Shown: piece by piece, positions 1 to 64,000 of the stretch
How the letters are laid out: each line of letters begins with the position of its first letter
How positions within the stretch are numbered: the first letter of the stretch is position 1
Source: Chiloscyllium plagiosum
Lineage: Eukaryota
NCBI RefSeq assembly: GCF_004010195.1
Contig: NC_057759.1
Span: 5,384,154 to 5,448,153 of the forward strand
Direction of reading: 5' to 3'
Length of the DNA: 64,000 bases
Program-made: the position numbers and the translations under genes
Notes under the pieces: model-generated
What the model saw: only the letters and a program-made list of their open reading frames with translations
Told to the model about the DNA's origin: nothing
Databases searched by the model: none

Positions 1-275
1 AACAACATTCTGGTATATCTTTTCTGAACCCTCTCCAGCTTAATAATGTTCTTCCTCTAACAGGGCAACCAGAACTGGACACAATACACCAGAACAGGCT
101 TCACCAGTGTTCTGTACAACCACAACATGGTGTCTGAACTCCAACACCCAATGGTCTGAGCAATGAAGGCAAGTGTTCTAAACACCTTCTCAAACACCTT
201 GTCTTCCTGTGACACAAATTCCAAAGAATTATGGACGTGCACTACTCGGGTACTCTGCTCGACCACACTACCAAT
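1..275 (-). mobile_element. CR1-clade LINE fragment
   Basis: LYRTLVKPVLVYCVQFWLP. Confidence 0.8.
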
Positions 276-1284
276 CTTACACACCTCTGTCATGTCCCCT
301 CCCCCATCAACCTTCTCTGTTGTAAAGGAAACAACCCAAACTTCCGTCCAACACTTCCAGGAAGAGATTTGTTTTTGCGGATCTTCCCAATCAGATAAAT
401 ACCAGCATGAACGCTGACCAATACGTGACGGTGTAGGATCAACACCTCACAGAATCACACTCACCATTTAATCGACTTGACCCGATCTGTGTATTTGAAA
501 TTTCTTGCAGGTCTGTCCTCACTCGTGCCCTCAGCTTGATCTTCCATTACCTCCCTTGAAATGAAATATTTCCGGATCATTACCCAACCAAGTTCCAATC
601 CCGCTCGTGATAACAACTTGCTGCTGTTTGTGTACAAAAACCCCTGGCAACGAGGTCACTGAGCCAAAGTCCCAAGGAATGACCTCCTGGAAATGTCTGG
701 AATGTGGCTCAGAACTTGTACGTTCATAGAATCATAAAATTTTACTGTACGGAAGGAGACCATTTGTGTCTGTACCAGCTCCTGAACGAGCTACCCAGCT
801 AGTCCCAGTCTCCAGCCCTATACCATCATCCCTTTGAAATTTATATTGAGTTCTCTTTTCAAACCTCCTATGCAATCCACCTCCACCACTCTCCCAAGCA
901 GCACGTTCCAAACCCAACAACCGAAATAAATTTCTCCTCTTCTCACTCTCTCACTGACAATCTTGAAATTCTGACCAGCCAGTTAATAATAGACTAATGA
1001 GTGCGAAACAATAATTTGCTTTCCCGTAGAATTGTTCAAATTTTCAACATCTCAATAAGGTCAACATTTCATCTTCTCTGCTCGAAAGAGAATAAACTCA
1101 ATCTCTTGAAACTTTCCCTGAATCTAAAATCCCTCATCGTTGTGATCATTCTCATAAATCTCCTTCACACTGTCTCCAGGGTTTGAACATCCGCCCTTAA
1201 GTAAGGTGTCTAGAACAGAACAAAACCAAACCAGCCTGGTAATAGAAGGCCAACTCCCTTTGTCAAATGTATTTCTAAATTCAG

Positions 1285-1302
1285 CTACTGTTGCCTGTGA
1301 AG
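1285..1302 (+). CDS. Candidate 18-nt mini-exon (stalk or split signal peptide)
   Basis: atttctaaattcag|CTACTGTTGCCTGTGAAG|gtaagg, phase 1-1, encodes xTVACE, in frame with the TM exon. Supported by splice signals only. Confidence 0.3.
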
Positions 1303-4300
1303 GTAAGGTGTTACACACATACAAAGAAATACCCAACAGATCAAAGATGTATCTCCAATATAATCTAATATTCTCCATTCAAGACTTGTGCTGTCACTGG
1401 AACTGATTTCTTTACTGCTCTCTGCTTTGTGTTGAGTGTCAGGTTAGCTCAGTTGGCGGGATGGCTGGTTTGGAATGTGGAGCAACATCGACAGCATGGG
1501 TTTGAATCTCTCACTGACTTGAGGTTACCATGAAGGACTGTCCTCCTCCACTCCTTCCCTTGTGTGAGGCATGGTAACCCTCATTTCCCCTTACCCCAGT
1601 TCCTAACTTCCAGCTCAGCACTGTCCCCATGACTTGTCCTACCTGCCTATCTTCTCACTCAAACGCTCTTACTGCCACAAAACATCCACCATGAATTCCC
1701 CTTCCTCATTAAAAATCTCTTTATCTCGGCTTGAATACACTCAGTGAGCCAAGCTCAACATCACTGTGTGGTAAAGAATTCCACAGATTAGCTCCCTCAG
1801 AGAAAATAAATTCCTTCCCATTTCCATCTTCAATGGGCAACCTCCTTTATTCTGAGATAATGCCCCTCTGGTCCTAAACTCTCCTACACAAGGGGAAACA
1901 ATCTCTCTCTCCTCCCTTTTCAGGTCCCTCTAAGAATCTTCAATAAGGTCACCTCTCATTCTTCTGAACTCCAACCAGGACAGACCCGACCTACTCCTAC
2001 CCAACCTCTTCCTCATTAGACAGTCCCTCCATATCCGGGATCAGCTGTGAGAATTTTCTCTGCACTGTCTCGCTGCCCAGACTATATATTCTCAGATATG
2101 GGGGACCCAGAACTGTTCAATGTATTTCACATTGGATAAATATTAGATAAAGTGAGGTGTTGAATTTTGGTAAGGCAAATCAGGGTAGGATTTATACACT
2201 TCGTGGTAGCATTCAGGGGAATATTGCGCAACAATGAGACCGAGGGGTGCAGGTTCATAGTTCCTTGAAAGCGAGTTGCAGGTGGACAGGATAGCGAACC
2301 AGAAGGCATTTGGTACACTGGCCTTCATTGGTGAGTGCACTGTGCACTGAGTATAAGAATTGGGATGTAATGTTTTCGCTGTACAGGACATTAGTCATGT
2401 CCTTTTTTTGGAATACTGGATGAAATGCTGGTGTCCTTGCTATCGGAGAGATACTGTTTAAGTTTGAAAGGTTTTGGAAAATATTTACAAGGATGTTGCC
2501 AGGGTTGGAGGGTTTGAGGAATAGGGAAATGCTGAATAGGCTGGGGCTATTTTCCTGTCTACCATCGACAAGGCACAAGTCAGAAATATGATGGAATATT
2601 CCCCACTTGCCTGGTGCAGCTCCAAGAATACTAGAGAAGCTCAACACCATCCAGGACAAAATAGCTCCCCACTTGATTGGCACCACATCCACAAACATCC
2701 ACTCCCTCCACCATCGATGCTCAATCTTAGCAGTGTACCATTTGCAAAATTCACCAAAGTTCCTCATAAAAAAACTTTCAAACCCATGACCACTTCTATC
2801 TGGAAGGGCAAGGGCAGGAAATACGTGGGAATGCCACCCCCTACAATTTCCCCTCCGATCCACTCATCATCCTGACTTGGAAATATATCAGCTGTTCCTT
2901 CAGCATTGTTGGGTCGACATCTGGAAATTACCTCCCAAAGGTCATGGGGGCCTACCTGAAGCACATTGACTGCAATGGTTCAAGAAGGCAGCTCACTGTT
3001 ATCGTCTCAAGGGGGAAGCTATACACTAAGGTGATTAATGCAGGGCATAGCCAGTCGCAACCACATCCTCTAAGTAGAAAATAAAGTAGTGTCAGTAAGG
3101 GACAGATTCAAATGAGGTTTATTAGGAATTAGTTAAGTGTATTACTGTTAGTTGGAGTTTTCAGTGCTAGTAAGGTTGATCAACCCGTGTTACCTTTTGT
3201 AAGGACAAATAAACTAAAGTTATTATAGCATTGTGCCTCCCACACATCAGCTAAATATTCTCGAGCGTAGTGTCCTGTTTGCCTGCAGTAGTAGCACCAT
3301 GCTGGCTGCCACATGTTCTCCTGCTGTCTCTCCCCGTTGCTGGAATCCTTTGATAATAATTACCTCCTCTTCCTTCATTCCTCAATACTGGATAGAGACT
3401 CGGAAAGGAAGCATATCCCCCTCTTTCCCTGTTTTATTCTTGTCTGGTTTGTGCACTTCTTTCTCCCACATCAGAGACAGTCTCCTCAGAACACACATTT
3501 CATTGTGGGTTGGCTCTGCAAGATTGAAGTTCACACATGTCTTCCGGCTGTCTTCAGTGGCATGTGAAATTAGAGCCCAGCCCACTTCATTGAATCAGCT
3601 TCCAATAACAGACCCCTGTTTATAGACTCACGAGAAGTACACACATAACCGATTAGTAGGCTGTCAGCTGTTCTCTCTTCTTTTGACTGCACTAGTTTAG
3701 CCCATCTACAGGGTCTCCTTTATTGTACCCAATTGATGTGAGAATTGCCACTTCCGTGGTGGCTTGGGTTCCTTCCACTACATCCAGAGAGACTGGGATT
3801 GCAGACTCTGCTGACTGGCTCAAAGACATTTTGATAATTTTTTCCCTCCTCTCTCTCATCTAATCAATGCAAATCCTTTTGTTGTCTGACTACAAGCAAT
3901 ACATATGGATCTGCATATGGCTCAAATTCTGAAATCTTTTTAGCAAATTCCACCAATTGTGTGACTGTAAGTGTGTTCGTGTACGTTAAAGCTGGGGCAT
4001 CGGCGTCCCTGACCGGTCTTTCCATGGTAATCGTGTTCACTGCAGCAGAGGCTAACTCCAGGGTGCTAAACAGGTTGGGTCATCTGGGAAGGTTAGCGGA
4101 GAACCATAATCCTCTGTTCACATGGCATACTGCTGCACATCTTGCCTGAATTCATCTCAGTCTACCTCCTGTCCTTCGCTTTTAACATTTATTGCTGCTT
4201 GTACATCTGCACATTTACGTTTTAACTGACTGACTTCATTCTCAGTGGCTTCTTCAGCTGAAACAACTCACTGGGTGTCCTGTATGCTTTCTCACATTGG

Positions 4301-5847
4301 GTTTGGAATTGCCCCATAATTTCTTTAGTCCTGAGTCGCCACTTTCCTTTGCAACTCTATTTCTTTCCTTGCATTCTCCGTTTCTTTACGAAACTTTTTC
4401 AACTTTACGACTCATAACATTAATAAGAACTGACTTTTTATCGATTTCAACACAGCTAATATTATAATATCAATACAATATAAACTAATAATTAGATCTT
4501 TAATTCTAATTAACTATCTGAACTCTTGAACTTAAATTTGAATGTACAAATACCACTGTGCTAGTTATTGGCCTACATCCACGTGGCAATTTGGTCTCCT
4601 TCTTCTGGTGGTCCAAGGATCATCTTTTCATGGTTGTTCATCTTGAGCTACCACTCCTGAGAGTTGTGTTGTGGTGATTATAATGCCTGAATGTTTTCTT
4701 ATACCTTTGGGAGGGTCTTTGATGCTGACGAATTGATCGATCAGCGCTTGATCACCCTGATCAATTGGGCCTAATCAGATGCTGATGTAATGATGGTGGG
4801 TGGTCCTTGGGCTTCCATTTCTAAGCATTAGGGGCATGGGGGTCAGATAACCTTTCCTAAATGAGGGTGTGAGAAACTGCACACCAGTTAATAAAGTTGA
4901 GGACATTGAGCTTTATTAACTGCTGTCCCTCTGACCTATCACCTTCAGTGATCAGTGCACACATACACCCCCCTTCAGAGTTGTACCCCCTGTTTTATAT
5001 TGTCTTTCAATGTACTTCCCACCAAATTTCATTACTTCACACTTGCCTCTACATCGACCTGGACCTGTCACCAATTTACCCACACCATCAACTTGTCAAT
5101 GTCCTTTTAGAGTTCCACATCGTTCTGATCTTCCCATGTTTTATGTCAATTGCAAACTTGGAATTGGACTCCTACACTGCATGATCCATATCATTAACAT
5201 ATCAAGAGAAGCAAGAGTCCTCAGGCATCCCCCGGAAAGCTCCACTAGAAACTTACTCCATCCCAAAAAATATCCATCGACCGTCGCTCTCTGTTTCCGG
5301 ACACACTTCCACAGTCTTTAGAATTCCACCATTTGCAGGGCAAACTTGGATCCTAAACGCAAGAAGGACGTTCCAGATGACTGGGAAAGAGTTTGGAACA
5401 AGGAGGTCACAGGCTAAAGGAGATGGGGTAGGGCTGAGATGACGAAAAATGTCTTCACCCAGCAAATGGGGAGCCTGTGGGTGTTTTTATCACAGCCAGC
5501 CAAAGAACTTGGAACAGAGGAGGAGGACGAATTCACTGCCCTCAGTGTATGTGCTGGATGCCAGTGCACTGAATAAATTTCAGGAAGAGAAAGGTTTTAA
5601 TCAGTGACGGGTTAAAGGGAGCGCTGACAGGGAAGTGGAGTTGAGGTTGAGATTAAATCAGTTGGGGTCATACTCATCAAATGGGAGAGGTAAATGGTCT
5701 ACTCCTGCCCCTAATTCTTCTGTATCTGGTCCTCCCAGAATTCTCTGCCAATTCAATAGGAAGTGGTTGCCTGCTTTCTCACTGAGCATATTAAAGTTAG
5801 TGACGTTGAGACAAAGTGATCTTTCATTTGACGATTCTGTGTTCCAG

Positions 5848-5991
5848 ATCCCCCTGGAATTTTTGCTTTGCTGGTCAGAGGTTCTGCTGTAGCTGCTGTT
5901 CTCCTCATCACTTTCCTGCTTCTGTTCGCTGTTTGCAAACTCCGTCAGAAAGAGGAAATTCAGGATACCTCCAATTGCCAACCCAGCAGAG
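5848..5991 (+). CDS. Transmembrane exon of the receptor (left copy only)
   Basis: Acceptor attctgtgttccag|AT, donor AG|gtcagt, 144 nt, phase 1-1. Encodes PPGIFALLVRGSAVAAVLLITFLLLFAVCKLRQKEEIQDTSNCQPSR: a hydrophobic helix followed by a basic stop-transfer segment. Confidence 0.82.
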
Positions 5992-6116
5992 GTCAGTTTG
6001 TGGCTGGGCACATGAGAGACAAAGACTGCATTTCCTTGTACAGCTGCTGGTAAAAGTACGGATTTGTGCTTGCTCTGTGTATTCATACTTTTGTGGATGG
6101 CACCAAAACTGGTGGT

Positions 6117-6350
6117 GAAAATGTGTTGCTGGAAAAGCGCAGCAGGTCAGGCAGCATCTAAGGAGCAGGAGAATCGACGTTTCGGGCATGAGCCCTTCAG
6201 GAAGGGCTGAAGAAGAGCTGATTCCTGAAGAAGGGCTCATGCCCGAAACGTTGATTCTCCTGCTCCTCGGATGCTGCCTGACCTGCTGCGCTTTTCCAGC
6301 AACACATTTTCAGCTCTGATCTCCAGCATCTCCAGTCCTCACTTTCTCCT
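6117..6350. mobile_element. Palindromic Penelope-derived mini-element with 15-bp TSD
   Basis: Inverted-repeat structure; TSD accaaaactggtggt at 6102-6116 and 6351-6365. Confidence 0.8.
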
Positions 6351-6457
6351 ACCAAAACTGGTGGTACAGTCAGCAGTGAAGGTTATGTATGTTTACCAAG
6401 AAATCTTGATCAACTTGATCAATGGACAGGTAAATGCGAGATCAAGCATTTTGGTAA

Positions 6458-6776
6458 AGATTAGATTACTTACAGTGTGGAAACAGGCCCTTCGGCCCAA
6501 CAAGTCCACACTGACCCGCCGAAGCGTAACCCACCCAGACCCATTCCCTTACATTTACCCCTTCACCTAACATTACGGGCAATTTAGCAAGGCCAATTTC
6601 ACCTATCCTGCACATTTTTGGATTGTGGGAGGAAACCGGAGCACCCGGAGGAAACCCACGCAGACATGGGGAGAATGTGCAAACTCCACACAGAGAGTCG
6701 CCTGAGGCGGGAATTGAACCCGGGCCTCTGGTGCTGTGAAGCAGCAGTGCTAACCACTGTGCTACCGTGCCGCCCG
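6458..6776 (-). mobile_element. tRNA-derived SINE (HE1/V-SINE type)
   Basis: A/B boxes (tggcacagtgg, ggttcaattccc), core tgtgtggagtttgcacattctcccc and a (TAGAT)n tail. Confidence 0.9.
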
Positions 6777-7157
6777 CTAAAACAAACAAGGGCAAGACTT
6801 ATACGCTGATTAATAGGGGTCTGGGTAGTGTTAACGAACAGAGAGACCTAGAAGTTTAGTTACATAGTTTTGTGAAAGTAACGTCACAAGTAGACAGGAT
6901 GATTAAGGTGATTTTTGGCATGTTTGCTGTCGTCAGTCAGAGCATTGAGTTCAACACCTTTCCACCTCTCCCTGTTTCATTCTGGTGGAGATTCACACTG
7001 GATCTGAAACATTAACACCGTTTTCTCTCTCTCTCTCTCTCTCCACAGATGCTGCCAGGCCTGCTGAGTTTCTCCAGTGCTTTGCATTGGTTTCAGATCT
7101 CCAGAATCCTGCACTATGTTATTTCTTGAACCTTAAAAAATATGTTCTTTGTTTCAG

Positions 7158-7223
7158 ATGACAGTGGTTCCACTTCTGGTGATATTGTGTACTCTGTTGT
7201 TCAAGCGAAGAGGAAAGAAAGAG
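7158..7223 (+). CDS. Cytoplasmic exon with ITIM (IVYSVV), left copy only
   Basis: Acceptor ttctttgtttcag|AT, donor AG|gtaaca, 66 nt, phase 1-1. Encodes DSGSTSGDIVYSVVQAKRKER. Confidence 0.8.
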
Positions 7224-8959
7224 GTAACATGTTTCAAAATAACTTTGCATCACTCTGTCAGGAAGGAAACACAAGATTACATCTTCTAGGAATGGGATCC
7301 ATACAGAACAGAACTAGCCCATTCAGCCCCTCGAGTCAGTTCCAAAATTCAACAAGATTGTGGCTGATCTAATTATCCACTTCGCCATTTTCTCCCCATA
7401 TCCCTCAATGCCCCTTTCTGGTTAAGAATCTCAGCCTTGAATATATTTCATGATCCAGCCTCGACTGTCCTCTGCTGTAAAGAATTCCAAAGATTCACTC
7501 TCCTTAGCAAGAAGAAATTCCTCCTCACGTCTGTCTTCAATGGGTGCCCCCCTTTGTTCTGAGACAATGCCCTTCTGATCCCAGACTCACCCATACAAGG
7601 GGACACAACCTCTCTCTGCATCGCCACCCTGTCAAGTCCGTCGAAGAATCTTAGGTAAGGTTGCCTCTTCTTCTAAACTCCAATCAGGACAGCCCCAACC
7701 TACTCCCTCATCGGATAGGTTCAACCTAGTTCCTCATCAGACAGTCCCCCCCCCATAGCTGGGATCATAACGTCTCTGAACTTCCTCCAATACTCAACTT
7801 ATCTGTCCTCAGATACGGGCCTCCAAAACTTTATCCCAGGTATGGTCTGACTGGTGACTTGTACATTTTTAGCAGAAGCACCCCCACTTTTATACTACAT
7901 TCTCTTCGAAATAAAGGCCACATTCCATTTGCCTTCCCTATACACATTGGTGAGAAGAGGCATGGACGATTTTCTGGGAAAGGCTAAGGAAATCTGAAGC
8001 ATAAAGTGGCTTGGGAGTGCTATTTCAAGATTCTTTTCAGTTTAACAGGCAGTTTCAGTTAGGAAGTCAAATGCAATGTTAACATTCATTTCAAGAGGGC
8101 TAGAATACAAGAGCAGGGATAAACTGCTGATGCCGTATAAGGCTCCGGTCAGACCACAGTTGAATTATGAGCAGTTTTAGGCCCTGTATCTAAGGGAGGA
8201 TGTATTAGCCTGATAGAACTTCCAGAGAAGGTTGACATGAACTGTCCTAGAGATGAAGGGCTTGGCAAATGGATCTGTGCTTGATGAAGTTTAGAAGAAT
8301 GAGGGGTGATCAATTAACTTACAGAATACTGAGAAGCTTGGATAGCGTGCACATGGAGATGTTTCCACGAGTGGGAGAGACAAGGACCCAAGGGCACAAT
8401 CTCAAGTGAAGGGACGACCCTTTAGAACTGAGATGAGGACGACTTTCTTCAGCCAAAAGGTGGTCAATCTGTGAAACTCACTGTCACGGAAGGCTGTGGA
8501 GACCCATTCGTTAAGTGTCTTTAGGACAGAGATGGACAGATTTTGATTAATAAGAGGATCAATGGTTATCAGGACAAAGCAGGAGAATTGGATTGAGAAT
8601 GATATTATCCATGGCAAAATGGCAGAGGAGACCCGATGTGCCTAATTCTGCTCCTATATCTAATGATCTGGTCTCACCTGCAGAATTCAAACACTAGTTT
8701 TTTTTTGTGATTCATGGATGAGGACTGTCAAATCCCTCGGACTCATAGCTTTCTGCAGTCTTTCTCTATTTAAATAATCTTCAACTCCTCTGTTCTTCCT
8801 GCATCACCTTATATTTCCACGTTATATTCAAAGTTTCTTGCCCATTCACTTAACCCCATCTTCGTGGCACACACACCACTTGCATTGCCAACTATTTTTG
8901 CATTACCTGCAAAGTAAGCGATCATCTTACTAACATGATGCTAGTATTGGACTGAGGTG

Positions 8960-9148
8960 GATAAAGTTAAAAATCTCATAACATCAGAGTATAATCCAAT
9001 AGGTTTATTTGAAAGTAATGTCTTTCGGTGCCACTGTTCTTTCATCAGGTAGCTAGTTCCCCAAAGGAGCAGTGCTTGGGAAACATGTATTTCCAAATAA
9101 ACCTATTGGACTATAACCTGGTGCTGTGAGATTTTGAAACTTTGTCTT
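8960..9148. mobile_element. Palindromic fragment of a second Penelope-like family (mirror ~37428-37630)
   Basis: Inverted repeat resembling the PLE end at 25520 (ttaaaaat..acaacaccaggttatagtccaa) with a degenerate CTGATGAA...CCGAAAG core. Confidence 0.6.
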
Positions 9149-9155
9149 ACTAACA

Positions 9156-9468
9156 GGCACGGTGGCACAATGGTTAGCACTGCTGCCTCACAGCGCCAGA
9201 GACCCGGGTTCAATTCCCACCTCAGGCGACTCTCTGTATGGAGTTTGCACATTCTCCCCGTGTCTGCATGGGTTTCCTCCAGGTGCTCCAGTTTCCTCCC
9301 ACAGACTAAAAATGTGCAGGTTAGGTGAATTGGCCAAGCTAAATTACCCTAGTGTTAGGTGAAGGGGTAAATGTAGGGGAATGGGTCTGGGTGGGTTGCG
9401 CTTCGGTGGGTTGGTATGGACTTGTTGGGCAGAAGGGCCTGTTTCCACACTGTAATGTAATCTAATCT
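9156..9468 (+). mobile_element. HE1/V-SINE type SINE (mirror ~37110-37418, minus strand)
   Basis: Same head, core and tail. Confidence 0.9.
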
Positions 9469-9824
9469 TAAAAAAAACTGAGTGTGAAACAGTGATAACG
9501 TATCTCAGAACGAAAATTCATCTGGTTCACTGGTCTCCTTCAGGGAGAGAAATCTCCTTCCTTACCTAGTCTGACCCTGCATGTGACTCCAGACTCTCAG
9601 TGATGTGGTTGGCGCCTAACTTCCCTCGGGAACAATTAGGGATGGGAGCAGTAAATGGTAGGTCCAGTCCGTTTGTGGTTTACTGCACATAGAAGCAGAA
9701 TCAGGTCATTCAGCCCATCGAGTCTGCTCTGCTGTTCAATGTGATATGGGATTCCTTACTGAACTTCACCATTCCCTTAATCTGTGCTGTATTCTTTCAG
9801 TGAGATAATATAGCCCGACATTGG

Positions 9825-10116
9825 GCAACATGGTGGTTGGCAGTGTTTGGCCTCACAGTGCCAGGGACCCAGGTTCAATTCCTGTCTTGGGCAACTGTCT
9901 GTGTGGAGTTTGCACATTCTCCCCATGTCTGTGTGGGTTTACTCTGGATGCTGCGGTTTCCTCCCACAGTCCAAAGATTGGCCATGCTAAATTACCCGTA
10001 GTGTTAGGTGCAGGGGTAAATGTAGGGGAATGGGTCTGGGTGGGTTGCTCTTCAGAGGGTCTTTGTGGACTTGTTGGGCTGAAGGGTCTGTTTACACAGT
10101 GTAGGTAACTAAATCT
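9825..10116 (+). mobile_element. HE1/V-SINE type SINE (mirror ~36470-36762, minus strand)
   Basis: Same core and tail, more diverged. Confidence 0.85.
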
Positions 10117-10727
10117 AAAAAAAAACTCCACCTAACACAACAGCTTTGTCAAGGATACTTAGACTCGAATGTATAATTCAGATGGTGTGGGTATGTTGGC
10201 ACTGACTGAAACCAACTTCTTTCTGCACAGCTTGACAGAAATGTATCCCCTCGTGCCATTCCTACCAGATCCCTGTGCACCCCATTTCTATCCAAATTCC
10301 CTTTTCCATTGAACCTACCTCCAACACATTTCCAGGCAGCGCATTCTACACCCTAACTGGGTGAAAAGATTTATTCCTTGCGTTTCTTTGCCAACTTGCT
10401 TTGTTTCCATATCAGTTTAAATCTTTAAGCTGCCACCACTACCACATCCCCACCACCATTCTCGTTTTTGTTCTTTTTGTGATCAGGAACAGCTTCTCCC
10501 TATTAATTCTGTCCAGCCCCTGCTAACTATTTTGAAAACTTCCCTCATTCTCTGCTTCTCCGCTCAAAGGGAGTACAGTCCCTGACTTCTTTCAGTATCG
10601 TCATCGTTGGAGTTTCTCCTCCCTGGAACCTGGTTCTTGGAAATCTATCACACAAGCCAGCTTTCCATCGACTGACTCCACTTATACTTCTCGCTGCATC
10701 GGGAAAGCGGTCAACATATTCATACAG

Positions 10728-10948
10728 GTAAAAACAATGACTGCAGATGCTGGAAACCAGATTCTGGATTAGTGGTGCTAGAAGAGCACAGCAGTTCAGG
10801 CAGCATCCAAGGAGCTTCGAAATCGACGTTTCAGGCAAAACCCCTTCATCAGCATCATCCTGATGAAGGGCTTTTGCCCGAAACGTCGATTTCGAAGCTC
10901 CTTGGATGCTGCCTGAACTGCTGTGCTCTTCCAGCACCACTAATCCAG
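10728..10948. mobile_element. Palindromic Penelope-derived mini-element with 15-bp TSD; absent from the right arm
   Basis: TSD aacatattcatacag at 10713-10727 and 10949-10963; empty site at ~35870-35884. Confidence 0.88.
10857..10890 (+). ncRNA. Minimal hammerhead-ribozyme-like motif
   Basis: AUC-CUGAUGA-A-GGGC-UUUU-GCCC-GAAA-CG-UC-GAU: conserved core, 4-bp stem II, loopless palindromic stem III and short stem I. Confidence 0.6.
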
Positions 10949-11571
10949 AACATATTCATACAGCCCTCCCAACCTGGTTATACTCTATTACCTCTGAAGA
11001 AGATAGAAGTGTTTGAATATACATACCAACAGAAAAAGAATACCTTCTTCCCCACTGTTACCATATTTTTGAACGGACTTCTCAAATATTAATGTTTATC
11101 CCCCTCTCTGCACCTTCTTTGCAGCTTTAACACTGTATTCTGCAGTCTGTTCTGCTGCCCTGGTGCACTTTGTATGCGATCTGCCTGTAGAGCATGCAAA
11201 ACAAACCTTTTCACTGTTTCTGTGCATCTGACAACAATAAATCAAATAAAAACTACTTCGGCACTCTCTCACTCACTGAGATACATTCATATCTTTTCTA
11301 TAAAGTGGCAAACACAACTGCATGCCATATTCTAGCATGCCATATTCATGTCCAGCAAGCACCTTGTACAAATTCAACATCACCTCGTGCTCTTGGATGC
11401 TGTGTGCTTTAGTAACCATGCCCTCCACCTGTCTTGCCACCCACATATACCGCCCAGCTGCCTCTGCTCGTGCACCTATCTTCTGAACTGACACACAATG
11501 CCAAGGGAGACGGAAAATGCAATCCCTAGCCCTACTGTGCACTAAAATAGTTTTCTGGTTGTTTCTTCCAG

Positions 11572-11596
11572 GTCATATCATGGCAAGAGAGAATCA
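11572..11596 (+). CDS. Tail micro-exon, left copy, 25 nt (1 nt shorter than the right copy; frameshift)
   Basis: ttcttccag|gtcatatcatggcaagagagaatca|gtaagt versus gtcatatcatggcaagaagagaatca in the right copy. Confidence 0.6.
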
Positions 11597-11934
11597 GTAA
11601 GTTCTTGTTATTTCATAGACCTTTACAGGACAAGGAGGGGTTCTTATCAGCAAAGATCTGAAAGCAACACTCTTACTTTTCAGCGCTTTCACCCTTATTC
11701 CCGGAGGCAACAGCAATACAGTTGTACATCTAAATACTTCTTTGAATAACGAGGGTTTCTGCGTCTCCCACTTTCAAAGGCAGAGAGTTCCAGGTAGCCC
11801 ACCATCCACTGGTCGAACAATTTTCTCCGCAAATCCTTTTTTACCTTTGAATCTGTGACCCCTGCTTACTGATTCCATTACCCATTGGAACTGTGCCTTA
11901 CATGTATGAGACTGTCACAGTCTAATACACCTGT

Positions 11935-12130
11935 GAGGAGAAAGTGAGGTCTGGAGATCAGAGATGGAAAGTGTTGCTGGAAAAGCGCAGCAGGTCAGGC
12001 AGCATCTAGAGAACAGGAGAATCGACGTTTCGGGCATTAGCTGAAGAAGGGCTAATGCCCGAAACGTCGATTCTCCTGTTCCCTAGATGCTGCCTGACCT
12101 GCTGCGCTTTTCCAGCAACACATTTCCATC
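11935..12130. mobile_element. Palindromic Penelope-derived mini-element with 14-bp TSD; absent from the right arm
   Basis: TSD tctaatacacctgt at 11921-11934 and 12131-12144; empty site at ~34903-34916. Confidence 0.88.
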
Positions 12131-12679
12131 TCTAATACACCTGTATCAGTTCACCCCTCAACCTTCTCTGCTCCAAACAGAACAATCCGAGCTTATCCAA
12201 GCTCTCCTCATCACTGAAATGTGACACCCAGGCAATATTGCCATGAATCAGCTGTTCACCACCTCCACTGCAAACACATCCTTCCTATAGTGATCTAGCT
12301 GTAGCCCGACCAAAGTCCTGTCCAGCTCAGATATCACCTACCCGCTCTTATAATCTATGTTCCGACTGATAAAGGCAAGTGTCCTGAAGGCCTTCTTAAC
12401 TATTAGCATGTTCTGCCACCTTCAGGGATCTATGGACTAGCATCCTGGGTCTCTCAGTGCTTATGGTATCCTGCAACTTAGCATCTATATCTTAGACACG
12501 TTATCCCTCTCCAAGTCCAATAAAATGATCACACTTAGGAGCGGTAATAGGCCATTCTACCAGCAAAGTCTGCTCTGCTGAATGCAGCTGATTTAATAAT
12601 CCTCAACTTCACTTTCATCCCATAACCCTCAATTCCTCTTCCAGATTAAAAATCTCAGCCTTGAATATACTTCACGACC

Positions 12680-12850
12680 GAGGAGCAGGAAAATCGACAT
12701 TTCGGGCAAATGCCCTTCATCAGGAATTGAAGGGCTTTTGCCTGAAAAGTTGATATTCCTGCTCCTCGGATGCTGCCTGGCCTGCTGTGCTTTTCCAGCA
12801 CCACTCTGACTTAAACTCTGGTTTCCAGCATCTGCAGTACTCACTTTTGC
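12680..12850. mobile_element. Older palindromic Penelope-derived insert shared by both arms (mirror ~34200-34370)
   Basis: Same family as 10728-10948, degraded, present in both arms. Confidence 0.7.
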
Positions 12851-13578
12851 ATACTTCACAACCGAACCAAGACAGCCTTCTGCAGTAAAGAAGTCCACAG
12901 ACTCTCTCTCCTTGAAAAGAAGAAATTCCTCCTCGCCTCAGTCTTTAATAGGAGACAAACTCCCTTCCCCCTCCCTCGGCCTGCCACATTCTGAAATGAT
13001 ACCCCTCTGGTCCCAGACTCTGCTACACATGGAGAAACAAACTCTCTCTGCATCTTCCCTCAAATCAAGTCATCGGAACATCTTCAATAAGGTCGCCCAT
13101 CTTTCTTCCCAACACCAAATGAGGATAGGCTAGACTTATGCAATCTCTTCCTAAACACACAGTCCCTCCATTCCCAGGATCAGCTTAGTGAACCTTCTTG
13201 GGACTGCCTCCAATGCCTAATCTCCCTCTCCTTCGATACGGAGGCCCAAAACTGATCACTGTATCACAGATGTGGTCTATCTAGTGTCTTGTATAGTCTA
13301 AGCAAAATCTCCTGGCTTTTATATTCCATTCCCTTTGAAATAAAGGCTATCATGACCTGCTTAACTTGGCCGCTAGCTTCAGTTTTGGGATTCACGGACC
13401 AGGACTCCCAAACCCTTAGGTCCACAGCTTTCTGCAGTCTTTCACCATTTAAGTAATAAGTATTGACATCAATTTAATAGATATGGTTCTGTGTCATACA
13501 TTAGTTAATCATTAAAAGTGGATCTGAGCAAATGAACCATGTTATGAACACTCAACTAGCTGTCTGATCTAGCAAATG

Positions 13579-14988
13579 GAGGTCCTGGCTGAATGGTATT
13601 GATGCTAGACTATAAATCTGGATTCCTAGGTGATATTCCAGTGACCTAGGTGCAAATCCTGCCATGGCGACAGGGTGAATTTGAGTTCAATAAAAGTCTT
13701 GGATTTAAAGTTTAATGAGGACCATTGACAGGAGAGAGCACTGTCTGGGTACTAATGTCCTTTCGGGAAGAAAATCTGTCATCTTTACCCAGTCTGGCGT
13801 ACATATAACTCCAGACCACACAACAATGTGGCTGACTCTTAACTGACCTATTGGTAATTAGGGATGGGTGATCAATGTTAGCCCTGCCAGTCACACCTGC
13901 ATCCTACAAGTGTATATTTTTTTTTTAAATCATGACCTTGACTGAAGGAAATCTGTACCCAGTCTGGCTTTCCTGAGTCATATTCTGTAATGCTTTGCAT
14001 TCCACTGCAGACAAAAGACCTGTCAACAGAATACCTATCATAATGTGTAAACTTACTGGATGGCTGCAATGCAAGAGTGGACACACAGCAAGGAGTAGCC
14101 ATTAGGGCTCTAAGATCATGGCTTGAGAAATATAAACAAGAGTGGACAGTGACTATTTGATCTTTGCAGCTATTGCAAGCTTTATGCAACTAACACTTTT
14201 TACAGACCAATCCATGTTGCAAAGTGTTCTGTAGACAGCTGAGATCAGGACATTTGTAGCAACTAGGCCCAATCATCACCAAAGAGGTCCTGGCTGAATG
14301 GTATTGATGCTAGACTATAAATCTGGATTCCTAGGTGATGTTCCAGTGACCTAGGTGCAAATCCTGCCATGGCGATGGGGTGAATTTGAGTTCAATAAAA
14401 GTCTTGGATTTAAAGTCTAATGAGGACCATTGACAGGAGAGAGCACCGTCTGGGTACTAATGTCCTTTCGAGAAGAAAATCTGTCATCTTTACCCAGTCT
14501 GGCGTACATATAACTCCAGACCACACAACAATGTGGCTCACTCTTAACTGACCTATTGGCAATTAGGGATGGGTGATCAATGTTAGCCCTGCCAGTCACA
14601 CCTGCATCCTACAAGTGTATATTTTTTTTAAAAATCATGACCTTGATGGAAGGAACTCTGTACCTAGTCTGGCTTTCCTGAGTCATATTCTGTAATGCTT
14701 TGCATTCCACTGCAGACAAAAGACCTGTCAACAGAATACCTATCATAATGTGTAAACTTACTGGATGGCTGCAATGCAAGAGTGGACACTCTGCAAGGAG
14801 TAGCCATTAGGGCTCTAAGATCATGGCTTGAGAAATATAAACAAGAGTGGACAGTAACTATTTGATCTTTCCAGCTACTGCAAGCTTTATGCAACTAACA
14901 CTTTTTACAGACCAATCCATGTTGCAAAGTGTTCTGTAGACAGCTGAGATCAGGACATTTGTAGCAACTAGGCCCAATCATCACCAAA
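13579..14988 (+). repeat. Direct tandem duplication, 2 x 705 bp
   Basis: gaggtcctggctgaatggtattg starts at both 13579 and 14284; the right arm has one copy (~32765-33468). Confidence 0.92.
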
Positions 14989-15269
14989 GTGTCATTTGCT
15001 GTCCCTCAATGCAAGGATGTCATCTACTCAGGATAATACATTTTTGCTGTTGCTCTATATGCAACTGAACTGGCAGATTCCCTGTATAGGTAGTGGGATC
15101 TGGTGCAGATTATGCTTCCTTTTCTTTCTCTATTGCTGCTCTGACTCATCATTAAGGTGCAGCTGGGCAGACAAGTTGCCACTTTTTAAAAATTGACAGT
15201 AAGGTCCATGATCCTGAACTTTAAGTAACTTCATGGAAAGCTTCAGTGTCTTGGAAGACTGGGACCACT

Positions 15270-16205
15270 TTTGTTTGTCATTTATATATAAATGATTTAG
15301 ATGAGGAAATGGAAAGCATGATTAGCAACTTTGCAGAGAACATCAGGATTGGTAGTATAGTGGATAATGAAGAAGGTTATTGAAGATTACAAAGAAATCT
15401 TGATCAATTGGGTCCATGGTCTGAAAGTGGCAGATGGGTCTAATTTGGATAAATGTGAAGTAATGCATTTTGGTAAAACAAACAAAGACAGGAATTATTC
15501 AATTTAAAGTAGAACCATCAGTGGTGTTGTGGAACAGAGAAACCTAAGGGTTCAGGTACATAATTCTCTGAAGTTTGCATCACAGATAGATAGGGTGGTT
15601 AAGAAGGCATTTTGCACGCTTGCATTTATTGCTCAGACTTGTGATTATAGGAGTTGGGATGTCCTATTGAGGTTGAACAGGACAGTGGTGAGGCCTGTTC
15701 TGGAGTACTGTGTCCAGTTCTCCTTGTTATAGGAAGGATATTATTAAGTTGTAGGGGGCTTGGAAGAGATTTACCTGGATGCTGTTGGGAATGGAAGATT
15801 TGAGTTAGGAGAGGCTAGATAGATTTAGATTAGATTAGACTTACAGTGTGGAAACAGGCCCTTCGGCCCAACAAGTCCACACCAACCCGCCGAAGCGCAA
15901 CCCACCCATTCCCCTACATTTACCCCTTTACCTAAAGGTGAGGCGAAAGATTTTATAAAGGCGTAACTGGCAACTTTTCTTATGAAGTGGTTTGTGTATA
16001 GAATGAACTTTCAGAATAAATGGTGGATACGGACACAATCACAATGTTTAAAAGCTGTTTAGATAAGATCATTAACAAAAAAAAAACTTGGAAGGTCATG
16101 GACAAACCACAGGCAGTTGGAACCAGTTTAGTTTTGGATTATGTTCAGGGTGGACTGTTTGGACTGAAGGGTCTTTTTCAGTGCTGTATGAATGTGACTA
16201 TGTGA
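15270..16205 (+). mobile_element. CR1-clade LINE 3' fragment (mirror ~31780-32470)
   Basis: VVKKAFCTLAFI...VVRPVLEYCVQF. Confidence 0.8.
15826..15933 (-). mobile_element. 5'-truncated SINE, left arm only
   Basis: Only the tail and 3' part are present; it replaces CR1 sequence retained at ~32040-32175. Confidence 0.8.
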
Positions 16206-16795
16206 CTCCAAGCCCAGTAATCATTGGGCTAAATGGTTTGTTCCCGCTCTATTTTCTTTTTACTAAATGACTGCCTCAGACTGATTCCTGAGATGGCAGG
16301 ACTGACAGATGACGAGAGACTGAATTAGTTAGGATTATATTTACTAGAGTTTAGAAGAATTGGGGTGGGAGGAAACCTATAAATTCTAACAGGGTAAAAA
16401 TAGGAAGGAATTTCACACTAACAGAGCTAAGGGGGAGGAGTTAAAAACAAATGGGTCATAGTCGAAAGGAGACAGGGTGTAGGGCTGTCATGGGCAGAAC
16501 TGTCTCCACCCAGAAAGTGGGGAGCCTGTGGAATTGTCTACCACAGAAAGCGGTCATGGTGAGATCATCAAATAATGTTCAAAGAAGATTGGGATAGAGT
16601 ACCTTGGGGCTAAAGGAGAAAGTGGGAAATGGGAGTCTGAGTTGGGCAATACCATTGCAGCAGGCTGGAGGGACCAGGTGGCCTACTCCTGCTCCTATTT
16701 GCTCTGTCCTTCAGCTCCTTTGTTGAAGTGCAATTACAGAAATGGTCAAAAAATGCAACGAGCCTTGGATTAAGACATTGTCTGTTCCCTTGCAG

Positions 16796-16893
16796 AGGGA
16801 GGTTGACAGTCACGTGACTTACGCGTCGTTAATGCACCTTGAAAGGACAAGAGACCAAGATGTGCGTGCTGGAAGGCAGGGAGGTAATGGAGC
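16796..16893 (+). CDS. Terminal ITIM exon, left copy, truncated by assembly gap
   Basis: Acceptor tctgttcccttgcag|AGG; reads REVDSHVTYASLMHLERTRDQDVRAGRQGGNG, then Ns. Inverted homologue of 31081-31176. Confidence 0.75.
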
Positions 16894-17393
16894 NNNNNNN
16901 NNNNNNNNNNNNNNNNNNNNNNNNNNNNNNNNNNNNNNNNNNNNNNNNNNNNNNNNNNNNNNNNNNNNNNNNNNNNNNNNNNNNNNNNNNNNNNNNNNNN
17001 NNNNNNNNNNNNNNNNNNNNNNNNNNNNNNNNNNNNNNNNNNNNNNNNNNNNNNNNNNNNNNNNNNNNNNNNNNNNNNNNNNNNNNNNNNNNNNNNNNNN
17101 NNNNNNNNNNNNNNNNNNNNNNNNNNNNNNNNNNNNNNNNNNNNNNNNNNNNNNNNNNNNNNNNNNNNNNNNNNNNNNNNNNNNNNNNNNNNNNNNNNNN
17201 NNNNNNNNNNNNNNNNNNNNNNNNNNNNNNNNNNNNNNNNNNNNNNNNNNNNNNNNNNNNNNNNNNNNNNNNNNNNNNNNNNNNNNNNNNNNNNNNNNNN
17301 NNNNNNNNNNNNNNNNNNNNNNNNNNNNNNNNNNNNNNNNNNNNNNNNNNNNNNNNNNNNNNNNNNNNNNNNNNNNNNNNNNNNNNNNNNNNN
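16894..17393. other. Assembly gap of exactly 500 N (probably an unsized scaffolding join)
   Basis: Run of 500 Ns; a round number is typical of placeholder gaps. Confidence 0.9.
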
Positions 17394-17559
17394 TGGCTTA
17401 TAAAGACTGTATACCGTTGTTCTGCCCTTTTTCGGGTTCGAGGAGTCCCCAGTATATATCTACCCACTGCCCTTCTGCCATTGGTAATGTGTCCGGTGAT
17501 AGAATCATTTGGGATCCAGAGTGAATCATTGTCATAGAACAGTTGACAGAATAGCCATT

Positions 17560-17860
17560 TGGAAAGAGAACCGAGACCCCACATCTCACCAGCAAGTGAC
17601 GGCCCATCAGATTCACAGGGCATGCAGGTGATGAAATATACCGGTGACGAAAGGTCTGTCCGGCCACTGATGTGATCAGTGGCGATGTCAAAGGCAGATT
17701 TTCTGGTTTACCCGAGAACCCTACTAACTAGATGCTGGAGGATGACATATTTGACCGAGGTATATCACAAGTGACGGTAGAAAATCTTGCATCTGTGTCA
17801 ACCAAAAAAAACAGATTCTTGTCCATTACCCTCATTTACATATAGGGGTCTGCCAACCCC
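17560..17860 (-). pseudogene. pro: ERV aspartic protease, inactivated
   Basis: LVDTDARFSTV (DTG changed to DTD) and CPVNLMGRHLL, with frameshifts. Confidence 0.7.
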
Positions 17861-17889
17861 ACATGCCCCTGGATTCTCGGGCCCCGTCA

Positions 17890-19349
17890 ATATTTGTACC
17901 CCTGCCCTTCCGGCATAGTCTGGGGGTACGGTCCTTGCACCGGGGCTGCAGCTGCATTTAGGGCTTGGTAAGGCTGAGCAGCCTGTTGAAAAGAAAGCTG
18001 ACTTGGGGATACTGTCCTCGGATCAATCCCTAGCCTCCCTTCTAGCCTCATCGAGCTGTAACTTCAGCAACTGCACTTGAGCTGACTCGTTGCTCTGTTT
18101 ATCTTCATCCTGTTTTGTCCTGTTACGCTTCATGCGGTGCGTCAAATGTTTTTCCCACTGTTCTGTAGAACAACCTGGGATGTTAGGATTACTCTCCATT
18201 GCCTCTTTTACTTCCTTAGGCATCCCTGCCATAGGGGCGTTCCTAAATAATGTGGTCTGTAGCTGACCCGACCCTGGATGGCTCCCTGCAGTATCTGTTC
18301 ACGTGCCCTTACACCTAGCCAAAAAGGCAGGAATATCCTCACCCTCCTTCATTGTGAAGGTGAGGGAGTGCATTGCTCCCGGTGGAATCGGAAGTCTATC
18401 CCTCATTGCCCTTCCCACACAGGTGGCATGCTGCACAAACTGTTCCGAATCAGGTAGTAAGGTGGTCCCCGCAGACGCTTCAATCTGCTGTATTTCCCAC
18501 ATATTCAATTCCTTGCCCAACAATGCTCTCCAATCACCCATAGCTAACTTGTACCCTAGTGTATATTGGCAAAATTTAGTCATCCAAGGCCCACCTCCCT
18601 CCATGGGTGGGGGCATTTTATCCAGGATGCAGTTCATGTCAGTAAATGTGAAGGGCTGATAAACATCCCCCAAATAAGAGCCTCTGTAAATTAATGGCAT
18701 CTGGTGGATGATACTTTATGGTAAATTAATGGCATCTGGTGGATGATACTTTATGGGTTGTCGTAATGTGTCTCTGTGATGCAGGATGTAACTTGGTTCA
18801 GGTAGGGGCTTCATTGGAGGGCCATGTTCAGTATGCATTGTGAGTGAGCCTTTCAAAGTGACGGGGTAGGTGTGTGGGTCATCGTCTGTCAGGGATTCTT
18901 CGTCCTCAATATCTATACTACTTTTAGACTCCTCCCCATCCAATTTCTCTGTTCAGCTTCTAGTGTTAGTTTTTCTACTTTTCTGATACTTTCTTCTACA
19001 CCTTCCGCCAGTCTCTGTTTTACTACGTTGTACTCTCTTGTTCCTACTTCTGCACATCTGACACCCCTTCTTGAACATACATAAGTGGCATTTGTATTAC
19101 AGGATATGGGGGCGGTGATTGTACCACAGGCAATTTAGGATATAATGGCGCGGATGGTCCTGCATTTTCTGTCTCCTTTGTCAGTTCTATTGTAGAGGTA
19201 CCACCTACTCTCTTTTGTAATGTTTCTACTGTCATACAGGCTAACGTCATGTTGTGCAGATAAATCCTCCTCTCCTCTTTCTCCTCGCCTTCTTTAGTCC
19301 ACTTTCTTCTAACTAATATTGACCCTTTCTTTCCCTTCATGTGCTCTTC
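17890..19349 (-). pseudogene. gag: ERV gag, disrupted
   Basis: Fragments ...GPSAPLYPKLPVVQSPPPYP..., YQPFTFTDM...EGGGPWM...LAMGDWRALL and a coiled-coil-like C-terminal part, broken by stops and a 35-bp duplication (18686-18755). Confidence 0.7.
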
Positions 19350-19620
19350 NNNNNNNNNNNNNNNNNNNNNNNNNNNNNNNNNNNNNNNNNNNNNNNNNNN
19401 NNNNNNNNNNNNNNNNNNNNNNNNNNNNNNNNNNNNNNNNNNNNNNNNNNNNNNNNNNNNNNNNNNNNNNNNNNNNNNNNNNNNNNNNNNNNNNNNNNNN
19501 NNNNNNNNNNNNNNNNNNNNNNNNNNNNNNNNNNNNNNNNNNNNNNNNNNNNNNNNNNNNNNNNNNNNNNNNNNNNNNNNNNNNNNNNNNNNNNNNNNNN
19601 NNNNNNNNNNNNNNNNNNNN
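19350..19620. other. Assembly gap of 271 N inside the ERV
   Basis: Run of Ns next to the tandemly repeated leader region. Confidence 0.95.
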
Positions 19621-19818
19621 AACCCCACGGGACTTTAAACCCGTACGTATCAAACTTTGTTGCTTTTATGGGGACTCTAACCCCAAGGGACTTTAAACCC
19701 GTACGTACCTTGTTGCTTTTATGGGGACTGTAACCTCAAGGGACTTTAAACCTGTACATATTAAACTTTGTTGCTTTTATGGGGACTCTAACCCCAAGGG
19801 ACTTTAAACCTGTACGTA
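19621..19818. repeat. ~58-60 bp tandem repeat in the ERV leader (at least 3.5 units)
   Basis: Repeated ggggactctaaccccaagggactttaaacccgtacgta...ttgttgcttttat. Confidence 0.85.
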
Positions 19819-20022
19819 CTATATCAATACTTTATCCACTTACTATTACGAGGACGCTTGCAGTATAATGACAACAATCAATTTAGTATTTCCAATGGCA
19901 GAACTTCGATATAAACAGGCATCTGCTCACCTTTTTTTATGCGGCGCCGCTTGTTGTTGTCATCAGACGTCAGTTGTCCATTGTTTCTATTTTTCTCTCT
20001 TTTCCGTCACTTCTCCGTCTTC

Positions 20023-20040
20023 AGCACGTCAGGGTCACCA
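20023..20040 (-). promoter_or_regulatory. Primer binding site, tRNA-Trp type
   Basis: TGGTGACCCTGACGTGCT, 3 nt after the LTR end; 16/18 match to the tRNA-Trp PBS TGGTGACCCCGACGTGAT. Confidence 0.8.
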
Positions 20041-20043
20041 AAT

Positions 20044-20685
20044 TGTTGGACTTTGGCTCAATCTACCAGCTTACTTTCTTCTATGTGTGAGCCAAGTCCT
20101 GCGTGTTCTTTCAATGAAGCAATAGGAGAAGATATTCGGTCTCACATTTTTAGTTTATTTTAGGAATAAGTGGATAAAGCATACAGAGCTCTGGGTCTAG
20201 ACCTTTCTGTCCTTGCCAAACTATATAGTGTGTCAGTTCAGAAAATCCCACACCCTTCTGTCCCTGAACCAGTCTTGTTATACAATAAAAAATGTCATGC
20301 AATCACTGATGTGGGATTATCTTCTGATTGGCTGTTGATCTGACTCCATTCTCCACCTCCTTACGTTCCCGGATGTCCGACCCCACGTGACCCTGTTTTG
20401 CCCGCGAAACGGAGTACCACGTGACCCTGTTTTGCCCGCGAAACGGAGGACCACGTGACCTCCTTGCACGCCTCCAGCGCGTGAAACAGGGCATCACGTG
20501 ACCTCCCTGCACGCCTCTGGCGTGTGAAACAGAGCATCACGTGACCCTGCTTTGCAACGGAGCGGAGCACCACGTCACCTTGTTCTGCGCGCGTGCATAA
20601 CGGAGCACCCCCAAAGGCTTCCGAATGCTGAGTAGATTTACACTCGCAGCCTGCCATATATTTATAAGTAAGTCATATGTTTACA
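20044..20685 (-). repeat. ERV 5' LTR (~640 bp)
   Basis: Minus strand starts TGTAAAC and ends CCAACA. TATA-like tatata at ~20222-20227, AATAAA at ~20154-20159, and a CpG-rich ~36-bp CACGTG-containing tandem array at ~20380-20600. Confidence 0.75.
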
Positions 20686-21299
20686 AATGTCAGCATTCAT
20701 TTTGGGAGGGTTAGAATACAAGAGCAAGGATGTACTCCTGAAGCTGTATAAGGCTCTGGTCAGACCACATTTGGGACATTGTGAGCAGTTTTGGGCCCCC
20801 TATCTAAGGATCGAGTCCAGAGGGAGTTTACAAGAAAGATCACAGGGATGAAGAACTTGTCATATGAGGAGAGATTGAGGACTTTGAGTCTGGACTCGAT
20901 GGAGGTAGAAGGATGTGGGAGAATCTGATTGAAACTTACAGATATTGAGTGGCCAGGTTGGAGTGGACATGGAGATGTTTCCACGAGTGGGAGAGATGAG
21001 AATATGAAGGCACAGCCTCAGCGTGAAGGGATATCCCTTTAGAACTGAGATGAGGAGGAATTCCTTCAGCCAGACACAGGGGAATCTGTGGAACTCATTG
21101 CTGCAAAAGGCTGTGGAGCCCAAGTCATTGAGTGTGTTTCAGACAGAGATGGATAATTTCTTGTTTTCGTGAGGGGATCAAGGGTTACAGGAGATTGCAG
21201 GAGAATTGGGTTGAGAAACATGTCAGTCACGATCAAATGGCAGAACAAGTTTTATTGGCTGAATGGCCTAAAATTGGTCCCATATCATAGGCTTATGCT

Positions 21300-22090
21300 C
21301 TGCTGGGTTACAGTATGGAATCTAATGAAGGTGTTTGGGTTTGTTTATATACAGAGTAACTGTACCAGAGAGTGCAATGCAGATGGGAGAATAGTTGAGG
21401 GGCTTGGGGTGGTTTACATGTAGACACTGGGGAAAGAGTTACAGACTGCAATCTAATTTAAAGGTTCAGCATAGTTTCTGTCGCGATATCCAGGAATAAG
21501 ATACAAACTGGACTCTAATCACGGATTCGGTGTCGTTTTTACATAGAATAGCAGATATCTGGGACTGAGATACAGATTGGAATCTTAATTGCGGTTCTGG
21601 CAGTTTTACTATGGAATAACAGGTCCCTGAGGGTGAATTACAGACTGGAATCTAATTGAGGCATTTGGGGTGATTTATGTTTTGAATAACAGAAGCATGG
21701 AATTGAATAACAGATTGGAATCTAATTGAGGGGATTAAGATAGTTTATGTTTTGAAAATTTGATAATGAAGAGTGAGTTACATATAAAATCTTTTTGAGA
21801 AATTTGTTGTGGTTAACATATGATTGAATTTCAGATTCAAATCCAATTGAGGTTTTCAGGGTGGTTTATACATGGAATAACATATACTTAAGAGTGAGTT
21901 ATCATCTGGGATCTTATCAAGTCGATAGAGTGGTCTATATAAAGAATAAAAGTTATTCAGGAGTGAGTCAAATCAAGGATGTTTGGATGTAGAATAACAG
22001 ATAACTGGGAGTGACGTACAGATTGGAATCTCATTGGCAGGGGTGGGGAGGGAGGGTGGCGGTACAGGTGATTTATATACAGAAACACCA
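21300..22090. repeat. Degenerate ~61-bp tandem array
   Basis: Recurrent gtttatata..gaataacagat...gagtgagttacagactggaatctaattgagg, about once per 60-nt line. Confidence 0.75.
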
Positions 22091-22306
22091 GATAGGAGAG
22101 GGGCAAAGACAGGGGACAATGTAGCCACCATGAACCAATCCAAAAATGATGAATGAGGAGGTTTCCAAGTGCTTTTCCAACAGGAGGTTTCCAAGATGGG
22201 AGAGAAACGGGCAGATACACTCACAGTCAGGAACAGGCGGAAGAATATTTAGATTTCCAAATGGCATCAGATCAAGACTGTCATCATTTTTAAAACTGAT
22301 GCAACA

Positions 22307-23575
22307 TGTCTTTGTGCGTGGGAAATCATGTCTCACAAACTTGATTGAGTTTTCGAAGTAACAAATAGGATTGATGAGGACAGAGCAGTAGATGTGATCC
22401 ATATGGACTTCCGTAAGGCGTTCGACAAAGTTCCCCATGGGAGACTGGTAAGCAAGGTTAGATCTCTCGGAATATAGGGAGAACTAGCCATTTGGATACA
22501 GAACTGGCTGAAAGGGGTAGAAGACAGAGGGTGGTGGTGGAGGGTTGTTTTTCAGATTGGAGGCCTGTGACCAATGGAGTGCCACCAGGATCGGTGCTGG
22601 GTCCTCTACTTTTTGTCATTTACATAAATGATTTGGATATGAACATAAAGAGGTACAATTAATAAGTTTGCAGATAACACCAAAACTGGTGGTGTAGTGG
22701 ACAGCGAAGAAGGTTAACTCAGATTACAACAGAATCTTGACCAGATGGGCCAATGGGTGAGAAGTGGCAGATGGAGTTTAATTCAAATTAATGCGAGGTA
22801 CTGCATTTTGGGAAAGCAAATCTTAGCAGCACTTATACACCTAATGATAAGGTCCGAGGGCATGTTGCTGAACGAAGAGATCTTGGAATGCAGGTTCATA
22901 GCTCCTTGAAAGTGGAGTCGCAGGTAGATAGAATAGTGAAGAAGGCATTTGGTATGCTTTCTTTTATTGGTCAGAGTATTGAGTACAGGAGTTGGGAGTT
23001 CATGTTGCGGCAGGACATTGGTTAGGCCACTGTTGGCATATTGCATACAATTCTGGTCTCCTTCCTGTCAAAAAGATGTTGTGAAACTTGAAAGTGTTCA
23101 GAAAAGATTTACAAGGATATTGCTAGGGTTGGAGGATTTGAGCTATAGTGAGAGGCGGAACAGACGTGGACTGTTTTCCCTGGAGCGTCGGAGGCTGAGG
23201 GATGACCTTTTTGAGGTTTACAAAATTATGAGGAACATGGATAGGGAAAATAGAAAAAGTCTTTTCCCTCGGGTCCTGGAGTCCAGACGTGGAGGGCATA
23301 GGTTTAGGGTGAGAGGGGAAAGATACAAAAGTGATGTAAGGGGCAACTTTTTCACACGGAGGGTGGTACGTGTATGGAATGAACTGCCAGAGGAAGTGGT
23401 GGAGGCTGGTACTATTACAACATTTAAAAGGCATTTGGATGGGTATATGAATAGGAAGGGTTTGGAGGCTGGGGGCTGACAGGTGGTACTAGATTGGGTT
23501 GGGATATCTGGTCGGTATGGACGGGTTGGACGAAGTGTCTGTTTCCATGTTGGACATCTCTGTGACTCTATAACT
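22307..23575 (+). mobile_element. CR1-clade LINE, 3' part of ORF2 (RT) and 3' UTR
   Basis: FVRGKSCLTNLIEF, MDFRKAFDKVPH, KFADNTK, LVRPLLAYCIQFWSP, RRLRDDLFEVYKIM, VWNELPEEVV; contains frameshifts. Confidence 0.92.
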
Positions 23576-24061
23576 CGGCACAGATAGATCAAAAAGAAAA
23601 TTGAGAAGACTTCATAAGGTATCTGCAAAACACATAACAAGTAACAGGAAACTAATCTGTTTGATCAACCTGTGCCGGAAAAGCAGAGCTGGTCAGACAG
23701 TATCTGAGTAGCAGGAGAATCGACATTTTGGTCTTGACACCTCCACCAGGAATGAGGTTAATGCAGCAGATTATTGTAAATCTGCACTGCAAAATTAAAG
23801 TTGACCTGGCATCAATTCCTTTTGCAGTTCCACAACTGGTATGACCATTTAGAAGTCGTTACCCACATTACTTTAGTGACTTTCCATTTGCATACATTGA
23901 GCTACATCCCCATTTGCTTTCCCCATTCACTGAAAAATGAATATCGTTTTATAATTTCTGTACCATAATGCTTACAATGCTGCCTATCTGGTACTTTCTC
24001 ATTTATTTTGAGTCCAGTGTAAATACAATGAAACCAACAAACATATGAAGTTCCATCCAAT

Positions 24062-24375
24062 GGGCGGCACGGTGGCACAGTGGTTAGCACTGCTGCTTCA
24101 CAGCGCCAGAGACCCGGGTTCAGTTCCCGCCTCAGGCGACTGACTGTGTGGAGTTTGCACGTTCTCCCCGTGTCTGCGTGGGTTTCCTCCGGGTGCTCCG
24201 GTTTCCTCCCACAGTCCAAAGATGTGCAGGGTCAGGTGAATTGGCCATACTAAAATTGCCCGTAGTGTTAGGTAAGGGGTAAAAGTAGGGGTATGGGGTG
24301 GGTTTCGCTTCGGCAGGTCGGTGTGGACTTGTTGGGCCGAAGGGCCTGTTTCCACACTGTAATCTAATCTAATCA
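24062..24375 (+). mobile_element. HE1/V-SINE type SINE, near consensus
   Basis: gggcggcacggtggcacagtggttagcactgctg... through aatctaatctaatc. Confidence 0.92.
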
Positions 24376-24394
24376 ATAACTTTGTTGATTTGAA

Positions 24395-25519
24395 CACAGC
24401 GAGAAATCAGAATGGAGTGTTGCCTTCCTGAGCCAGGATTAAGGGTGTCTCGGTGAGAGTGCAGAATATTCTCAGAGGAGAGAGGGACTAGAAGGAGGTC
24501 ATTGTGCACATTGGAACTAATGACATAGAAAGATGAGACTGGAGGGAGAATATTGGAAATTTGGCAGGAATTTAAAAAGGAGGTCCTCGAAGTTAGTACG
24601 AGCTAGTGAGCTAGTGAAGGTAGGAATAGGAGAATAGATCAGATTAATGTGTGGCTGAGGAGCTAGTGCATGGGAGAAGGGTTCACATTATTGGGTCTTT
24701 GGAATCTCTTCTGGTGTAGAAGTACCTGCATAAGAAGGACAGATTGCACCTGAATTGAAATGTGACTAATACAATGGCAGGGATATTTGCAAGAGCTGCT
24801 GGGGAGGATGAAAAGGAGTAAGGTGGGGTGGGACCAAGAAGATAGTGAGGGAAGAGATCAATCTGGGAAAAGGAGCCATTCAAACAGTTAGGGCAGGCAG
24901 GAACAAAGCAGTGATTGAGGTAAGACTGATAAATTAAACTGCATTTGTTTCAATGCAAGAGGCCTAACAGGTAAGGCAGATGAACTCCAGGCATTTTAGG
25001 AACATGGGACTTGCATATCATAGCAATTACAAAGATGTGGTTCGGAGATGCACAGGACTGGCAGCTTAATATTCCAGGATACAAATGGTATAGGAGGGAT
25101 AGAAAGTGGGGCGAGAGAAAGGGGGTTTGGCGTTTTGAGAAGGAATAACACTACAGCAGTACTGAGTGAGGACATTCCTGGGAAGACATTCAGGAAAGTT
25201 ACATCAAAATAAATTAGTTGGGTGGAAATGAGAAATAAGAAAGAGATGATCACCTAATTGGGATTGTATTATCAGCCCCCCACTCGTCAGTGAGAAATTG
25301 AAAAACAAAGTTGTAAGGAGATCACACTTAACTGTAAAAATAATAAGGTGGTATTGGTTGGTGATTTTAACTTTCCAAACATAGACTGGGGCTCCCATCA
25401 TGCTAAGGGTTTAGATGGAGACGAATTTGCTAATTGAGTGCAAGAAAATTTTCTGATTCTTGTAGGTGGATGTACCTACTAGAGAAGGTGCAAGATTTGA
25501 CCTACTCTTGGGAAGTAAG
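24395..25519 (+). mobile_element. CR1-clade LINE fragment (ORF1 end and start of the ORF2 endonuclease)
   Basis: Decayed VIVHIGTNDI-, FNARGL-, IAITKMW- and VGDFNFPNIDW-like codons; interrupted by the Penelope element. Confidence 0.7.
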
Positions 25520-28062
25520 TTAAAAATTACACAACACCAGGTTATAGTCCAATTGGAAGCAATGCTCCTTCATCAGGTGATTGTGGAGGGCTCGATCGAT
25601 ACACAGAATTTATCGCAAAAATTTGCAGTGTGATGTAACTGAAATTATACATTGAAAAATTGATTGTCTGTTAAGCTTTTCATCTGTTAGAATACAGTGA
25701 TAGTTTCACTTCTTTCATGTGAAAATCACAAAACCCTGTTTTTTAAAGTTGAATTCTCGGGTTAGCTGTTAACAATGGTGATAGCTAGACAATATGTTGA
25801 AGGTATTAGCTCCCTGTGTTCTCTGTCTATGACCTGATGTTTAGATTGATTCTAATCTAAAAAGTGAGATCAGAGTTCTACATGAATGTATGCCGTTTTT
25901 GAGCAAAGTGCAATGTAACTCTGCAAGTATAAATTCACCACACAAAATATATGTGTGCATGTGGGTCTTTGTCTGTCTGTGTGTGTGTGTGTCTGTCTGG
26001 GGTGGGGGTTGTGAGTGTGAGAAAGTGTGTGTGTGTTCCTCAGGATTCATTGTAACAGTGCTGAGACAATCTCTACATGTATCATTGAAATACGATCAAA
26101 TGAAATTTGATATTGTTATGATTCATTGGGACAGTGCAATGAAATAAAAACCCTATTCATCCGTTGTCGTAGCCTTTGCTCGGTTTCCCCAATGTACCAT
26201 GCCTCTGGGCATCCCTGCCTGCAATGTATAAGATAGACAATGTTGGCTGAGTCACATGAGTACTTGCCATGTACAAGGTGGGAGGTGTTCCCATGCATAA
26301 TAGTGGTATCTATGTCCACAATCTGACACGTCTTGCAGTGTCCACCGTGACAGGGTTGAATGGAGTTGTCCTGAGAGCCGGGCAGTTTGCTACGAACAAT
26401 GATCTGTTTTAGGTTTGGTGGTTGTTTAAAGGCAAGTCGTGGAGGTGTGGGGAAGGTCTTGGTGAGGTGCTCATCCTCATTGATAATGTGTTGCAGGTCA
26501 CGAAGAACATGGCGTAATTTTTCAGCCCCTGGGAAGTACTGAACAACGAAAGGTACCCTGTCAATTGCAGCCCGTGTCTGTCTCCTGAGGAGGTCATTAC
26601 GGTTCCTTGCTGTGGCATGTCGGAACTGGCGGTCGATGAGTTGAACATGGTACCCCGTTCTTGTGAGGGCATCCTTGAGTACTTCCAGGTGTCCGTCACG
26701 TTCCTCCTCATCTGAGCAGATCCGGTGTATGCATAGGGCTTGTCTATAGGGAATGGCTGTTTTAATATGTTTTGGGTGGAAGCTGGAGAAGTGTAGCATT
26801 GTGAGGTTGTATGTGGGTTTGCGGTAGAGTGTGGTGCTGAGGTATCCGTCTTTGATGGAGACGCACGTGTCCAAGAATGAGACAGACAGTCGAGAGTAGT
26901 CCATGGTGAGTTTGATGGTGGGATGAAACTTGTTGATGTCACTGTGTAGTTGTATTAGTGACTCCTCGCCATGGGTCCAGAGGAAGAAAATGTCATCAAT
27001 GCACCTGGTGTACAATGTCGGTTGGAGATCCTGCATTGAGAAGAAATCTTGTTTGAACCTGTGCATAAAAATGTTGGCATATTGGGGTGCAAATTTGGTC
27101 CCCATGGCTGTTCCATGTGTCTGGATGAAGAATTGGTTGTCAAAGGTTATGATCGAGCATAAAGCGGATGAGTTGTAGGATGGTGTTTGGAGACTGGCAG
27201 TTATTGGTGTTGAGTACTGAGGCTGTTGCTACGATGCCATGGGGATGCTGGTGTAGAGTGCGGAAAAGTCCATTGTGACTAGGAATGTTCCCAGTTCGAC
27301 TGGTCCGTGGGTGCTGAGTTTCTGTAAGAAATCCGTAGTGTCGCGACAGAAGCTGGAGATCCCCTGTACAATAGGTTTCAAGATGCCTTCCACACAGCCG
27401 GAGAGATTCTCACATAGGGTCCCATTGCCCGACACAATGGGACGTCCCGGTGTGTTGGCTTTGTGTACCTTTGGAAGGCAGTAGAAGTCGCCTACATGAG
27501 AAGTACGTAGGATGAGGGCGCACAGGGAACTCTGAAGGACTGGATCCAAAGTTCTGATCAGTGTGTTTAATTCTCGGGTGTGATCTTTGGTCGGATCAGC
27601 TGGTAGTTGCCTGTAGTGTTCTTGGTTGTTCAGTTGTCGGTACACTTCCTGTTCTATTCTGAATGACAATGGCTCCTCCTTTATCTGTTGGTTTGATGAC
27701 AATGTTGTGATTGGTTTTGAGAGCCTGGATGGCATTGCGTTGGGAACGGGTGATGTTTTGCTCTATCTTGTGGGTACGGCTGATGAATCTGTCATTTATA
27801 TATTTCCTGACAGTTTGAGCATACATGTCAAGCCCAGGGCAGCGGCCCTCCGGTGGGGTCCATGCTGACACCTTCTTTGGTCGCTCCTCTACAGATCCCT
27901 GTGATGACTGTTCTTGTTCATCAGTGGGCTTAGTGGGATCACTGCCGGCACCTTGAAAGAATTCCCGGAGTCTCATTGGTCTGATGAACTCCTCTGTGTC
28001 TGCTGCCAGAACCAACGGGTCCATTTTGGTGGTGGGGCAGAAGTTGAGACCCCTGCTCAGGA
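25520..28062 (-). mobile_element. Penelope-like retroelement (RT + GIY-YIG endonuclease), disrupted
   Basis: Consecutive frames: LSRGLNFCPT..., IKPTDKGGAIVI, FYCLPKVHK...PGRPIVSG, LVTMDFSALYTSIP, AMGTKFAPQYANIFM, RCIDDIFFLW (YIDD changed to CIDD), TTLYRKPT, then CDSANIVYLIHC...YIGETEQRLRQRM. Inserted within CR1 sequence. Confidence 0.92.
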
Positions 28063-28119
28063 AATAAGGCAGGGCAAGTGACTGAAATGTCAGTGGGGGA
28101 GAACTTAGGGCCAAGTGAC

Positions 28120-28412
28120 CGGGGATGGCTCAGTGGTTAGCGCTGCTGCCTCACAGCACCATATACCCGGTTCTGAATCCAGCCTCGGGTGACTGTGTGA
28201 AGTTTGCATGTTCTCCCTATTTCTGCATTGGTTTCCTCCAGGTGCTCCGGCTTCCTCCCACATTCAAAGATGTGTAGATTAGGTGAAGTGGCCATGCTAA
28301 ATTGCCTGTCGTGTTCAGGGATGTGTACGTTCAGTGCATTAGTCAGGGAAATGTAGAATAATAGGGCAGGGGAATGGGTCTGTTTGGATACTCTTTGGAG
28401 GGTTGGTGTAGA
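28120..28412 (+). mobile_element. Older HE1/V-SINE type SINE
   Basis: Diverged head and core. Confidence 0.75.
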
Positions 28413-28419
28413 TCTCGAA

Positions 28420-30525
28420 CTCTATTTGCATCATTGATAGTCGCCAGTGAGGTTCTGGAAGACTGGAGGTTGGCTAACGTGGTGCCACTATTTGAGAACG
28501 GTGGTAAGGAAAAGCCAAGGAAGTAAAGAGCGGTGAGCCTGACATCAGTGGTGGACAAGTAGTTGGAAGGAATCCTAAGGGACAGGATTTATATTTATTT
28601 GGAAAGGGAATGACTGATCAGGAGTAGTCAACATGGCTTTGTGCGTGGGAAGTCATGTCTTACTAAATTGATTGAGTTAAAATTCACACAACACCAGGTT
28701 ATAGTCCAACAGGTTTATTTGGACCATGCTCACAGAATTTATAGCCAAAGGAATCCGGTGTCAGAGAGATGTGGTACAATACACAATTTTAGAATAAAAC
28801 TTCCATCTTTCATAATGGAATATGCTGGTTTCTGGTTTTGATAATTAAATTCCAGAAATTCTTTTAAATTACATTCTCAAGATAGCTCAGCTTTTTAAAC
28901 AACAGCTGTGAAGTCTGTTTGTGTCCCAATGTTATTTCAGACTGACAAACGCTGTCTATAGTTTTGTAGCGTTTTACATAGCTTCATACAGTTTTTGAGC
29001 AAAATAAAATGTAGTTCTTCAAAAAACATATTCTCCTGGTTTTGTGTGATTTGTAACTTTGTGCACACCAGTCCAACACTGGCATCTCCAATTCATAACT
29101 TGATTGAGTTTTTTTGGAAGAAGTAACAAAGAGGATTTATGAGAGAAGAGTGACGGACTTGATCTCTATGGACCGCAGTAAGGTGTTCGACAAGTTTCTT
29201 TGCGTTGGACTAGTTAGCAAAGATAGATCACACGGAATAGAGGGAGAAGTAGCCATTTGAACACAGAACTGGCTTGAAGGTAGATGGTAGAGAGTCATGG
29301 TGGAGGGTTGCTTTTCAGACTGGAGGCCTGTGACCAGTGGTGTGCTGGGTTCTCTGCTTTTCATTGTTTATATAAATGATTTGGATATGAACATAGGATA
29401 TATGGTTAGTAACTTTGCAGATGATACCAAATTGGAAGTGTAGTGGACAGCGAAGAAGGTTATCTCAGAGTACAAGGGGATCTTGACCAGATGGGTGAAT
29501 GGGCCGAGGAGTGGCAGATGGAGTTTAATTTAGATAAATAAAGGTGCTGCATTTTGGAAAGGTAAATCAGGGTAGGGCTTATACACTTAGTGGTAAAGTC
29601 CTGGGGAGTATTTCTGAACAATAAGACCTTGGAGTGCAGGTTCGTATTTCCTTGCAAGTCTTGCTGAAGGTAGATAGAATAGTGAAGAAGGAGTTTGGTA
29701 TGCTTTAATTTTTGGTCAAAGCATTGACTGTAGGAGAAAGTGCAGCTGCTGGAGATCACATTCTAAAACTGGGACACTGGAAAATCACAGCAAGTCAGAT
29801 CATTTGAGGAGCAGGAGAGTTGATGTGATGGGCATAAGCCCTTCATCAGGAATGTCATTCCTGATGAAGGGCTTATGCTTGAAATATTGACTCTCCTGCT
29901 CCTCTGTTGCTACCTAACCTGCTGCGCTTTTCTAGCGCCACACATTGAACATAGGAGTTCAGAGATCATGTTGAGGACATTGGTTTGGCCACTTTTGGAA
30001 TATTGATTGCAATTCTGGTGTCCCCACTCAAGAAGGCTGTGTAGCTTGAGAGGTTTCAGAAAAGATTGACAAAGATGTTGCCATGGTTGAAGGGTTTGAG
30101 CTGTAGGGAGAGGCTGGAGCTGTTTTCAGTTGAGCGTCGGAAGAGCAGGGGTGACCTTAGAGGTTTTGTTTTTAAATCATGAGGGGCATGGAAACTGTAA
30201 ATAAACATGGTCTTCTCCCTGGGATAGGGGAGTCCAGAACTAGAAGGCAGGGGTTTAAGCTGAGCAGAAAAAGATTTTAAAAGCATCTAAGGGAAAATTT
30301 TTTCACATAGATGATTGTGTATTTCTGGAATAAGTCACCAGAGGAAGTGGTGGAGGCTGGTATAATTACATTTAAAAGGCATGTAAATTGGTATATGACA
30401 GGAAGGGTTTAGAGGGATATGGGCCGAGTGCTAGCAAATTAGATTAGATTAATTTAGGATATCTTGTCAATATGGACAAGTTGGACAGAAGAGTCTGTTT
30501 CCGTACTGCACTATCTCTATGAATA
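28420..30525 (+). mobile_element. CR1-clade LINE ORF2 fragment with nested inserts
   Basis: Strong similarity to 22307-23575. Confidence 0.85.
29732..29945. mobile_element. Degenerate palindromic Penelope-derived insert in CR1
   Basis: gggcataagcccttcatcaggaatgtcattcctgatgaagggcttatgc at its centre. Confidence 0.7.
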
Positions 30526-31047
30526 TGACCTAGAAGCCAGTCAGTGAGCTATTTCAGTTCTGTATATTTGTGTCTCTCAGATATCAAGCTTGCAAAGTAA
30601 AGCAGACATTGCTGAAATGTTACATTGTCTCAGGCCTTTTCTGTAAACAAGTTCTGGGATTTATCTTCTGTCTCCCTTCCCTACCTCTGGGAGAAGAATT
30701 CACATTTTTTACAATACAGGAATGTATGAATGGAAAAGGTTTTTGTTATATTTGCACCTGTCCTTTCTCTCTCTTTCTCTAGGATCACGTGAAGATGTTA
30801 AACAACAGCTTTAAAGAGAAGACCTCCCGCCTTCTAAGCCACTAAGGGTTAGGAATGTGTTCACAGAATTTGGAATCAATCATGCTCTAGAGTGAGAGAG
30901 AAACCAGAAACCATTTCTCTGACATGAAGTGTCCATGTTAATTTGGTCCATTCTTTTCTTCAGTTGACGATGACAAATTAAGACAAATCATGCCTGCTAC
31001 CAGAAAAACTTCTATTCTTCACCAGCAAGGGCAGCAGAGTTCTGTGA

Positions 31048-31176
31048 CTAGCACCTCCGAATGTTCTGGTAGACAGATGATCCATTACCTCCCTGCCTTC
31101 CAGCACGCACATCTTGGTCCCTTGTCCTTTCAAGGTGCATTAACGACGCATAAGTTACGTGACTGTCAACCTCTCT
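31048..31176 (-). CDS. Terminal exon with ITIM (VTYASL) and distal tyrosine motif (SVYQNI), right copy
   Basis: Acceptor tctgttcccttgcag|AGA; reads REVDSHVTYASLMHLERTRDQDVRAGRQGGNGSSVYQNIRRC-TAG. Internal differences from the left copy are synonymous in this frame. Confidence 0.82.
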   Translation of the reverse strand, partial: REVDSHVTYASLMHLERTRDQDVRAGRQGGNGSSVYQNIRRC

Positions 31177-34100
31177 CTGCAAGGGAACAGACAATGTCTT
31201 AATCCAAGGCTCGTTGTATTTTTTTTACCATTTCTGTAATTGCACTTCAACAAAGGAGCTGAAGGACAGAGCAAATAGGAGCAGGAGTATGCCACCTGGT
31301 CCCTCCAGCCTGCTGCAATGGTATTGCCCAACTCAGACTCCCATTTCCCACTTTCTCCTTTAGTCCCAAGGTACTCTATCCCAATCTTCTTTGAACATTA
31401 TTTGATGGTCTCACCATGACCGCTTTCTGTGGTAGAGAATTCCACAGGCTCCCCACTTTCTGGGTGAAGACAGTTCTGCCCATCGCAGTCCTACACCGTT
31501 TCCTTTCGACTATGACCCATTTGTTTTTAACTCCTCCCCCTTAGCTCTGTTAGTGGGAAATTCCTTCCTACTTTTACCCTGTTAGAATTTATAGGTTTCC
31601 TCCACCCCAATTCTTCTAAACTCTAGTAAATATAATCCTAACTAATTCAGTCTCTCATCATCTGTCAGTCCTGCCATCTCAGGAATCAGTCTGAGGTAGT
31701 GAAGAAGACAGTTATTTAGTAAAAAGAAAATAGAGCGGGAACGAACCATTTAGCCCAAAGATTACAGGGCCTGGAGTCACATTCATACAGCACTGAAAAA
31801 GACCCTTCAGTCCAAACAGTCCACGCTGAACATAATCCAAAACTAAACTGGTTCCAACTGCCTGTCGTTGGTCATGACATTCCAAGTTTTTTTTTGTTAA
31901 TGATCTTATCTAAACAGCTTTTAAACATTGTGATTGTGTCCGTATCCACCATTTATTCTGAAAGTTCATTCCATACACAAACCACTTTATAAGAAAAATT
32001 GCCAGTTATGCCTTTGTAAAATCTTTCGCTTCACCTTAAAATGTCCTGTTTGTGAAAGCCTTCACCCCAGGGAAAAGAAATTTGTCATTAACCCTATCGA
32101 TACCCCACATTATTTTATAAACCTCTATAAAGTCACCTCCCAACTTCCTGTGCTCCAGTGAAAGAAGTTCCAGCTATCTAGCCTCTCCTTCTAACTCAAA
32201 TCTTCCATTCCCAACAGCATCCAGGTAAATCTCTTCCAAGCCCTCTCCAACTTAATAATATCCTCTCTAATAACAAGGAGAACTGGACACAGTACTCCAG
32301 AACAGGCCTCACCACTGTCCTGTTCAACCTCAATAGGGCATCCCAACTCCTATAATCACAAGTCTGAGCAATAAAGTCAAGCGTGCAAAATGCCTTCTTA
32401 ACCACCCTATCTGTGATGCAAACTTCAGAAAATTATGTACCCGAACCCTTAGGTTTTTCTGTTCCACAACACGCAGTCTTCCAAGACACTGAAGCTTTCC
32501 ATGAAGCTACTTAAAGTTCAGGATCATGGACCTTACTGTCAATCTTTAAAAGTGGCAACTTGTCTGTCCAACTGCATCACAATGTGGATCTGAACACCTT
32601 AATGATGAGTTAGAGCAGCAATAGAGAAAGAAAAGGAAGCCTATCCTGCACCAGATCCCACTACCTATACAGGGAATCTGCCAGTTCAATTGCATATAGA
32701 GCAACAGCAAAAATGTATTATCCTGAGTAGATGATATCCTTGCATTGAGGGACAGCTGATGACACTTTGGTGATGATTGGGCCTAGTTGCTACAAATGTC
32801 CTGATCTCAGTTGATAACAGAACACTTTGCGACATGGATTGGTCTGCAAAAAGTGTTAGTTGCATAAAGCTTGCAATAGCTGCAAAGATCAAATAGTCAT
32901 TGTCCACTCTTGTTTATATTTCTCAAGCCATGATCTCAGAGCCCTTATGGCTACTCCTTGCAGAGTGTCCACTCTTGCATTGCAGCCATCCAGTAAGATT
33001 ACACATTATGATAGGTATTCTGTTGACAGGTCTTTTGTCTGCAGTGGAACGCAAAGCATTACAGAATATGACTTAGGAAAGCCAGACTGAGTACAGATTT
33101 CCTTCAGTCAAGGTCATGATTTTTAAAAAAATATACACTTGTAGGATGCAGGTGTGACTGGCAGGGCTAACATTGATCACCCATCCCTAATTGCCAATAG
33201 GGCAGTTAAGAGTCAGCCGCATTGTTGTGTGTCTGGAGTTATATGTACGCCAGACTGGGTAAAGATGACAGATTTTCTTCCCGAAAGGACATTAGTACCC
33301 AGACGGTGCTCTCTCCTGTCAATGGTCCTCATTAGACTTTAAATCCAAGACTTTTATTGAACTCAAATTCACCCCTTCGCCATGGCAGGATTTGCACCTA
33401 GGTCACTGGAACATCACCTAGGAATCCAGATTTATAGTCTAGCATCAATACCATTCAGCCAGGACCTCCATTTGCTAGATCAGACAGCTAGTTGAGTGTT
33501 CATAACATGGTTCATTTGCTCAGATCCACTTTTAATGATTAACTAATGTATGACACAGAACCATATCTATTAAACTGATGTCAATACTTATTATTTAAAT
33601 GGTGAAAGACTGCAGAAAGCTGTGGACCTAAGGGTTTGGGAGTCCTGGTCCGAGAATCCCAAAACTGAAGCTAGCGGCCAAGTTAAGCAGGTCATGATAG
33701 CCTTTATTTCAAAGGGAATGGAATATAAAAGTCAGGAGATTTTGCTTAAACTATACAAGACACTCGATAGACCACATCTGTGATACAGTGATCAGTTTTG
33801 GGCCTCCGTATCTAAGGAGAGGTAGATTAGGCATTGGAGGCAGTCCCAAGAAGGTTCACTAAACTGATCCTGGGAATGGAGGGACTGTGTGTTTAGGAAG
33901 AGATTGCATAAGTCTAGCCTATCCTCATTTGGTGTTGAGAAGAAAGATGGGCGACCTTATTGAAGATTTTCAGATGACTTGACTTGAGGGGAGGTGCAGA
34001 GAGAGTTTGTTTCTCCATGTGTGTAAGAGTCTGGGACCAGAGGGATATCATTTCAGAATGTGGCAGTCCGAGGGAGGGGGAAAGGGGGTTTGTCGCCCAT

Positions 34101-35241
34101 TGAAGACAGAGGCGAGGAGGAATTTCTTCTTTTCAAGGGGAGAGAGTCTGTGGACTTTACTGCAGATGCTGGATGTCTTGGCTCGGTCGTAAAGTATGCA
34201 AAAGTGAGTACTGCAGATGCTGGAAACCAGAGTTTAGGTCAGAGTGGTACTGGAAAAACACAGCAGGTCAGGCAGCATCCGAGGAGCAGGAATATCAACT
34301 TTTCAGGCAAAAGCCCTTCAATTCCTGCTGAAGGGGATTTGCCCGAAATGTCGATCTTCCTGCTCCTCAGTCGTGAAGTATATTCAAGGCTGAGATTTTT
34401 AATCTGGAAGAGGAATTGAGGGTTATGGATGAAAGTGAAGTTGAGGATTATTAAATCAGCTGCATTCAGCAGAGCAGACTTTGCTGGTTGAATGGCCTAT
34501 TACCGCTCCTAAGTGTGATCATTTTATTGGACTTGGAGAGGGATAACGTGTCTAAGATATAGATGCTAAGTTGCAGGATCCCATAAGCACTGAGAAACCC
34601 AGGATGCTAGTCCACAGATCCCTGAAGGTGGCAGAACAGGCTAATAGTTAAGAAGGCCTTCAGGACACTTGCCTTTATCAGTTGGAACATAGATTATAAG
34701 AGCGGGTAGGTGATATCTGAGCTGGACAGGACTTTGGTCGGGCTACAGCTAGATCACTATAGGAAGGATGTGATTGCAGTGGAGGGGGTGCAGAGCTGAT
34801 TCACGGCAATATTGCCTGGGTGTCACATTTCAGTGATGTGGAGAGCTTGGATAAGCTCGGATTGTTCTGTTTGGAGCAGAGAAGGTTGAGGGGTGATCTG
34901 ATACAGGTGTAGTAGACTGTGACAGTCTCGTAGCTGTAAGGCACATTTCCAATGGGTAAAGGAATCCATAAGCAGGGGTCACAGATTCAAAGGTAAAAAA
35001 TGGATTTGCGGAGAAAATTGTTCGTCCAGTGGATGGTGGGCTACCTGGAACTCTCTGCCTCTGAAAGTGGGAGACGCAGAAACCCTCGTTATTCAAAGAA
35101 GTATTTAGATATACAACTGCATTGCTGTTGCCTCTGGGGATAAGGGTGAAAGCGCTGAAAAGTGAGAGTGTTGCTTTCAGATCTTTGCTGATAAGAACCC
35201 CTCCTTGTCCTGTAAAGGTCTATGAAATAACAAGAACTTAC

Positions 35242-35267
35242 TGATTCTCTTCTTGCCATGATATGAC
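35242..35267 (-). CDS. 26-nt cytoplasmic-tail micro-exon (right copy, in frame)
   Basis: Acceptor ggttgtttcttccag|GT, donor TCA|gtaagt. Phase 1 to phase 0, exactly what is needed to join the phase-1 upstream exons to the phase-0 terminal exon. Encodes HIMARRES. Confidence 0.65.
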
Positions 35268-38200
35268 CTGGAAGAAACAACCAGAAAACAATTGTAGTAC
35301 ACAGTAGGGCTAGGGATTGCATTTTCCACCTCCCTTGGCATTGTGTGTCAGTTCAGAAGATAGGTGCACGAGCAGAGGCGGCTGGGCAGTATATGTGGGT
35401 GGCAAGACAGGTGGAGGGCATGGTTACTAAAGCACACAGCATCCAAGAGCAGCAGGTGATGTTGAATTTGTACAAGGTGCTTGCTGGACATCAGCTAGAA
35501 TATGGCATGCAGTTGTGTTTGCCACATTATAGAAAATATATGAATGTATCTCAGTGAGTGAGAGAGCGCCAAAGCAGTTTTGATTTGATTTATTGTCGTC
35601 AGATGCACAGAAACAGTGAAAAGGTTTGTTTTGCATGCTCTACAGGCAGATCATCGCATACAAAGTGCACCAGGGCAGCAGAACAGACTGCAGAATACAG
35701 TGTTAAAGCTGTAAAGAAGGTGCAGAGAAGGAGATAAACATTAATATTTGAGAAGTCCGTTCAAAAGTATGGTAACAGCGGGGAAGAAGATATTCTTTTT
35801 CTGTTGGTATGTATATTCAAACACTTCTATCTTCTTCAGAGGTAATAGAGCATAACCAGGTTGGGAGGGCTGTATGAATATGTTGTCCACTTTCCCGATG
35901 CAGCAAGAAGTATGAGTGGAGTCAGTCAATGGAAAACTGGCTTGTGTGATAGATTTCCAAGAACCAGGTTCCAGGGAGGAGAAACTCCAACGATGAGGAT
36001 ACTGAAAGAAGTCAGGGACTGTACTCCCTTAGAGTGGAGAAGCAGAGAATGAGGGAGGTTTTCAAAATAGTTAGCAGGGGCAGGACAGAATTAATAGGGA
36101 GAAGCTGTTCCTGAACAAAAACGAGAATGGTGGTGGGGGTGTGGTGGTGGTGGCGGCTTGTAGATTTAAACTGATATGGAAACAAAGCAAGTTGGCAAAG
36201 AAACGTAAGGAATAAATCTTTTCACCCAGTTAGGGTGTAGAATGCACTGCCTGGAAATGTGTTGGAGGTAGATTCAATGGAGAAGGGTATTTGGACAGAA
36301 ATGGATTGCACAGGTATCTGGTAGGATTGGCATGAGGGGATACATTTCTGTCAAGCTGTGCAGAAAGAAGTTGGTTTCAGTCAGTGCCAACATACCCACA
36401 CCATCTGAATTAAACATTTGATTCGAAGTATCCTTGACAAAGCCGTTGTGTTAGGTGGAGATTTTTTTTTAGATTTAGTTACCTACACTGTGTAAACAGG
36501 CCCTTCAGCCCAACAAGTTCACAATGACCCTCCGAAGAGCAACCCACCCAGACCCATTCCCCTACACCTAACACTACGGGTAATTTAGCATGGCCAATAA
36601 CCTGCACATCTTTGGACTGTGGGAGGAAATCGCAGCACCCAGAGTAAACCCACACAGACACGGGAGAATGTGCAAACTCCACACAGACAGTTGCCCAAGG
36701 CAGGAATTGAACCTGGGTACCTGGCGCTGTGAAGCCAACCACTGCTAATCACCATGTTGCCCAATGTCGGGCTATATTATCTCATTGAAAGAATACAGCA
36801 CAGATTAAGGGAATTGTGAAGTTCAGTGAGGAATCCCATATCACATTGAACAGCAGAGCAGACAAGATGGGCTGAATGACCTATTTCAGCTTCTATGTGC
36901 AGCAAACCACCAACAGACTGGACCTACCATTTACTGCTCCCATCCCTAATTGTTCCCGAGGAAAGTTAGGCACCAACCATATCGCTGAGAGTCTGGAGTC
37001 ACATGCAGGATCAGACTAGGTAAGGAAGGAGATTTCTCTCCCTGAAGGAGACCAGTGAACCAGATGAATTTTCGTTCTGAGATACGTTATCACTGCTTCA
37101 CACTTTTTTTTAGATTAGATTACTTACAGTGTGGAAACAGGCCATTTGGCCCAAGTCCACACCGACCCACCAAAGCGCAACCCACCCAGACCCATTCCCC
37201 TACATTTACCCCTTCACCTAACACTAGGGCAATTTAACATAGCCAATTCACCTAACCTGCACATTTTTAGACTGTGGGAGGAAACCGGAGCATCTGGAGG
37301 AAACCCATGCAGACACGGGGAGAATGTGCAAACTCCACAGAGAGTCGCCTGAGGCGGTAATTGAACCCGGTTCTCTGGCGCTGAGAGGCAGCAGTGCTAA
37401 CCACTGTGCCAACGTGCCTGTTAGTAAGACAAAGTTAAAAATCTCACAGTACCAGGTTATAGTTCAACAGGTTTATTTGGAAATACATGTTTCCCAAGCA
37501 CTGCTCCTTTGTCAGGTAGCTAGAGGGGAGCTAGCTACCTGATGAAAGAACAGTGCTCCGAAAGACATTACTTTCAAATTATCCGATTGGATTATACTCT
37601 GATGTTATGAGATTTTTAACTTTGTCCACTTCAGTCCAACACTAGCATCATGTTAGTAAGATGATCGCTTACTTTGCAGGTGATGCAAAAATAGTTGGCA
37701 ATGCAAGTTGTGCGTGTGCCACGAAGATAGGGTTAAGTGAATGGGCAAGAAACCTTGAATATAACATGTAGAAATGTAAGGTGATGCAGGAAGAACAGAG
37801 GAGTTGAAGATTATTTAAATAGAGAAAGACTGCAGAAAGCTATGAGTCTGAGGGATTTTACAGTCCTCATCCATGAATCTCAAAAAAAACTAGTGTTTGA
37901 ATTCTGCAGGTGAGACCAGATCATTAGATATAGGAACAGAATTAGTCCCATTGGGTCTCCTCTGCCATTTTGCCATGGATAATATCATTCTCAATCCAAT
38001 CCTCCTGCTTTGTCCTGATAACCATTGATCCCCTTATTAATCAAAATCTGTCTTAAAGACACTTAATGACTGGGTCTCCACAGCCTTCCGTGACAGTGAG
38101 TTTCACAGATTGACCACCTTTTGGCTGAAGAAAGTAGTCCTCATCTCAGTTCTATAGGGTTGTCCCTTCACTTGAGATTGTGCCCTTGGGTCCTTGTTTC

Positions 38201-38579
38201 TGGGGGATGCCTGAGGACACTTGCTTCTCTTGATATGTTAATGATATGGATCATGCAGTGCAGGAGTCCAATTCCAAGTTTGCAATTGACATAAAACATG
38301 GGAAGAGCATTAACTGTGAAGAGAATGATGTGGAACTCTAAAAAGACATTGACAAGTTGATGGGAGTGGGTAAATTGGTGACAGGTCCAGTTCGATGTAG
38401 AGGCAAGTGTGAAGTAATGAAATTTGGTGAGTAGTACATTGAAAGACAGTATAAAACAGGGTACAACTCTGAAGGGGGGTGTATGAGCTGGGGGGGGTAT
38501 ATATGTGCACTGATCACTGAAGGCGATAGGTCAGAGGGACAGCAGTTAATAAAGCTCAGTATCCTCAACTTTATTAATT

Positions 38580-41050
38580 GAGGTGCAGTTTCTCACACCC
38601 TCATTTAGGAAAGGTTACCTGAACTCCATGCCCCTAATGCTAAGAAATGGAGTCCGAGGACCACCCACCATCATTACATCAGCGTCTGATTAGGCCCAAT
38701 TGATCAGGGTGATCAAGTACTGATCGATCAATTTGTCAGCATCAAAGACCCTCCCAAAGGTATAAGAAACATTCAGGTATTATAATCACCGCAACACAAC
38801 TCTCAGGAGTGGTAGCTCAAGATGAACAACCATGAAAAGATGATGATCCTTGGACCACCAGAAGGAGACCAAATTGCCACGTGGATGAAGACCAATATCT
38901 AGCACAGTGGTATTTGTACATTCAAATTTAAGTTTAAGAGTTCAGATAGTTAATTAGAATTAGAGGGTTAATTATTAGTTTATAATGTATTGATATTATA
39001 ATATTAGCTGTGTTGAAATAGATTTAAAAAGTCATTTCTTATTAATGTTTTGAGTCGACCTGCAGTTCTTTGCTGAATATAAGAGTCAAAATACACTGTG
39101 TGGCAGACACAAGAAATTGGTGACTTTGGTGGGACTCAATAAGAAGTGACTTTGTTGTTGTAAAATTGAACCCCATGGAACCTAATACTCCCTCAAATTT
39201 TGCCTGTGTCCAAATTAAGAAGACAAGTCCCACCTGATGGTCGGGAATCCAAGTAAACTGAAGGAATAGAAAGGTCTACATTGGACTGTTCTTTAAAGGA
39301 TAAATCCAGTAGGTATGTGTGTGTGCGCGCGCGCGAGAGAGAGAGATCCATCGTGGGACAGGTAAGGTAAAACAGCGGAAGTTGGTACAGACCCAATGTG
39401 ATTAAGATTGGAACACAGCGAAAGCTTAGTTTAATTTTGAATGGCAAAGAAATGTACCTGAGAAAACGACTGTCTGATTTGGAAAAAAAGTTAAGACTTG
39501 TATATCAGTAAGGAAAGGTGGCCGATATGGGCATGATTTTGCAGTAATGATGAAATGGGACCAGGATCCCTAAGACAACAATATTGAGACAATTGGAGGA
39601 AAATTCTCGGAAAGTGGTCTTTCAAGCTTGAAAACCCTACAACAATGATATGCTGTATCAGACAATTGCTAGGAAGTGAGCAGGAATTGAAAAAAGTTTA
39701 GAAGTGTGGCAGTGGCAAAGCACAGCCAGTCAGGCAGCATCCGAGGAGCAGGAGAATCAGAAATGAAGAGTTTATGTTCAAAAGGTCAACTCTCCTGCTC
39801 AGATGCTGCTGAGTGGCTGTGTTTTTCCAGCGTAACACTTTTAGACTCTGATCTCCAGCATCTGCAAACCTCACTCTCGCCTTGGAATCGAAAAGGTTTC
39901 GTAAAGAATCAGATAATGCAAGGAAAGAAATAGAGTTGCAAAGGAAAGTGGCGACTCAGGACTAAAGAAATCATGGGGCAATTCCAAACCCAATGTGAGA
40001 AGGCATACAGGACACCCAGTGAGTTGTTTCAGCTGAAGAAGCCACTGAGAATGAAGTCAGTCAGTTAAAAAGTAAATGTGCAGATCTACAAGCAGCAATA
40101 GATGTTAAAGGCGAAGAACAGGAGGTAGACTGAGATGAGTTCAGGCAAGATGTGCAGCAGTATGCCATGTGAACAGAGGATTATGGTTCTCCGCTAACCT
40201 TCCCAGAAGACCCAACCTGTTTAGCCTCTACTGCAGTGAACTCGATTACCATGGAAAGACCGGTCAGGGATGCCGATGCCCCAGCGTTAACATACACGAA
40301 CACACTTAGTCACACAATTGGTGGAATTTGCTAAAACGATTTCAGAATTTGAGCCATCTGCAGATCCATATGTATTGCTTGTAGTCAGACAACAAAAGGA
40401 TTTGCATTGATTAGATGAGAGAGAGGAGGGAAAAAATTATCAAAATGTCTTTGAGCCAGTCAGCAGAGTCTGCAATCCCAGTCTCTCTGGATGTAGTGGA
40501 AGGAACCCAAGCCACCACGGAAGTGGCAATTCTCACATCAATTGGGTACAATAAAGGAGACCCTGTAGATGGGCTAAACTAGTGCAGTCAAATGAAGAGA
40601 GAACAGCTGACAGCCTACTAATCGGTTATGTGTGTACTTCTCGTGAGTCTATAAACAGGGGTCTGTTATTGGAAGCTGATTCAATGAAGTGGGCTGGGCT
40701 GTAATTTCACGTGCCACTGAAGACAGCCGGAAGACATGTGTGAACTTCAATCCTGCAGAGCCAACCCACAATGAGATGTGTGTTCTGAGGAGACTGTCTC
40801 TGATGTGGGAGAAAGAAGTGCATAAACCAGACAAGAATAAAACGGGGAAAGAGAGGAAAATGCTTCCTTTCAGAGTCTCAATCCAGTATTGAGGAATGAA
40901 GGAAGAGGAGGTAATTATTATCAAAGGATCCCAGCAACGGGGAGAGATAGTACGTGTGGCAGCCAGCGTGGTGCTACTACTGTGGGCAAACAGGACACTA
41001 CGCTCGAGAATATTTAGCTGATGTGTGGGAGGCACAATGTTATAATAACT
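38580..41050 (+). mobile_element. Old LTR-retroelement remnant with a tRNA-Arg-like PBS (mirror ~3220-4890, which lacks the PBS segment)
   Basis: TGGTGACTTTGGTGGGAC at 39118-39135, 16/18 to the complement of the vertebrate tRNA-Arg(UCU) 3' end, followed by purine-rich decayed gag-like sequence. Boundaries approximate. Confidence 0.5.
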
Positions 41051-44000
41051 TTAGTTTATTTGTCCTTACAAAAGGTAACACCGGTTGATCAACCTTACTA
41101 GCACTGAAAACTCCAACTAACAGTAATACACTTAACTAATTCCTAACAAACCTAACTTGAACTCTGTCCCTTACTGTCACTACTTTATTTTCTACTTACA
41201 GGATGTGGTTGCGACTGGCTGTGCCCTGCATTAATCACCCTAGTTTCCAGTTTCCCCCTTGAGAAGATAACAGTGAGCTGCCTTCTTGAACCATTGCAGT
41301 CAATGTGCTTCAGGTAGGCCCCCATGACCTTTGGGAGGTAATTTCCAGATGTCGACCCAACAATGCTGAAGGAACAGCTGATATATTTCCAAGTCAGGAT
41401 GGTGAGTGAATCGGAGGGGAAATTGTAGGGGGTGGCATTCCCACGTATTTCCTGCCCTTGCCCTTCCAGATGGAAGCGATCATGGGTTTGAAAGTTTTTT
41501 TATGAGGAACTTTGGTGAATTTTGCAAATGGTACACACTGCTGAGATTGAGCATCGATGGTGGAGGGAGTGGATGTTTGTGGATGTGGTGCCAATCAAGC
41601 GGGAGCTATTTTGTCCTGGATGGTGTTGAGCTTCTCTAGTGTTCTTGGAGCTGCACCAGGCAAGTGGGGAATATTCCATCACATTTCTGACTTGTGCCTT
41701 GTCGATGGTAGACAGGATTTTGGGGGTGTGGCTGAGGGTGGAGGGGGTATTTCTGGAGATGCGTTACTCGCTGCAGTATTCCTAGCCTCTGGCCTGCTCT
41801 TGTAGCTACAGTATTGATATGGCAAGTCCAGTTCAGTTTCTGGTCAATGGGAATTCTGGTTCTGGGGAGACTCAAATAGTAATATCAAATTGTCAAGGAG
41901 CTGATGGTTAGATTCTCTCTCAATTGTTACCCCCAGAATGTTGATGGTGAGGGGATTCAGCGATGGTAACACTATTGAACATCAAGAGGCGATACTTGGA
42001 ATCTTTCTTATTAGAGATATGTGTGGTGCAAATGTTACTTGTCACTTGTCAGCACAAGCCTAGGTATTATCAAGACCTTGCTACATTTTGACGCAGACTG
42101 CTTCAGTATCTGAGGCATGGGGAATGGAACTGAAGAGTAGAGTCATAGAAATGAACAGCATGGAAACAGACCCTTCAGTCCAACTCAACTATGCCGACCA
42201 GATGCCCTAAATGAATCTGATCCTATTTGGCAGCATTTGGATCATATCCCTGCAAACCTTTCCTGTTCATGTACCGATCCAGGTGCTTTCTAAATGTTGT
42301 AAATTAACCTGTCCCTACAACTCCCCTCTGACAGATCATTCCGTACACACACCATCCTCTGTGTGAAAAAGACATGCCACTTAGGTCCCTTTTAAATCTG
42401 TCTTGTCTCACCTAAAATCTATTCCCTCCAGTTTTGGACTTGCCTACCATGGGAGGAAATACCTTAGTCATTCACCCTAATTCACCCTATCCATGCCCCT
42501 CAAGTTTTTATAAACTTCCACATTTTACTCACCTTTAATCTTAATCGATCCAGGGAAAATAGCCCCAGCCTATTCAGCATTTCCCTATTCCTCAAACCCT
42601 CCAACCCTGGCAACATCCTTGTAAATCTTTTCCAAAACCTTTCAAACTTAAACAGTATCTCTCCTAATAGCAAGGACACCAGAATTTCATCCAGTATTCC
42701 AAAAAAAGGACATAACTAATATGCTGTACAGTGAGAACATTACATCCCAATTCTTATACTCAGTGCACTAACCAATGAAGGCCAGTGTACCAAATGCCTT
42801 CTGGTTCGCTATCCTGTCCACCTGCAACTCGCTTTCAAGGAACTATGAACCTGCACCCCTCGGTCTCATTGTTGCGCAATATTCCCCTGAATGCTACCAC
42901 TAAGTGTATAAATCCTACCCTGATTTGCCTTACCAAAATTCAACACCTCACTTTATCTAATATTTATCCAATGTGAAATACATTGAACACTTCTGGGTCC
43001 CCATATCTGAGAATATATAGTCTGGGCAGCGAGACAGTGCAGAGAAAATTCACACAGCTGATCCCGGATATGGAGGGACTGTCTGACGAGGAAGAGGTTG
43101 GGTAGGAGTAGGTCGGGTCTGTCCTGGTTGGAGTTCAGAAGAATGAGAGGTGACCTTATTGAAGATTCTTAGAGGGACCTGAAAAGGGAGGAGAGAGAGA
43201 TTGTTTCCCCTTGTGTAGGAGAGTTTAGGACCAGAGGGGCATTGTCTCAGAATAAAGGAGGTTACCCATTGGAGATGGAAATGGGAAGGAATTTATTTTC
43301 TCTGAGGGACTAATCGGTGGAATTCTTTACCGCACAGGGGTGTTGAGCCTGGCTCACTGATTATATTCAAGCCGAGATAAAGAGATTTTTAATGAGGAAG
43401 GGGAATTCATGGTGGATGTTTTGTGGCAGTAAGAGCGTTTGAGTGGGATGGAGGGGAGGGGGGGGGTGTAATGACACAAATGTAGAGTTGAGGGTGATTA
43501 GATCAGAAGTGTTCCCATTTAACATCAGAGCAAATTCTCTAGGCTGAATACCACAGTCCCACACCAACATCTTTTGGTCTTCGCATTCTGAAAACAGTTA
43601 AGTTACATGAACAGTGCAGATATAAAACCATTGCACAGAGTTGAGCCAAATTTCACAGTAAAAGGTCTCTCAAAGGCAAATAATCTCCAGTTAGAAACTC
43701 GTCTCGGGATCAGAGCAGAGGAGAAAGTTGGTGATCTACCAATTACAGAACACTCCTCCTGAAATTAACCCTCATCCCCAGCAGCTAAATCTGGAGTAAA
43801 AGTGGGACTATTCCAACAGCAATAAAAGATGATGTGAAGATGTCGGTCAACCTGAGAGACCTATTATGACAAATTGTCATTGACTGGTATACATTCAGTA
43901 TGGCAACCGGAGAGCCAATACATCCCACATCTTCCATTGCCAATGTCAATTTGCTCCACCTAGAGTTGGAACTCTTGTAAAGTGTCCTGATCAGTTTCAA

Positions 44001-44121
44001 GACCAGAAACGAAATACACCATTTCCATTTAGCCAGATCAGCATTCGTGAACCATGGTTTCCATCCCGTGTTAGCTTCCCCTCGCACCTCCCACTGCACT
44101 GCGGCCACTTGGTTCACTCAC

Positions 44122-44388
44122 TCTGGACAGTGATTTCCACCTGGAGGGACATGAACGTTGAAAGGTTCTGGAAAACCATGCAGCGGTACCATCCTGAATC
44201 TATTAAGGTCACTCGGTGGATGTGATAGATGTTGTGAGACACAGAATCAGAGCTCGCGAGGATTTTGTTTCTGTAGAAGGAAGTTTGTCCTCTCCCACAC
44301 ACGTGATCCTGGGTGCAGTGACAATTCAATGTGATGGATTCACCGACTCTCTGCAGTCTGGGATCCACCTGCAATATCACCGGACTTT
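44122..44388 (-). CDS. Ig domain exon 3 of the FcR-like receptor gene
   Basis: Acceptor ctctgtcaatttcag|AA, donor A|gtgagt, 267 nt, phase 1-1. Encodes SPVILQVDPRLQRVGESITLNCHC...SFYRNK...VTLIDSGWYRCMV...SLQVEITVQ. Confidence 0.88.
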
Positions 44389-44495
44389 CTGAAATTGACA
44401 GAGTAGCTAAAATGTTTTGTGATGTAAACCATAGGATTTTGATTAATCATTTTCAATGTCTGTTGCTTGGGTATCTGCTTCACAATTGGAGTGAG

Positions 44496-44719
44496 TGTGA
44501 TGATGTCAGCTGGGTGGAACACAGAGTATGAATTCCCCCTGATTGGACCAGGTTAACAGCCCCAATCAGAGAGTCCTGGCCAAAAGGTGTAAACGGGAGT
44601 GTCAGGGGTTCTGCTCAATTTTGGAGTCAGCTCTGAGCTAGCTGAGTTAGTGACATGTACCATACACATGTAATTAAAGTGGGACTTGGCTGAATACCGG
44701 CCTCTGTGGAGTTACTTCA
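44496..44719 (+). mobile_element. Possible short solo LTR
   Basis: TG...CA bounded, with opposing CCAAT boxes and an ATTAAA; no clear TSD. Confidence 0.35.
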
Positions 44720-46318
44720 GATTTTCATCTCTGCATCTGATGTTAACTATGAGCAGGTATTTCTGACACCATTCCATCTAAAACCAGTTGGGAAGTCTGG
44801 ATATAGACTGCATAGCTTTATATATTTAGATTACGTTTTGTTGGAAGGATTTATATTGCAGTTGTGAGAGACCACTTGGGATGAAAATTCATACCATGAC
44901 AAAATTTTTCATTTGGTTGGAGAGTGAGATTCTGAGACTAGGTTGCTGAATGTTAATAAGATAAACTATGATAGTATGAGGCGTGGGTAGGCCATGATAG
45001 ATCGGGAAATGTTAGTGAAAAGAATGAGAGTGGGCAGGCAGTGGCGAACATTCAAAGAGCGCATGGGTCAACTACCAAACTTATTTACTCCAATCTGATT
45101 TAAGTGAAACGAGAACAGTAGCCAAATTATGGCTTACAGGGGAAGTTTCAGATAGCATTGGATGAAAAAAAGGCTTTCAAATTAGCAAGAAAAGAAACAA
45201 TAGCCTTAAGGATGAGGAACAGTTCAGAAGTCACCAAAGGAGGACCAAAAGATTGTGTGAGAATAGGAAACTAGAGTATTAGTATAGGCTTGCTGGGAAC
45301 ATAAGAACTGACTGTAAAATTTCTGCAAATATGTAAAAAGAAACTTATTGCTGTAAACTAATCTAAGTCCCTTGCAGTCAGATACAAGGGAATTTACAAT
45401 GAGGAACAAAGAAACGGCTGATGAACTGAATTTATACTTCACTTCTGTCTTCATACAGTAAAAGATGAAAAATGTGCCGGAAATGATGGGGACGCAAAAG
45501 TTGTTGAGCGGGAGGAAATAAAGGAATATTGCTAGGGACATTGATGGGATTGAAGGGAGATCGATCCTCAGGGTCTGACAATCTACATCCCAGAGTGGCC
45601 ATAGAATTTATGGTTGCGTTGGTGACAGTGTTCAAGGATCCAACAGACTGTGGGACAGTTCATGTAGATTGGATGTTTGCTGATGAAACCTTACTATTTA
45701 AAAAAGGGAAGTAGAGTCATAGAGTAATACAGCATGGAAATAGGTCCTCTGGCCCATTGAAACCCTCTCAATTAAAAACATACACCTAGAATAACTCACC
45801 TCAGCTCGTAGTCTATTAAAGTGTGAGTGTGTGACAGAGAACTCCTAACTTCTACAATTAAGGAAAAATAACAACTTATTTTCCTAACTCTAATAGTGAA
45901 CACTAAACAACAACTATTTACAAACTACTTATTATTTGACTCCAATGCAATAAAGATGTTTTGTTCCATTAACACTTATGAAACATTTTATTAGCTAAAT
46001 CTCAAGACCACATGGTCTCTGCTGTCTTCAGTTTTCCTGTTGCTGATTTCGCTGGGTCATCTTTTTTTTCACTGCGAATAAACGTTACATGAAAAGGTAC
46101 CTTTTGATAGGGGAAAAAATACTAATTTCTTTAATAGCACGTTGTTGGAAAGGCAGTTAATTTTCTGGTATTTTATCCCACTATGGCAGTTGCTCTCTGA
46201 CTAATTTTCAAAATGTCTTCATTCTTATATCACCCAACATTGGATTGTCTCATTTGGTCAATGTTGGAAAAACAATAAGTTCAAACTCAATTTGCTTTTA
46301 GTAGCCCATGGCATTTTA

Positions 46319-46603
46319 GGGCAGCACGGTGGCACAGTGGTTAGCACTGCTGCCTCACAGCGCCAGAGACCCAGGTTCAACTCCCGCCTCAGGCAACTGT
46401 CTGTGTGGAGTTTGCACATTCTCCCCGTGTCTGCGTGGGTTTCCTCCCACAGTCCAAAAGGTGAATTGGCCATGCTAAATTGCCCGTAGTGTTAGGTGAA
46501 GGGCTAAATGTAGGGGAATGGGTCTGGGTGGGTTGCTCTTCAGAGGGTCGGTGTGGACTTGTTGGGCTGAAGGGCCTGTTTCCACACTGTAAGTAATCTA
46601 ATC
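46319..46603 (+). mobile_element. HE1/V-SINE type SINE
   Basis: Head, core and tail with small internal deletions. Confidence 0.88.
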
Positions 46604-49600
46604 TGATTAGTTAACCTAGAATTGTTCTCAAAACAACAAACAAAACTCTGGTATCCATTTCACAGCTAAATGTTATACATTTTCAATTTTCCAGTATACT
46701 CTGGGAGGGCCATCTAGTCAGATACAGGGGCTTGTAATCTCTCAGTTCAGAACAACATTCTCTGTCTTAAAGATACAATACATTTCTTCAAACCTCATAA
46801 CACAGGAGGGTGTTGAAACTGTACTGGAAATGCTGGGGAACACAGAGGTTGGTGAGAGAGAGCTGGGGACATTGATGGGTAAAAATGGAGATCGATCCTC
46901 AGGGCCTGACAATCTACACTACAGAATGGTTAAGGAAATAGTTTTAGAATTGATACATTGGTGACCATATTCCAGGATTCTACAGATGCTGGGATAGTGC
47001 CTGCATATTAGACGGTTGATGATGCAATCCTACTATTTAAAAAGGGAAGTAGGGTCATCGAGTAATACAGCAGGGAAAGAGGCCCTTCAGCCCAAACTGC
47101 TCCATGCCAACTATGGTTCCCACTAAGCTAGTTACAATTGCCCTCATTTGGTCCACATCCCTCTAAACCCTTCCCATCCATGTACCTATCCAAATGTCAT
47201 TTCAAAATGTTACTATTGTACCTGCCTCAAACATTTTCTCTTCCAGTCCATTCCATCTTCACACCATAGTCTGAGCAGAAAATGTTGTCCCTCAGGTCCT
47301 CCTTAAATCTTTCCCCTCTCACTTTAAATCTGTGCCCTCTAGTTAGCCTTTTTCCCAGGGATGGGGAAATGATATCTGCATTCATCCTCTCCATGCCCCT
47401 GATTATCTTATACACCTCAATAAGGTCACCACTCATTCTCCCATGTTCCAAGGAATAAAGTCCTATCCTGGCCAATCTCTCCCTTCAACTCAGACCTACT
47501 CGTCCGGGCCACATCCTTATAAATCTTCTTTGCACTTTTTCCAGTTTAATTATGTTTTCTTATAACAGGGTTATCAAACCTATACACAATACAACAATTG
47601 TGGCCTCACCGATGACTTATACAACTGTAACATAAAGTGCCAACTCCTACGTTCAATGCCTCGACTGATGAAGGCCAGCATGCTAAATGCCTTCATAACC
47701 ACCTCGCCACCTATTGCGCTGCCTTCAACAAACGATGTAGTTATACTCCTAGACTCCTCTCTTCCACCAACATCTCTGGACCTTTAAACCTCCTAGCTTG
47801 GTTTGACTTTATAAAGTGTGACACCTCACACTTACCTGTATTGAATTGCATTTGCAAATCCTCAGCCCACTTCCCCACCTGATCAAGATCCCTCTGTAAT
47901 TGTTGATCACCTCTTCCTTGCTATCATCAATACTTTCCAATTGTGTATCATCCACCAACTTACTAATCATGCCTTGTACATTCACATCCAGATCATTTAT
48001 TTGAATAACAAATAATAAAGGTCCTAGCGCCGACTCCTGAGACTTTCCACTAGTCACAGATTTCCAGTCTGAGAGAAAAAAACCTTCAACCATCACTCTG
48101 CTTCCTAGAATTGAGCCAATATTGAATGCAATTAGTTAGGTTTCCATGGATCCCATGCGTCCTAACCTTTGTTACTAATCTGCCATGCAGGGCCTTGTCA
48201 AAATCCATGTAGACAACATCCATTGGGCATTATAGACCATCGGAATTGGGAATATCAGGGACATTTTGAGGATTCAACATTGGCCAATTTCATGTCAACA
48301 TAGGGACAGTTTAACCTGAGTGATGGATAAAACCATAAGCATTATAGCCAGAAATTGATATCAGAGCCACACCGTGCTGTGATCAGCTAAAAGTAACCGC
48401 TCAAATTATTAATCCCCTAATAATGCCAATCACTCAGTGTCATCTTTTCAGCTGCTGAAATGCATTTCTCTCGAGATTTCATGGGAATTAAATCAATCAA
48501 ATCATGTGATGCACGTCTGAAATAATATTCACATCAAATTCAGGGAATAACATTAGTTTAGACGGCGGATTGGCTAGCCAACAGACAACAGAGTCAGGAT
48601 AAATGGACCTTTTCTTTCTGTTTTAGTGGGATATAATGAGTGGGAGCCCACAAGGTTAAGCCTTTGTCTCCAACTATTTATAATCTGCATTCATGATTTG
48701 GGTGCAGTGATAAAAGGTACTCTAAGCAAATGTGCAGCTGACACTAAAATAATTGGGAAACCATAAGCTACAAGGTAGAAATAAGGTACTTACAAATGGA
48801 ACCAAATAGGTTAGGTGATGGCAATAATATTTGACGTTTGATGCAGGTGTGAGGTTGACCACTGTGGTTAAAGGAATAGAAATGCAACTTATTATTCAAG
48901 TAGGCGAGAAACTTCAGAGTGAGACAGTGCAGAGGGATCCGGGTGTCCTTGTGCATGAAACTTAGAAAGTTGGCATGTAAGGACAGCAGGTAATAAGGAA
49001 GGCAATTGGCAATTGCTGAAAGAATGGTGTAAATGAGTAGGGAAATGTTGCTGCAACTACACAATGCATTAAGGTTTCCTCATCTGGAGTGCTGCATGGT
49101 GGTTTGGTCCACTTACTTGAGGAAGGATATAATTGCATTGGAGGCAGTTCAGCAGAGATTCACTCAATCGATTACAGGGGTTTGTCTTATGTGGAGAGAT
49201 TAAACGGTTTTGGCATATACTCTCTGTAGTTTAGAAAAATGAGAGGAGATCCAATTGTGGGATATAAGATGTGAAAGGGTGAGGTGGGGTTGACAAAAAA
49301 GATGGAGAGAGGATGTTTCCTCCTGTGGGATAATCTCAAATGAGAGGTCATTAGTTCAGGATAAGGGGCTGAGCAGACTGAAAGCAGAGATAAGGAGGAA
49401 TGGCTTTTCTGAAAGTGAGTGGGGCAAGGGAGGTGTGAATCTGTAGAAATTCTTCCATCCGCCCTCCCCAGAGTTTGTGCGGGGAATGCCAGAACACTGA
49501 ATAACTTTGAGGAGGAGACAACAGGATTTTTGACTTTGCCAATCCACAGCACACTTCCCCATCTGATCAAGATTCCTTTATAATGTTTGGTAAACTTTCA

Positions 49601-50129
49601 TGCTGTCAACCATATTTATATCCTAATTTTGTGTCATCCACCAACTTATTAAGCATGCCTTGTACATTCACATCCAGATCACTTATGTAAATGACAAATA
49701 ATAAAGGTCCCAGCACCGAATCCTGTGGTGCACCACACATCACAGGCCTCCAGTCTGAGAATCAACCTTCAAACATCACTCCCTGCTTCCTCGAAGTGAG
49801 CCAATTTTGATTCCAATAAGGCTTTGTGACTAGCCTGCCATGAAGGAACTTGTCATAGGCCTCACTAAAGTCCATATAGACAGCATCCATTTGGAATTAT
49901 AGACCAGTCAGTCTGACATCGGAATTGGGAGTATCTGGGGCACGTTAAGTGTTCATCATTGGCCATCGTTTCAAGTCAATATGAAGGGTTAAAGGGAGCG
50001 GGGGTGGGGAAGTGGATATGGGGTTGAGATATGATCAACCACAGTCGTACGGAATGGGGGAAGCAGGTTTTGGAGGGACTGATTGGTCTCGTTCTGCTTC
50101 TAACCCTTATATTCTAAAGTGAAACGTAC

Positions 50130-50411
50130 TTCGCACATCCATATGTTTGTAAGCTGAAGTGTATACAGGGCCATCAGGATGATTAACAAACTGCATTTGG
50201 CATTGATACCGTCCTGTATCCTCAGACGTAACCCGTTCCTTTTCAAAAGAAACAGTTTTATTTCTTGTCCGGATCTCAGCCACAACAGAGCCTTCCCAAT
50301 AAAGCGTGTAACTGAATTCATCTTGCACACGGAATGCAAATTGACAATGCAACTTCAGTGTCTGTTCATACCACAGAGGTTCTGGCTCAGATTCAATAAT
50401 TGAATCAGGAG
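50130..50411 (-). CDS. Ig domain exon 2 of the FcR-like receptor gene
   Basis: Acceptor catttctttcttgacag|CT, donor A|gtacgt, 282 nt, phase 1-1. Encodes PDSIIESEPEPLWYEQTLKLHCQF...YTLYWEG...VTSEDTGRYQCQM...SAYKHMDVR. Confidence 0.88.
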
Positions 50412-53400
50412 CTGTCAAGAAAGAAATGACTTGAGTTAATAACGGGGCATAAGAACTAACCATACCAAACAGCTATACTTTGCCAGCAAAATCTCCACTT
50501 CTACGCAACCCCTGTCTCCACCTCATCATCCAACGTGACTTTCCCTCATGCTTCAGCAAGCAGTTGTGTAATCAACCCTTTCACTGTTGATTATAAAACA
50601 AATTTCGAAAAGGGACACCGAGTCTTGTTATCGCAGTGTCTTTTCCCCATTTCAGTCCACCATCCAAAATACAGAAAAGATCATCTATAATTCTCAGGAG
50701 CAGTGCATCTCATTGACAGGAACGATACAAGAGCGGGGTATTGTTTGAATGGAGAAAGACTGCGGAAAGCTATGGATCAGAGAGATTTGAGGAGTCCTTG
50801 TCTGTGAATCACAAAAAAAGCTAGCATGCAAATTCAGTGGGTGACAGGGAACACAAATTGTTTTTATTTCAAAGGAAATGGGCCATAAAAGGTGGGAAGT
50901 TTTGCTAAAGCTATACAGCCAACACACTAGTCAGACTACAGCTAGGATCCAAAGAACAAGTTGGGCCCCAAATCTGAGGAAGGTTAGACCAGCTTTGGAG
51001 GCAGCCCACAGAAGGTTTACTCAGCTGAACCGTGTATGGAGGGACTGTCTAATGAGGGTGATCTTGAGTAGTTGTGCCTGTCTTCATTGGGGTTTACAAG
51101 AAGGGGAGGCGACCTTATGGAATATTCTTCAAGGCTTTTACAGCATTGATGCAGAAGAGGTTGTTTCCCCTTGTGTGGGAGAGCCTGGGCCCAGAGTGGC
51201 ATCGTCTCAGAATAATGGGGTGTGGTGGGCACCCAGTGAAATTGGAGATGAGAAGGAATTCCTTCTGTCTGTGGGTAGTGAGTCTGTGGAATTCTTTACC
51301 GCACAGGGCTGTTGAAGCTGGATCATTGAGTGTATCCACGGCTGAAATTTTTAATTGGGAAGAGGAGTCGAGTGTCACTGGGGAGAGTAAAGTTGTGGAT
51401 AGTCAGACTGGTCGCGATATCATGTATCACTGAAGCAGATGCAATGGGCTGAATAGCCTAATTCTGATCCCACATCTCAAGAATTTGAGAACGCAAGTGT
51501 CACAAGTCACTGCTCTGCTAATATAGCAGTTAGTGTCTGCTATGAACAGAACAGATACTGCTGAGATCAACTATTCTTTCTGTGCTGTTAATGTTTGGAA
51601 AGGGGAACCATTTCCTAATGCCCTGCATTGACTGTGGAAGAGAAACTGCCAACTGGGGGGGGTTTACAAAAGGATTAAAAGAATGCATCAGACTCAGCGT
51701 CATTGAGTCTTCAAGGCATAGGTTCACACAACGCAGAAGTAGACACTTCGGTCTAACAAGTCCATGACAATCATAACCCCAAACTAAACTAGCCCCATCC
51801 GCCTGCACTTGGACCATATCGCTGCATTTTAAAAAATTCATGTACTTAGCCAAATGTTTTTTAAACTTTACAACTGTACCCATATCCATCACTTCCTCTG
51901 GAAGTTCATTCCACACTCGAACCATTCTCTGTGTAAAATCAATTGTTCTTCGTGTCCTTCTTTTAAAAATATGCCCACTGGTCTTGAAATCCCCCATGCG
52001 AGGGAACAAAAGACACCTACCATCCCCTCATGATTTTATTAACCTCTATAAGGTCACCCCTCAACATCGTGCACTCCAGCCTGTCCAACATCTTTTTATA
52101 ACTCAAACTCTCCATTCCCAGCAATATCGTGGTAAGTTTTTTCTGAACCCCCTTCTCCATAATAATAACCTTCCTTTAAATGGATAGCCAGAACTGGACA
52201 CAGTACTCCAGAAGAGGCCTCATCAACATACTATACAACCTAAACATGACATCCAATCCCCTATATTCAAAGGTCTGAGCAATGAAGGCAAGCACGTTAA
52301 ATGCAATCTTAACCATCCTGTCTTCCTGTAATGTAAACTTGAAAGAATTGTGCTCCTGAATCAGAAGTCTCTCTGTTGAACTACACTACCTAAGGCCCTT
52401 TTAATTGTAGAAGCTCTGCCTTTGTTTTACCAGAATGCAACACATCACATTTATCCAAATTAAACTCCTTCTCCCACTCCTCAGCCCACTGACCCGATCA
52501 CCTTTTAGGGCCAGAAGGAGGTTTGTAGTTGAAGTAGTGGCTCTTTTTCCCGATATGTATAATTAATGATCTCGATCTTGTTGTGCAGGGGGAGCATTTC
52601 CAAGTTTGCAGATTGCATAAAAACCTGGGAGAATTATAAACTCTAAGGAGAAATGGTGTGGAAATCCAATAGGACATTGACAAGTTGGTGGCATGGGTAG
52701 AGCGGCGGCAAATGCAATTCAATGTAAAGAGAAGTGTGAGGTGCAGCACTTTGGTGGGAAGAGCATTGAACGACAATTCAAAGTAGGGGGATACAATTCT
52801 ACAGAGGGGTGTAGGAGCAGAGGGAGCTGGGGCACATGTCCACAAATCAGTGAAGGTGGAACGACAAGGGGAGAGCAGTTAATAAAACACACAATGCCTT
52901 TGGCTTTATTAATATAGTTATAGAGTCCGACAGCAGGGCGGTGATTTTGAATATGTACAAGACACCAGTTAGACCTCAGCTGGAGTAGTGTGTATACTTG
53001 TTGGCACCATGTTATAACAACGTAATGGGAATTGGGGCAGGGTTTGAGGGAGCACAGAAGCAGTTTAGAGGCAAGATTCAATGGATGAGAAACTTCAGCG
53101 CTCGGGCTTTAATGGAGTATGATCCTTTTCAGTCCATAACAGACACAGTATTTACATTAAACCACGAGCTTTGTTTTGATTTAAATTGGGAAATAACCAG
53201 GAATTTGGTAGATAAAGGGAGCTGATTTTCTCTTAGCAAGAGATTGTTTCAGTTCAGATCATTTTCCCTCTGGGAGTGCACCAGCAGGATGTTTTCTTCT
53301 TGTTTCTCTTTTTAATTTGTGAAGCCTCCAAGTCAGGACAGTTTGAAATACAAACTTAAAATTCTCAGAGATATAAATAGATGTATATAAAAAAAACTTA

Positions 53401-54182
53401 TGCCCTCAAAATCCCGCGTGTCACACAAACAGACTCGTGGATGCAACATGACACTGAAAAGACAAAAATGGAAAGAAGGAGCCAGTTAAGTAGAAGGCTG
53501 AAGAGTTGGGTGACGATGATAGAAATATCGAAAATAGGAGTAGGGGTAGGCCATTCGGCCCTTCTAGAGAGCTCTGTCATTCAATGGGTTAGTCCCACTC
53601 AGTCCCCTGTTCCCCCTTTTAACGGCTTTAGTAACGAACTATATCTGAACTTAATGGGCGGGATCATATGTACTGGTCATATCACAGATTAGCAATCGAG
53701 TGGACCAGGGTGACAATCCACAGGGTGAGTACGAATCCCCCCACTTTCCTACGAGAGCCGCTGGGTAACAGCAATCCAGGCTCAGTGAGATCTGCACATG
53801 AGATGGTGTCATCGAAACCATGCCACCCACCCACTTCCCATCATCAGAAGAGCCCTTCTTGGAGACCGTTGCCTGTTCTTAGCTCTTCCCTTTCTCTTTC
53901 CAGATCCAATTGCCACCAACTTTCGAGTGGGCAAGCTGCCCAGTCCAAGGGCATGTGGCTCACAATGTGGCAGCAATGCCTGAGAAAGTTTGGGGGTGGG
54001 GGTTGGAAGGCACCGTCAATCGATTCAGTGAAGACCCATAAACCTTTGCGCATCACAGCTGCACCGGTGCTATCCCACAAGAAGACCAATATCCCAACTA
54101 TTCCCACCCCTGTCTATCTTTGGGAATTATTAAAACACACCCCAACAAAGAGGTTGGTTTATCTAACAGCAACATGACTCAC

Positions 54183-54458
54183 AGGATACTCTCACAAGAA
54201 TGCTGTTACTGTAGGGTGTTTTATATGCCGATGTGGAAGATTGGCATCTGTACTCCCCATCATCCTCCTTTCTAGCAGCCTCAATGATGTAAGTCTTCTC
54301 CCTGAACTCTTTGGTAGTTTTGTTTACGATCCAGTTATAGGTTGTCGAATGAAGCTCACGACCGGCATTGCAGCTAAGAGTGATCCGGTCACCCGTTAAC
54401 AATCTGTCCCACATTGGCTCCATCGTTAGTACAGGTACTCCAGTCTTCACTGAGGAAC
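54183..54458 (-). CDS. Ig (C2-type, FcR/FCRL D1-like) domain exon 1 of an Fc receptor-like immune receptor gene
   Basis: Acceptor tttttctatggattag|GT, donor T|gtgagt, 276 nt, phase 1-1. Encodes (G)SSVKTGVPVLTMEPMWDRLLTGDRITLSCNAG...YNWIVNK...IEAARKEDDGEYRCQ...SNSILVRVS with both canonical Cys, the Trp and the DxGxYxC motif; the N-terminus resembles FcR/FCRL 'VLTLEPPW...GE.VTLxC'. Confidence 0.9.
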
Positions 54459-54599
54459 CTAATCCATAGAAAAACATACACAGCCACAAGGGGAAGCACT
54501 GAAATTTGCTTGCTGCAGTAGCTTACCTCTCAGACAACTAAAGCTGGCTTAGGCTGATGAGTGGTAAGTAACATTCCCATCTCACAAATTCCAGGCAAC

Positions 54600-55135
54600 G
54601 ACTATCTCCAATAAGAGAGAATTGAACCATCACCCCTTGACGTTCAATGGTGTTACCATCTCTGAATCGCCTCAATATCAATATCTAGAGGTTACCAGTG
54701 AGAGAGAATTTCACCAGCCCCTTCACTTTCAAAGATATTACCATGACTGAATCCATTAGACTATCAGTATTGGGAGTGGGGGAGGGGGAGGTTTACAATT
54801 GAGAGAGAATTGAACTATCTCCCTTTGGTGTTCTATTGTGTTATTATCACTAAAGTCCCCACTATCAACATGCTGGGGTTACTATTGAGGGATAACTTAA
54901 CCATCATCCCCTTCATTTTCCCCATTATCAACATTCTGGAGGCTATGTTGGGTTGCTATCATTAAAAGCAAATCTAATCATCGCCCCCTTAATGGTGTTA
55001 GCATCATTGAATCACCCATTATCAACATCATGGGGATGACTGTCAAGAGAGAATCTAACCAACGGCCCTTGACTTTCAATATTAAGATCATCACTGAATC
55101 CCCCCACGATTAATATCCTAGGGTTGCCATTGACC
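54600..55135 (+). repeat. Tandemly iterated ~80-bp LINE-derived segment
   Basis: About six degenerate units of gagagagaattgaaccatcaccccttgacgttcaatggtgttaccatcactgaatccccactatcaacatcctggggttaccatt. Confidence 0.65.
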
Positions 55136-55254
55136 AGAAGCTGGATTGGACTCACCATGTAAACACAATAGCTACAAGAGCAGGTCAGAGGCTGGGAAGC
55201 CTGCAGTGAGTAACTCACCTTTGGACTCCCCACAGCCTGTCCACTATCAACAAG

Positions 55255-57340
55255 GTACAGTGACAGGCAGCATGGTTTTGTATGGGGAAAATTGTATCTC
55301 AATATCTTGATTGAATTTTTGGAGGAGAGAAAAAAAGATTGATAAAGGCAGAGAGTGGTGGATGTTGTCTATCTGGACTTCAGCAAGGTGTTTGACAAGG
55401 TTCTGCATGGTAGACTGTTGAGCAAGGTTAGATCACCTGGAATATAGGGAGAGCTAGCCATTGAACACACAATTGGCAGGAAGGTAGAAGACAGAAGGTG
55501 GTGGGTTGCTTTTCAGAGAGAAGGCTTGGGATCAGCAGGGTGCCACAAGGCTCAGTGCTGCATCCACTGCTTTTCCTTATTTAAATAATTTGGATGTGAA
55601 TATAAGAGGTATAGTTTATAAAATTGCAGACAACAACACAATTGATGGCAAAGTGGACAGTGAAGGAAGTTGTCTCAGAGTACAACGGGACCTTGATCAG
55701 ATAGGCTGAAGAGTGGCAGATGGAGTTAAATTTAGATAAATGTGAGGTGTTCCTTTTTCATAACACAAATTAGGGCAGGACTTACACATTTGTGAAAATA
55801 GATAAACCTCTGGGCCAGATGGGATTTATCCTAGGATTCTCTGGGAAGCCAGGGAGGAGATTGTAGAGCCTTTAATTTTATCTTTATGTCGTCATTGTGT
55901 ACAGGAATAGTGCCAGAAGACGGAAAGATAGCAAATATTGTCCCCTTGTTCAAGAAGGAGAGTAGAGATCACCCTGGTAATTGTAGATCAGTGAGCCTTT
56001 CTTTGATTGTGGGTAAAGTGTTGGAAAAGGCTAGAAGAGACAGGGTTTATAATCATCTCGATCGGAACAAGTTGTTTGGGAATAGTCAATATAGTTTTGT
56101 GAAGGGTAAGTCATGCCTCACAAACCTTATTGAGTTTTTTAAGAAGGAGACCAAACAGGCGGATGAGGGTAAAGCAGTTGATGCAATGTATGTGGATTTC
56201 AGTAAGGTGTTTGATTAGGTGTTTTTATTAAGGTTCCCAAAGGTAGGATACTGCACAAAACATGGAGGCATGGGATTGAGGGTGATTTAGCGGTTTCGCT
56301 CAGAGATTGGCTAGCTGAAAGAAGACAGAGGATGGTGGATGATGGGAAATGTTCATCGTGGAGTCAGTTACTATGGTGTATCGCAAGGATCGGTTTGTAA
56401 ATTTGTAGATGACACTAAGGTCAGTGGAGTTGTGGACAGTGCTGAAGGATGTTGCAGGTTATAGGGGGACATAGATAAGCTGCAGAGCTAGGCTGAGAGG
56501 TGGCAAATGTGGAAAAGTGTGAGATTATTCACTTTTGAAGGAGCAATAGGAATAAAGAGTACGGGGCTAATGGTAAGGTTCTTGGCAGTGCAGACGAGCA
56601 GAAAGATCTCTGTGTACATGTACATAGATCCCTGAAAGTTGCCACCCAGGTTGATAGGGTTGTTAAGAAGGCATACAATGTGTTAGCTTTTATTGGGAGA
56701 GGGATTGAGGTCATGGGATTGGACCCATGAGGTCATGCTGCAGCTCTACAAAACTCTGGTGTGGCTGCACTTTCTTCCACTTCTAGTCACCACATCACAG
56801 GAAGGATGTGGAAGCTTTGGAAAGGGTTCAGAGGTGATTTACTGGAATGTTGCCTGGTCTGGAGGGAATGTCTTATGAGGAAAGGCTGAGAGACATGAGG
56901 CTTAATTAGAGAGAAGAAGGTGGAGAGGTGGCTTCATAGAGATACATAAAATAATCAGAGGGTTAGATAGTGTGGGCAGTGAGAGCCTTATTCCTCCGAT
57001 GGTGATGGCTAGCAAGAGGGGACAGCACCTGAAATTGAGGGGTGATAAATATAAAACAAATGTCAGAGTAGTTTCTTTATCTCAGAGTAGTAGAGGTGTG
57101 GAATGTCCTGACTGCAACTGTAGTAGACTCGCCAACATTATGGGCATTTAGATTAGATTAGATTAGATTAGATTAGATTACTTTACAGTGTGGAAACAGG
57201 CCCTTCGGCCAACCCACGCAGACACGGGGAGAACGTGCAAACTCCACACAGTCAGTCGCCTGAGGCGGGAATGGTCATTGGATAAACATATGGATGAAAA
57301 TGGAATAGTATACTGTGCTGTCATGTTCTGTGTTCTATTA
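55255..57340 (+). mobile_element. Nested CR1-clade LINE fragments
   Basis: IANIVPLFKKESRDHPGNCRSVSL, KGKSCLTNLIEFF, YVDFSKVFD. Confidence 0.85.
57147..57270 (-). mobile_element. Internally deleted SINE with (TAGAT)n tail
   Basis: Tail microsatellite joined directly to the core segment. Confidence 0.8.
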
Positions 57341-58334
57341 TCTCACTAAATCTTTCATACTCCACTGTTTCAAATTATGATTATGTGATCGCATTGAGTA
57401 TTTGTAAAAATGGTAGAGTTTTCTTGTGTTTAATATCAGACTTTATAGGAACGCAGGGCTATTTGTAGAACAGGAAAGCTAATTTGAAACAGTGGCACAA
57501 GAAGCATTTTTGGTGAAGATGGAGTCATAAAGAATCTGTGCTAATGGTGGGGATGGCAGCTCTTCTGCCACCATAATACATTGATGGAAATGGGATGCTG
57601 TCTGAATGGGAGTAGGGTTGTTAGCTGGATGTCTCTGACTGCTGCAGACCACAATGACTCCATGAGAGAGTGATATTCATCTTGATTGGATCATTTCCTG
57701 TTGGCTGCAGTATATATGGAACTCCATAACTATTAGTCCTGCTCTGCAGTTACAGTGTTTATATTTTGAACTAATTCTCAATTAGTCAGTTGCTGTGTGT
57801 GTCTGCAGTAATTATTTTCCACTGTCAGGAACAACATTAGAAATTCCTGGAGAAACTCAGTTCGAATAACAGTCACTGGCCTCAATACATTAACTCTGCT
57901 TTCTATCAATGGATGCTGCCAGACGTGCTGAGTTTTTCCAGCAATTTCTACATTTATTTCCAGCCTCTAGCATCTGCAGTTTTATTTGTCAGGCTTTGGC
58001 AGAGAATGGGTGTTTGGAATTCACATTGTCACATGACAATTAAACAACTATTCATTAAAGCGTTAACTCTGTCCTACCCAATCACTAATAAACTTAATAA
58101 CACTGTTTCATCCTGAAATTGGTTTTGTCTGGTTTCCTTCTATCTCTGTATTTAACATCTGTGTTATATATGGTTTTTGAAATGATGTTACAGTCTGATT
58201 TCCTTTTCCATCTTGATTTTAACTTTATAAATGTCATATTAAATGTAGATTTAATGCCTTTCCTGTGCATCTATTTCAGATAACAATTCAGTCTAAACAC
58301 CTTAAAAAATGGTGTAAAATATCTATGGGCTTGA

Positions 58335-61300
58335 CAATATTAGGCAAGAACTTTCAAAAGCTGAATGGCAGCAGGTGTTTGCAGGTGAAGGAACAGCAGG
58401 AAAATGGGAAACCTTCAAAAATGAGATAACGAGAGTCCAGAGACAGTCTGTTCCTGTTAGGGGGAACAGCAAGTCTGGAAAGTGTAGGGAATGCTGGATG
58501 ACGGAGAAATTGATGTTTCCTTCTTTCTCTGGACCAAAAGCTATGTCAGGTATAGACAGCAGAGATCGAGTGAATCCTTAGAAGAGGAAAAGGCAGAAGG
58601 AGTATACTTAAGAGGGAAATCAGGAGGGCAAAAAGGGGACATGAGATAGCTTTGGAAAGTAGGGTTAAGGAGATTCCCAAGGGATGTTATTAAGGACAAA
58701 AAAGGTAACTAGGGAGAAATTAGGGCCCCTCAAAGATCAGCAAGGTGGCCTTGTGTGTAGCCACAGAAAATGGGGGAGATACTAAAAGAGTATTTTGCAT
58801 CACTGTTTACTGTGGAGAAGGACATGGAAGATATAGAATGTGGGAAAATAGATGGTGATATCTTGAAAGATGTCCATATTACAGAGGAAGTAGTACTGGA
58901 TGTCTTGAAACGCATAAAGGTGGATAAATCCCCAGGACATGATCAGGCATACCATAGAACTCTTCGGGAAGTTATGGAAATGTTTGGTGTGTCCATTGCC
59001 GAGATATTTTTAACATCGATCGTCACAGGTGAGGTCCCAGAAGACGAAAGGTTGGCTAACGTGGTGCTACTATTTAAGAAAGGTGATAAGGAAAAGCCAG
59101 GAAACTTTAGGCTGGTGAGTCTGCCATCGGTGTTGGGCAAGATGTTGGAGGGAATCCTGAGGGACAGAACTTGCACGTATTTCGACAGTCAAGGACTGAT
59201 GCGGGACAGTGAACATGGTTTTGTGCATGGGAAACCATGACACACAAATTAAATTGAGATTTTTGAATAAGTAACAAAGAGGATTTCCCCATGGGAGACT
59301 GGTTAGCAAAGTTAGATCTCATGGAATTCAGGGAGAACTTGCCATTTGGATACGGAACTGGCTCAAAGATAGAAGACAGAGGGTGGTAATGGAGGATTGT
59401 TTTTAAGACTGGAGGCCTGTGACCAGTGGAGTGCTGGATCCACTACTTTTTGTCATTTATATAAATGATTTGGATGTGAGCATAGGAAGTATAGTAAGTA
59501 AATTTGCAGATGACATCAAAATTAGAGAGTCGTGGACAGCGAAGAAGGTTACCTCAGATTACAAAAGGATCTTGATCAGATGGGCCAATGGTTGAGAAGT
59601 GGCTGATGGAGTTTAATTCAGATAAATGCAAGGTGCTGCATTTTGGGAAAGCAAATCTTAGCAGGACTTAATGTTAAGCTAATAGGGAGTGTTGCTGAAC
59701 AAAGAGACTTTGGAGTGCAGGTGCATAGTTCCCTGAAAGTGGAGTCGCATGTAGATAAGATAGTGAAGAAGGCATTTGGTATGCTTTTCTTTATTGGTCA
59801 GAGTTTTAAGTACATGTTGCGGCTGTACAGGACATTGGTTAGGCCACTGTTGCAATATTGCATACAGTTCTGGTCTCCTTCCTATCAGAAAGATGCTGTG
59901 AAACTTGAAAGGGTTCAGAAAAGATTAACAAGGATGTTGTTAGGGTTGGAGGATTTAGGGTAGGAGAGGTTGAACAGGCTGGGGCTGTTGTCCCTGGAGC
60001 ATCGTAGGCTGAGGAGTGACCTTACAAAGGTTTATAAAATCAAGAGTGACATGGAAAAGTTATGTTCCCTGGGATGGGGAAGTCCAGAACTAGAGGGAAT
60101 AGGTTTAGGGAAAAATGGAAAAGATATAAAAGAGATCTAAGTGGAAAGGTTTTCATGCAGAGGGTGGTACATGCTTGGAATGAAATGCCAGATGAAGTGG
60201 TGGAGGTTAGAACAATTGCAACTTTTAAAAAGCATCTGAATGGCAACACGACGCCTGGAGGAAGTGCGCCTCATCTTCTGCCTAGGAACTCTCCCACCAC
60301 TAGGGATGAATGCAGATTTCTCCAGCTTCCTCATTTCCCCTCCCCCACCTTATCTCAGTCCCAACCCTCGGACTCAGCACCGTCTTCTTGACCTGCAATC
60401 TTCTTCCCGACCTCTCCACCCCCACCCCCTCTCCGGCCTATCACCCTCACCTTAACCTCCTTCCACCTATCACCTTCCCAGCGCCCCACCCCAAAGTTCC
60501 TCCTCCCTACCTTTTATCTTAGCCTGCTTGGCACACCTTCCTCATTCCTGAAGAAGGGCTTATGCCCGAAACGTCGATTCTCCAGCTCCTTGGATGCTGC
60601 CTGACCTGCTGCGCTTTTCCAGCAACACATTTTTCAGCTCTGAATAGGAAGAGTTTGGAGGGATATAGGCTGGGTGTTGGCACGTGGGACTAGATTGGGT
60701 TGGGGTAGCTGATTGGCATGGAAAGTTGGACCGAAGGGTCTGTTTCCGTGCTGTACATCTCTTTGACTCGATGATTGATGAAAGTGGAGCGGTGGACGGG
60801 ATCTATATGGACTTCAGTAAGATGTTTAACAGGTTTACTCATTGCAGACTGGTTAGCAAAGTTAGATCACATAAAAATCGGGGAGAACTAGCAATTTGGA
60901 CACAGAGTTGACTTGAACATGGAAGACAGAGGGTGGTTGTGGAGGGTTATATTTCAGACTGGACACCGGTGATCTGTGGTATACCACAAGGATCGGTGCA
61001 GGGTACACCGCTTTTCATCATTTATAAGAATGATTTGAATGTGAACATAAAAGGTTTGCAGATGACACCAAAATTGGGGGTGTAGTGGACAGCAAAGAAG
61101 GTTCCCTCAGAGTACTACAGGATCTTGATCAGATGGGCCACTGGGCTGAGCAGTGGCAGATTGTATTTAATTCAGATAAATTTGAGGTGCAGCATTTCGG
61201 AAAGGCAAATCAACACAGGAGTTATACACTTAACGGTAAGGTCCTAGGGAGTATTGCTGAACAAAGAGACCTTGGAGTGCAGGTTCATTGTTCCTTGAAA

Positions 61301-61975
61301 GTGGAGTCGCCGGTCGATAGGATAATGAAGAAAGCATTTAGTATGCTGTTCTTTATTGGTCCGAGCATAGAGTATAGGGGTTCAGTTGTCATATTGAGGC
61401 TGTACAAGTAATTGTAATATTGTGTGCAATTCTGATCTCCTTCCTATAAGAAGGATGTTGTGAAACTTGAAACATTCAGAAAAGATTTATAAGATTGATA
61501 CCAGGGTTGGAGTGTTCGAGTGAAAGGGACAGGCTGAAGAGGCTGGACCTGTTTTCCCTGGAGTGTTGGAGGCTGAGGGGGTGACCTTATAGAGATTATA
61601 AAATCAGGAGGGTCATGGAGAGGCTAAATAGACAAGGTATTTTCCCTGGGGTGGGGGAGTCCAGAACTAGAGGGCATGGGTTTCAGGTGAGAGGGGCAAG
61701 ATTTAAAAAGTACCTAAGGGGAAACTTTTTTATGCAGGTGGTCGTGCGTGTATGGAATGAGCTGCCAGAGGAAGTGGTGGAGGCTGGAACAATTCCAACA
61801 TTTTAAAGACATCTGGATGCATACATGAATAAGAACGGTTTAGAGGGATATGGACCAAGTGCTGGCAAACAGCACGAGTGTTGGCAAATGTGACATGATT
61901 CGTTTTGGATATCTGATTGGCATGGATGAGTCAGACTGAATGGTCTGTTTCTGTGCTGTACATCTCTATAACTCT
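58335..61975 (+). mobile_element. Two successive CR1-clade LINE ORF2 fragments
   Basis: DKSPGHD, LANVVLLFKKGDKEKPGNFRLVSL, LVRPLLQYCIQFWSP, VWNELPEEVV; the second copy starts near 60770. Confidence 0.88.
60242..60638 (+). mobile_element. Penelope-like 3' fragment inserted in CR1, ending with a hammerhead-like motif
   Basis: Encodes TRRLEEVRLIFCLGTLPPLGMNADF (PLE C-terminus-like), then a pyrimidine-rich UTR and CTGAAGAAGGGCTTATGCCCGAAACGTC at 60548-60575; flanked by repeated tctgaat. Confidence 0.75.
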
Positions 61976-62479
61976 GTGGCTGTGAACTATAAAAATTATT
62001 CGAAATGGGGTAGCGTACATAAAGAATGGTGAGAGAGAAAAAAATTGTAATTCCTCCATAATATTTGACTCTTGATTTGAAAATTTCTCTCTGGAAATTG
62101 AGTCAATGTGTGTCTAATTCAACCTGCTCTATAACTATGGAAAAGAACGTTCTTCAGTCTGACAGCAGTAACATACCTGCTGTTTGTTAGAAGGAACTGA
62201 ACACACTTGGCTTTGTACTGAGGACATATTACACTGTCTTGGTCCTTCAAGTAATTGTCTGGAGGAAGACAGAAGAGACATCATCTGTAAATCAACATTA
62301 AGTCAATGAAATAATTTAATCATCATTAGGCTGTGTTTCCTTCAAGACAGCAATTCCAACAGGACCATAGAGCTAATTCTATTCTTGGCCTGAGCTGCTC
62401 TTTGGTGACTGTATCAAAATAATCTGTACCAATTCACTGAGAACCAGATACTAACCAATACCTCTACAAATGGGATAAT

Positions 62480-63960
62480 CTAATGCAAGTGCATGTCTGG
62501 ATATGAAAGTTTCCTTATCTATCCATAGTTGTCAGTTTCTGCTCAGTGAATGTGTGGGGACAATTATCAAGATGTACCTGTTAAATGCTGCTCTGTGAAT
62601 ATCTGAGTGCAATTATCAAATTGCAATTATCAGTCAGCAAAATCTGTACAAATGTGCAAGTGAATGCAGTTATCAATCTGTCCCTGTCACACTCTGGTAA
62701 ATATATTTACATTTTCAAATCACAGAGACAAATAGGGACAGACTGATAACTACACTCATTCATTCACATAGCATAAACCGACAGGTGCAGGTTGATAACT
62801 GAACTCATGTATCCACATAGAGGAAACTGCCAGGGACTAGTTGATAAATACATTTTAAATAAATTGGATCAGTCTCTATGTGTTTCTCAGACTGATAACT
62901 ACACTCATTCATTCACATAGCATAAACCGACAGGTGCAGGTTGATAACTGAACTCATGTATCCACATAGAGGAAACTGTCAGGGACTAGTTGATAAATAC
63001 ATTTCATACATTTTAAATAAATTGGATCAGTCTCTATGTGTTTCTCCGATGTGGATATGCGAGGTTAGTTATCTATATATACCTGTTGGTTTCTGCCCTG
63101 TGAATGTGTTTGTTTGCTTACCAATCTGTCCTGAACAGTTTCTGCTGTGTGTCTGAGAGTGTATTTATCAACCTGAACCTGTCAGTTTCAGCTATGAGAA
63201 TGCGAGTTTCCATATTAGTCTCTACCTGTCAGTTTCTGCTGTATGAATATTAAATGCAGTCATCAATTTGTATCCATCAGTTATTCTGTGAGAATGTAGA
63301 TATTGATCTCTACCTGCAAGTTTAAGCTATATCAATACGGGAGAGCAATTATCAAACAGTATCTGTCAGGTTTTGCTATTTACCCTAGAGTGTCATTGTC
63401 AATCTGTTTCTTCTATGTCAATATGACAGTGTAGATACCAATCTGTCCTTGTCAGTTTCTTCTTTGTCAATATGTGAATACAGTTATTGATCAGTACCCA
63501 TCAGCTTCTGCTCTGTGAATGTGGATGTATTAGTCAAACTGTAGCTGTCGGTTTCAGTGATGTGAATGTGGGAGTATAGTTACCATTCTTACCTGTCATT
63601 TTCTTCTTTGTCAAAGTGAGTGTAACTGTCAATCTGTACCTTTCAGACTCTGCTCTGTGAATACATAAATATAGTTGTCAATCTGTAGCTGTCAGTTTCT
63701 GCTTGGTGAATATGTTTGTGTCATTGTCAATCCTTCCAGTTTCTACTATGTGAACATGTGAGCTGAGTTTTCACCTGTCGCTATCAGTTTCTGCTTTGTG
63801 AATGTGAGAGTTTAGATATCAATCTCTGTGTGTCAGGGTCTGTAATGTCAGTGTTTGAGTGTATTTAATCATCTTTTCCTGTCAGTTTGTGTGACTGTTG
63901 TTCTCAACCTGTACCTCTCAGATTGAGAGTGTCATTATCAATTTGATTTGATCTGCTTTT
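62480..63960. repeat. Degenerate ~46-bp tandem array with an inverted internal block and a 149-bp duplication
   Basis: Unit approximately ctgtcagtttctgctctgtgaatatgtgagtgcagttatcaatctgtac; 62739-62887 is repeated at 62888-63046. Confidence 0.75.
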
Positions 63961-64000
63961 TTATTGTTACACGCACTGAGATACAATGGAAAGTATTGTT

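Follow-up and report, generated by a model that had tools for sequence, protein, structure and literature searches.

One Ig head and two tails: an FCRL-like gene and a partial copy of its 3′ half in the carpet shark Chiloscyllium plagiosum

In a 64,000-nucleotide stretch of the Chiloscyllium plagiosum genome (the window; contig NC_057759.1, positions 5,384,154 to 5,448,153), we find a member of the carpet-shark FCRL-like family together with a partial copy of its 3′ half. Our preferred account, which we hold at roughly even confidence, is that one FCRL-like gene acquired this partial 3′ copy and that the two 96%-identical halves likely recombined, swapping the tail that follows an Ig1-Ig2-Ig3 head. 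The rejoining of head and tail is likely ordinary reshuffling in a decaying gene cluster, not a working receptor pair. Because no leader exons for the Ig-bearing copy were found in the 100 kb upstream of Ig1 or among genome-wide matches, the locus in this assembly is most likely a recent pseudogene, which may still be transcribed.

A duplicated 3′ half and a single set of Ig exons

A self-BLAST of the window gives a chain of minus-strand matches that runs from 1653-2555/43448-42554 to 15935-16891/32037-31081 at 90 to 96% identity. The left arm (1653..16891, plus strand, 15.2 kb) is the 3′ half of an FCRL-like gene with no Ig exon; the right arm (31081..43448, minus strand, 12.4 kb) is a sister copy of the same half, which the assembly joins to Ig3-Ig2-Ig1. 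The arms differ by 3.95% (414 substitutions in 10,482 columns of nine aligned blocks), with 88 of 386 substitutions in CpG context, and among seven copies compared they are each other's closest relatives (bootstrap 100/99). Both arm types are found in the two whole-genome runs, X3 and X4, and the flanks differ, which places the arms at separate loci. The evidence thus supports a true duplication rather than retained haplotigs.

Only the 3′ half is duplicated, and the Ig exons form a single set. Compared with a full paralogue, the left arm begins about 0.7 kb into the intron after Ig3, and the copy therefore never had an ectodomain. Both arms skip about 11 kb of the paralogue at the site of Ig4 (~4870..4885, plus strand, and near 38588 in the right arm); the loss of Ig4 predates the duplication. 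As originally predicted, each arm also carries its own insertions and deletions. The left has a 3,137-nt segment holding the TM and cyt1 exons (5239..8375, plus strand) and a 705-nt intronic tandem duplication, 97% identical (13579..14989, plus strand). The right, on the minus strand, has intron segments of 832 nt (39058..39889; right-type contigs lie over the segment or its edge in X3 and X4) and 836 nt (41718..42553; an X1 contig crosses its edge with zero differences), and the junction of the deletion that removed its TM and cyt1 exons lies at 38197..38201.

The duplication had been described as inverted, with a warning that the left arm ends at a run of 500 N. The duplication is real and the warning was right, but the orientation is unproven, since that join (16894..17393) separates the arms. 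Sequence does not carry on from one side of it to the other, and beyond it neither the left last exon nor its 3′ flank resumes. A 42-kb scaffold carries the left arm; it is bounded at each end by a 500-N join, and the sequence beyond these joins does not continue it. Just 4 of the 29 family exons in 424 kb are on the plus strand, all of them on this scaffold, and flipping it would also turn a neighbouring inverted duplication into a direct one. The order of histone genes across the upstream join does not fix the orientation.

Exon content of the two arms

The canonical family layout is leader, second leader, Ig1 to Ig4, TM, cyt1, a 26-nt exon and a last exon, and all exons have AG/GT ends. As had been predicted, the TM and first ITIM are confined to the left arm, in a TM exon (5848..5991, plus strand, 144 nt, phase 1-1) and a cyt1 exon (7158..7223, plus strand, 66 nt, ITIM IVYSVV). 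The TM exon carries a Gly>Arg change in the N-terminal part of the hydrophobic span, present in 1 of 7 genomic copies; it is a CpG transition, the commonest type of change here, and is not accompanied by an NxxR motif, and the left copy still has IVYSVV. The predicted frameshift lies in the tail exon (11572..11596, plus strand), which at 25 nt is 1 nt short of the 26 nt found in 6 of 7 family copies; the shifted tail ends ...GHIMARENQGRLTVT*. The last exon (16796..16893, plus strand) is cut by the contig end, and its VTYASL is present in the DNA, out of frame with the standard acceptor. An in-frame rescue is possible on paper through an AG 2 nt downstream, which needs a weak GAG acceptor. The frameshift, the Arg codon and the 5′ junction at 1653 are known from this assembly alone. 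An ERV insertion into the last exon was considered and rejected, the remaining exon and 3′ flank being absent beyond the element.

Ig exons belonging to the left copy, for which a search upstream had been suggested, were not found: an Ig profile run on 5,154 open frames of 424 kb gave no plus-strand match below E 0.35, and 49 frames taken from upstream of the arm and run against Pfam gave histones and a LINE endonuclease and no receptor domain.

The right copy lacks the TM and first ITIM and retains an intact end and upstream Ig exons, again as foreseen. Its minus-strand exons Ig1 (54183..54458, 276 nt), Ig2 (50130..50411, 282 nt, 6 nt shorter than in paralogues) and Ig3 (44122..44388, 267 nt) are all open and join the in-frame 26-nt tail exon (35242..35267) and the last exon up to its stop (31048..31176), which encodes VTYASL (an ITIM) and SVYQNI. 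Together they make a single open frame of 325 residues with no hydrophobic span (maximum KD19 1.03 versus 2.66). A secreted FcR-like isoform would combine a leader with Ig domains and no TM, and here the leader exon is missing upstream of Ig1: homology to intron 2 of the paralogue ends at 57140..57160 (minus strand), where the paralogue has about 0.45 kb still to go to its second leader exon. Exons could be concealed by a 3,722-N gap that immediately precedes the window, or by a join at +75,488. Although they differ from paralogues by 7 to 13%, Ig1 to Ig3, TM and cyt1 are all open, which suggests function that is recent or still continues. Ratios of dN/dS against the nearest paralogue (Ig1 0.93, Ig2 0.90, Ig3 0.57, TM 0.70) do not decide the matter, and single-cell RNA run X21 had zero reads on Ig3 in about 2% of the run, too shallow a sample to count. 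For 3100-12000 no RNA dataset was listed, which speaks neither for nor against transcription.

A switch between arms and the competing histories

A second arrangement appears in sample X1, which was entered as "DNA?", the type being absent from the record. Its 1,413-nt contig shows 35 other letters and 22 gap bases, with a net length of +22, exactly the values predicted for a switch from one arm type to the other at 40985..41039 (minus strand; 3229..3283, plus strand, in the left arm), a 55-nt stretch identical between the arms; a purely left-type contig would give 49, 23 and +21. X1 is right-type from 41040 up and left-type from 40984 down, and its diagnostic substitutions fall into two clean blocks, 35 left-type and then 14 right-type, with the reciprocal types absent. 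Left-arm alleles occupy 35 of 39 listed differences, which no right-type contig covers, and Ig3 and its flanking introns are present with 0 to 3 differences. With right-type sequence near Ig3 and left-type sequence from 40984 on, the ectodomain therefore also occurs joined to the TM tail, on the evidence of one contig of one run, of a kind that drops minor variants and could be a mosaic. Depth in X1 is zero at 38630-38924, a weak sign given that left-type sequence is only 90% alike over 38197-39057 and the cut-off was 92%. The arms share 25 identical runs of at least 65 nt, the longest 234 nt; that the switch falls in a shorter stretch while these longer runs exist argues against a plain mis-join, and we consider recombination between the arms likelier.

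The history that we favor would begin with a gene comprising the head, a TM and three tyrosine motifs, presumably an inhibitory receptor like its paralogues. The sequence shows that Ig4 was lost before the 3′ half was copied from within the intron after Ig3, and that one half later lost its TM and first ITIM in frame and the other a single nucleotide in its tail exon. A crossover within the 55-nt stretch would then link the two arrangements. With truly inverted arms it would have been an inversion; with the left scaffold flipped, the arms would be direct repeats and it would have deleted the sequence between them, in either case leaving the Ig1-3 head with the TM-less tail in the assembly and with the TM-bearing tail in X1.

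It is unlikely that the arrangement in X1 alone is real, with head and TM tail joined in all animals, the TM-less half an orphan and the two halves swapped in the assembly by a mis-join within the repeat, perhaps with a mis-oriented left scaffold. This would be the simplest history, in which a headless copy loses its TM without cost, and the left scaffold invites suspicion through its two joins with discontinuous far sides, its four plus-strand exons of 29 and the direct repeat that a flip would create. However, a pair of reciprocal errors would have to fall within 55 nt, a length that ordinary reads cross, with longer identical runs available, and each arm is a gap-free contig across the switch point. 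We regard as quite improbable the converse, that only the assembly is real, the X1 contig is an artefact, and both arms are dead, one a TM fragment with no head and the other a TM-less gene with no leader. Neither arm holds a complete gene, none of the database proteins listed has this TM or this Ig2 at 100% identity, and such contigs do collapse variants, mixed alleles occurring inside single contigs of X3 and X4; yet the clean blocks of X1, without reciprocal types, would require one molecule to break off and another to begin within the same 55 nt.

There is a slim chance that a structural polymorphism places either of two tails behind one FCRL-like ectodomain. One would be the TM-less tail, which has two tyrosine motifs; the other would be a membrane tail that lacks its distal two motifs and has acquired an Arg close to where activating relatives carry theirs. 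The membrane allele would then encode an inhibitory receptor on its way to becoming activating or dual, and it would be expressed in those animals whose leader exons are retained.

It is highly improbable that the arms are divergent alleles of a single locus that the assembler retained side by side. The small left scaffold, the single continuous version in X1 and possible heterozygosity in all three animals would fit such alleles, but they would have to differ by 4% and by kilobase-size indels and to have entirely different 5′ flanks (a histone-bearing block versus Ig3). Moreover, both types recur in both whole-genome runs, and a contig shared by the arms in X4 has a depth of 43 against 12 to 21 in single-copy flank, a rough measure only.

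Paired receptors are activating and inhibitory forms with like ectodomains, as set out in a Xenopus XFL study (PMC2413239). The original prediction of two complementary receptors, one membrane-bound and one TM-less, holds in its exon contents and fails as a pair of genes: there is one Ig1-3 set with two tails (gaps could hide further exons), the left arm has no ectodomain as assembled, and the right copy is without leader exons. Since in X1 the TM-bearing arm is what follows the Ig3 side, the split comes down to which of the tails a single head is attached to. Nor did we find an activating partner with an NxxR TM and a short ITIM-free tail: the right copy has no TM, both tails descend from the inhibitory type, and the activating-type TM of three relatives has no match in the 802 kb searched. 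The open, in-phase TM-less frame, the TM-less cDNA with a tyrosine-motif tail described for XFL (PMC2413239), and a left TM with an Arg and a tail short of two of three motifs, as described for receptors turning activating (PMC2213150), speak for two working genes, one membrane-bound and one soluble, but with a single leaderless ectodomain, an Arg that comes from a CpG transition and lacks NxxR, and one ITIM still in the left tail, we rate this reading as the least probable.

Family identity and likeness to known systems

The gene belongs to the carpet-shark FCRL-like family. Human FCRL5 is the best PDB match for P0008 (E 1.1e-45, five stretches) and also tops the list for P0009; the two lists are mostly FcR/FCRL chains, with CEA fourth and second, and the family's Ig domains are collinear with the first three of human FCRL5. 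The split FCR/FCRL signal peptide is present in C50 paralogues (31 coding nt plus a mini-exon) and absent from the window copy. The paralogues' second leader exon is 30 nt, not the 21 bp that is the FCR/FCRL hallmark (PMC10003336), which is reported in only a fraction of XFL genes (PMC2413239). Six of seven genomic TMs are uncharged, and IVYSVV, VTYASL and SVYQNI lie on separate exons, as in the inhibitory class. Among five human 1q21-23 synteny markers, a candidate zeta/gamma TM and VANGL are on C12, UFC1 is unplaced and none is on C50; the MPZ tail and PEX19 were not found.

Many family copies on this contig are broken, with Ig1 frameshifted in 4 of 9, in keeping with the predicted birth-and-death turnover, and the duplication itself is ordinary cluster turnover. 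Gene models that this assembly yields in such clusters can be incorrect or hold for one allele only, since the head is followed by the other tail in another sample. More broadly, sharks have in this family an expanded FCRL-like group, whereas a 2014 paper (PMC4016189) and a 2026 review (PMC13337447) state that FCRL is missing from cartilaginous fish. FCRL names are already used in one single-cell paper (PMC11372145) and by automatic annotation. In a literature search that covered few subscription papers, neither this locus nor this family was found described. A tail-switching polymorphism, if true, would offer a testable case in which an inhibitory receptor turns activating and changes tails, within the most ancient lineage that has antibodies.

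One close likeness is to RefSeq models of carpet-shark Fc receptor-like protein 3/4/5 and Fc gamma receptor I-like (P0006-P0018; Chiloscyllium, Hemiscyllium, Stegostoma and Rhincodon), which share the exon chain and tail motifs and are 67 to 78% identical to the window copy in Ig2 and 71 to 74% in the TM exon; these are whole proteins with a leader and often Ig4, whereas the window copy has neither and has two alternative tails. The human FCR/FCRL family, including FCRL5, shares the split leader and an ITIM tail on small exons but differs in the length of the second leader exon. The XFL study describes an expanded FcR-like cluster with domain shuffling and fragments, and uncharged TMs with tyrosine-motif tails (the TM2 class) besides the TM-less cDNA; XFL pairs, however, use an NxxR TM and short tail on one exon, which we did not find in the shark regions searched (PMC2413239). 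Human FCGR2/3 and FCGR2C offer 94%-identical modules, non-allelic recombination that joins an ectodomain to another tail, and copy-number variation, but there the parents and the chimera are whole genes and the shark duplicate is a headless half (PMC6563257, PMC11659932). Activating KIR and Ly49 receptors gained a charged TM residue and lost tyrosine motifs on an inhibitory background (PMC2213150), whereas the possible shark parallel consists of one CpG change together with a frameshift, both in a copy that has no leader.

Duplication and the exons of its arms

Comparison of the window with itself matched 1653-16891 to 43448-31081 in inverted orientation, in blocks of 90 to 96% identity, and each arm has indels of its own, confirming the duplication with arm-specific indels in the original prediction. 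Substitutions alone separate the arms at 414 of 10,482 columns (3.95%), and a tree of seven copies of the family places the two as sisters. The left arm (1653-16891, plus strand) carries a transmembrane (TM) exon, a first tail exon with an ITIM (cyt1; IVYSVV), a 25-nt exon, and a last exon truncated by a gap, agreeing with the prediction of a TM and first ITIM followed by a frameshifted end; the small exon is 26 nt in six of the seven copies examined, and the predicted left tail would stop 84 residues past the start of the TM exon, with one ITIM. The right arm (31081-43448, minus strand) continues into Ig3-Ig2-Ig1 (44122-54458, minus strand), three open exons that match Pfam Ig families. Its tail consists of a 26-nt exon followed by the last exon, which encodes VTYASL and SVYQNI, and joining the right-copy exons by coordinates gives an open frame of 325 residues devoid of a hydrophobic span, in line with the predicted lack of a TM.

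Neither arm holds the whole gene. Compared with full paralogues on the same contig, both skip the same 11 kb, including Ig4, and left-arm homology begins ∼0.7 kb past Ig3. The 3′ half alone was duplicated, after the loss of Ig4; one half lost TM and cyt1 in frame, and the other lost 1 nt.

A 3,722-N gap lies directly ahead of window base 1, and stretches of 500 N lie 26 kb upstream of the window, at 16894-17393 (where the left arm ends, as had been noted), and at +75,488; because the same round length recurs, we infer that these are joins of unknown size, and their positions bound a left-arm scaffold of ∼42 kb. Across 16894-17393 lies a retrovirus-like remnant, not the remainder of the left last exon. 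Of the 29 family exons in the region, 25 run on the minus strand, and the four plus-strand ones all belong to the left-arm scaffold. The arms may thus be truly inverted, or the left scaffold may be mis-oriented. The remnant (17394-20640, minus strand) starts directly at the gap, contains a 271-N gap and CpG-rich repeats (20380-20640), and has what we take to be gag- and protease-like frames; it had no Pfam match and no second copy in the regions examined. Long frames at 26116-28129 (minus strand), without a Pfam match at 1e-3, presumably belong to a Penelope/GIY-YIG-type retroelement. An exon-like open stretch of 108 nt with AG/GT ends (62178-62285, minus strand) is incompatible in phase with Ig1 and lies within a segment that has three nearby repeats at 71 to 73%, and a degenerate satellite-like array of ∼47- to 49-nt units occupies 62739-64000. 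A second inverted duplication, with 5.6% substitutions, adjoins the left arm (∼5,304,800-5,332,600 versus 5,358,600-5,385,700 of the contig, or window −79374..−51549 versus −25597..1583); each of its copies, upstream of the left arm, carries an open histone H4, and H2A lies close by.

An apparent switch between arms in another sample

Among 24 sequencing runs listed for 3100-12000, 12 had half or more of its words, and contigs of four of these were aligned to 37450-46290, the right-arm and Ig3 side. Two runs of whole-genome size, X3 and X4, have right-only contigs (38976-39288, with one difference, and 39316-39687) and likewise left-type alleles or contigs; both arm types therefore coexist in 2 of 2 whole-genome runs. 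A third run, X1, has only 172 million contig letters yet a depth of 7 to 19 over 37450-46290, and since its ratio of repeat to locus depth (∼3,300) is far below those of X3 (∼51,000) and X4 (∼26,000), it is enriched for this locus; recorded as "DNA?", it looks like RNA or targeted DNA. Of 246 differences, 40 were listed, 39 of them in X1; at 35 of those 39 the left-arm allele is present and no contig of right type lies alongside, in a run whose assembler discards minor variants.

The X1 contig of 1,413 nt that covers 39915-41302 differs at 35 letters and shows 22 gap bases and a net gain of 22, exactly what an arm switch at 40985-41039 predicts, whereas a pure left type predicts 49, 23, and +21. 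At 41147, X1 retains the letter of the right type; it matches the right arm fully across the edge of the right-only segment at 41717 and has 0 to 3 differences across Ig3 and its introns. The simplest reading of this one contig from one run is a single molecule running from the Ig3 side into the TM-bearing arm. Recombination between the halves at this 55-nt stretch would yield two haplotypes: if the arms are truly inverted, a single crossover would flip the intervening 38 kb, and if the left scaffold is mis-oriented, a single crossover between direct repeats would remove the TM-less tail. We give real recombination between the arms an even chance; a chimera, FCGR2C, is described in excerpts of PMC6563257 and PMC11659932. 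A mis-join in assembly is unlikely, the 55-nt stretch being short whereas 25 identical runs of at least 65 nt exist between the arms, and it is quite unlikely that the contig is an artefact. That the arms are haplotigs is very unlikely given their coexistence in X3 and X4. Another X1 contig (43914-44391) starts at most 3 nt from the Ig3 acceptor, has 7 unaligned letters, and continues into the next intron; it could be spliced Ig2-Ig3 RNA with a retained intron (stop after ...ITVQSE) or a variant near a contig end.

Relatives and missing front-end exons

A search with Ig2 recovered 11 relatives, carpet-shark models named FCRL3, FCRL4, FCRL5, or Fc gamma receptor-like, and the order in complete relatives is leader, leader 2, Ig1 to Ig3, an optional Ig4, TM, cyt1, a small exon, and the last exon; the closest solved relative is human FCRL5 (E 1.1e-45). 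The shark leader exon is 30 nt, differing from the 21-bp leader exon presented as the hallmark of FCR/FCRL in part of PMC10003336, and we therefore term the family FCRL-like, not FCRL proper. Excerpts of PMC4016189 and PMC13337447 describe FCRL as absent from cartilaginous fish, one of PMC11372145 reports fcgr1a-like, fcrl3, and fcrl5 from B cells of the bamboo shark, and PMC6795676 only cites a report from 1988 on an IgM Fc receptor in a shark; our literature searches found no paper on this locus.

Genome matches number at least 7 for TM, 9 for the last exon, 10 for Ig2, and 8 for Ig3, nearly all on C50, the contig of which the window is G000:C50:5384154-5448153. Many copies are broken (Ig1 is frameshifted in 4 of 9), and no fully intact family gene was seen in the genome regions examined. 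The named models P0009 and P0010 match exons at G000:C50:5125795-5236190, P0009 taking Ig1-Ig2 from one copy and Ig3 through the tail from the next, across 500-N joins, the nearer Ig1 being frameshifted. Tail-to-tail TM-tail fragments of the family (G000:C50:6380362-6385653 versus 6428715-6421460; 91 to 92% identical) are also separated by a 500-N join, and a direct duplication downstream (loci L021 to L024) holds two near-identical orphan Ig3 exons at window +80150 and +103594 (minus strand).

A search upstream for Ig exons of the left copy had been suggested; when 5,154 open frames from 424 kb were scanned with an Ig profile, only known minus-strand exons scored at E 0.011 or better. The right copy tracks the second intron of its paralogues up to 57153, ∼0.45 kb before leader 2, and then diverges; no leader exon was found upstream of its Ig1 in 100 kb examined or among genome-wide matches (40 candidates scored per query). 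Two working receptors are highly improbable with these front-end exons missing. Orphan leader exon pairs occur on unplaced contigs (G000:C99556:321-2206 and G000:C92772:112-1868), their second exon having AC ahead of GT, unlike other copies.

Inhibitory and activating tails

In an excerpt of PMC2413239, activating members of the Xenopus XFL family combine an NxxR TM with a short tail, and inhibitory members an uncharged TM with tyrosine motifs. Both window tails descend from the inhibitory type. Of the earlier interpretation, the duplication stands and the paired-receptor system is not supported. Three relatives among 31 sequences examined (P0022, P0024, and P0029) carry another kind of TM, with an Arg toward its N terminus, and a tail that is short and free of motifs; this activating-like TM had no match in 802 kb searched. 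One TM exon of the zeta/FcR-gamma family, from either zeta or gamma and bearing the conserved Asp, lies at G000:C12:49769721-49769807.

The left TM alone, among seven copies, has a Gly-to-Arg change, 19 residues ahead of the first cytoplasmic Lys and near the position of the Arg in those three sequences. The change, from GTC GGA to GTC AGA, is a transition at a CpG; CpG context accounts for 88 of the 386 substitutions between the arms, a figure inflated by counting CpG in either arm. Together, this Arg and the frameshift recall the activating KIR and Ly49 receptors derived from inhibitory forms (PMC2213150, in part), and it is possible, though very doubtful, that the left tail may represent an inhibitory receptor turning activating in the same way.

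Follow-up and report, generated by a model that had tools for sequence, protein, structure and literature searches.

Exon structure of the two copies

Does the 64,000-nucleotide stretch of Chiloscyllium plagiosum DNA analyzed here (the window) encode a working FcR-like receptor with a tyrosine-based signaling tail? The preliminary description had proposed three phase-1 Ig exons with canonical splice sites, a phase-bridging micro-exon, and a terminal exon with the motifs VTYASL and SVYQNI. All five were found on the minus strand, in what we call copy B (Table 1); when joined, they form one frame of 326 codons with zero internal stops, and the internal exons have AG..GT borders throughout. The three Ig exons retain their cysteines, splice sites, and open frames, and each has a Pfam Ig match (D1, 1.9e-9; D2, 1e-7; D3, 1.9e-5). 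For the pooled Ig exons, a pN of 0.094 against a pS of 0.124 indicates no clear constraint. The terminal exon, with nine synonymous versus five nonsynonymous changes, appears constrained, although dN/dS from single exons is not decisive. In a domain tree, D2 and D3 of copy B were placed outside the pair of C. punctatum and H. ocellatum, and the fact that their frames are still open argues for long function.

The transmembrane (TM) and IVYSVV exons of this pair occur only in an inverted partial duplicate (copy A), where the preliminary description had located them. Copies A and B are 90 to 96% identical and several insertions apart. With a micro-exon of 25 nt, copy A keeps its tail in frame only if splicing shifts to an AG located 2 nt further on. 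The contig carrying copy A (16.9 kb) has N gaps at both borders and zero Ig exons, and its first 1.6 kb belongs to another segment. The Arg in the TM exon was considered as the signature of an activating or dual receptor and rejected, as the six other TM copies have Gly at that site. Copies A and B descend from a single ancestor lacking the fourth Ig exon (D4); B then lost the TM exon, the first ITIM exon, and its 5' end, and A lost its ectodomain. The short micro-exon and the absence of Ig exons in A, the shared D4 deletion, and the lack of a leader in B were missing from the preliminary description.

Table 1 Features of copies A and B in the window
Feature	Position	Strand	Remarks
Copy B, remnant of intron 5' of D1	54459-55788	-	About 89% like paralogs; no leader exons upstream
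Copy B, Ig exon D1	54183-54458	-	276 nt, phase 1-1, open; FcR D1-type C2 domain
Copy B, Ig exon D2	50130-50411	-	282 nt, phase 1-1, open; paralogs 6 nt longer (in frame)
Copy B, Ig exon D3	44122-44388	-	267 nt, phase 1-1, open; nearest type, bird FCRL second domain
Deletion junction common to copies A and B	38588 (A 4877)	-	Fourth Ig exon, present in paralogs, removed
Copy B, junction of 3.1-kb deletion	38197-38201 (= A 5238-8376)	-	TM and IVYSVV exons removed
Copy B, cytoplasmic micro-exon	35242-35267	-	26 nt, phase 1-0
Copy B, terminal exon	31048-31176	-	ITIM VTYASL, distal SVYQNI, then stop
Copy A, inverted partial duplicate	1653-16893	+	Begins about 670 nt past D3 donor position; no Ig exons
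Copy A, TM exon	5848-5991	+	Arg private to copy A
Copy A, first cytoplasmic exon	7158-7223	+	ITIM IVYSVV
Copy A, micro-exon	11572-11596	+	25 nt; 26 nt in copy B and two paralogs
Copy A, terminal exon	16796-16893	+	Truncated by N gap; contig C89392 starts with 96%-identical continuation

Parts missing from copy B

As assembled, copy B has neither leader exon and also lacks D4, TM, and first-ITIM exons. In all four aligned paralog copies of D1, the leader exons lie 4 to 9 kb 5' of D1; upstream of D1 in copy B, a stretch of roughly 80 kb (21 kb gap-free) contained no match to them, and genome-wide DNA searches listed none near this copy. The high-identity homology 5' of D1 stops within a LINE near 55788. 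A candidate leader exon at 62177-62286 was discarded, as it proved to be an exon-like unit of 52 nt and phase 1-2 that is repeated and belongs to another part of the cluster. Orphan pairs of leader exons were found on two unplaced contigs, C92772 and C99556. The junctions of the D4 deletion and of the deletion of TM and first ITIM exons both sit within one gap-free contig; the breaks of copy B near 38201 and 55788 are those of the assembly, which has 25 N gaps in 404 kb here. A six-frame hydropathy scan revealed no hidden TM exon within copy B, nor did tblastn queries with TM peptides of the inhibitory and activating types. Among database proteins, D1 of copy B had 13 matches (161-2000 aa), none containing its own D1, and many sister copies of the gene bear stops or frameshifts. 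Without leader, TM, and first ITIM exons as assembled, copy B is likely not a working receptor, and the earlier view of it as a signaling receptor in its own right is not borne out.

The shark family

The exons of the two copies are not a product of chance: the host genome has the TM exon at seven sites and the terminal exon at 10, and all of these exon types are found, in the same order, in database proteins from related sharks. The order previously proposed for the ancestor, Ig-TM-ITIM-ITIM-distal Tyr, was recovered in two paralogs on the same contig (C50) and in RefSeq models. In its full form, a gene of this family starts with a two-exon leader (31 and 30 nt coding in the paralogs), followed by D1-D2-D3 and, optionally, D4; an uncharged TM segment then leads into a tail that carries two ITIMs and a distal Y-Q-N motif. 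Each Ig domain is a single phase-1 exon.

RefSeq models with the same exons, order, and tail motifs are XP_060712762-8 (H. ocellatum), XP_072422780-90 (C. punctatum), XP_0594979xx/XP_0594983xx (Stegostoma), and XP_043539744 from C. plagiosum itself, the exons of which lie 150 to 260 kb away from the window. Such models have the leader, TM, and first ITIM exons, whereas copy B lacks all three. The D1 identity to the three closest species is 84 to 90%. The cartilaginous-fish origin suggested before is supported. Automatic annotation already labels proteins of 11 shark species as FcR-like, under the names FcgRI-like and FCRL3/4/5, which are automatic labels and not functional tests. Besides inhibitory-type tails (uncharged TM and ITIMs), the family includes TM exons that carry His or Arg and lead to a short tail (C50:5477177, C50:3945021, and four other sharks), and their sequences suggest activating partners. 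The search for family members covered sharks, with bird FCRL for comparison.

Transcripts at D3

The transcript comparison covered D3 of copy B. Public contigs cover this exon almost exactly in four of four runs from four studies, where the RNA status of the runs is the tool's guess and contigs lose rare splice forms. The match ends at the D3 acceptor in three of the four runs (29, 30, and 304 unaligned letters) and thus looks spliced. At the donor, three of the four runs read through into the intron, which leads to a stop after two codons, and no loose end at this site was among the matches listed.

Relationship to FcR and FCRL proteins

As the preliminary description had supposed, D1 is FcR/FCRL-like: FcgR, FceRI, or FCRL made up 59 of the 60 PDB matches listed (best, 8.4e-17), and D1 scored 47.8 bits on one stretch of FcgRIIIA D1. 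The first 24 PDB matches listed for D3 were all FcgR; the similarity of D2 to FcRs is weak (E 0.008). CEA appeared as PDB match 2-4, and LILR, KIR, and CD22 were not among the best 60 of 224 PDB matches. For control exons from the same genome, no FcgR or FceRI was among the matches listed (CEACAM-like, 54 rows; Siglec-like, the best 60 of 91; one judged LRC-like by eye, 14 rows). Because repeats are summed, FCRL5 came first for the Siglec-like control too, which makes the FCRL5 E-value of the family nonspecific. An adjacent exon on C50 matches FcgRI D3 at 1.5e-13. The three-tyrosine tail pattern is shared with bird FCRL: it occurs in 33 of the 54 shark matches and in 43 of the 120 bird matches listed, a count with no control set in which the bird query listed only birds among its 120 of 318 matches. 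The shark third domain is most like the bird second-domain type, the shark second domain is ambiguous, and in the Atlas, clusters of PECAM1 score 0.98 next to FCRL. The linker and D2 tryptophans of the IgG-binding site of FcRs are not visible in the family alignments.

In a data set with no mammal, amphibian, or teleost sequences, two trees joined shark D1 with bird FCRL D1 (support 95/79 and 93/75); the grouping was gone in a third, smaller tree, and an AU test did not reject grouping shark D1 with CEACAM-like domains (p 0.344). Using Foldseek with an orthologous D1-D2 model, we obtained FcgR or FceRI alpha in every listed row to rank 43. The AlphaFold2 ortholog model (pTM 0.66, 19 sequences) deviated from FcR two-domain structures by an rmsd of 13 to 17 Å and from GPVI by 7.1 Å; interdomain angles of models of this kind are unreliable. 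A Foldseek search with a four-domain model, which put LILRB2 first and listed multi-Ig proteins at a TM-score of about 0.25, was uninformative. Regarding synteny, TAGLN2 was probed among the neighbors expected of FCRL genes (SLAM/CD2, IGSF9, DUSP23, and TAGLN2): none of the 11 calponin-repeat (TAGLN2-like) matches lay on C50. The markers PF09785 and PF01127 had zero matches across the host genome. The sole match to PF11628, on contig C12, is presumably CD3-zeta-like; an FcR-gamma partner was thus not found, which is not proof of its absence.

Best sequence and fold matches to FcRs suggest that the family is comparable to tetrapod FCRL and Xenopus XFL. With FCRL1-6, bird FCRL, and XFL it shares the D1-type N-terminal domain, the split leader, and one phase-1 exon per domain, as well as an uncharged TM with an ITIM tail and paired short-tailed members; longer shark members also have the D5-type proximal domains of FCRL. 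The leader exons of FCRL1-6, FcgRI, and FCRLB, and of only some XFL genes, follow a 30/21-bp rule according to PMC2413239, whereas the second leader exon of the shark family has 30 nt. Unlike in FCRL and XFL, the activating-type TMs of sharks have Arg or His with no strict NxxR. Classical FcgR and FceRI alpha are the best single-domain matches of D1 and D3 and fill the Foldseek rows listed. Their D1-D2 hinge is acute; the predicted shark hinge is not superposable on it, and the shark D2 resembles theirs weakly.

Alternative explanations

Independently of the state of copy B, the family could be a shark expansion of a related C2-set ITIM stock (PECAM1-, CEACAM-, or LRC-related) that is FcR-like in appearance only. 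The D1 grouping lost in the smaller tree, the AU result, the PECAM1 cluster, the CEA matches, the 30-nt leader exon, the calponin-repeat count, and the predicted D1-D2 angle agree with such an origin. We nevertheless consider it doubtful given the FcgRIIIA stretch matched by D1, the control exons, the neighboring FcgRI D3-like exon, and the tail shared with bird FCRL.

Copy B itself might be functional and soluble, its leader lost in the assembly and its transcripts ending past D3, and so encode a secreted three-Ig decoy like IpFcRI or the ayu FcgR homolog. The open D1-D3 over a long branch, the immediate stop after donor read-through, hexamers resembling poly(A) signals at 43393 and 43297, and the orphan leader contigs would fit. 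Ig domains without TM or tail are described for catfish IpFcRI and ayu PaFcgRl (PMC6755117), and TM-less FcR homologs also for Xenopus (PMC2413239). The teleost proteins resemble the hypothetical read-through product in architecture; however, they have a signal peptide or were shown to be secreted, and they bind IgM, whereas copy B is leaderless as assembled. Moreover, the 21 kb of gap-free upstream DNA matches another repeated cluster unit, the sole in-frame ATG close 5' of D1 (54477) brings no signal peptide, and total-RNA contigs often show intron read-through; this reading is therefore unlikely. Assembly could instead have scrambled one intact membrane receptor, of which A (TM and tail) and B (ectodomain) would be fragments or haplotypes. 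The N gaps flanking copy A, the common D4 deletion, and the AG that restores the frame of its tail speak for such scrambling, which is quite unlikely given the foreign 1.6 kb on the contig of A, the missing loose end at the D3 donor among the matches listed, and a difference between A and B of 4 to 10% plus several insertions. Such a divergence exceeds the usual allelic difference. Distinctly improbable is the most far-reaching combination, which makes contig C50 a microchromosome for shark FCRL genes, older than bony fish and equipped with paired activating and inhibitory receptors, and has it encode the Fc receptor for shark IgM (or IgW/IgNAR), copy B being a secreted three-Ig decoy through D3 read-through. 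We favor, with a probability of about 0.6, copy B as a duplicate shark FcR-like (FCRL-type) gene that is a decaying, still-transcribed relic rather than a working receptor.

Possible function and significance

The intact members would be type I leukocyte receptors, with B cells as a candidate site and immunoglobulin as one candidate ligand. Ligand clustering may lead to phosphorylation of the ITIM tyrosines and recruitment of SHP-1/2-type phosphatases, and the distal YxN motif may dock Grb2 as in mouse FCRL1, for which YENV-GRB2 docking is described in PMC10562807. The inhibition would be balanced by paralogs that have a short tail and a polar residue in the TM segment and would signal via an ITAM adaptor.

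A 2014 survey reported no FcRL homologs in sharks (PMC4016189), and a 2026 review (PMC13337447) repeats the absence of FCRL and raises the question of how antibodies serve phagocytosis in cartilaginous fish. The genes fcgr1a-like, fcrl3, and fcrl5 are named in PMC11372145 and may or may not belong to the family described here. Our literature search brought up no dedicated study of the shark family, although FcR-like labels already exist in 11 species. From these relatives, sharks likely do have the FCRL-like family that reviews call absent.

Copy B most likely represents a defective by-product of birth-and-death evolution, and as a locus it is ordinary; the family is moderately interesting, and the significance lies with the intact paralogs and orthologs, already labeled in databases. 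A family that combines FcR-type domains with ITIM tails and activating-type partners, if indeed shark-wide, would move the origin of FCRL to the base of jawed vertebrates. It would also offer candidates that can be cloned for the Fc receptor for shark IgM reportedly described in 1988.

Copy B is a genuine but incomplete gene copy

The exon set that the preliminary description had drawn for copy B, the damaged duplicate on the minus strand, was confirmed, and joining its three open Ig exons (D1–D3), micro-exon and terminal exon gave 326 codons with 0 internal stops. Copy A, the inverted partial duplicate, starts about 670 nt beyond the D3 donor position, and no Ig exon was found on its contig; its micro-exon is 25 nt, one base short, its terminal exon is truncated by a gap, and the arginine in its TM exon is private to it. 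The tandem duplication in the copy A intron is not present in copy B.

Features in the window (G000:C50:5384154-5448153)
Feature	Position	Strand	Remarks
Copy B D1	54458-54183	minus	open Ig exon, AG..GT, phase 1-1
Copy B D2	50411-50130	minus	open Ig exon, AG..GT, phase 1-1
Copy B D3	44388-44122	minus	open Ig exon, AG..GT, phase 1-1
Copy B micro-exon	35267-35242	minus	26 nt
Copy B terminal exon	31176-31048	minus	VTYASL and SVYQNI
Copy A	1653-16893	inverted relative to B	90-96% identity to copy B
Copy A TM exon	5848-5991		
Copy A IVYSVV exon	7158-7223		
Tandem duplication	13579-14989		706 nt (97%), in copy A intron
Provirus-like remnant	17394-20640	minus	between A and B, broken by N gaps
Reverse-transcriptase element	25519-28129	minus	RVT_1 0.0017, in copy B 3' flank
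52-nt exon-like unit	62177-62286		repeated, phase 1-2

Alignment against paralogs, the related copies elsewhere on contig C50, showed that the fourth Ig exon (D4) was removed by one deletion common to A (4877) and B (38588), and that a second deletion of 3.1 kb, in copy B only and with its junction at 38201, took the TM exon and the first ITIM exon. Upstream of D1, high-identity homology stops within a LINE near 55788. Leader exons lie 4 to 9 kb upstream of D1 in all four paralog D1 copies aligned; none was found over about 80 kb upstream of copy B D1, the first 21 kb of which is gap-free. No protein among 13 matches bears copy B's D1, which is weak evidence. As assembled, copy B is an incomplete gene copy, and the proposal that it is itself a signalling receptor is not supported, given the missing leader, TM, and first ITIM exons.

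Transcription, age, and readings of copy B

The D1 stretch, whole or partial, occurs in 20 of 24 listed sequencing runs, none on record as RNA. Contigs of four runs from four studies were aligned over window positions 44001-46300; they cover D3 almost exactly in every run and leave the intron edge upstream of D3 uncovered. Matching ends at the D3 acceptor (44388) in three contigs, with 30, 29, and 304 unaligned letters; together with the uncovered intron edge, these ends would fit splicing from D2. On the other side, three of the four runs extend beyond the D3 donor into the intron, where read-through meets a stop after two codons, and no loose end at this donor is among the rows listed (136 further rows exist). 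The coverage, acceptor ends, donor read-through, and lack of a loose donor end make transcription of copy B probable; splicing to a TM exon left no trace in these contigs, from which rare forms could escape.

D2 and D3 of copy B branch outside the pair of C. punctatum and H. ocellatum; copy B is therefore old, and its three exons, still open, argue for past or present function. Neither the pooled Ig exons compared with the RefSeq-modelled paralog (pN/pS = 0.094/0.124) nor the terminal exon (5 nonsynonymous and 9 synonymous changes) is decisive.

We regard copy B as a transcribed relic, with a probability of about 0.6. A secreted decoy resembling the soluble FcR homologs described in teleosts (PMC6755117) would be an unlikely alternative. 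Somewhat less likely still, copy B would be part of an intact gene scrambled in assembly. There are 25 N gaps within 404 kb of the region, and orphan leader pairs sit on two unplaced contigs, which qualifies the missing exons.

The family in sharks

In the C. plagiosum genome, D1, D2, and D3 matched at 12, 10, and 8 places, nearly all on C50, the TM exon at 7, and the terminal exon at 10. The ancestral order proposed earlier (Ig-TM-ITIM-ITIM-distal Y) was recovered in two C50 paralogs with frame lesions (5.126-5.174 and 3.362-3.399 Mb), whose exons run leader, D1-D4, TM, ITIM, micro-exon, and terminal exon, and in shark database proteins. The latter, from 11 species and automatically named (e.g., FcgRI-like, FCRL2-5), have three to six Ig domains behind a leader on two exons (31 + 30 nt), followed by an uncharged TM and a tail with three tyrosines. 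The RefSeq model XP_043539744, labelled C. plagiosum, draws its exons from C50:5.236-5.126 Mb: leader, D1, and D2 come from one copy, D3 and the tail from the next, and a frameshifted duplicate is passed over. This could reflect a false duplication, or the model could be stitched together. In a RefSeq model near 4.00 Mb of C50, a D1 exon of the family runs into histone H4; the fusion is probably an artefact of annotation and shows that a histone gene is close by.

The claimed FcR/FCRL resemblance held for D1 and D3 and was weak for D2. In PDB searches, FcgR, FceRI, or FCRL filled 59 of the best 60 of 73 rows for D1 (top 8.4e-17) and FcgR all of rows 1-24 for D3; D2 matched weakly (0.008). Control exons of the same genome, among them Ig exon arrays of CEACAM-like (C47) and Siglec/CD22-like type, had no FcgR or FceRI among the rows listed. 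A profile match to FCRL5 (2e-86) was discounted because FCRL5 ranks first for the Siglec-like control too, via summed repeats. For the D1-D2 model of an ortholog, every row listed to rank 43 was a classical FcR, but with an rmsd of 13-17 Å, against 7.1 Å for GPVI; the four-domain model returned LILRB2 first, which is uninformative, and in an Atlas ranking FCRL clusters came out ahead of PECAM1, each scoring 0.98. Compared with the domain sets of bird FCRL, shark D3 was nearest to the second domain and D2 was ambiguous; D1 scored highest with a proximal domain, yet a profile of bird D1 favours the shark D1. Trees grouped shark and bird D1 (95/79 and 93/75), a grouping absent in a smaller set, and grouping of shark D1 with CEACAM-like domains was not rejected (p 0.344). 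A pattern of three tail tyrosines fits 33 of the 54 shark proteins and 43 of the 120 from birds, counted with no control set.

In one member from Scyliorhinus torazame, the fourth domain departs from the FCRL types; it groups with tandem Ig exons on unplaced contig C91073 (94/89), and we take it by eye to be LRC-like, a match that was not borne out in the PDB. If the domain is LRC-like, this member would be an LITR-style mosaic.

Neighboring genes and elements

Other Ig-receptor families with FCRL D3-like and D5-like exons lie at 1.0-7.1 Mb of the 8-Mb C50. Ig_2 matches there (17 of 150 scored) and a match of one tested exon to FcgRI D3 (1.5e-13) point to further FCRL-like families, whose genes may represent FCRL more canonically than copy B's family does. 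Synteny markers gave no support for an FCRL-type neighborhood: of 11 calponin-repeat (TAGLN2-like) matches none lies on C50, and two other markers matched nowhere in the genome. The repeated 52-nt unit, with a conserved open frame, recurs at about 15 other C50 places; it probably encodes part of the tail in a second family of genes within the cluster. Short-tailed TM exons on the minus strand at C50:5477177 and 3945021, with Arg or His near the TM N-terminal end, have counterparts with His or Arg in four other sharks and are candidate activating partners; one, just upstream of the window, is flanked by two orphan D3-like exons.

The provirus-like remnant, without a Pfam match, presumably comprises a repeat-rich segment of LTR-like type, a motif resembling a tRNA primer site, and an open stretch that is gag-like. 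The reverse-transcriptase element, which we assume to be Penelope-like, is missing from the A-type flank on C89392.

Implications for the shark FcR-like family

Architecture and motifs are directly seen; from established ITIM biology, intact members would act as inhibitory receptors of leukocytes, with phosphatases of the SHP-1/2 type recruited by their two ITIMs. Grb2 would dock at the distal YQN motif, by analogy with pY281 of mouse FCRL1 (PMC10562807), and short-tailed members would signal via an ITAM adaptor, as XFL with an NxxR TM use FcR-gamma (PMC2413239). Only one zeta-family TM exon was found in the genome.

In PMC4016189 no FcRL was found in shark genomes, an absence restated in 2026 (PMC13337447); PMC6795676 lists by title a paper from 1988 about a shark IgM Fc receptor, and no shark passages were found in PMC4536121. 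The literature searched, whose coverage lies outside most subscription journals, yielded no dedicated study of shark FcR-like genes. Copy B is real but broken, and it belongs to a shark family of FcR-like paired receptors, already auto-annotated and apparently unstudied; the interest lies with this family, not with the copy B locus.

Follow-up and report, generated by a model that had tools for sequence, protein, structure and literature searches.

Loss of the Transmembrane and ITIM1 Exons from One Copy of an Fc Receptor-Like Gene Pair in the Bamboo Shark Chiloscyllium plagiosum

Introduction

Loss of the transmembrane (TM) exon, giving a soluble form, is a known outcome in the receptor families to which Fc receptors and their relatives belong. 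In Xenopus laevis, an FcR-like XFL cDNA is reported that lacks a TM segment and carries a typical tail with two tyrosine motifs, and its authors left undecided whether it represents a splice form or a separate gene (PMC2413239). Human FcgammaRIIA2 is described as an mRNA without the TM exon, whose product is potentially secreted and of uncertain physiology (PMC6433993). Soluble forms encoded by separate genes are also reported: horse CEACAM41 and CEACAM54 are secreted paralogs that arose after duplication via TM-exon skipping (PMC5856374), LILRA3 is a secreted paralog of paired receptors (PMC10679719), and the catfish soluble IgM receptor has three Ig domains and neither a TM segment nor a GPI anchor (PMC4016189). 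Shark Fc receptor-like (FCRL-like) genes have been little studied. A 2014 survey listed no FCRL in sharks (PMC4016189); in a 2024 single-cell study, B cells of the bamboo shark are reported to transcribe genes named fcgr1a-like, fcrl3, and fcrl5, which may or may not belong to the present family (PMC11372145). Passages found in open-access PMC and bioRxiv texts gave no description of a TM-less shark FCRL-like gene.

Here, we analyzed a 64,000-nucleotide stretch of the Chiloscyllium plagiosum genome (the window; NC_057759.1, positions 5,384,154 to 5,448,153), which contains an FCRL-like gene copy without a TM exon (the right copy) and part of a sister copy that retains it (the left copy); all positions below are those of the window. 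The right copy resembles the Xenopus XFL cDNA in combining the absence of a TM segment with a tail of two tyrosine motifs; XFL is known as a cDNA, whereas the right copy is a genomic loss with no cDNA known. FcgammaRIIA2 differs in being a splice variant of an intact gene, with two Ig domains and a known IgG ligand. By analogy, the right copy, if expressed, might work like FcgammaRIIA2 or the TM-less XFL, but with the change fixed in the DNA. Like CEACAM41 and CEACAM54, LILRA3, and the catfish receptor, it is a duplicate of a membrane receptor whose TM exon was lost or skipped; those genes have reported expression evidence, whereas the right copy is known from genomic sequence. In addition, the CEACAM41 skip is reported to strip the signaling motif from the product, whereas the right copy keeps two motifs in frame. 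The event is, against this background, unsurprising; if the copy is expressed, it would offer a snapshot of the one-step birth of a soluble receptor from an inhibitory membrane receptor in the oldest antibody-bearing lineage, and a naturally occurring soluble form could serve as a convenient reagent in the search for the ligand.

Results and Discussion

Two Diverged Arms of an Inverted Duplication

The window consists of repeat-rich shark DNA with two N runs, at 16894-17393 (500) and 19350-19620 (271). Self-alignment of the window revealed an inverted duplication, in which left 1653-16891 (+) pairs with right 43448-31081 (-):

1653 to 16891, plus strand, left arm of the inverted duplication (sister copy, with no Ig exons of its own in the 64-kb window), from self-alignment
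31081 to 43448, minus strand, right arm of the inverted duplication, from self-alignment
16894 to 17393, no strand, 500-N gap ending the left arm, from the N-run scan

The arms align in nine blocks, with 443 mismatches in 11,186 aligned bases (3.96%) and 58 gap openings. Six blocks of 112-836 bp are specific to one arm, and two of these are flanked by 14-15-bp target-site duplications. A tandem 706-bp duplication, 97.3% identical between its units, was observed in the self-alignment in the left arm only (13579-14989, +). The order and orientation of the arms, and with them the side-by-side inverted layout, are not demonstrated by continuous sequence. It could be asked whether the arms are diverged haplotypes of one gene that scaffolding has set side by side, with the deletion described below as a polymorphic allele. 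The left arm does stop 2 bases short of the 500-N gap, and the left and right copies share derived tail residues against all relatives; but the divergence, the 58 gap openings, and the six arm-specific blocks fall short of allele-level identity, and several copies of such genes lie on one chromosome in related species. Divergence of this size far exceeds ordinary allelic difference, and we regard the haplotype explanation as improbable.

An FCRL-Like Inhibitory Receptor of Carpet Sharks

The right copy could be assembled from five exons on the minus strand:

54183 to 54458, minus strand, Ig1 exon, 276 nt, phase 1-1, with AG/GT ends and an open frame (Pfam Ig_3, E=3.9e-9)
50130 to 50411, minus strand, Ig2 exon, 282 nt, phase 1-1 (Pfam Ig_2, E=1.9e-7; best homolog 78%)
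44122 to 44388, minus strand, Ig3 exon, 267 nt, phase 1-1 (Pfam Ig_2, E=3.2e-5, which misses the curated cut-off)
35242 to 35267, minus strand, cytoplasmic micro-exon, 26 nt, phase 1 to 0, equal in length to that of relatives
31048 to 31176, minus strand, last coding exon with the tyrosine motifs VTYASL and SVYQNI, a C-terminal Cys, and the stop, from the splice model and homology

The left copy contributes four exons on the plus strand:

5848 to 5991, plus strand, TM exon, 144 nt, phase 1-1, uncharged helix (19-residue hydropathy 2.66)
7158 to 7223, plus strand, ITIM1 exon, 66 nt, phase 1-1, motif IVYSVV, from the splice model
11572 to 11596, plus strand, micro-exon, 25 nt, 1 bp under that of the right copy, from the arm comparison
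16796 to 16893, plus strand, last exon, truncated by the assembly gap, from the N-run scan and splice model

Homology and exon layout identify the gene as a carpet-shark FCRL-like inhibitory receptor. Identity to bamboo and epaulette shark models was 76-90% per Ig domain (76-82 of 91 residues for Ig1) and 36-37 of 41 residues for the last exon. With Ig2 as the query, 11 proteins were retrieved, each from a carpet shark and 67-78% identical, of which 10 were named as Fc-receptor-like or Fc-receptor relatives and one was uncharacterized. When a profile of 11 shark relatives was compared with PDB, human FCRL5 ranked first (E=1.4e-80), followed by CEA (2.5e-26) and FCRL4 (2.4e-22). The FcR/FCRL layout of one phase-1 exon for each Ig domain and the TM segment, a rule applied to this family in PMC2413239, was found here (276, 282, 267, and 144 nt, all phase 1-1). 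The features of the inhibitory type, an uncharged TM segment and tyrosine motifs on separate exons, are present in the left copy and in relatives; the TM exon of the right copy is deleted. A 13-row tree built on the three Ig domains placed the right copy as sister to Chiloscyllium and Hemiscyllium genes with moderate support (81/86); its branch of 0.13 is not clearly long, the distance from the shared node to the bamboo and epaulette shark genes being about 0.10-0.13.

The carpet-shark models labeled "Fc receptor-like" in RefSeq (Chiloscyllium punctatum XP_072422780.1 and XP_072422784-790, C. plagiosum XP_043539744.1, Hemiscyllium ocellatum XP_060712762.1, and Stegostoma tigrinum XP_059498336.1), whose names derive from automatic annotation, are like the right copy in exon order and tail motifs; unlike it, they keep the TM exon, mostly keep ITIM1, and in many cases include Ig4. 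Whole-exon dropout is common among the relatives' models, and their clusters include truncated ones. Among 47 models (38 + 9, counting isoforms and not independent genes), none joined Ig3 to the micro-exon, and one had a TM-less join, the zebra shark XP_059497940.1 (P0191), in which an Ig exon is joined directly to ITIM1. This predicted model resembles the right copy in its in-frame Ig-to-cytoplasmic join and in missing the whole 48-residue TM exon, but differs in having Ig1-Ig4, ITIM1, and a read-through end after the micro-exon.

A 3,142-bp Deletion with Both Exons

The comparison of the arms placed the loss as follows:

5239 to 8380, plus strand, segment absent from the right copy, 3,142 bp, from self-alignment and exon searches
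38197 to 38201, minus strand, deletion junction with imperfect 5-bp microhomology, from alignment; nearest N run 18.6 kb away

At right 38201-38197, the alignment skips from left 5233-5238 to left 8376-8381, which agrees with the initial annotation that the junction joins the equivalents of left 5238 and 8381. Two placements of the junction are possible, each with 3,142 bp removed and one mismatch; the loss of about 3,140 bp with both phase 1-1 exons, as first described, is thus refined to 3,142 bp (left 5239-8380), and the deleted segment does carry the TM and ITIM1 exons. Neither exon was found relocated within the window by blastn (word 7) or tblastn. An old repeat is unbroken over left 8075-8626, and on the right the junction cuts it and only its downstream part remains. 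Because relatives have both exons and the old repeat is severed at the junction, the difference reflects a loss on the right and not a gain on the left, and an insertion into the left copy was ruled out.

The deletion is real in the assembly. A mis-join at the junction is conceivable in a repeat-rich, gapped region; however, the breakpoints have no collapsible repeat pair, the junction is enclosed by gap-free sequence from 19621 to 64000, and both of its flanks carry variants specific to the right arm. We consider an assembly error very unlikely, the least probable of the explanations. Between the breakpoint flanks (200 bp per side), no longer homology was detected, the local score being 19 against a mean of 18.4 and a maximum of 30 in 200 shuffles; collapse or recombination via repeats at the breakpoints was ruled out, as flank homology did not exceed that of the shuffles.

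The Predicted Product

Joining Ig1, Ig2, Ig3, the micro-exon, and the last exon gave 325 open codons with no TM segment, and the in-frame join of Ig3 to the micro-exon proposed in the initial annotation was reproduced, with the donor at 44122 connecting through 35267-35242 to 31176-31048. All nine splice ends are canonical, and no disabling change (stop, frameshift, or broken site) was found in the 975 coding bases. The 19-residue hydropathy of the product peaks at 1.03, compared with 2.56 or more for the TM segments of close relatives. A search for an alternative TM exon between 44121 and 35268, a check already suggested by the first reading of this DNA, yielded a single weak candidate (hydropathy 1.63) without a donor, which was rejected as a substitute; when applied to the left copy, the same scan for hydrophobic phase-1 exons put the true TM exon at the top of eight candidates. 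Read-through of Ig3 into its intron reaches a stop after 2 codons, and a soluble form is thus possible already without the deletion.

When a TM-less spliced protein derived from RNA assemblies was sought with the last exon as the query, seven matches were obtained among eight candidates, all of them TM-bearing RefSeq models. For a protein model of the right copy itself, weak searches over 26 and 8 candidates gave nothing closer than 78% (Ig2) and 90% (last exon), respectively, and the copy seems to be without a model in the protein collection. The terminal residue of the predicted product is Cys (31051-31053, -), and Cys occupies this place in none of 33 tails of relatives. The N-G-S sequon of the right tail also occurs in membrane relatives.

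A Kept Frame and the Question of Constraint

Every Ig, TM, and ITIM1 exon has phase 1-1, and survival of the frame was therefore automatic. A 3,142-bp deletion was slid along left 1-16795, with an ancestral 26-nt micro-exon assumed and 620 exon-cutting placements set aside: all 2,882 of the clean placements that remove the TM exon stayed in frame, compared with 4,023 of 7,115 among all clean placements that remove an exon. The kept frame was therefore ruled out as evidence of selection, as every clean TM-removing placement retains it.

Neutral evolution since the duplication would be expected to leave about 3.0 disabling changes against the zero seen (P about 0.05), a rough estimate built on intron indel rates, which probably overstate the coding rate. 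This indicates that the exons of the right copy were constrained during much of the period after duplication, but it does not speak for constraint after the deletion, which the constraint may predate. Two sequences are insufficient to fix the date of the deletion.

These observations bear on whether the copy is a young pseudogene, killed by the deletion and possibly also by loss of Ig4 or the leader, with a silent or useless product and decay pending. Loss of the anchor abolishes signaling, the leader and Ig4 exons are absent from the window, a protein model of the right copy was not found, the sister copy is frameshifted (see below), and truncated models occur in the clusters of relatives. 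Set against these are the 975 coding bases free of disabling change with their canonical splice ends, and the consideration that a deletion remote from the promoter probably need not halt transcription. A pseudogene is, on balance, an unlikely reading that nonetheless deserves serious weight.

The opposite reading is a dedicated secreted decoy or soluble Fc-binding protein, which supposes an old deletion that has reached fixation, an ectodomain maintained by selection, and a tail put to another use, for instance in dimers linked through its new C-terminal Cys. The intact frame and the terminal Cys fit this reading, and soluble paralogs have arisen by duplication elsewhere, as reported for the horse CEACAMs (PMC5856374) and the catfish IgM receptor (PMC4016189). 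But the frame is retained without selection, the Cys requires one substitution and is undatable with its left counterpart inside the gap, the N-G-S sequon is not peculiar to the soluble copy, and read-through past Ig3 supplies a soluble form without any deletion. A selected decoy thus appears quite unlikely.

The Left Copy

The 25-nt micro-exon of the left copy puts its last exon out of frame, with a stop 8 codons in and loss of both distal tyrosine motifs, whereas the micro-exon and last exon are in the frame of the right copy in 26 of 38 relatives' models. The 1-bp shortfall may be a consensus error. Rescue of the left frame by an acceptor 2 bases later was rejected, the alternative site having a poor GAG end that the right copy shares. 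The last exons of the two copies differ at four positions in 96 nt, all silent (P about 0.002 under neutrality), in keeping with a frame that both copies preserved until not long ago. With the sequence as assembled, the left copy has the TM and ITIM1 exons but not the distal tyrosine motifs, the reverse of the situation in the right copy.

A bolder form of the selected reading can be built on the pair: a selected secreted FCRL-like protein would have arisen by TM-exon deletion, with its tail reused extracellularly (glycosylation sequon, Cys dimers), while the sister kept TM and ITIM1 and lost the distal motifs, so that the ancestral parts were split within the duplicate pair. If true, this would make the right copy a candidate for soluble regulation of shark IgM, IgW, or IgNAR; we consider this split very unlikely.

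Leader and Fourth Ig Exon

Neither of the two leader exons typical of relatives was detected in the 9.5 kb that the window covers upstream of Ig1; the best six-frame leader matches fall in repeats (scores 20-29), and the N-terminal extensions of relatives had no match in the window. Secretion of the right product is an assumption, because the leader exons are absent from the window. In the relatives, a 10-residue difference between isoforms (P0166 vs. P0007) implies a 30-nt second leader exon; in mammalian FCRL1-6, the signal peptide is reported to lie on two exons, the second of 21 bp, a rule that some but not all Xenopus genes are said to obey (PMC2413239). A cytosolic product starting at the first Met in Ig1, for the case of a missing leader, had nothing in its favor and was set aside. 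At 62177-62284 (-), a 108-bp segment has a good-looking acceptor and donor and one open frame; it is unlike the leaders and N-terminal extensions of relatives and may represent a 5' UTR exon or belong to a neighboring gene.

Relatives carry a fourth Ig exon before the TM exon, yet 8 of 38 models go to TM without Ig4. In the window, tblastn for Ig4 gave noise only, besides a weak cross-match to Ig1. A C-rich run, located 673 bp below the Ig3 donor, is where the homology between the arms ends (right 43448, -; left 1653, +), and right 43449-44121 and left 272-1652 have no other match within the window; this end may mark a second deletion that removed Ig4.

In the intron upstream of Ig1, 54457-54630 (-) differs at only 6 of 58 codons from a part of a C. 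punctatum model that derives from an intron. In Ig2 and Ig3, about 20% of residues are different; evolution of the Ig domains may be faster than that of neutral DNA, or their history may be another one.

A Proposed Recent Deletion in a Still-Intact Paralog

We favor a recent deletion in a still-intact paralog, which would yield an incidental soluble ectodomain if the leader is intact, and assign this reading a probability of about 0.5. The locus belongs to an expanded cluster of shark FCRL-like inhibitory receptors built from a leader, three or four Ig exons, TM, ITIM1, the micro-exon, and the last exon. The assembly shows that duplication came first and that one copy afterwards lost 3,142 bp with its TM and ITIM1 exons. 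Repair of the break probably proceeded by end joining that used a few bases of microhomology. The absence of damage in the other exons makes the deletion probably recent relative to the duplication. Provided that promoter and leader lie intact outside the window, transcription of the copy would continue; with the stop codon within the last exon, nonsense-mediated decay of its message is not expected. The product would then enter the secretory pathway and be released as three Ig domains with a 51-residue tail. Both tyrosine motifs would be extracellular, making recruitment of SHP/SHIP phosphatases impossible, and the product could act at most passively, by competing for the ligand of membrane paralogs. 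The right copy would then be a by-product of birth-and-death turnover rather than an established adaptation.

The initial annotation had offered a soluble three-Ig decoy or a young pseudogene. Its anatomy and reading frame stand; retention of the frame, being automatic from the exon phases, carries no information on function. A soluble form would require a signal peptide, and the leader exons of relatives are absent from the window. The three Ig exons are borne out, while the "three-Ig" wording omits the Ig4 of relatives, which is also absent from the window. The word "decoy" describes a presumed role.

Other Elements in the Window

Within 17394-20550, minus-strand open reading frames located between the gaps (18023-18715 and 19044-19349) encode proline-rich motifs, with short tandem arrays nearby; we take these motifs to resemble retroviral Gag late domains. 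Pfam returned no significant family, and the interval is possibly an endogenous retroviral fragment. A broken retrotransposon open reading frame at 26116-28129 (-), presumably Penelope-like by its appearance, has a weak RVT_1 match (E=0.0017). At the far end of the window, 62739-63825 contains degenerate 47-49-bp tandem repeats and a 150-bp near-tandem duplication.
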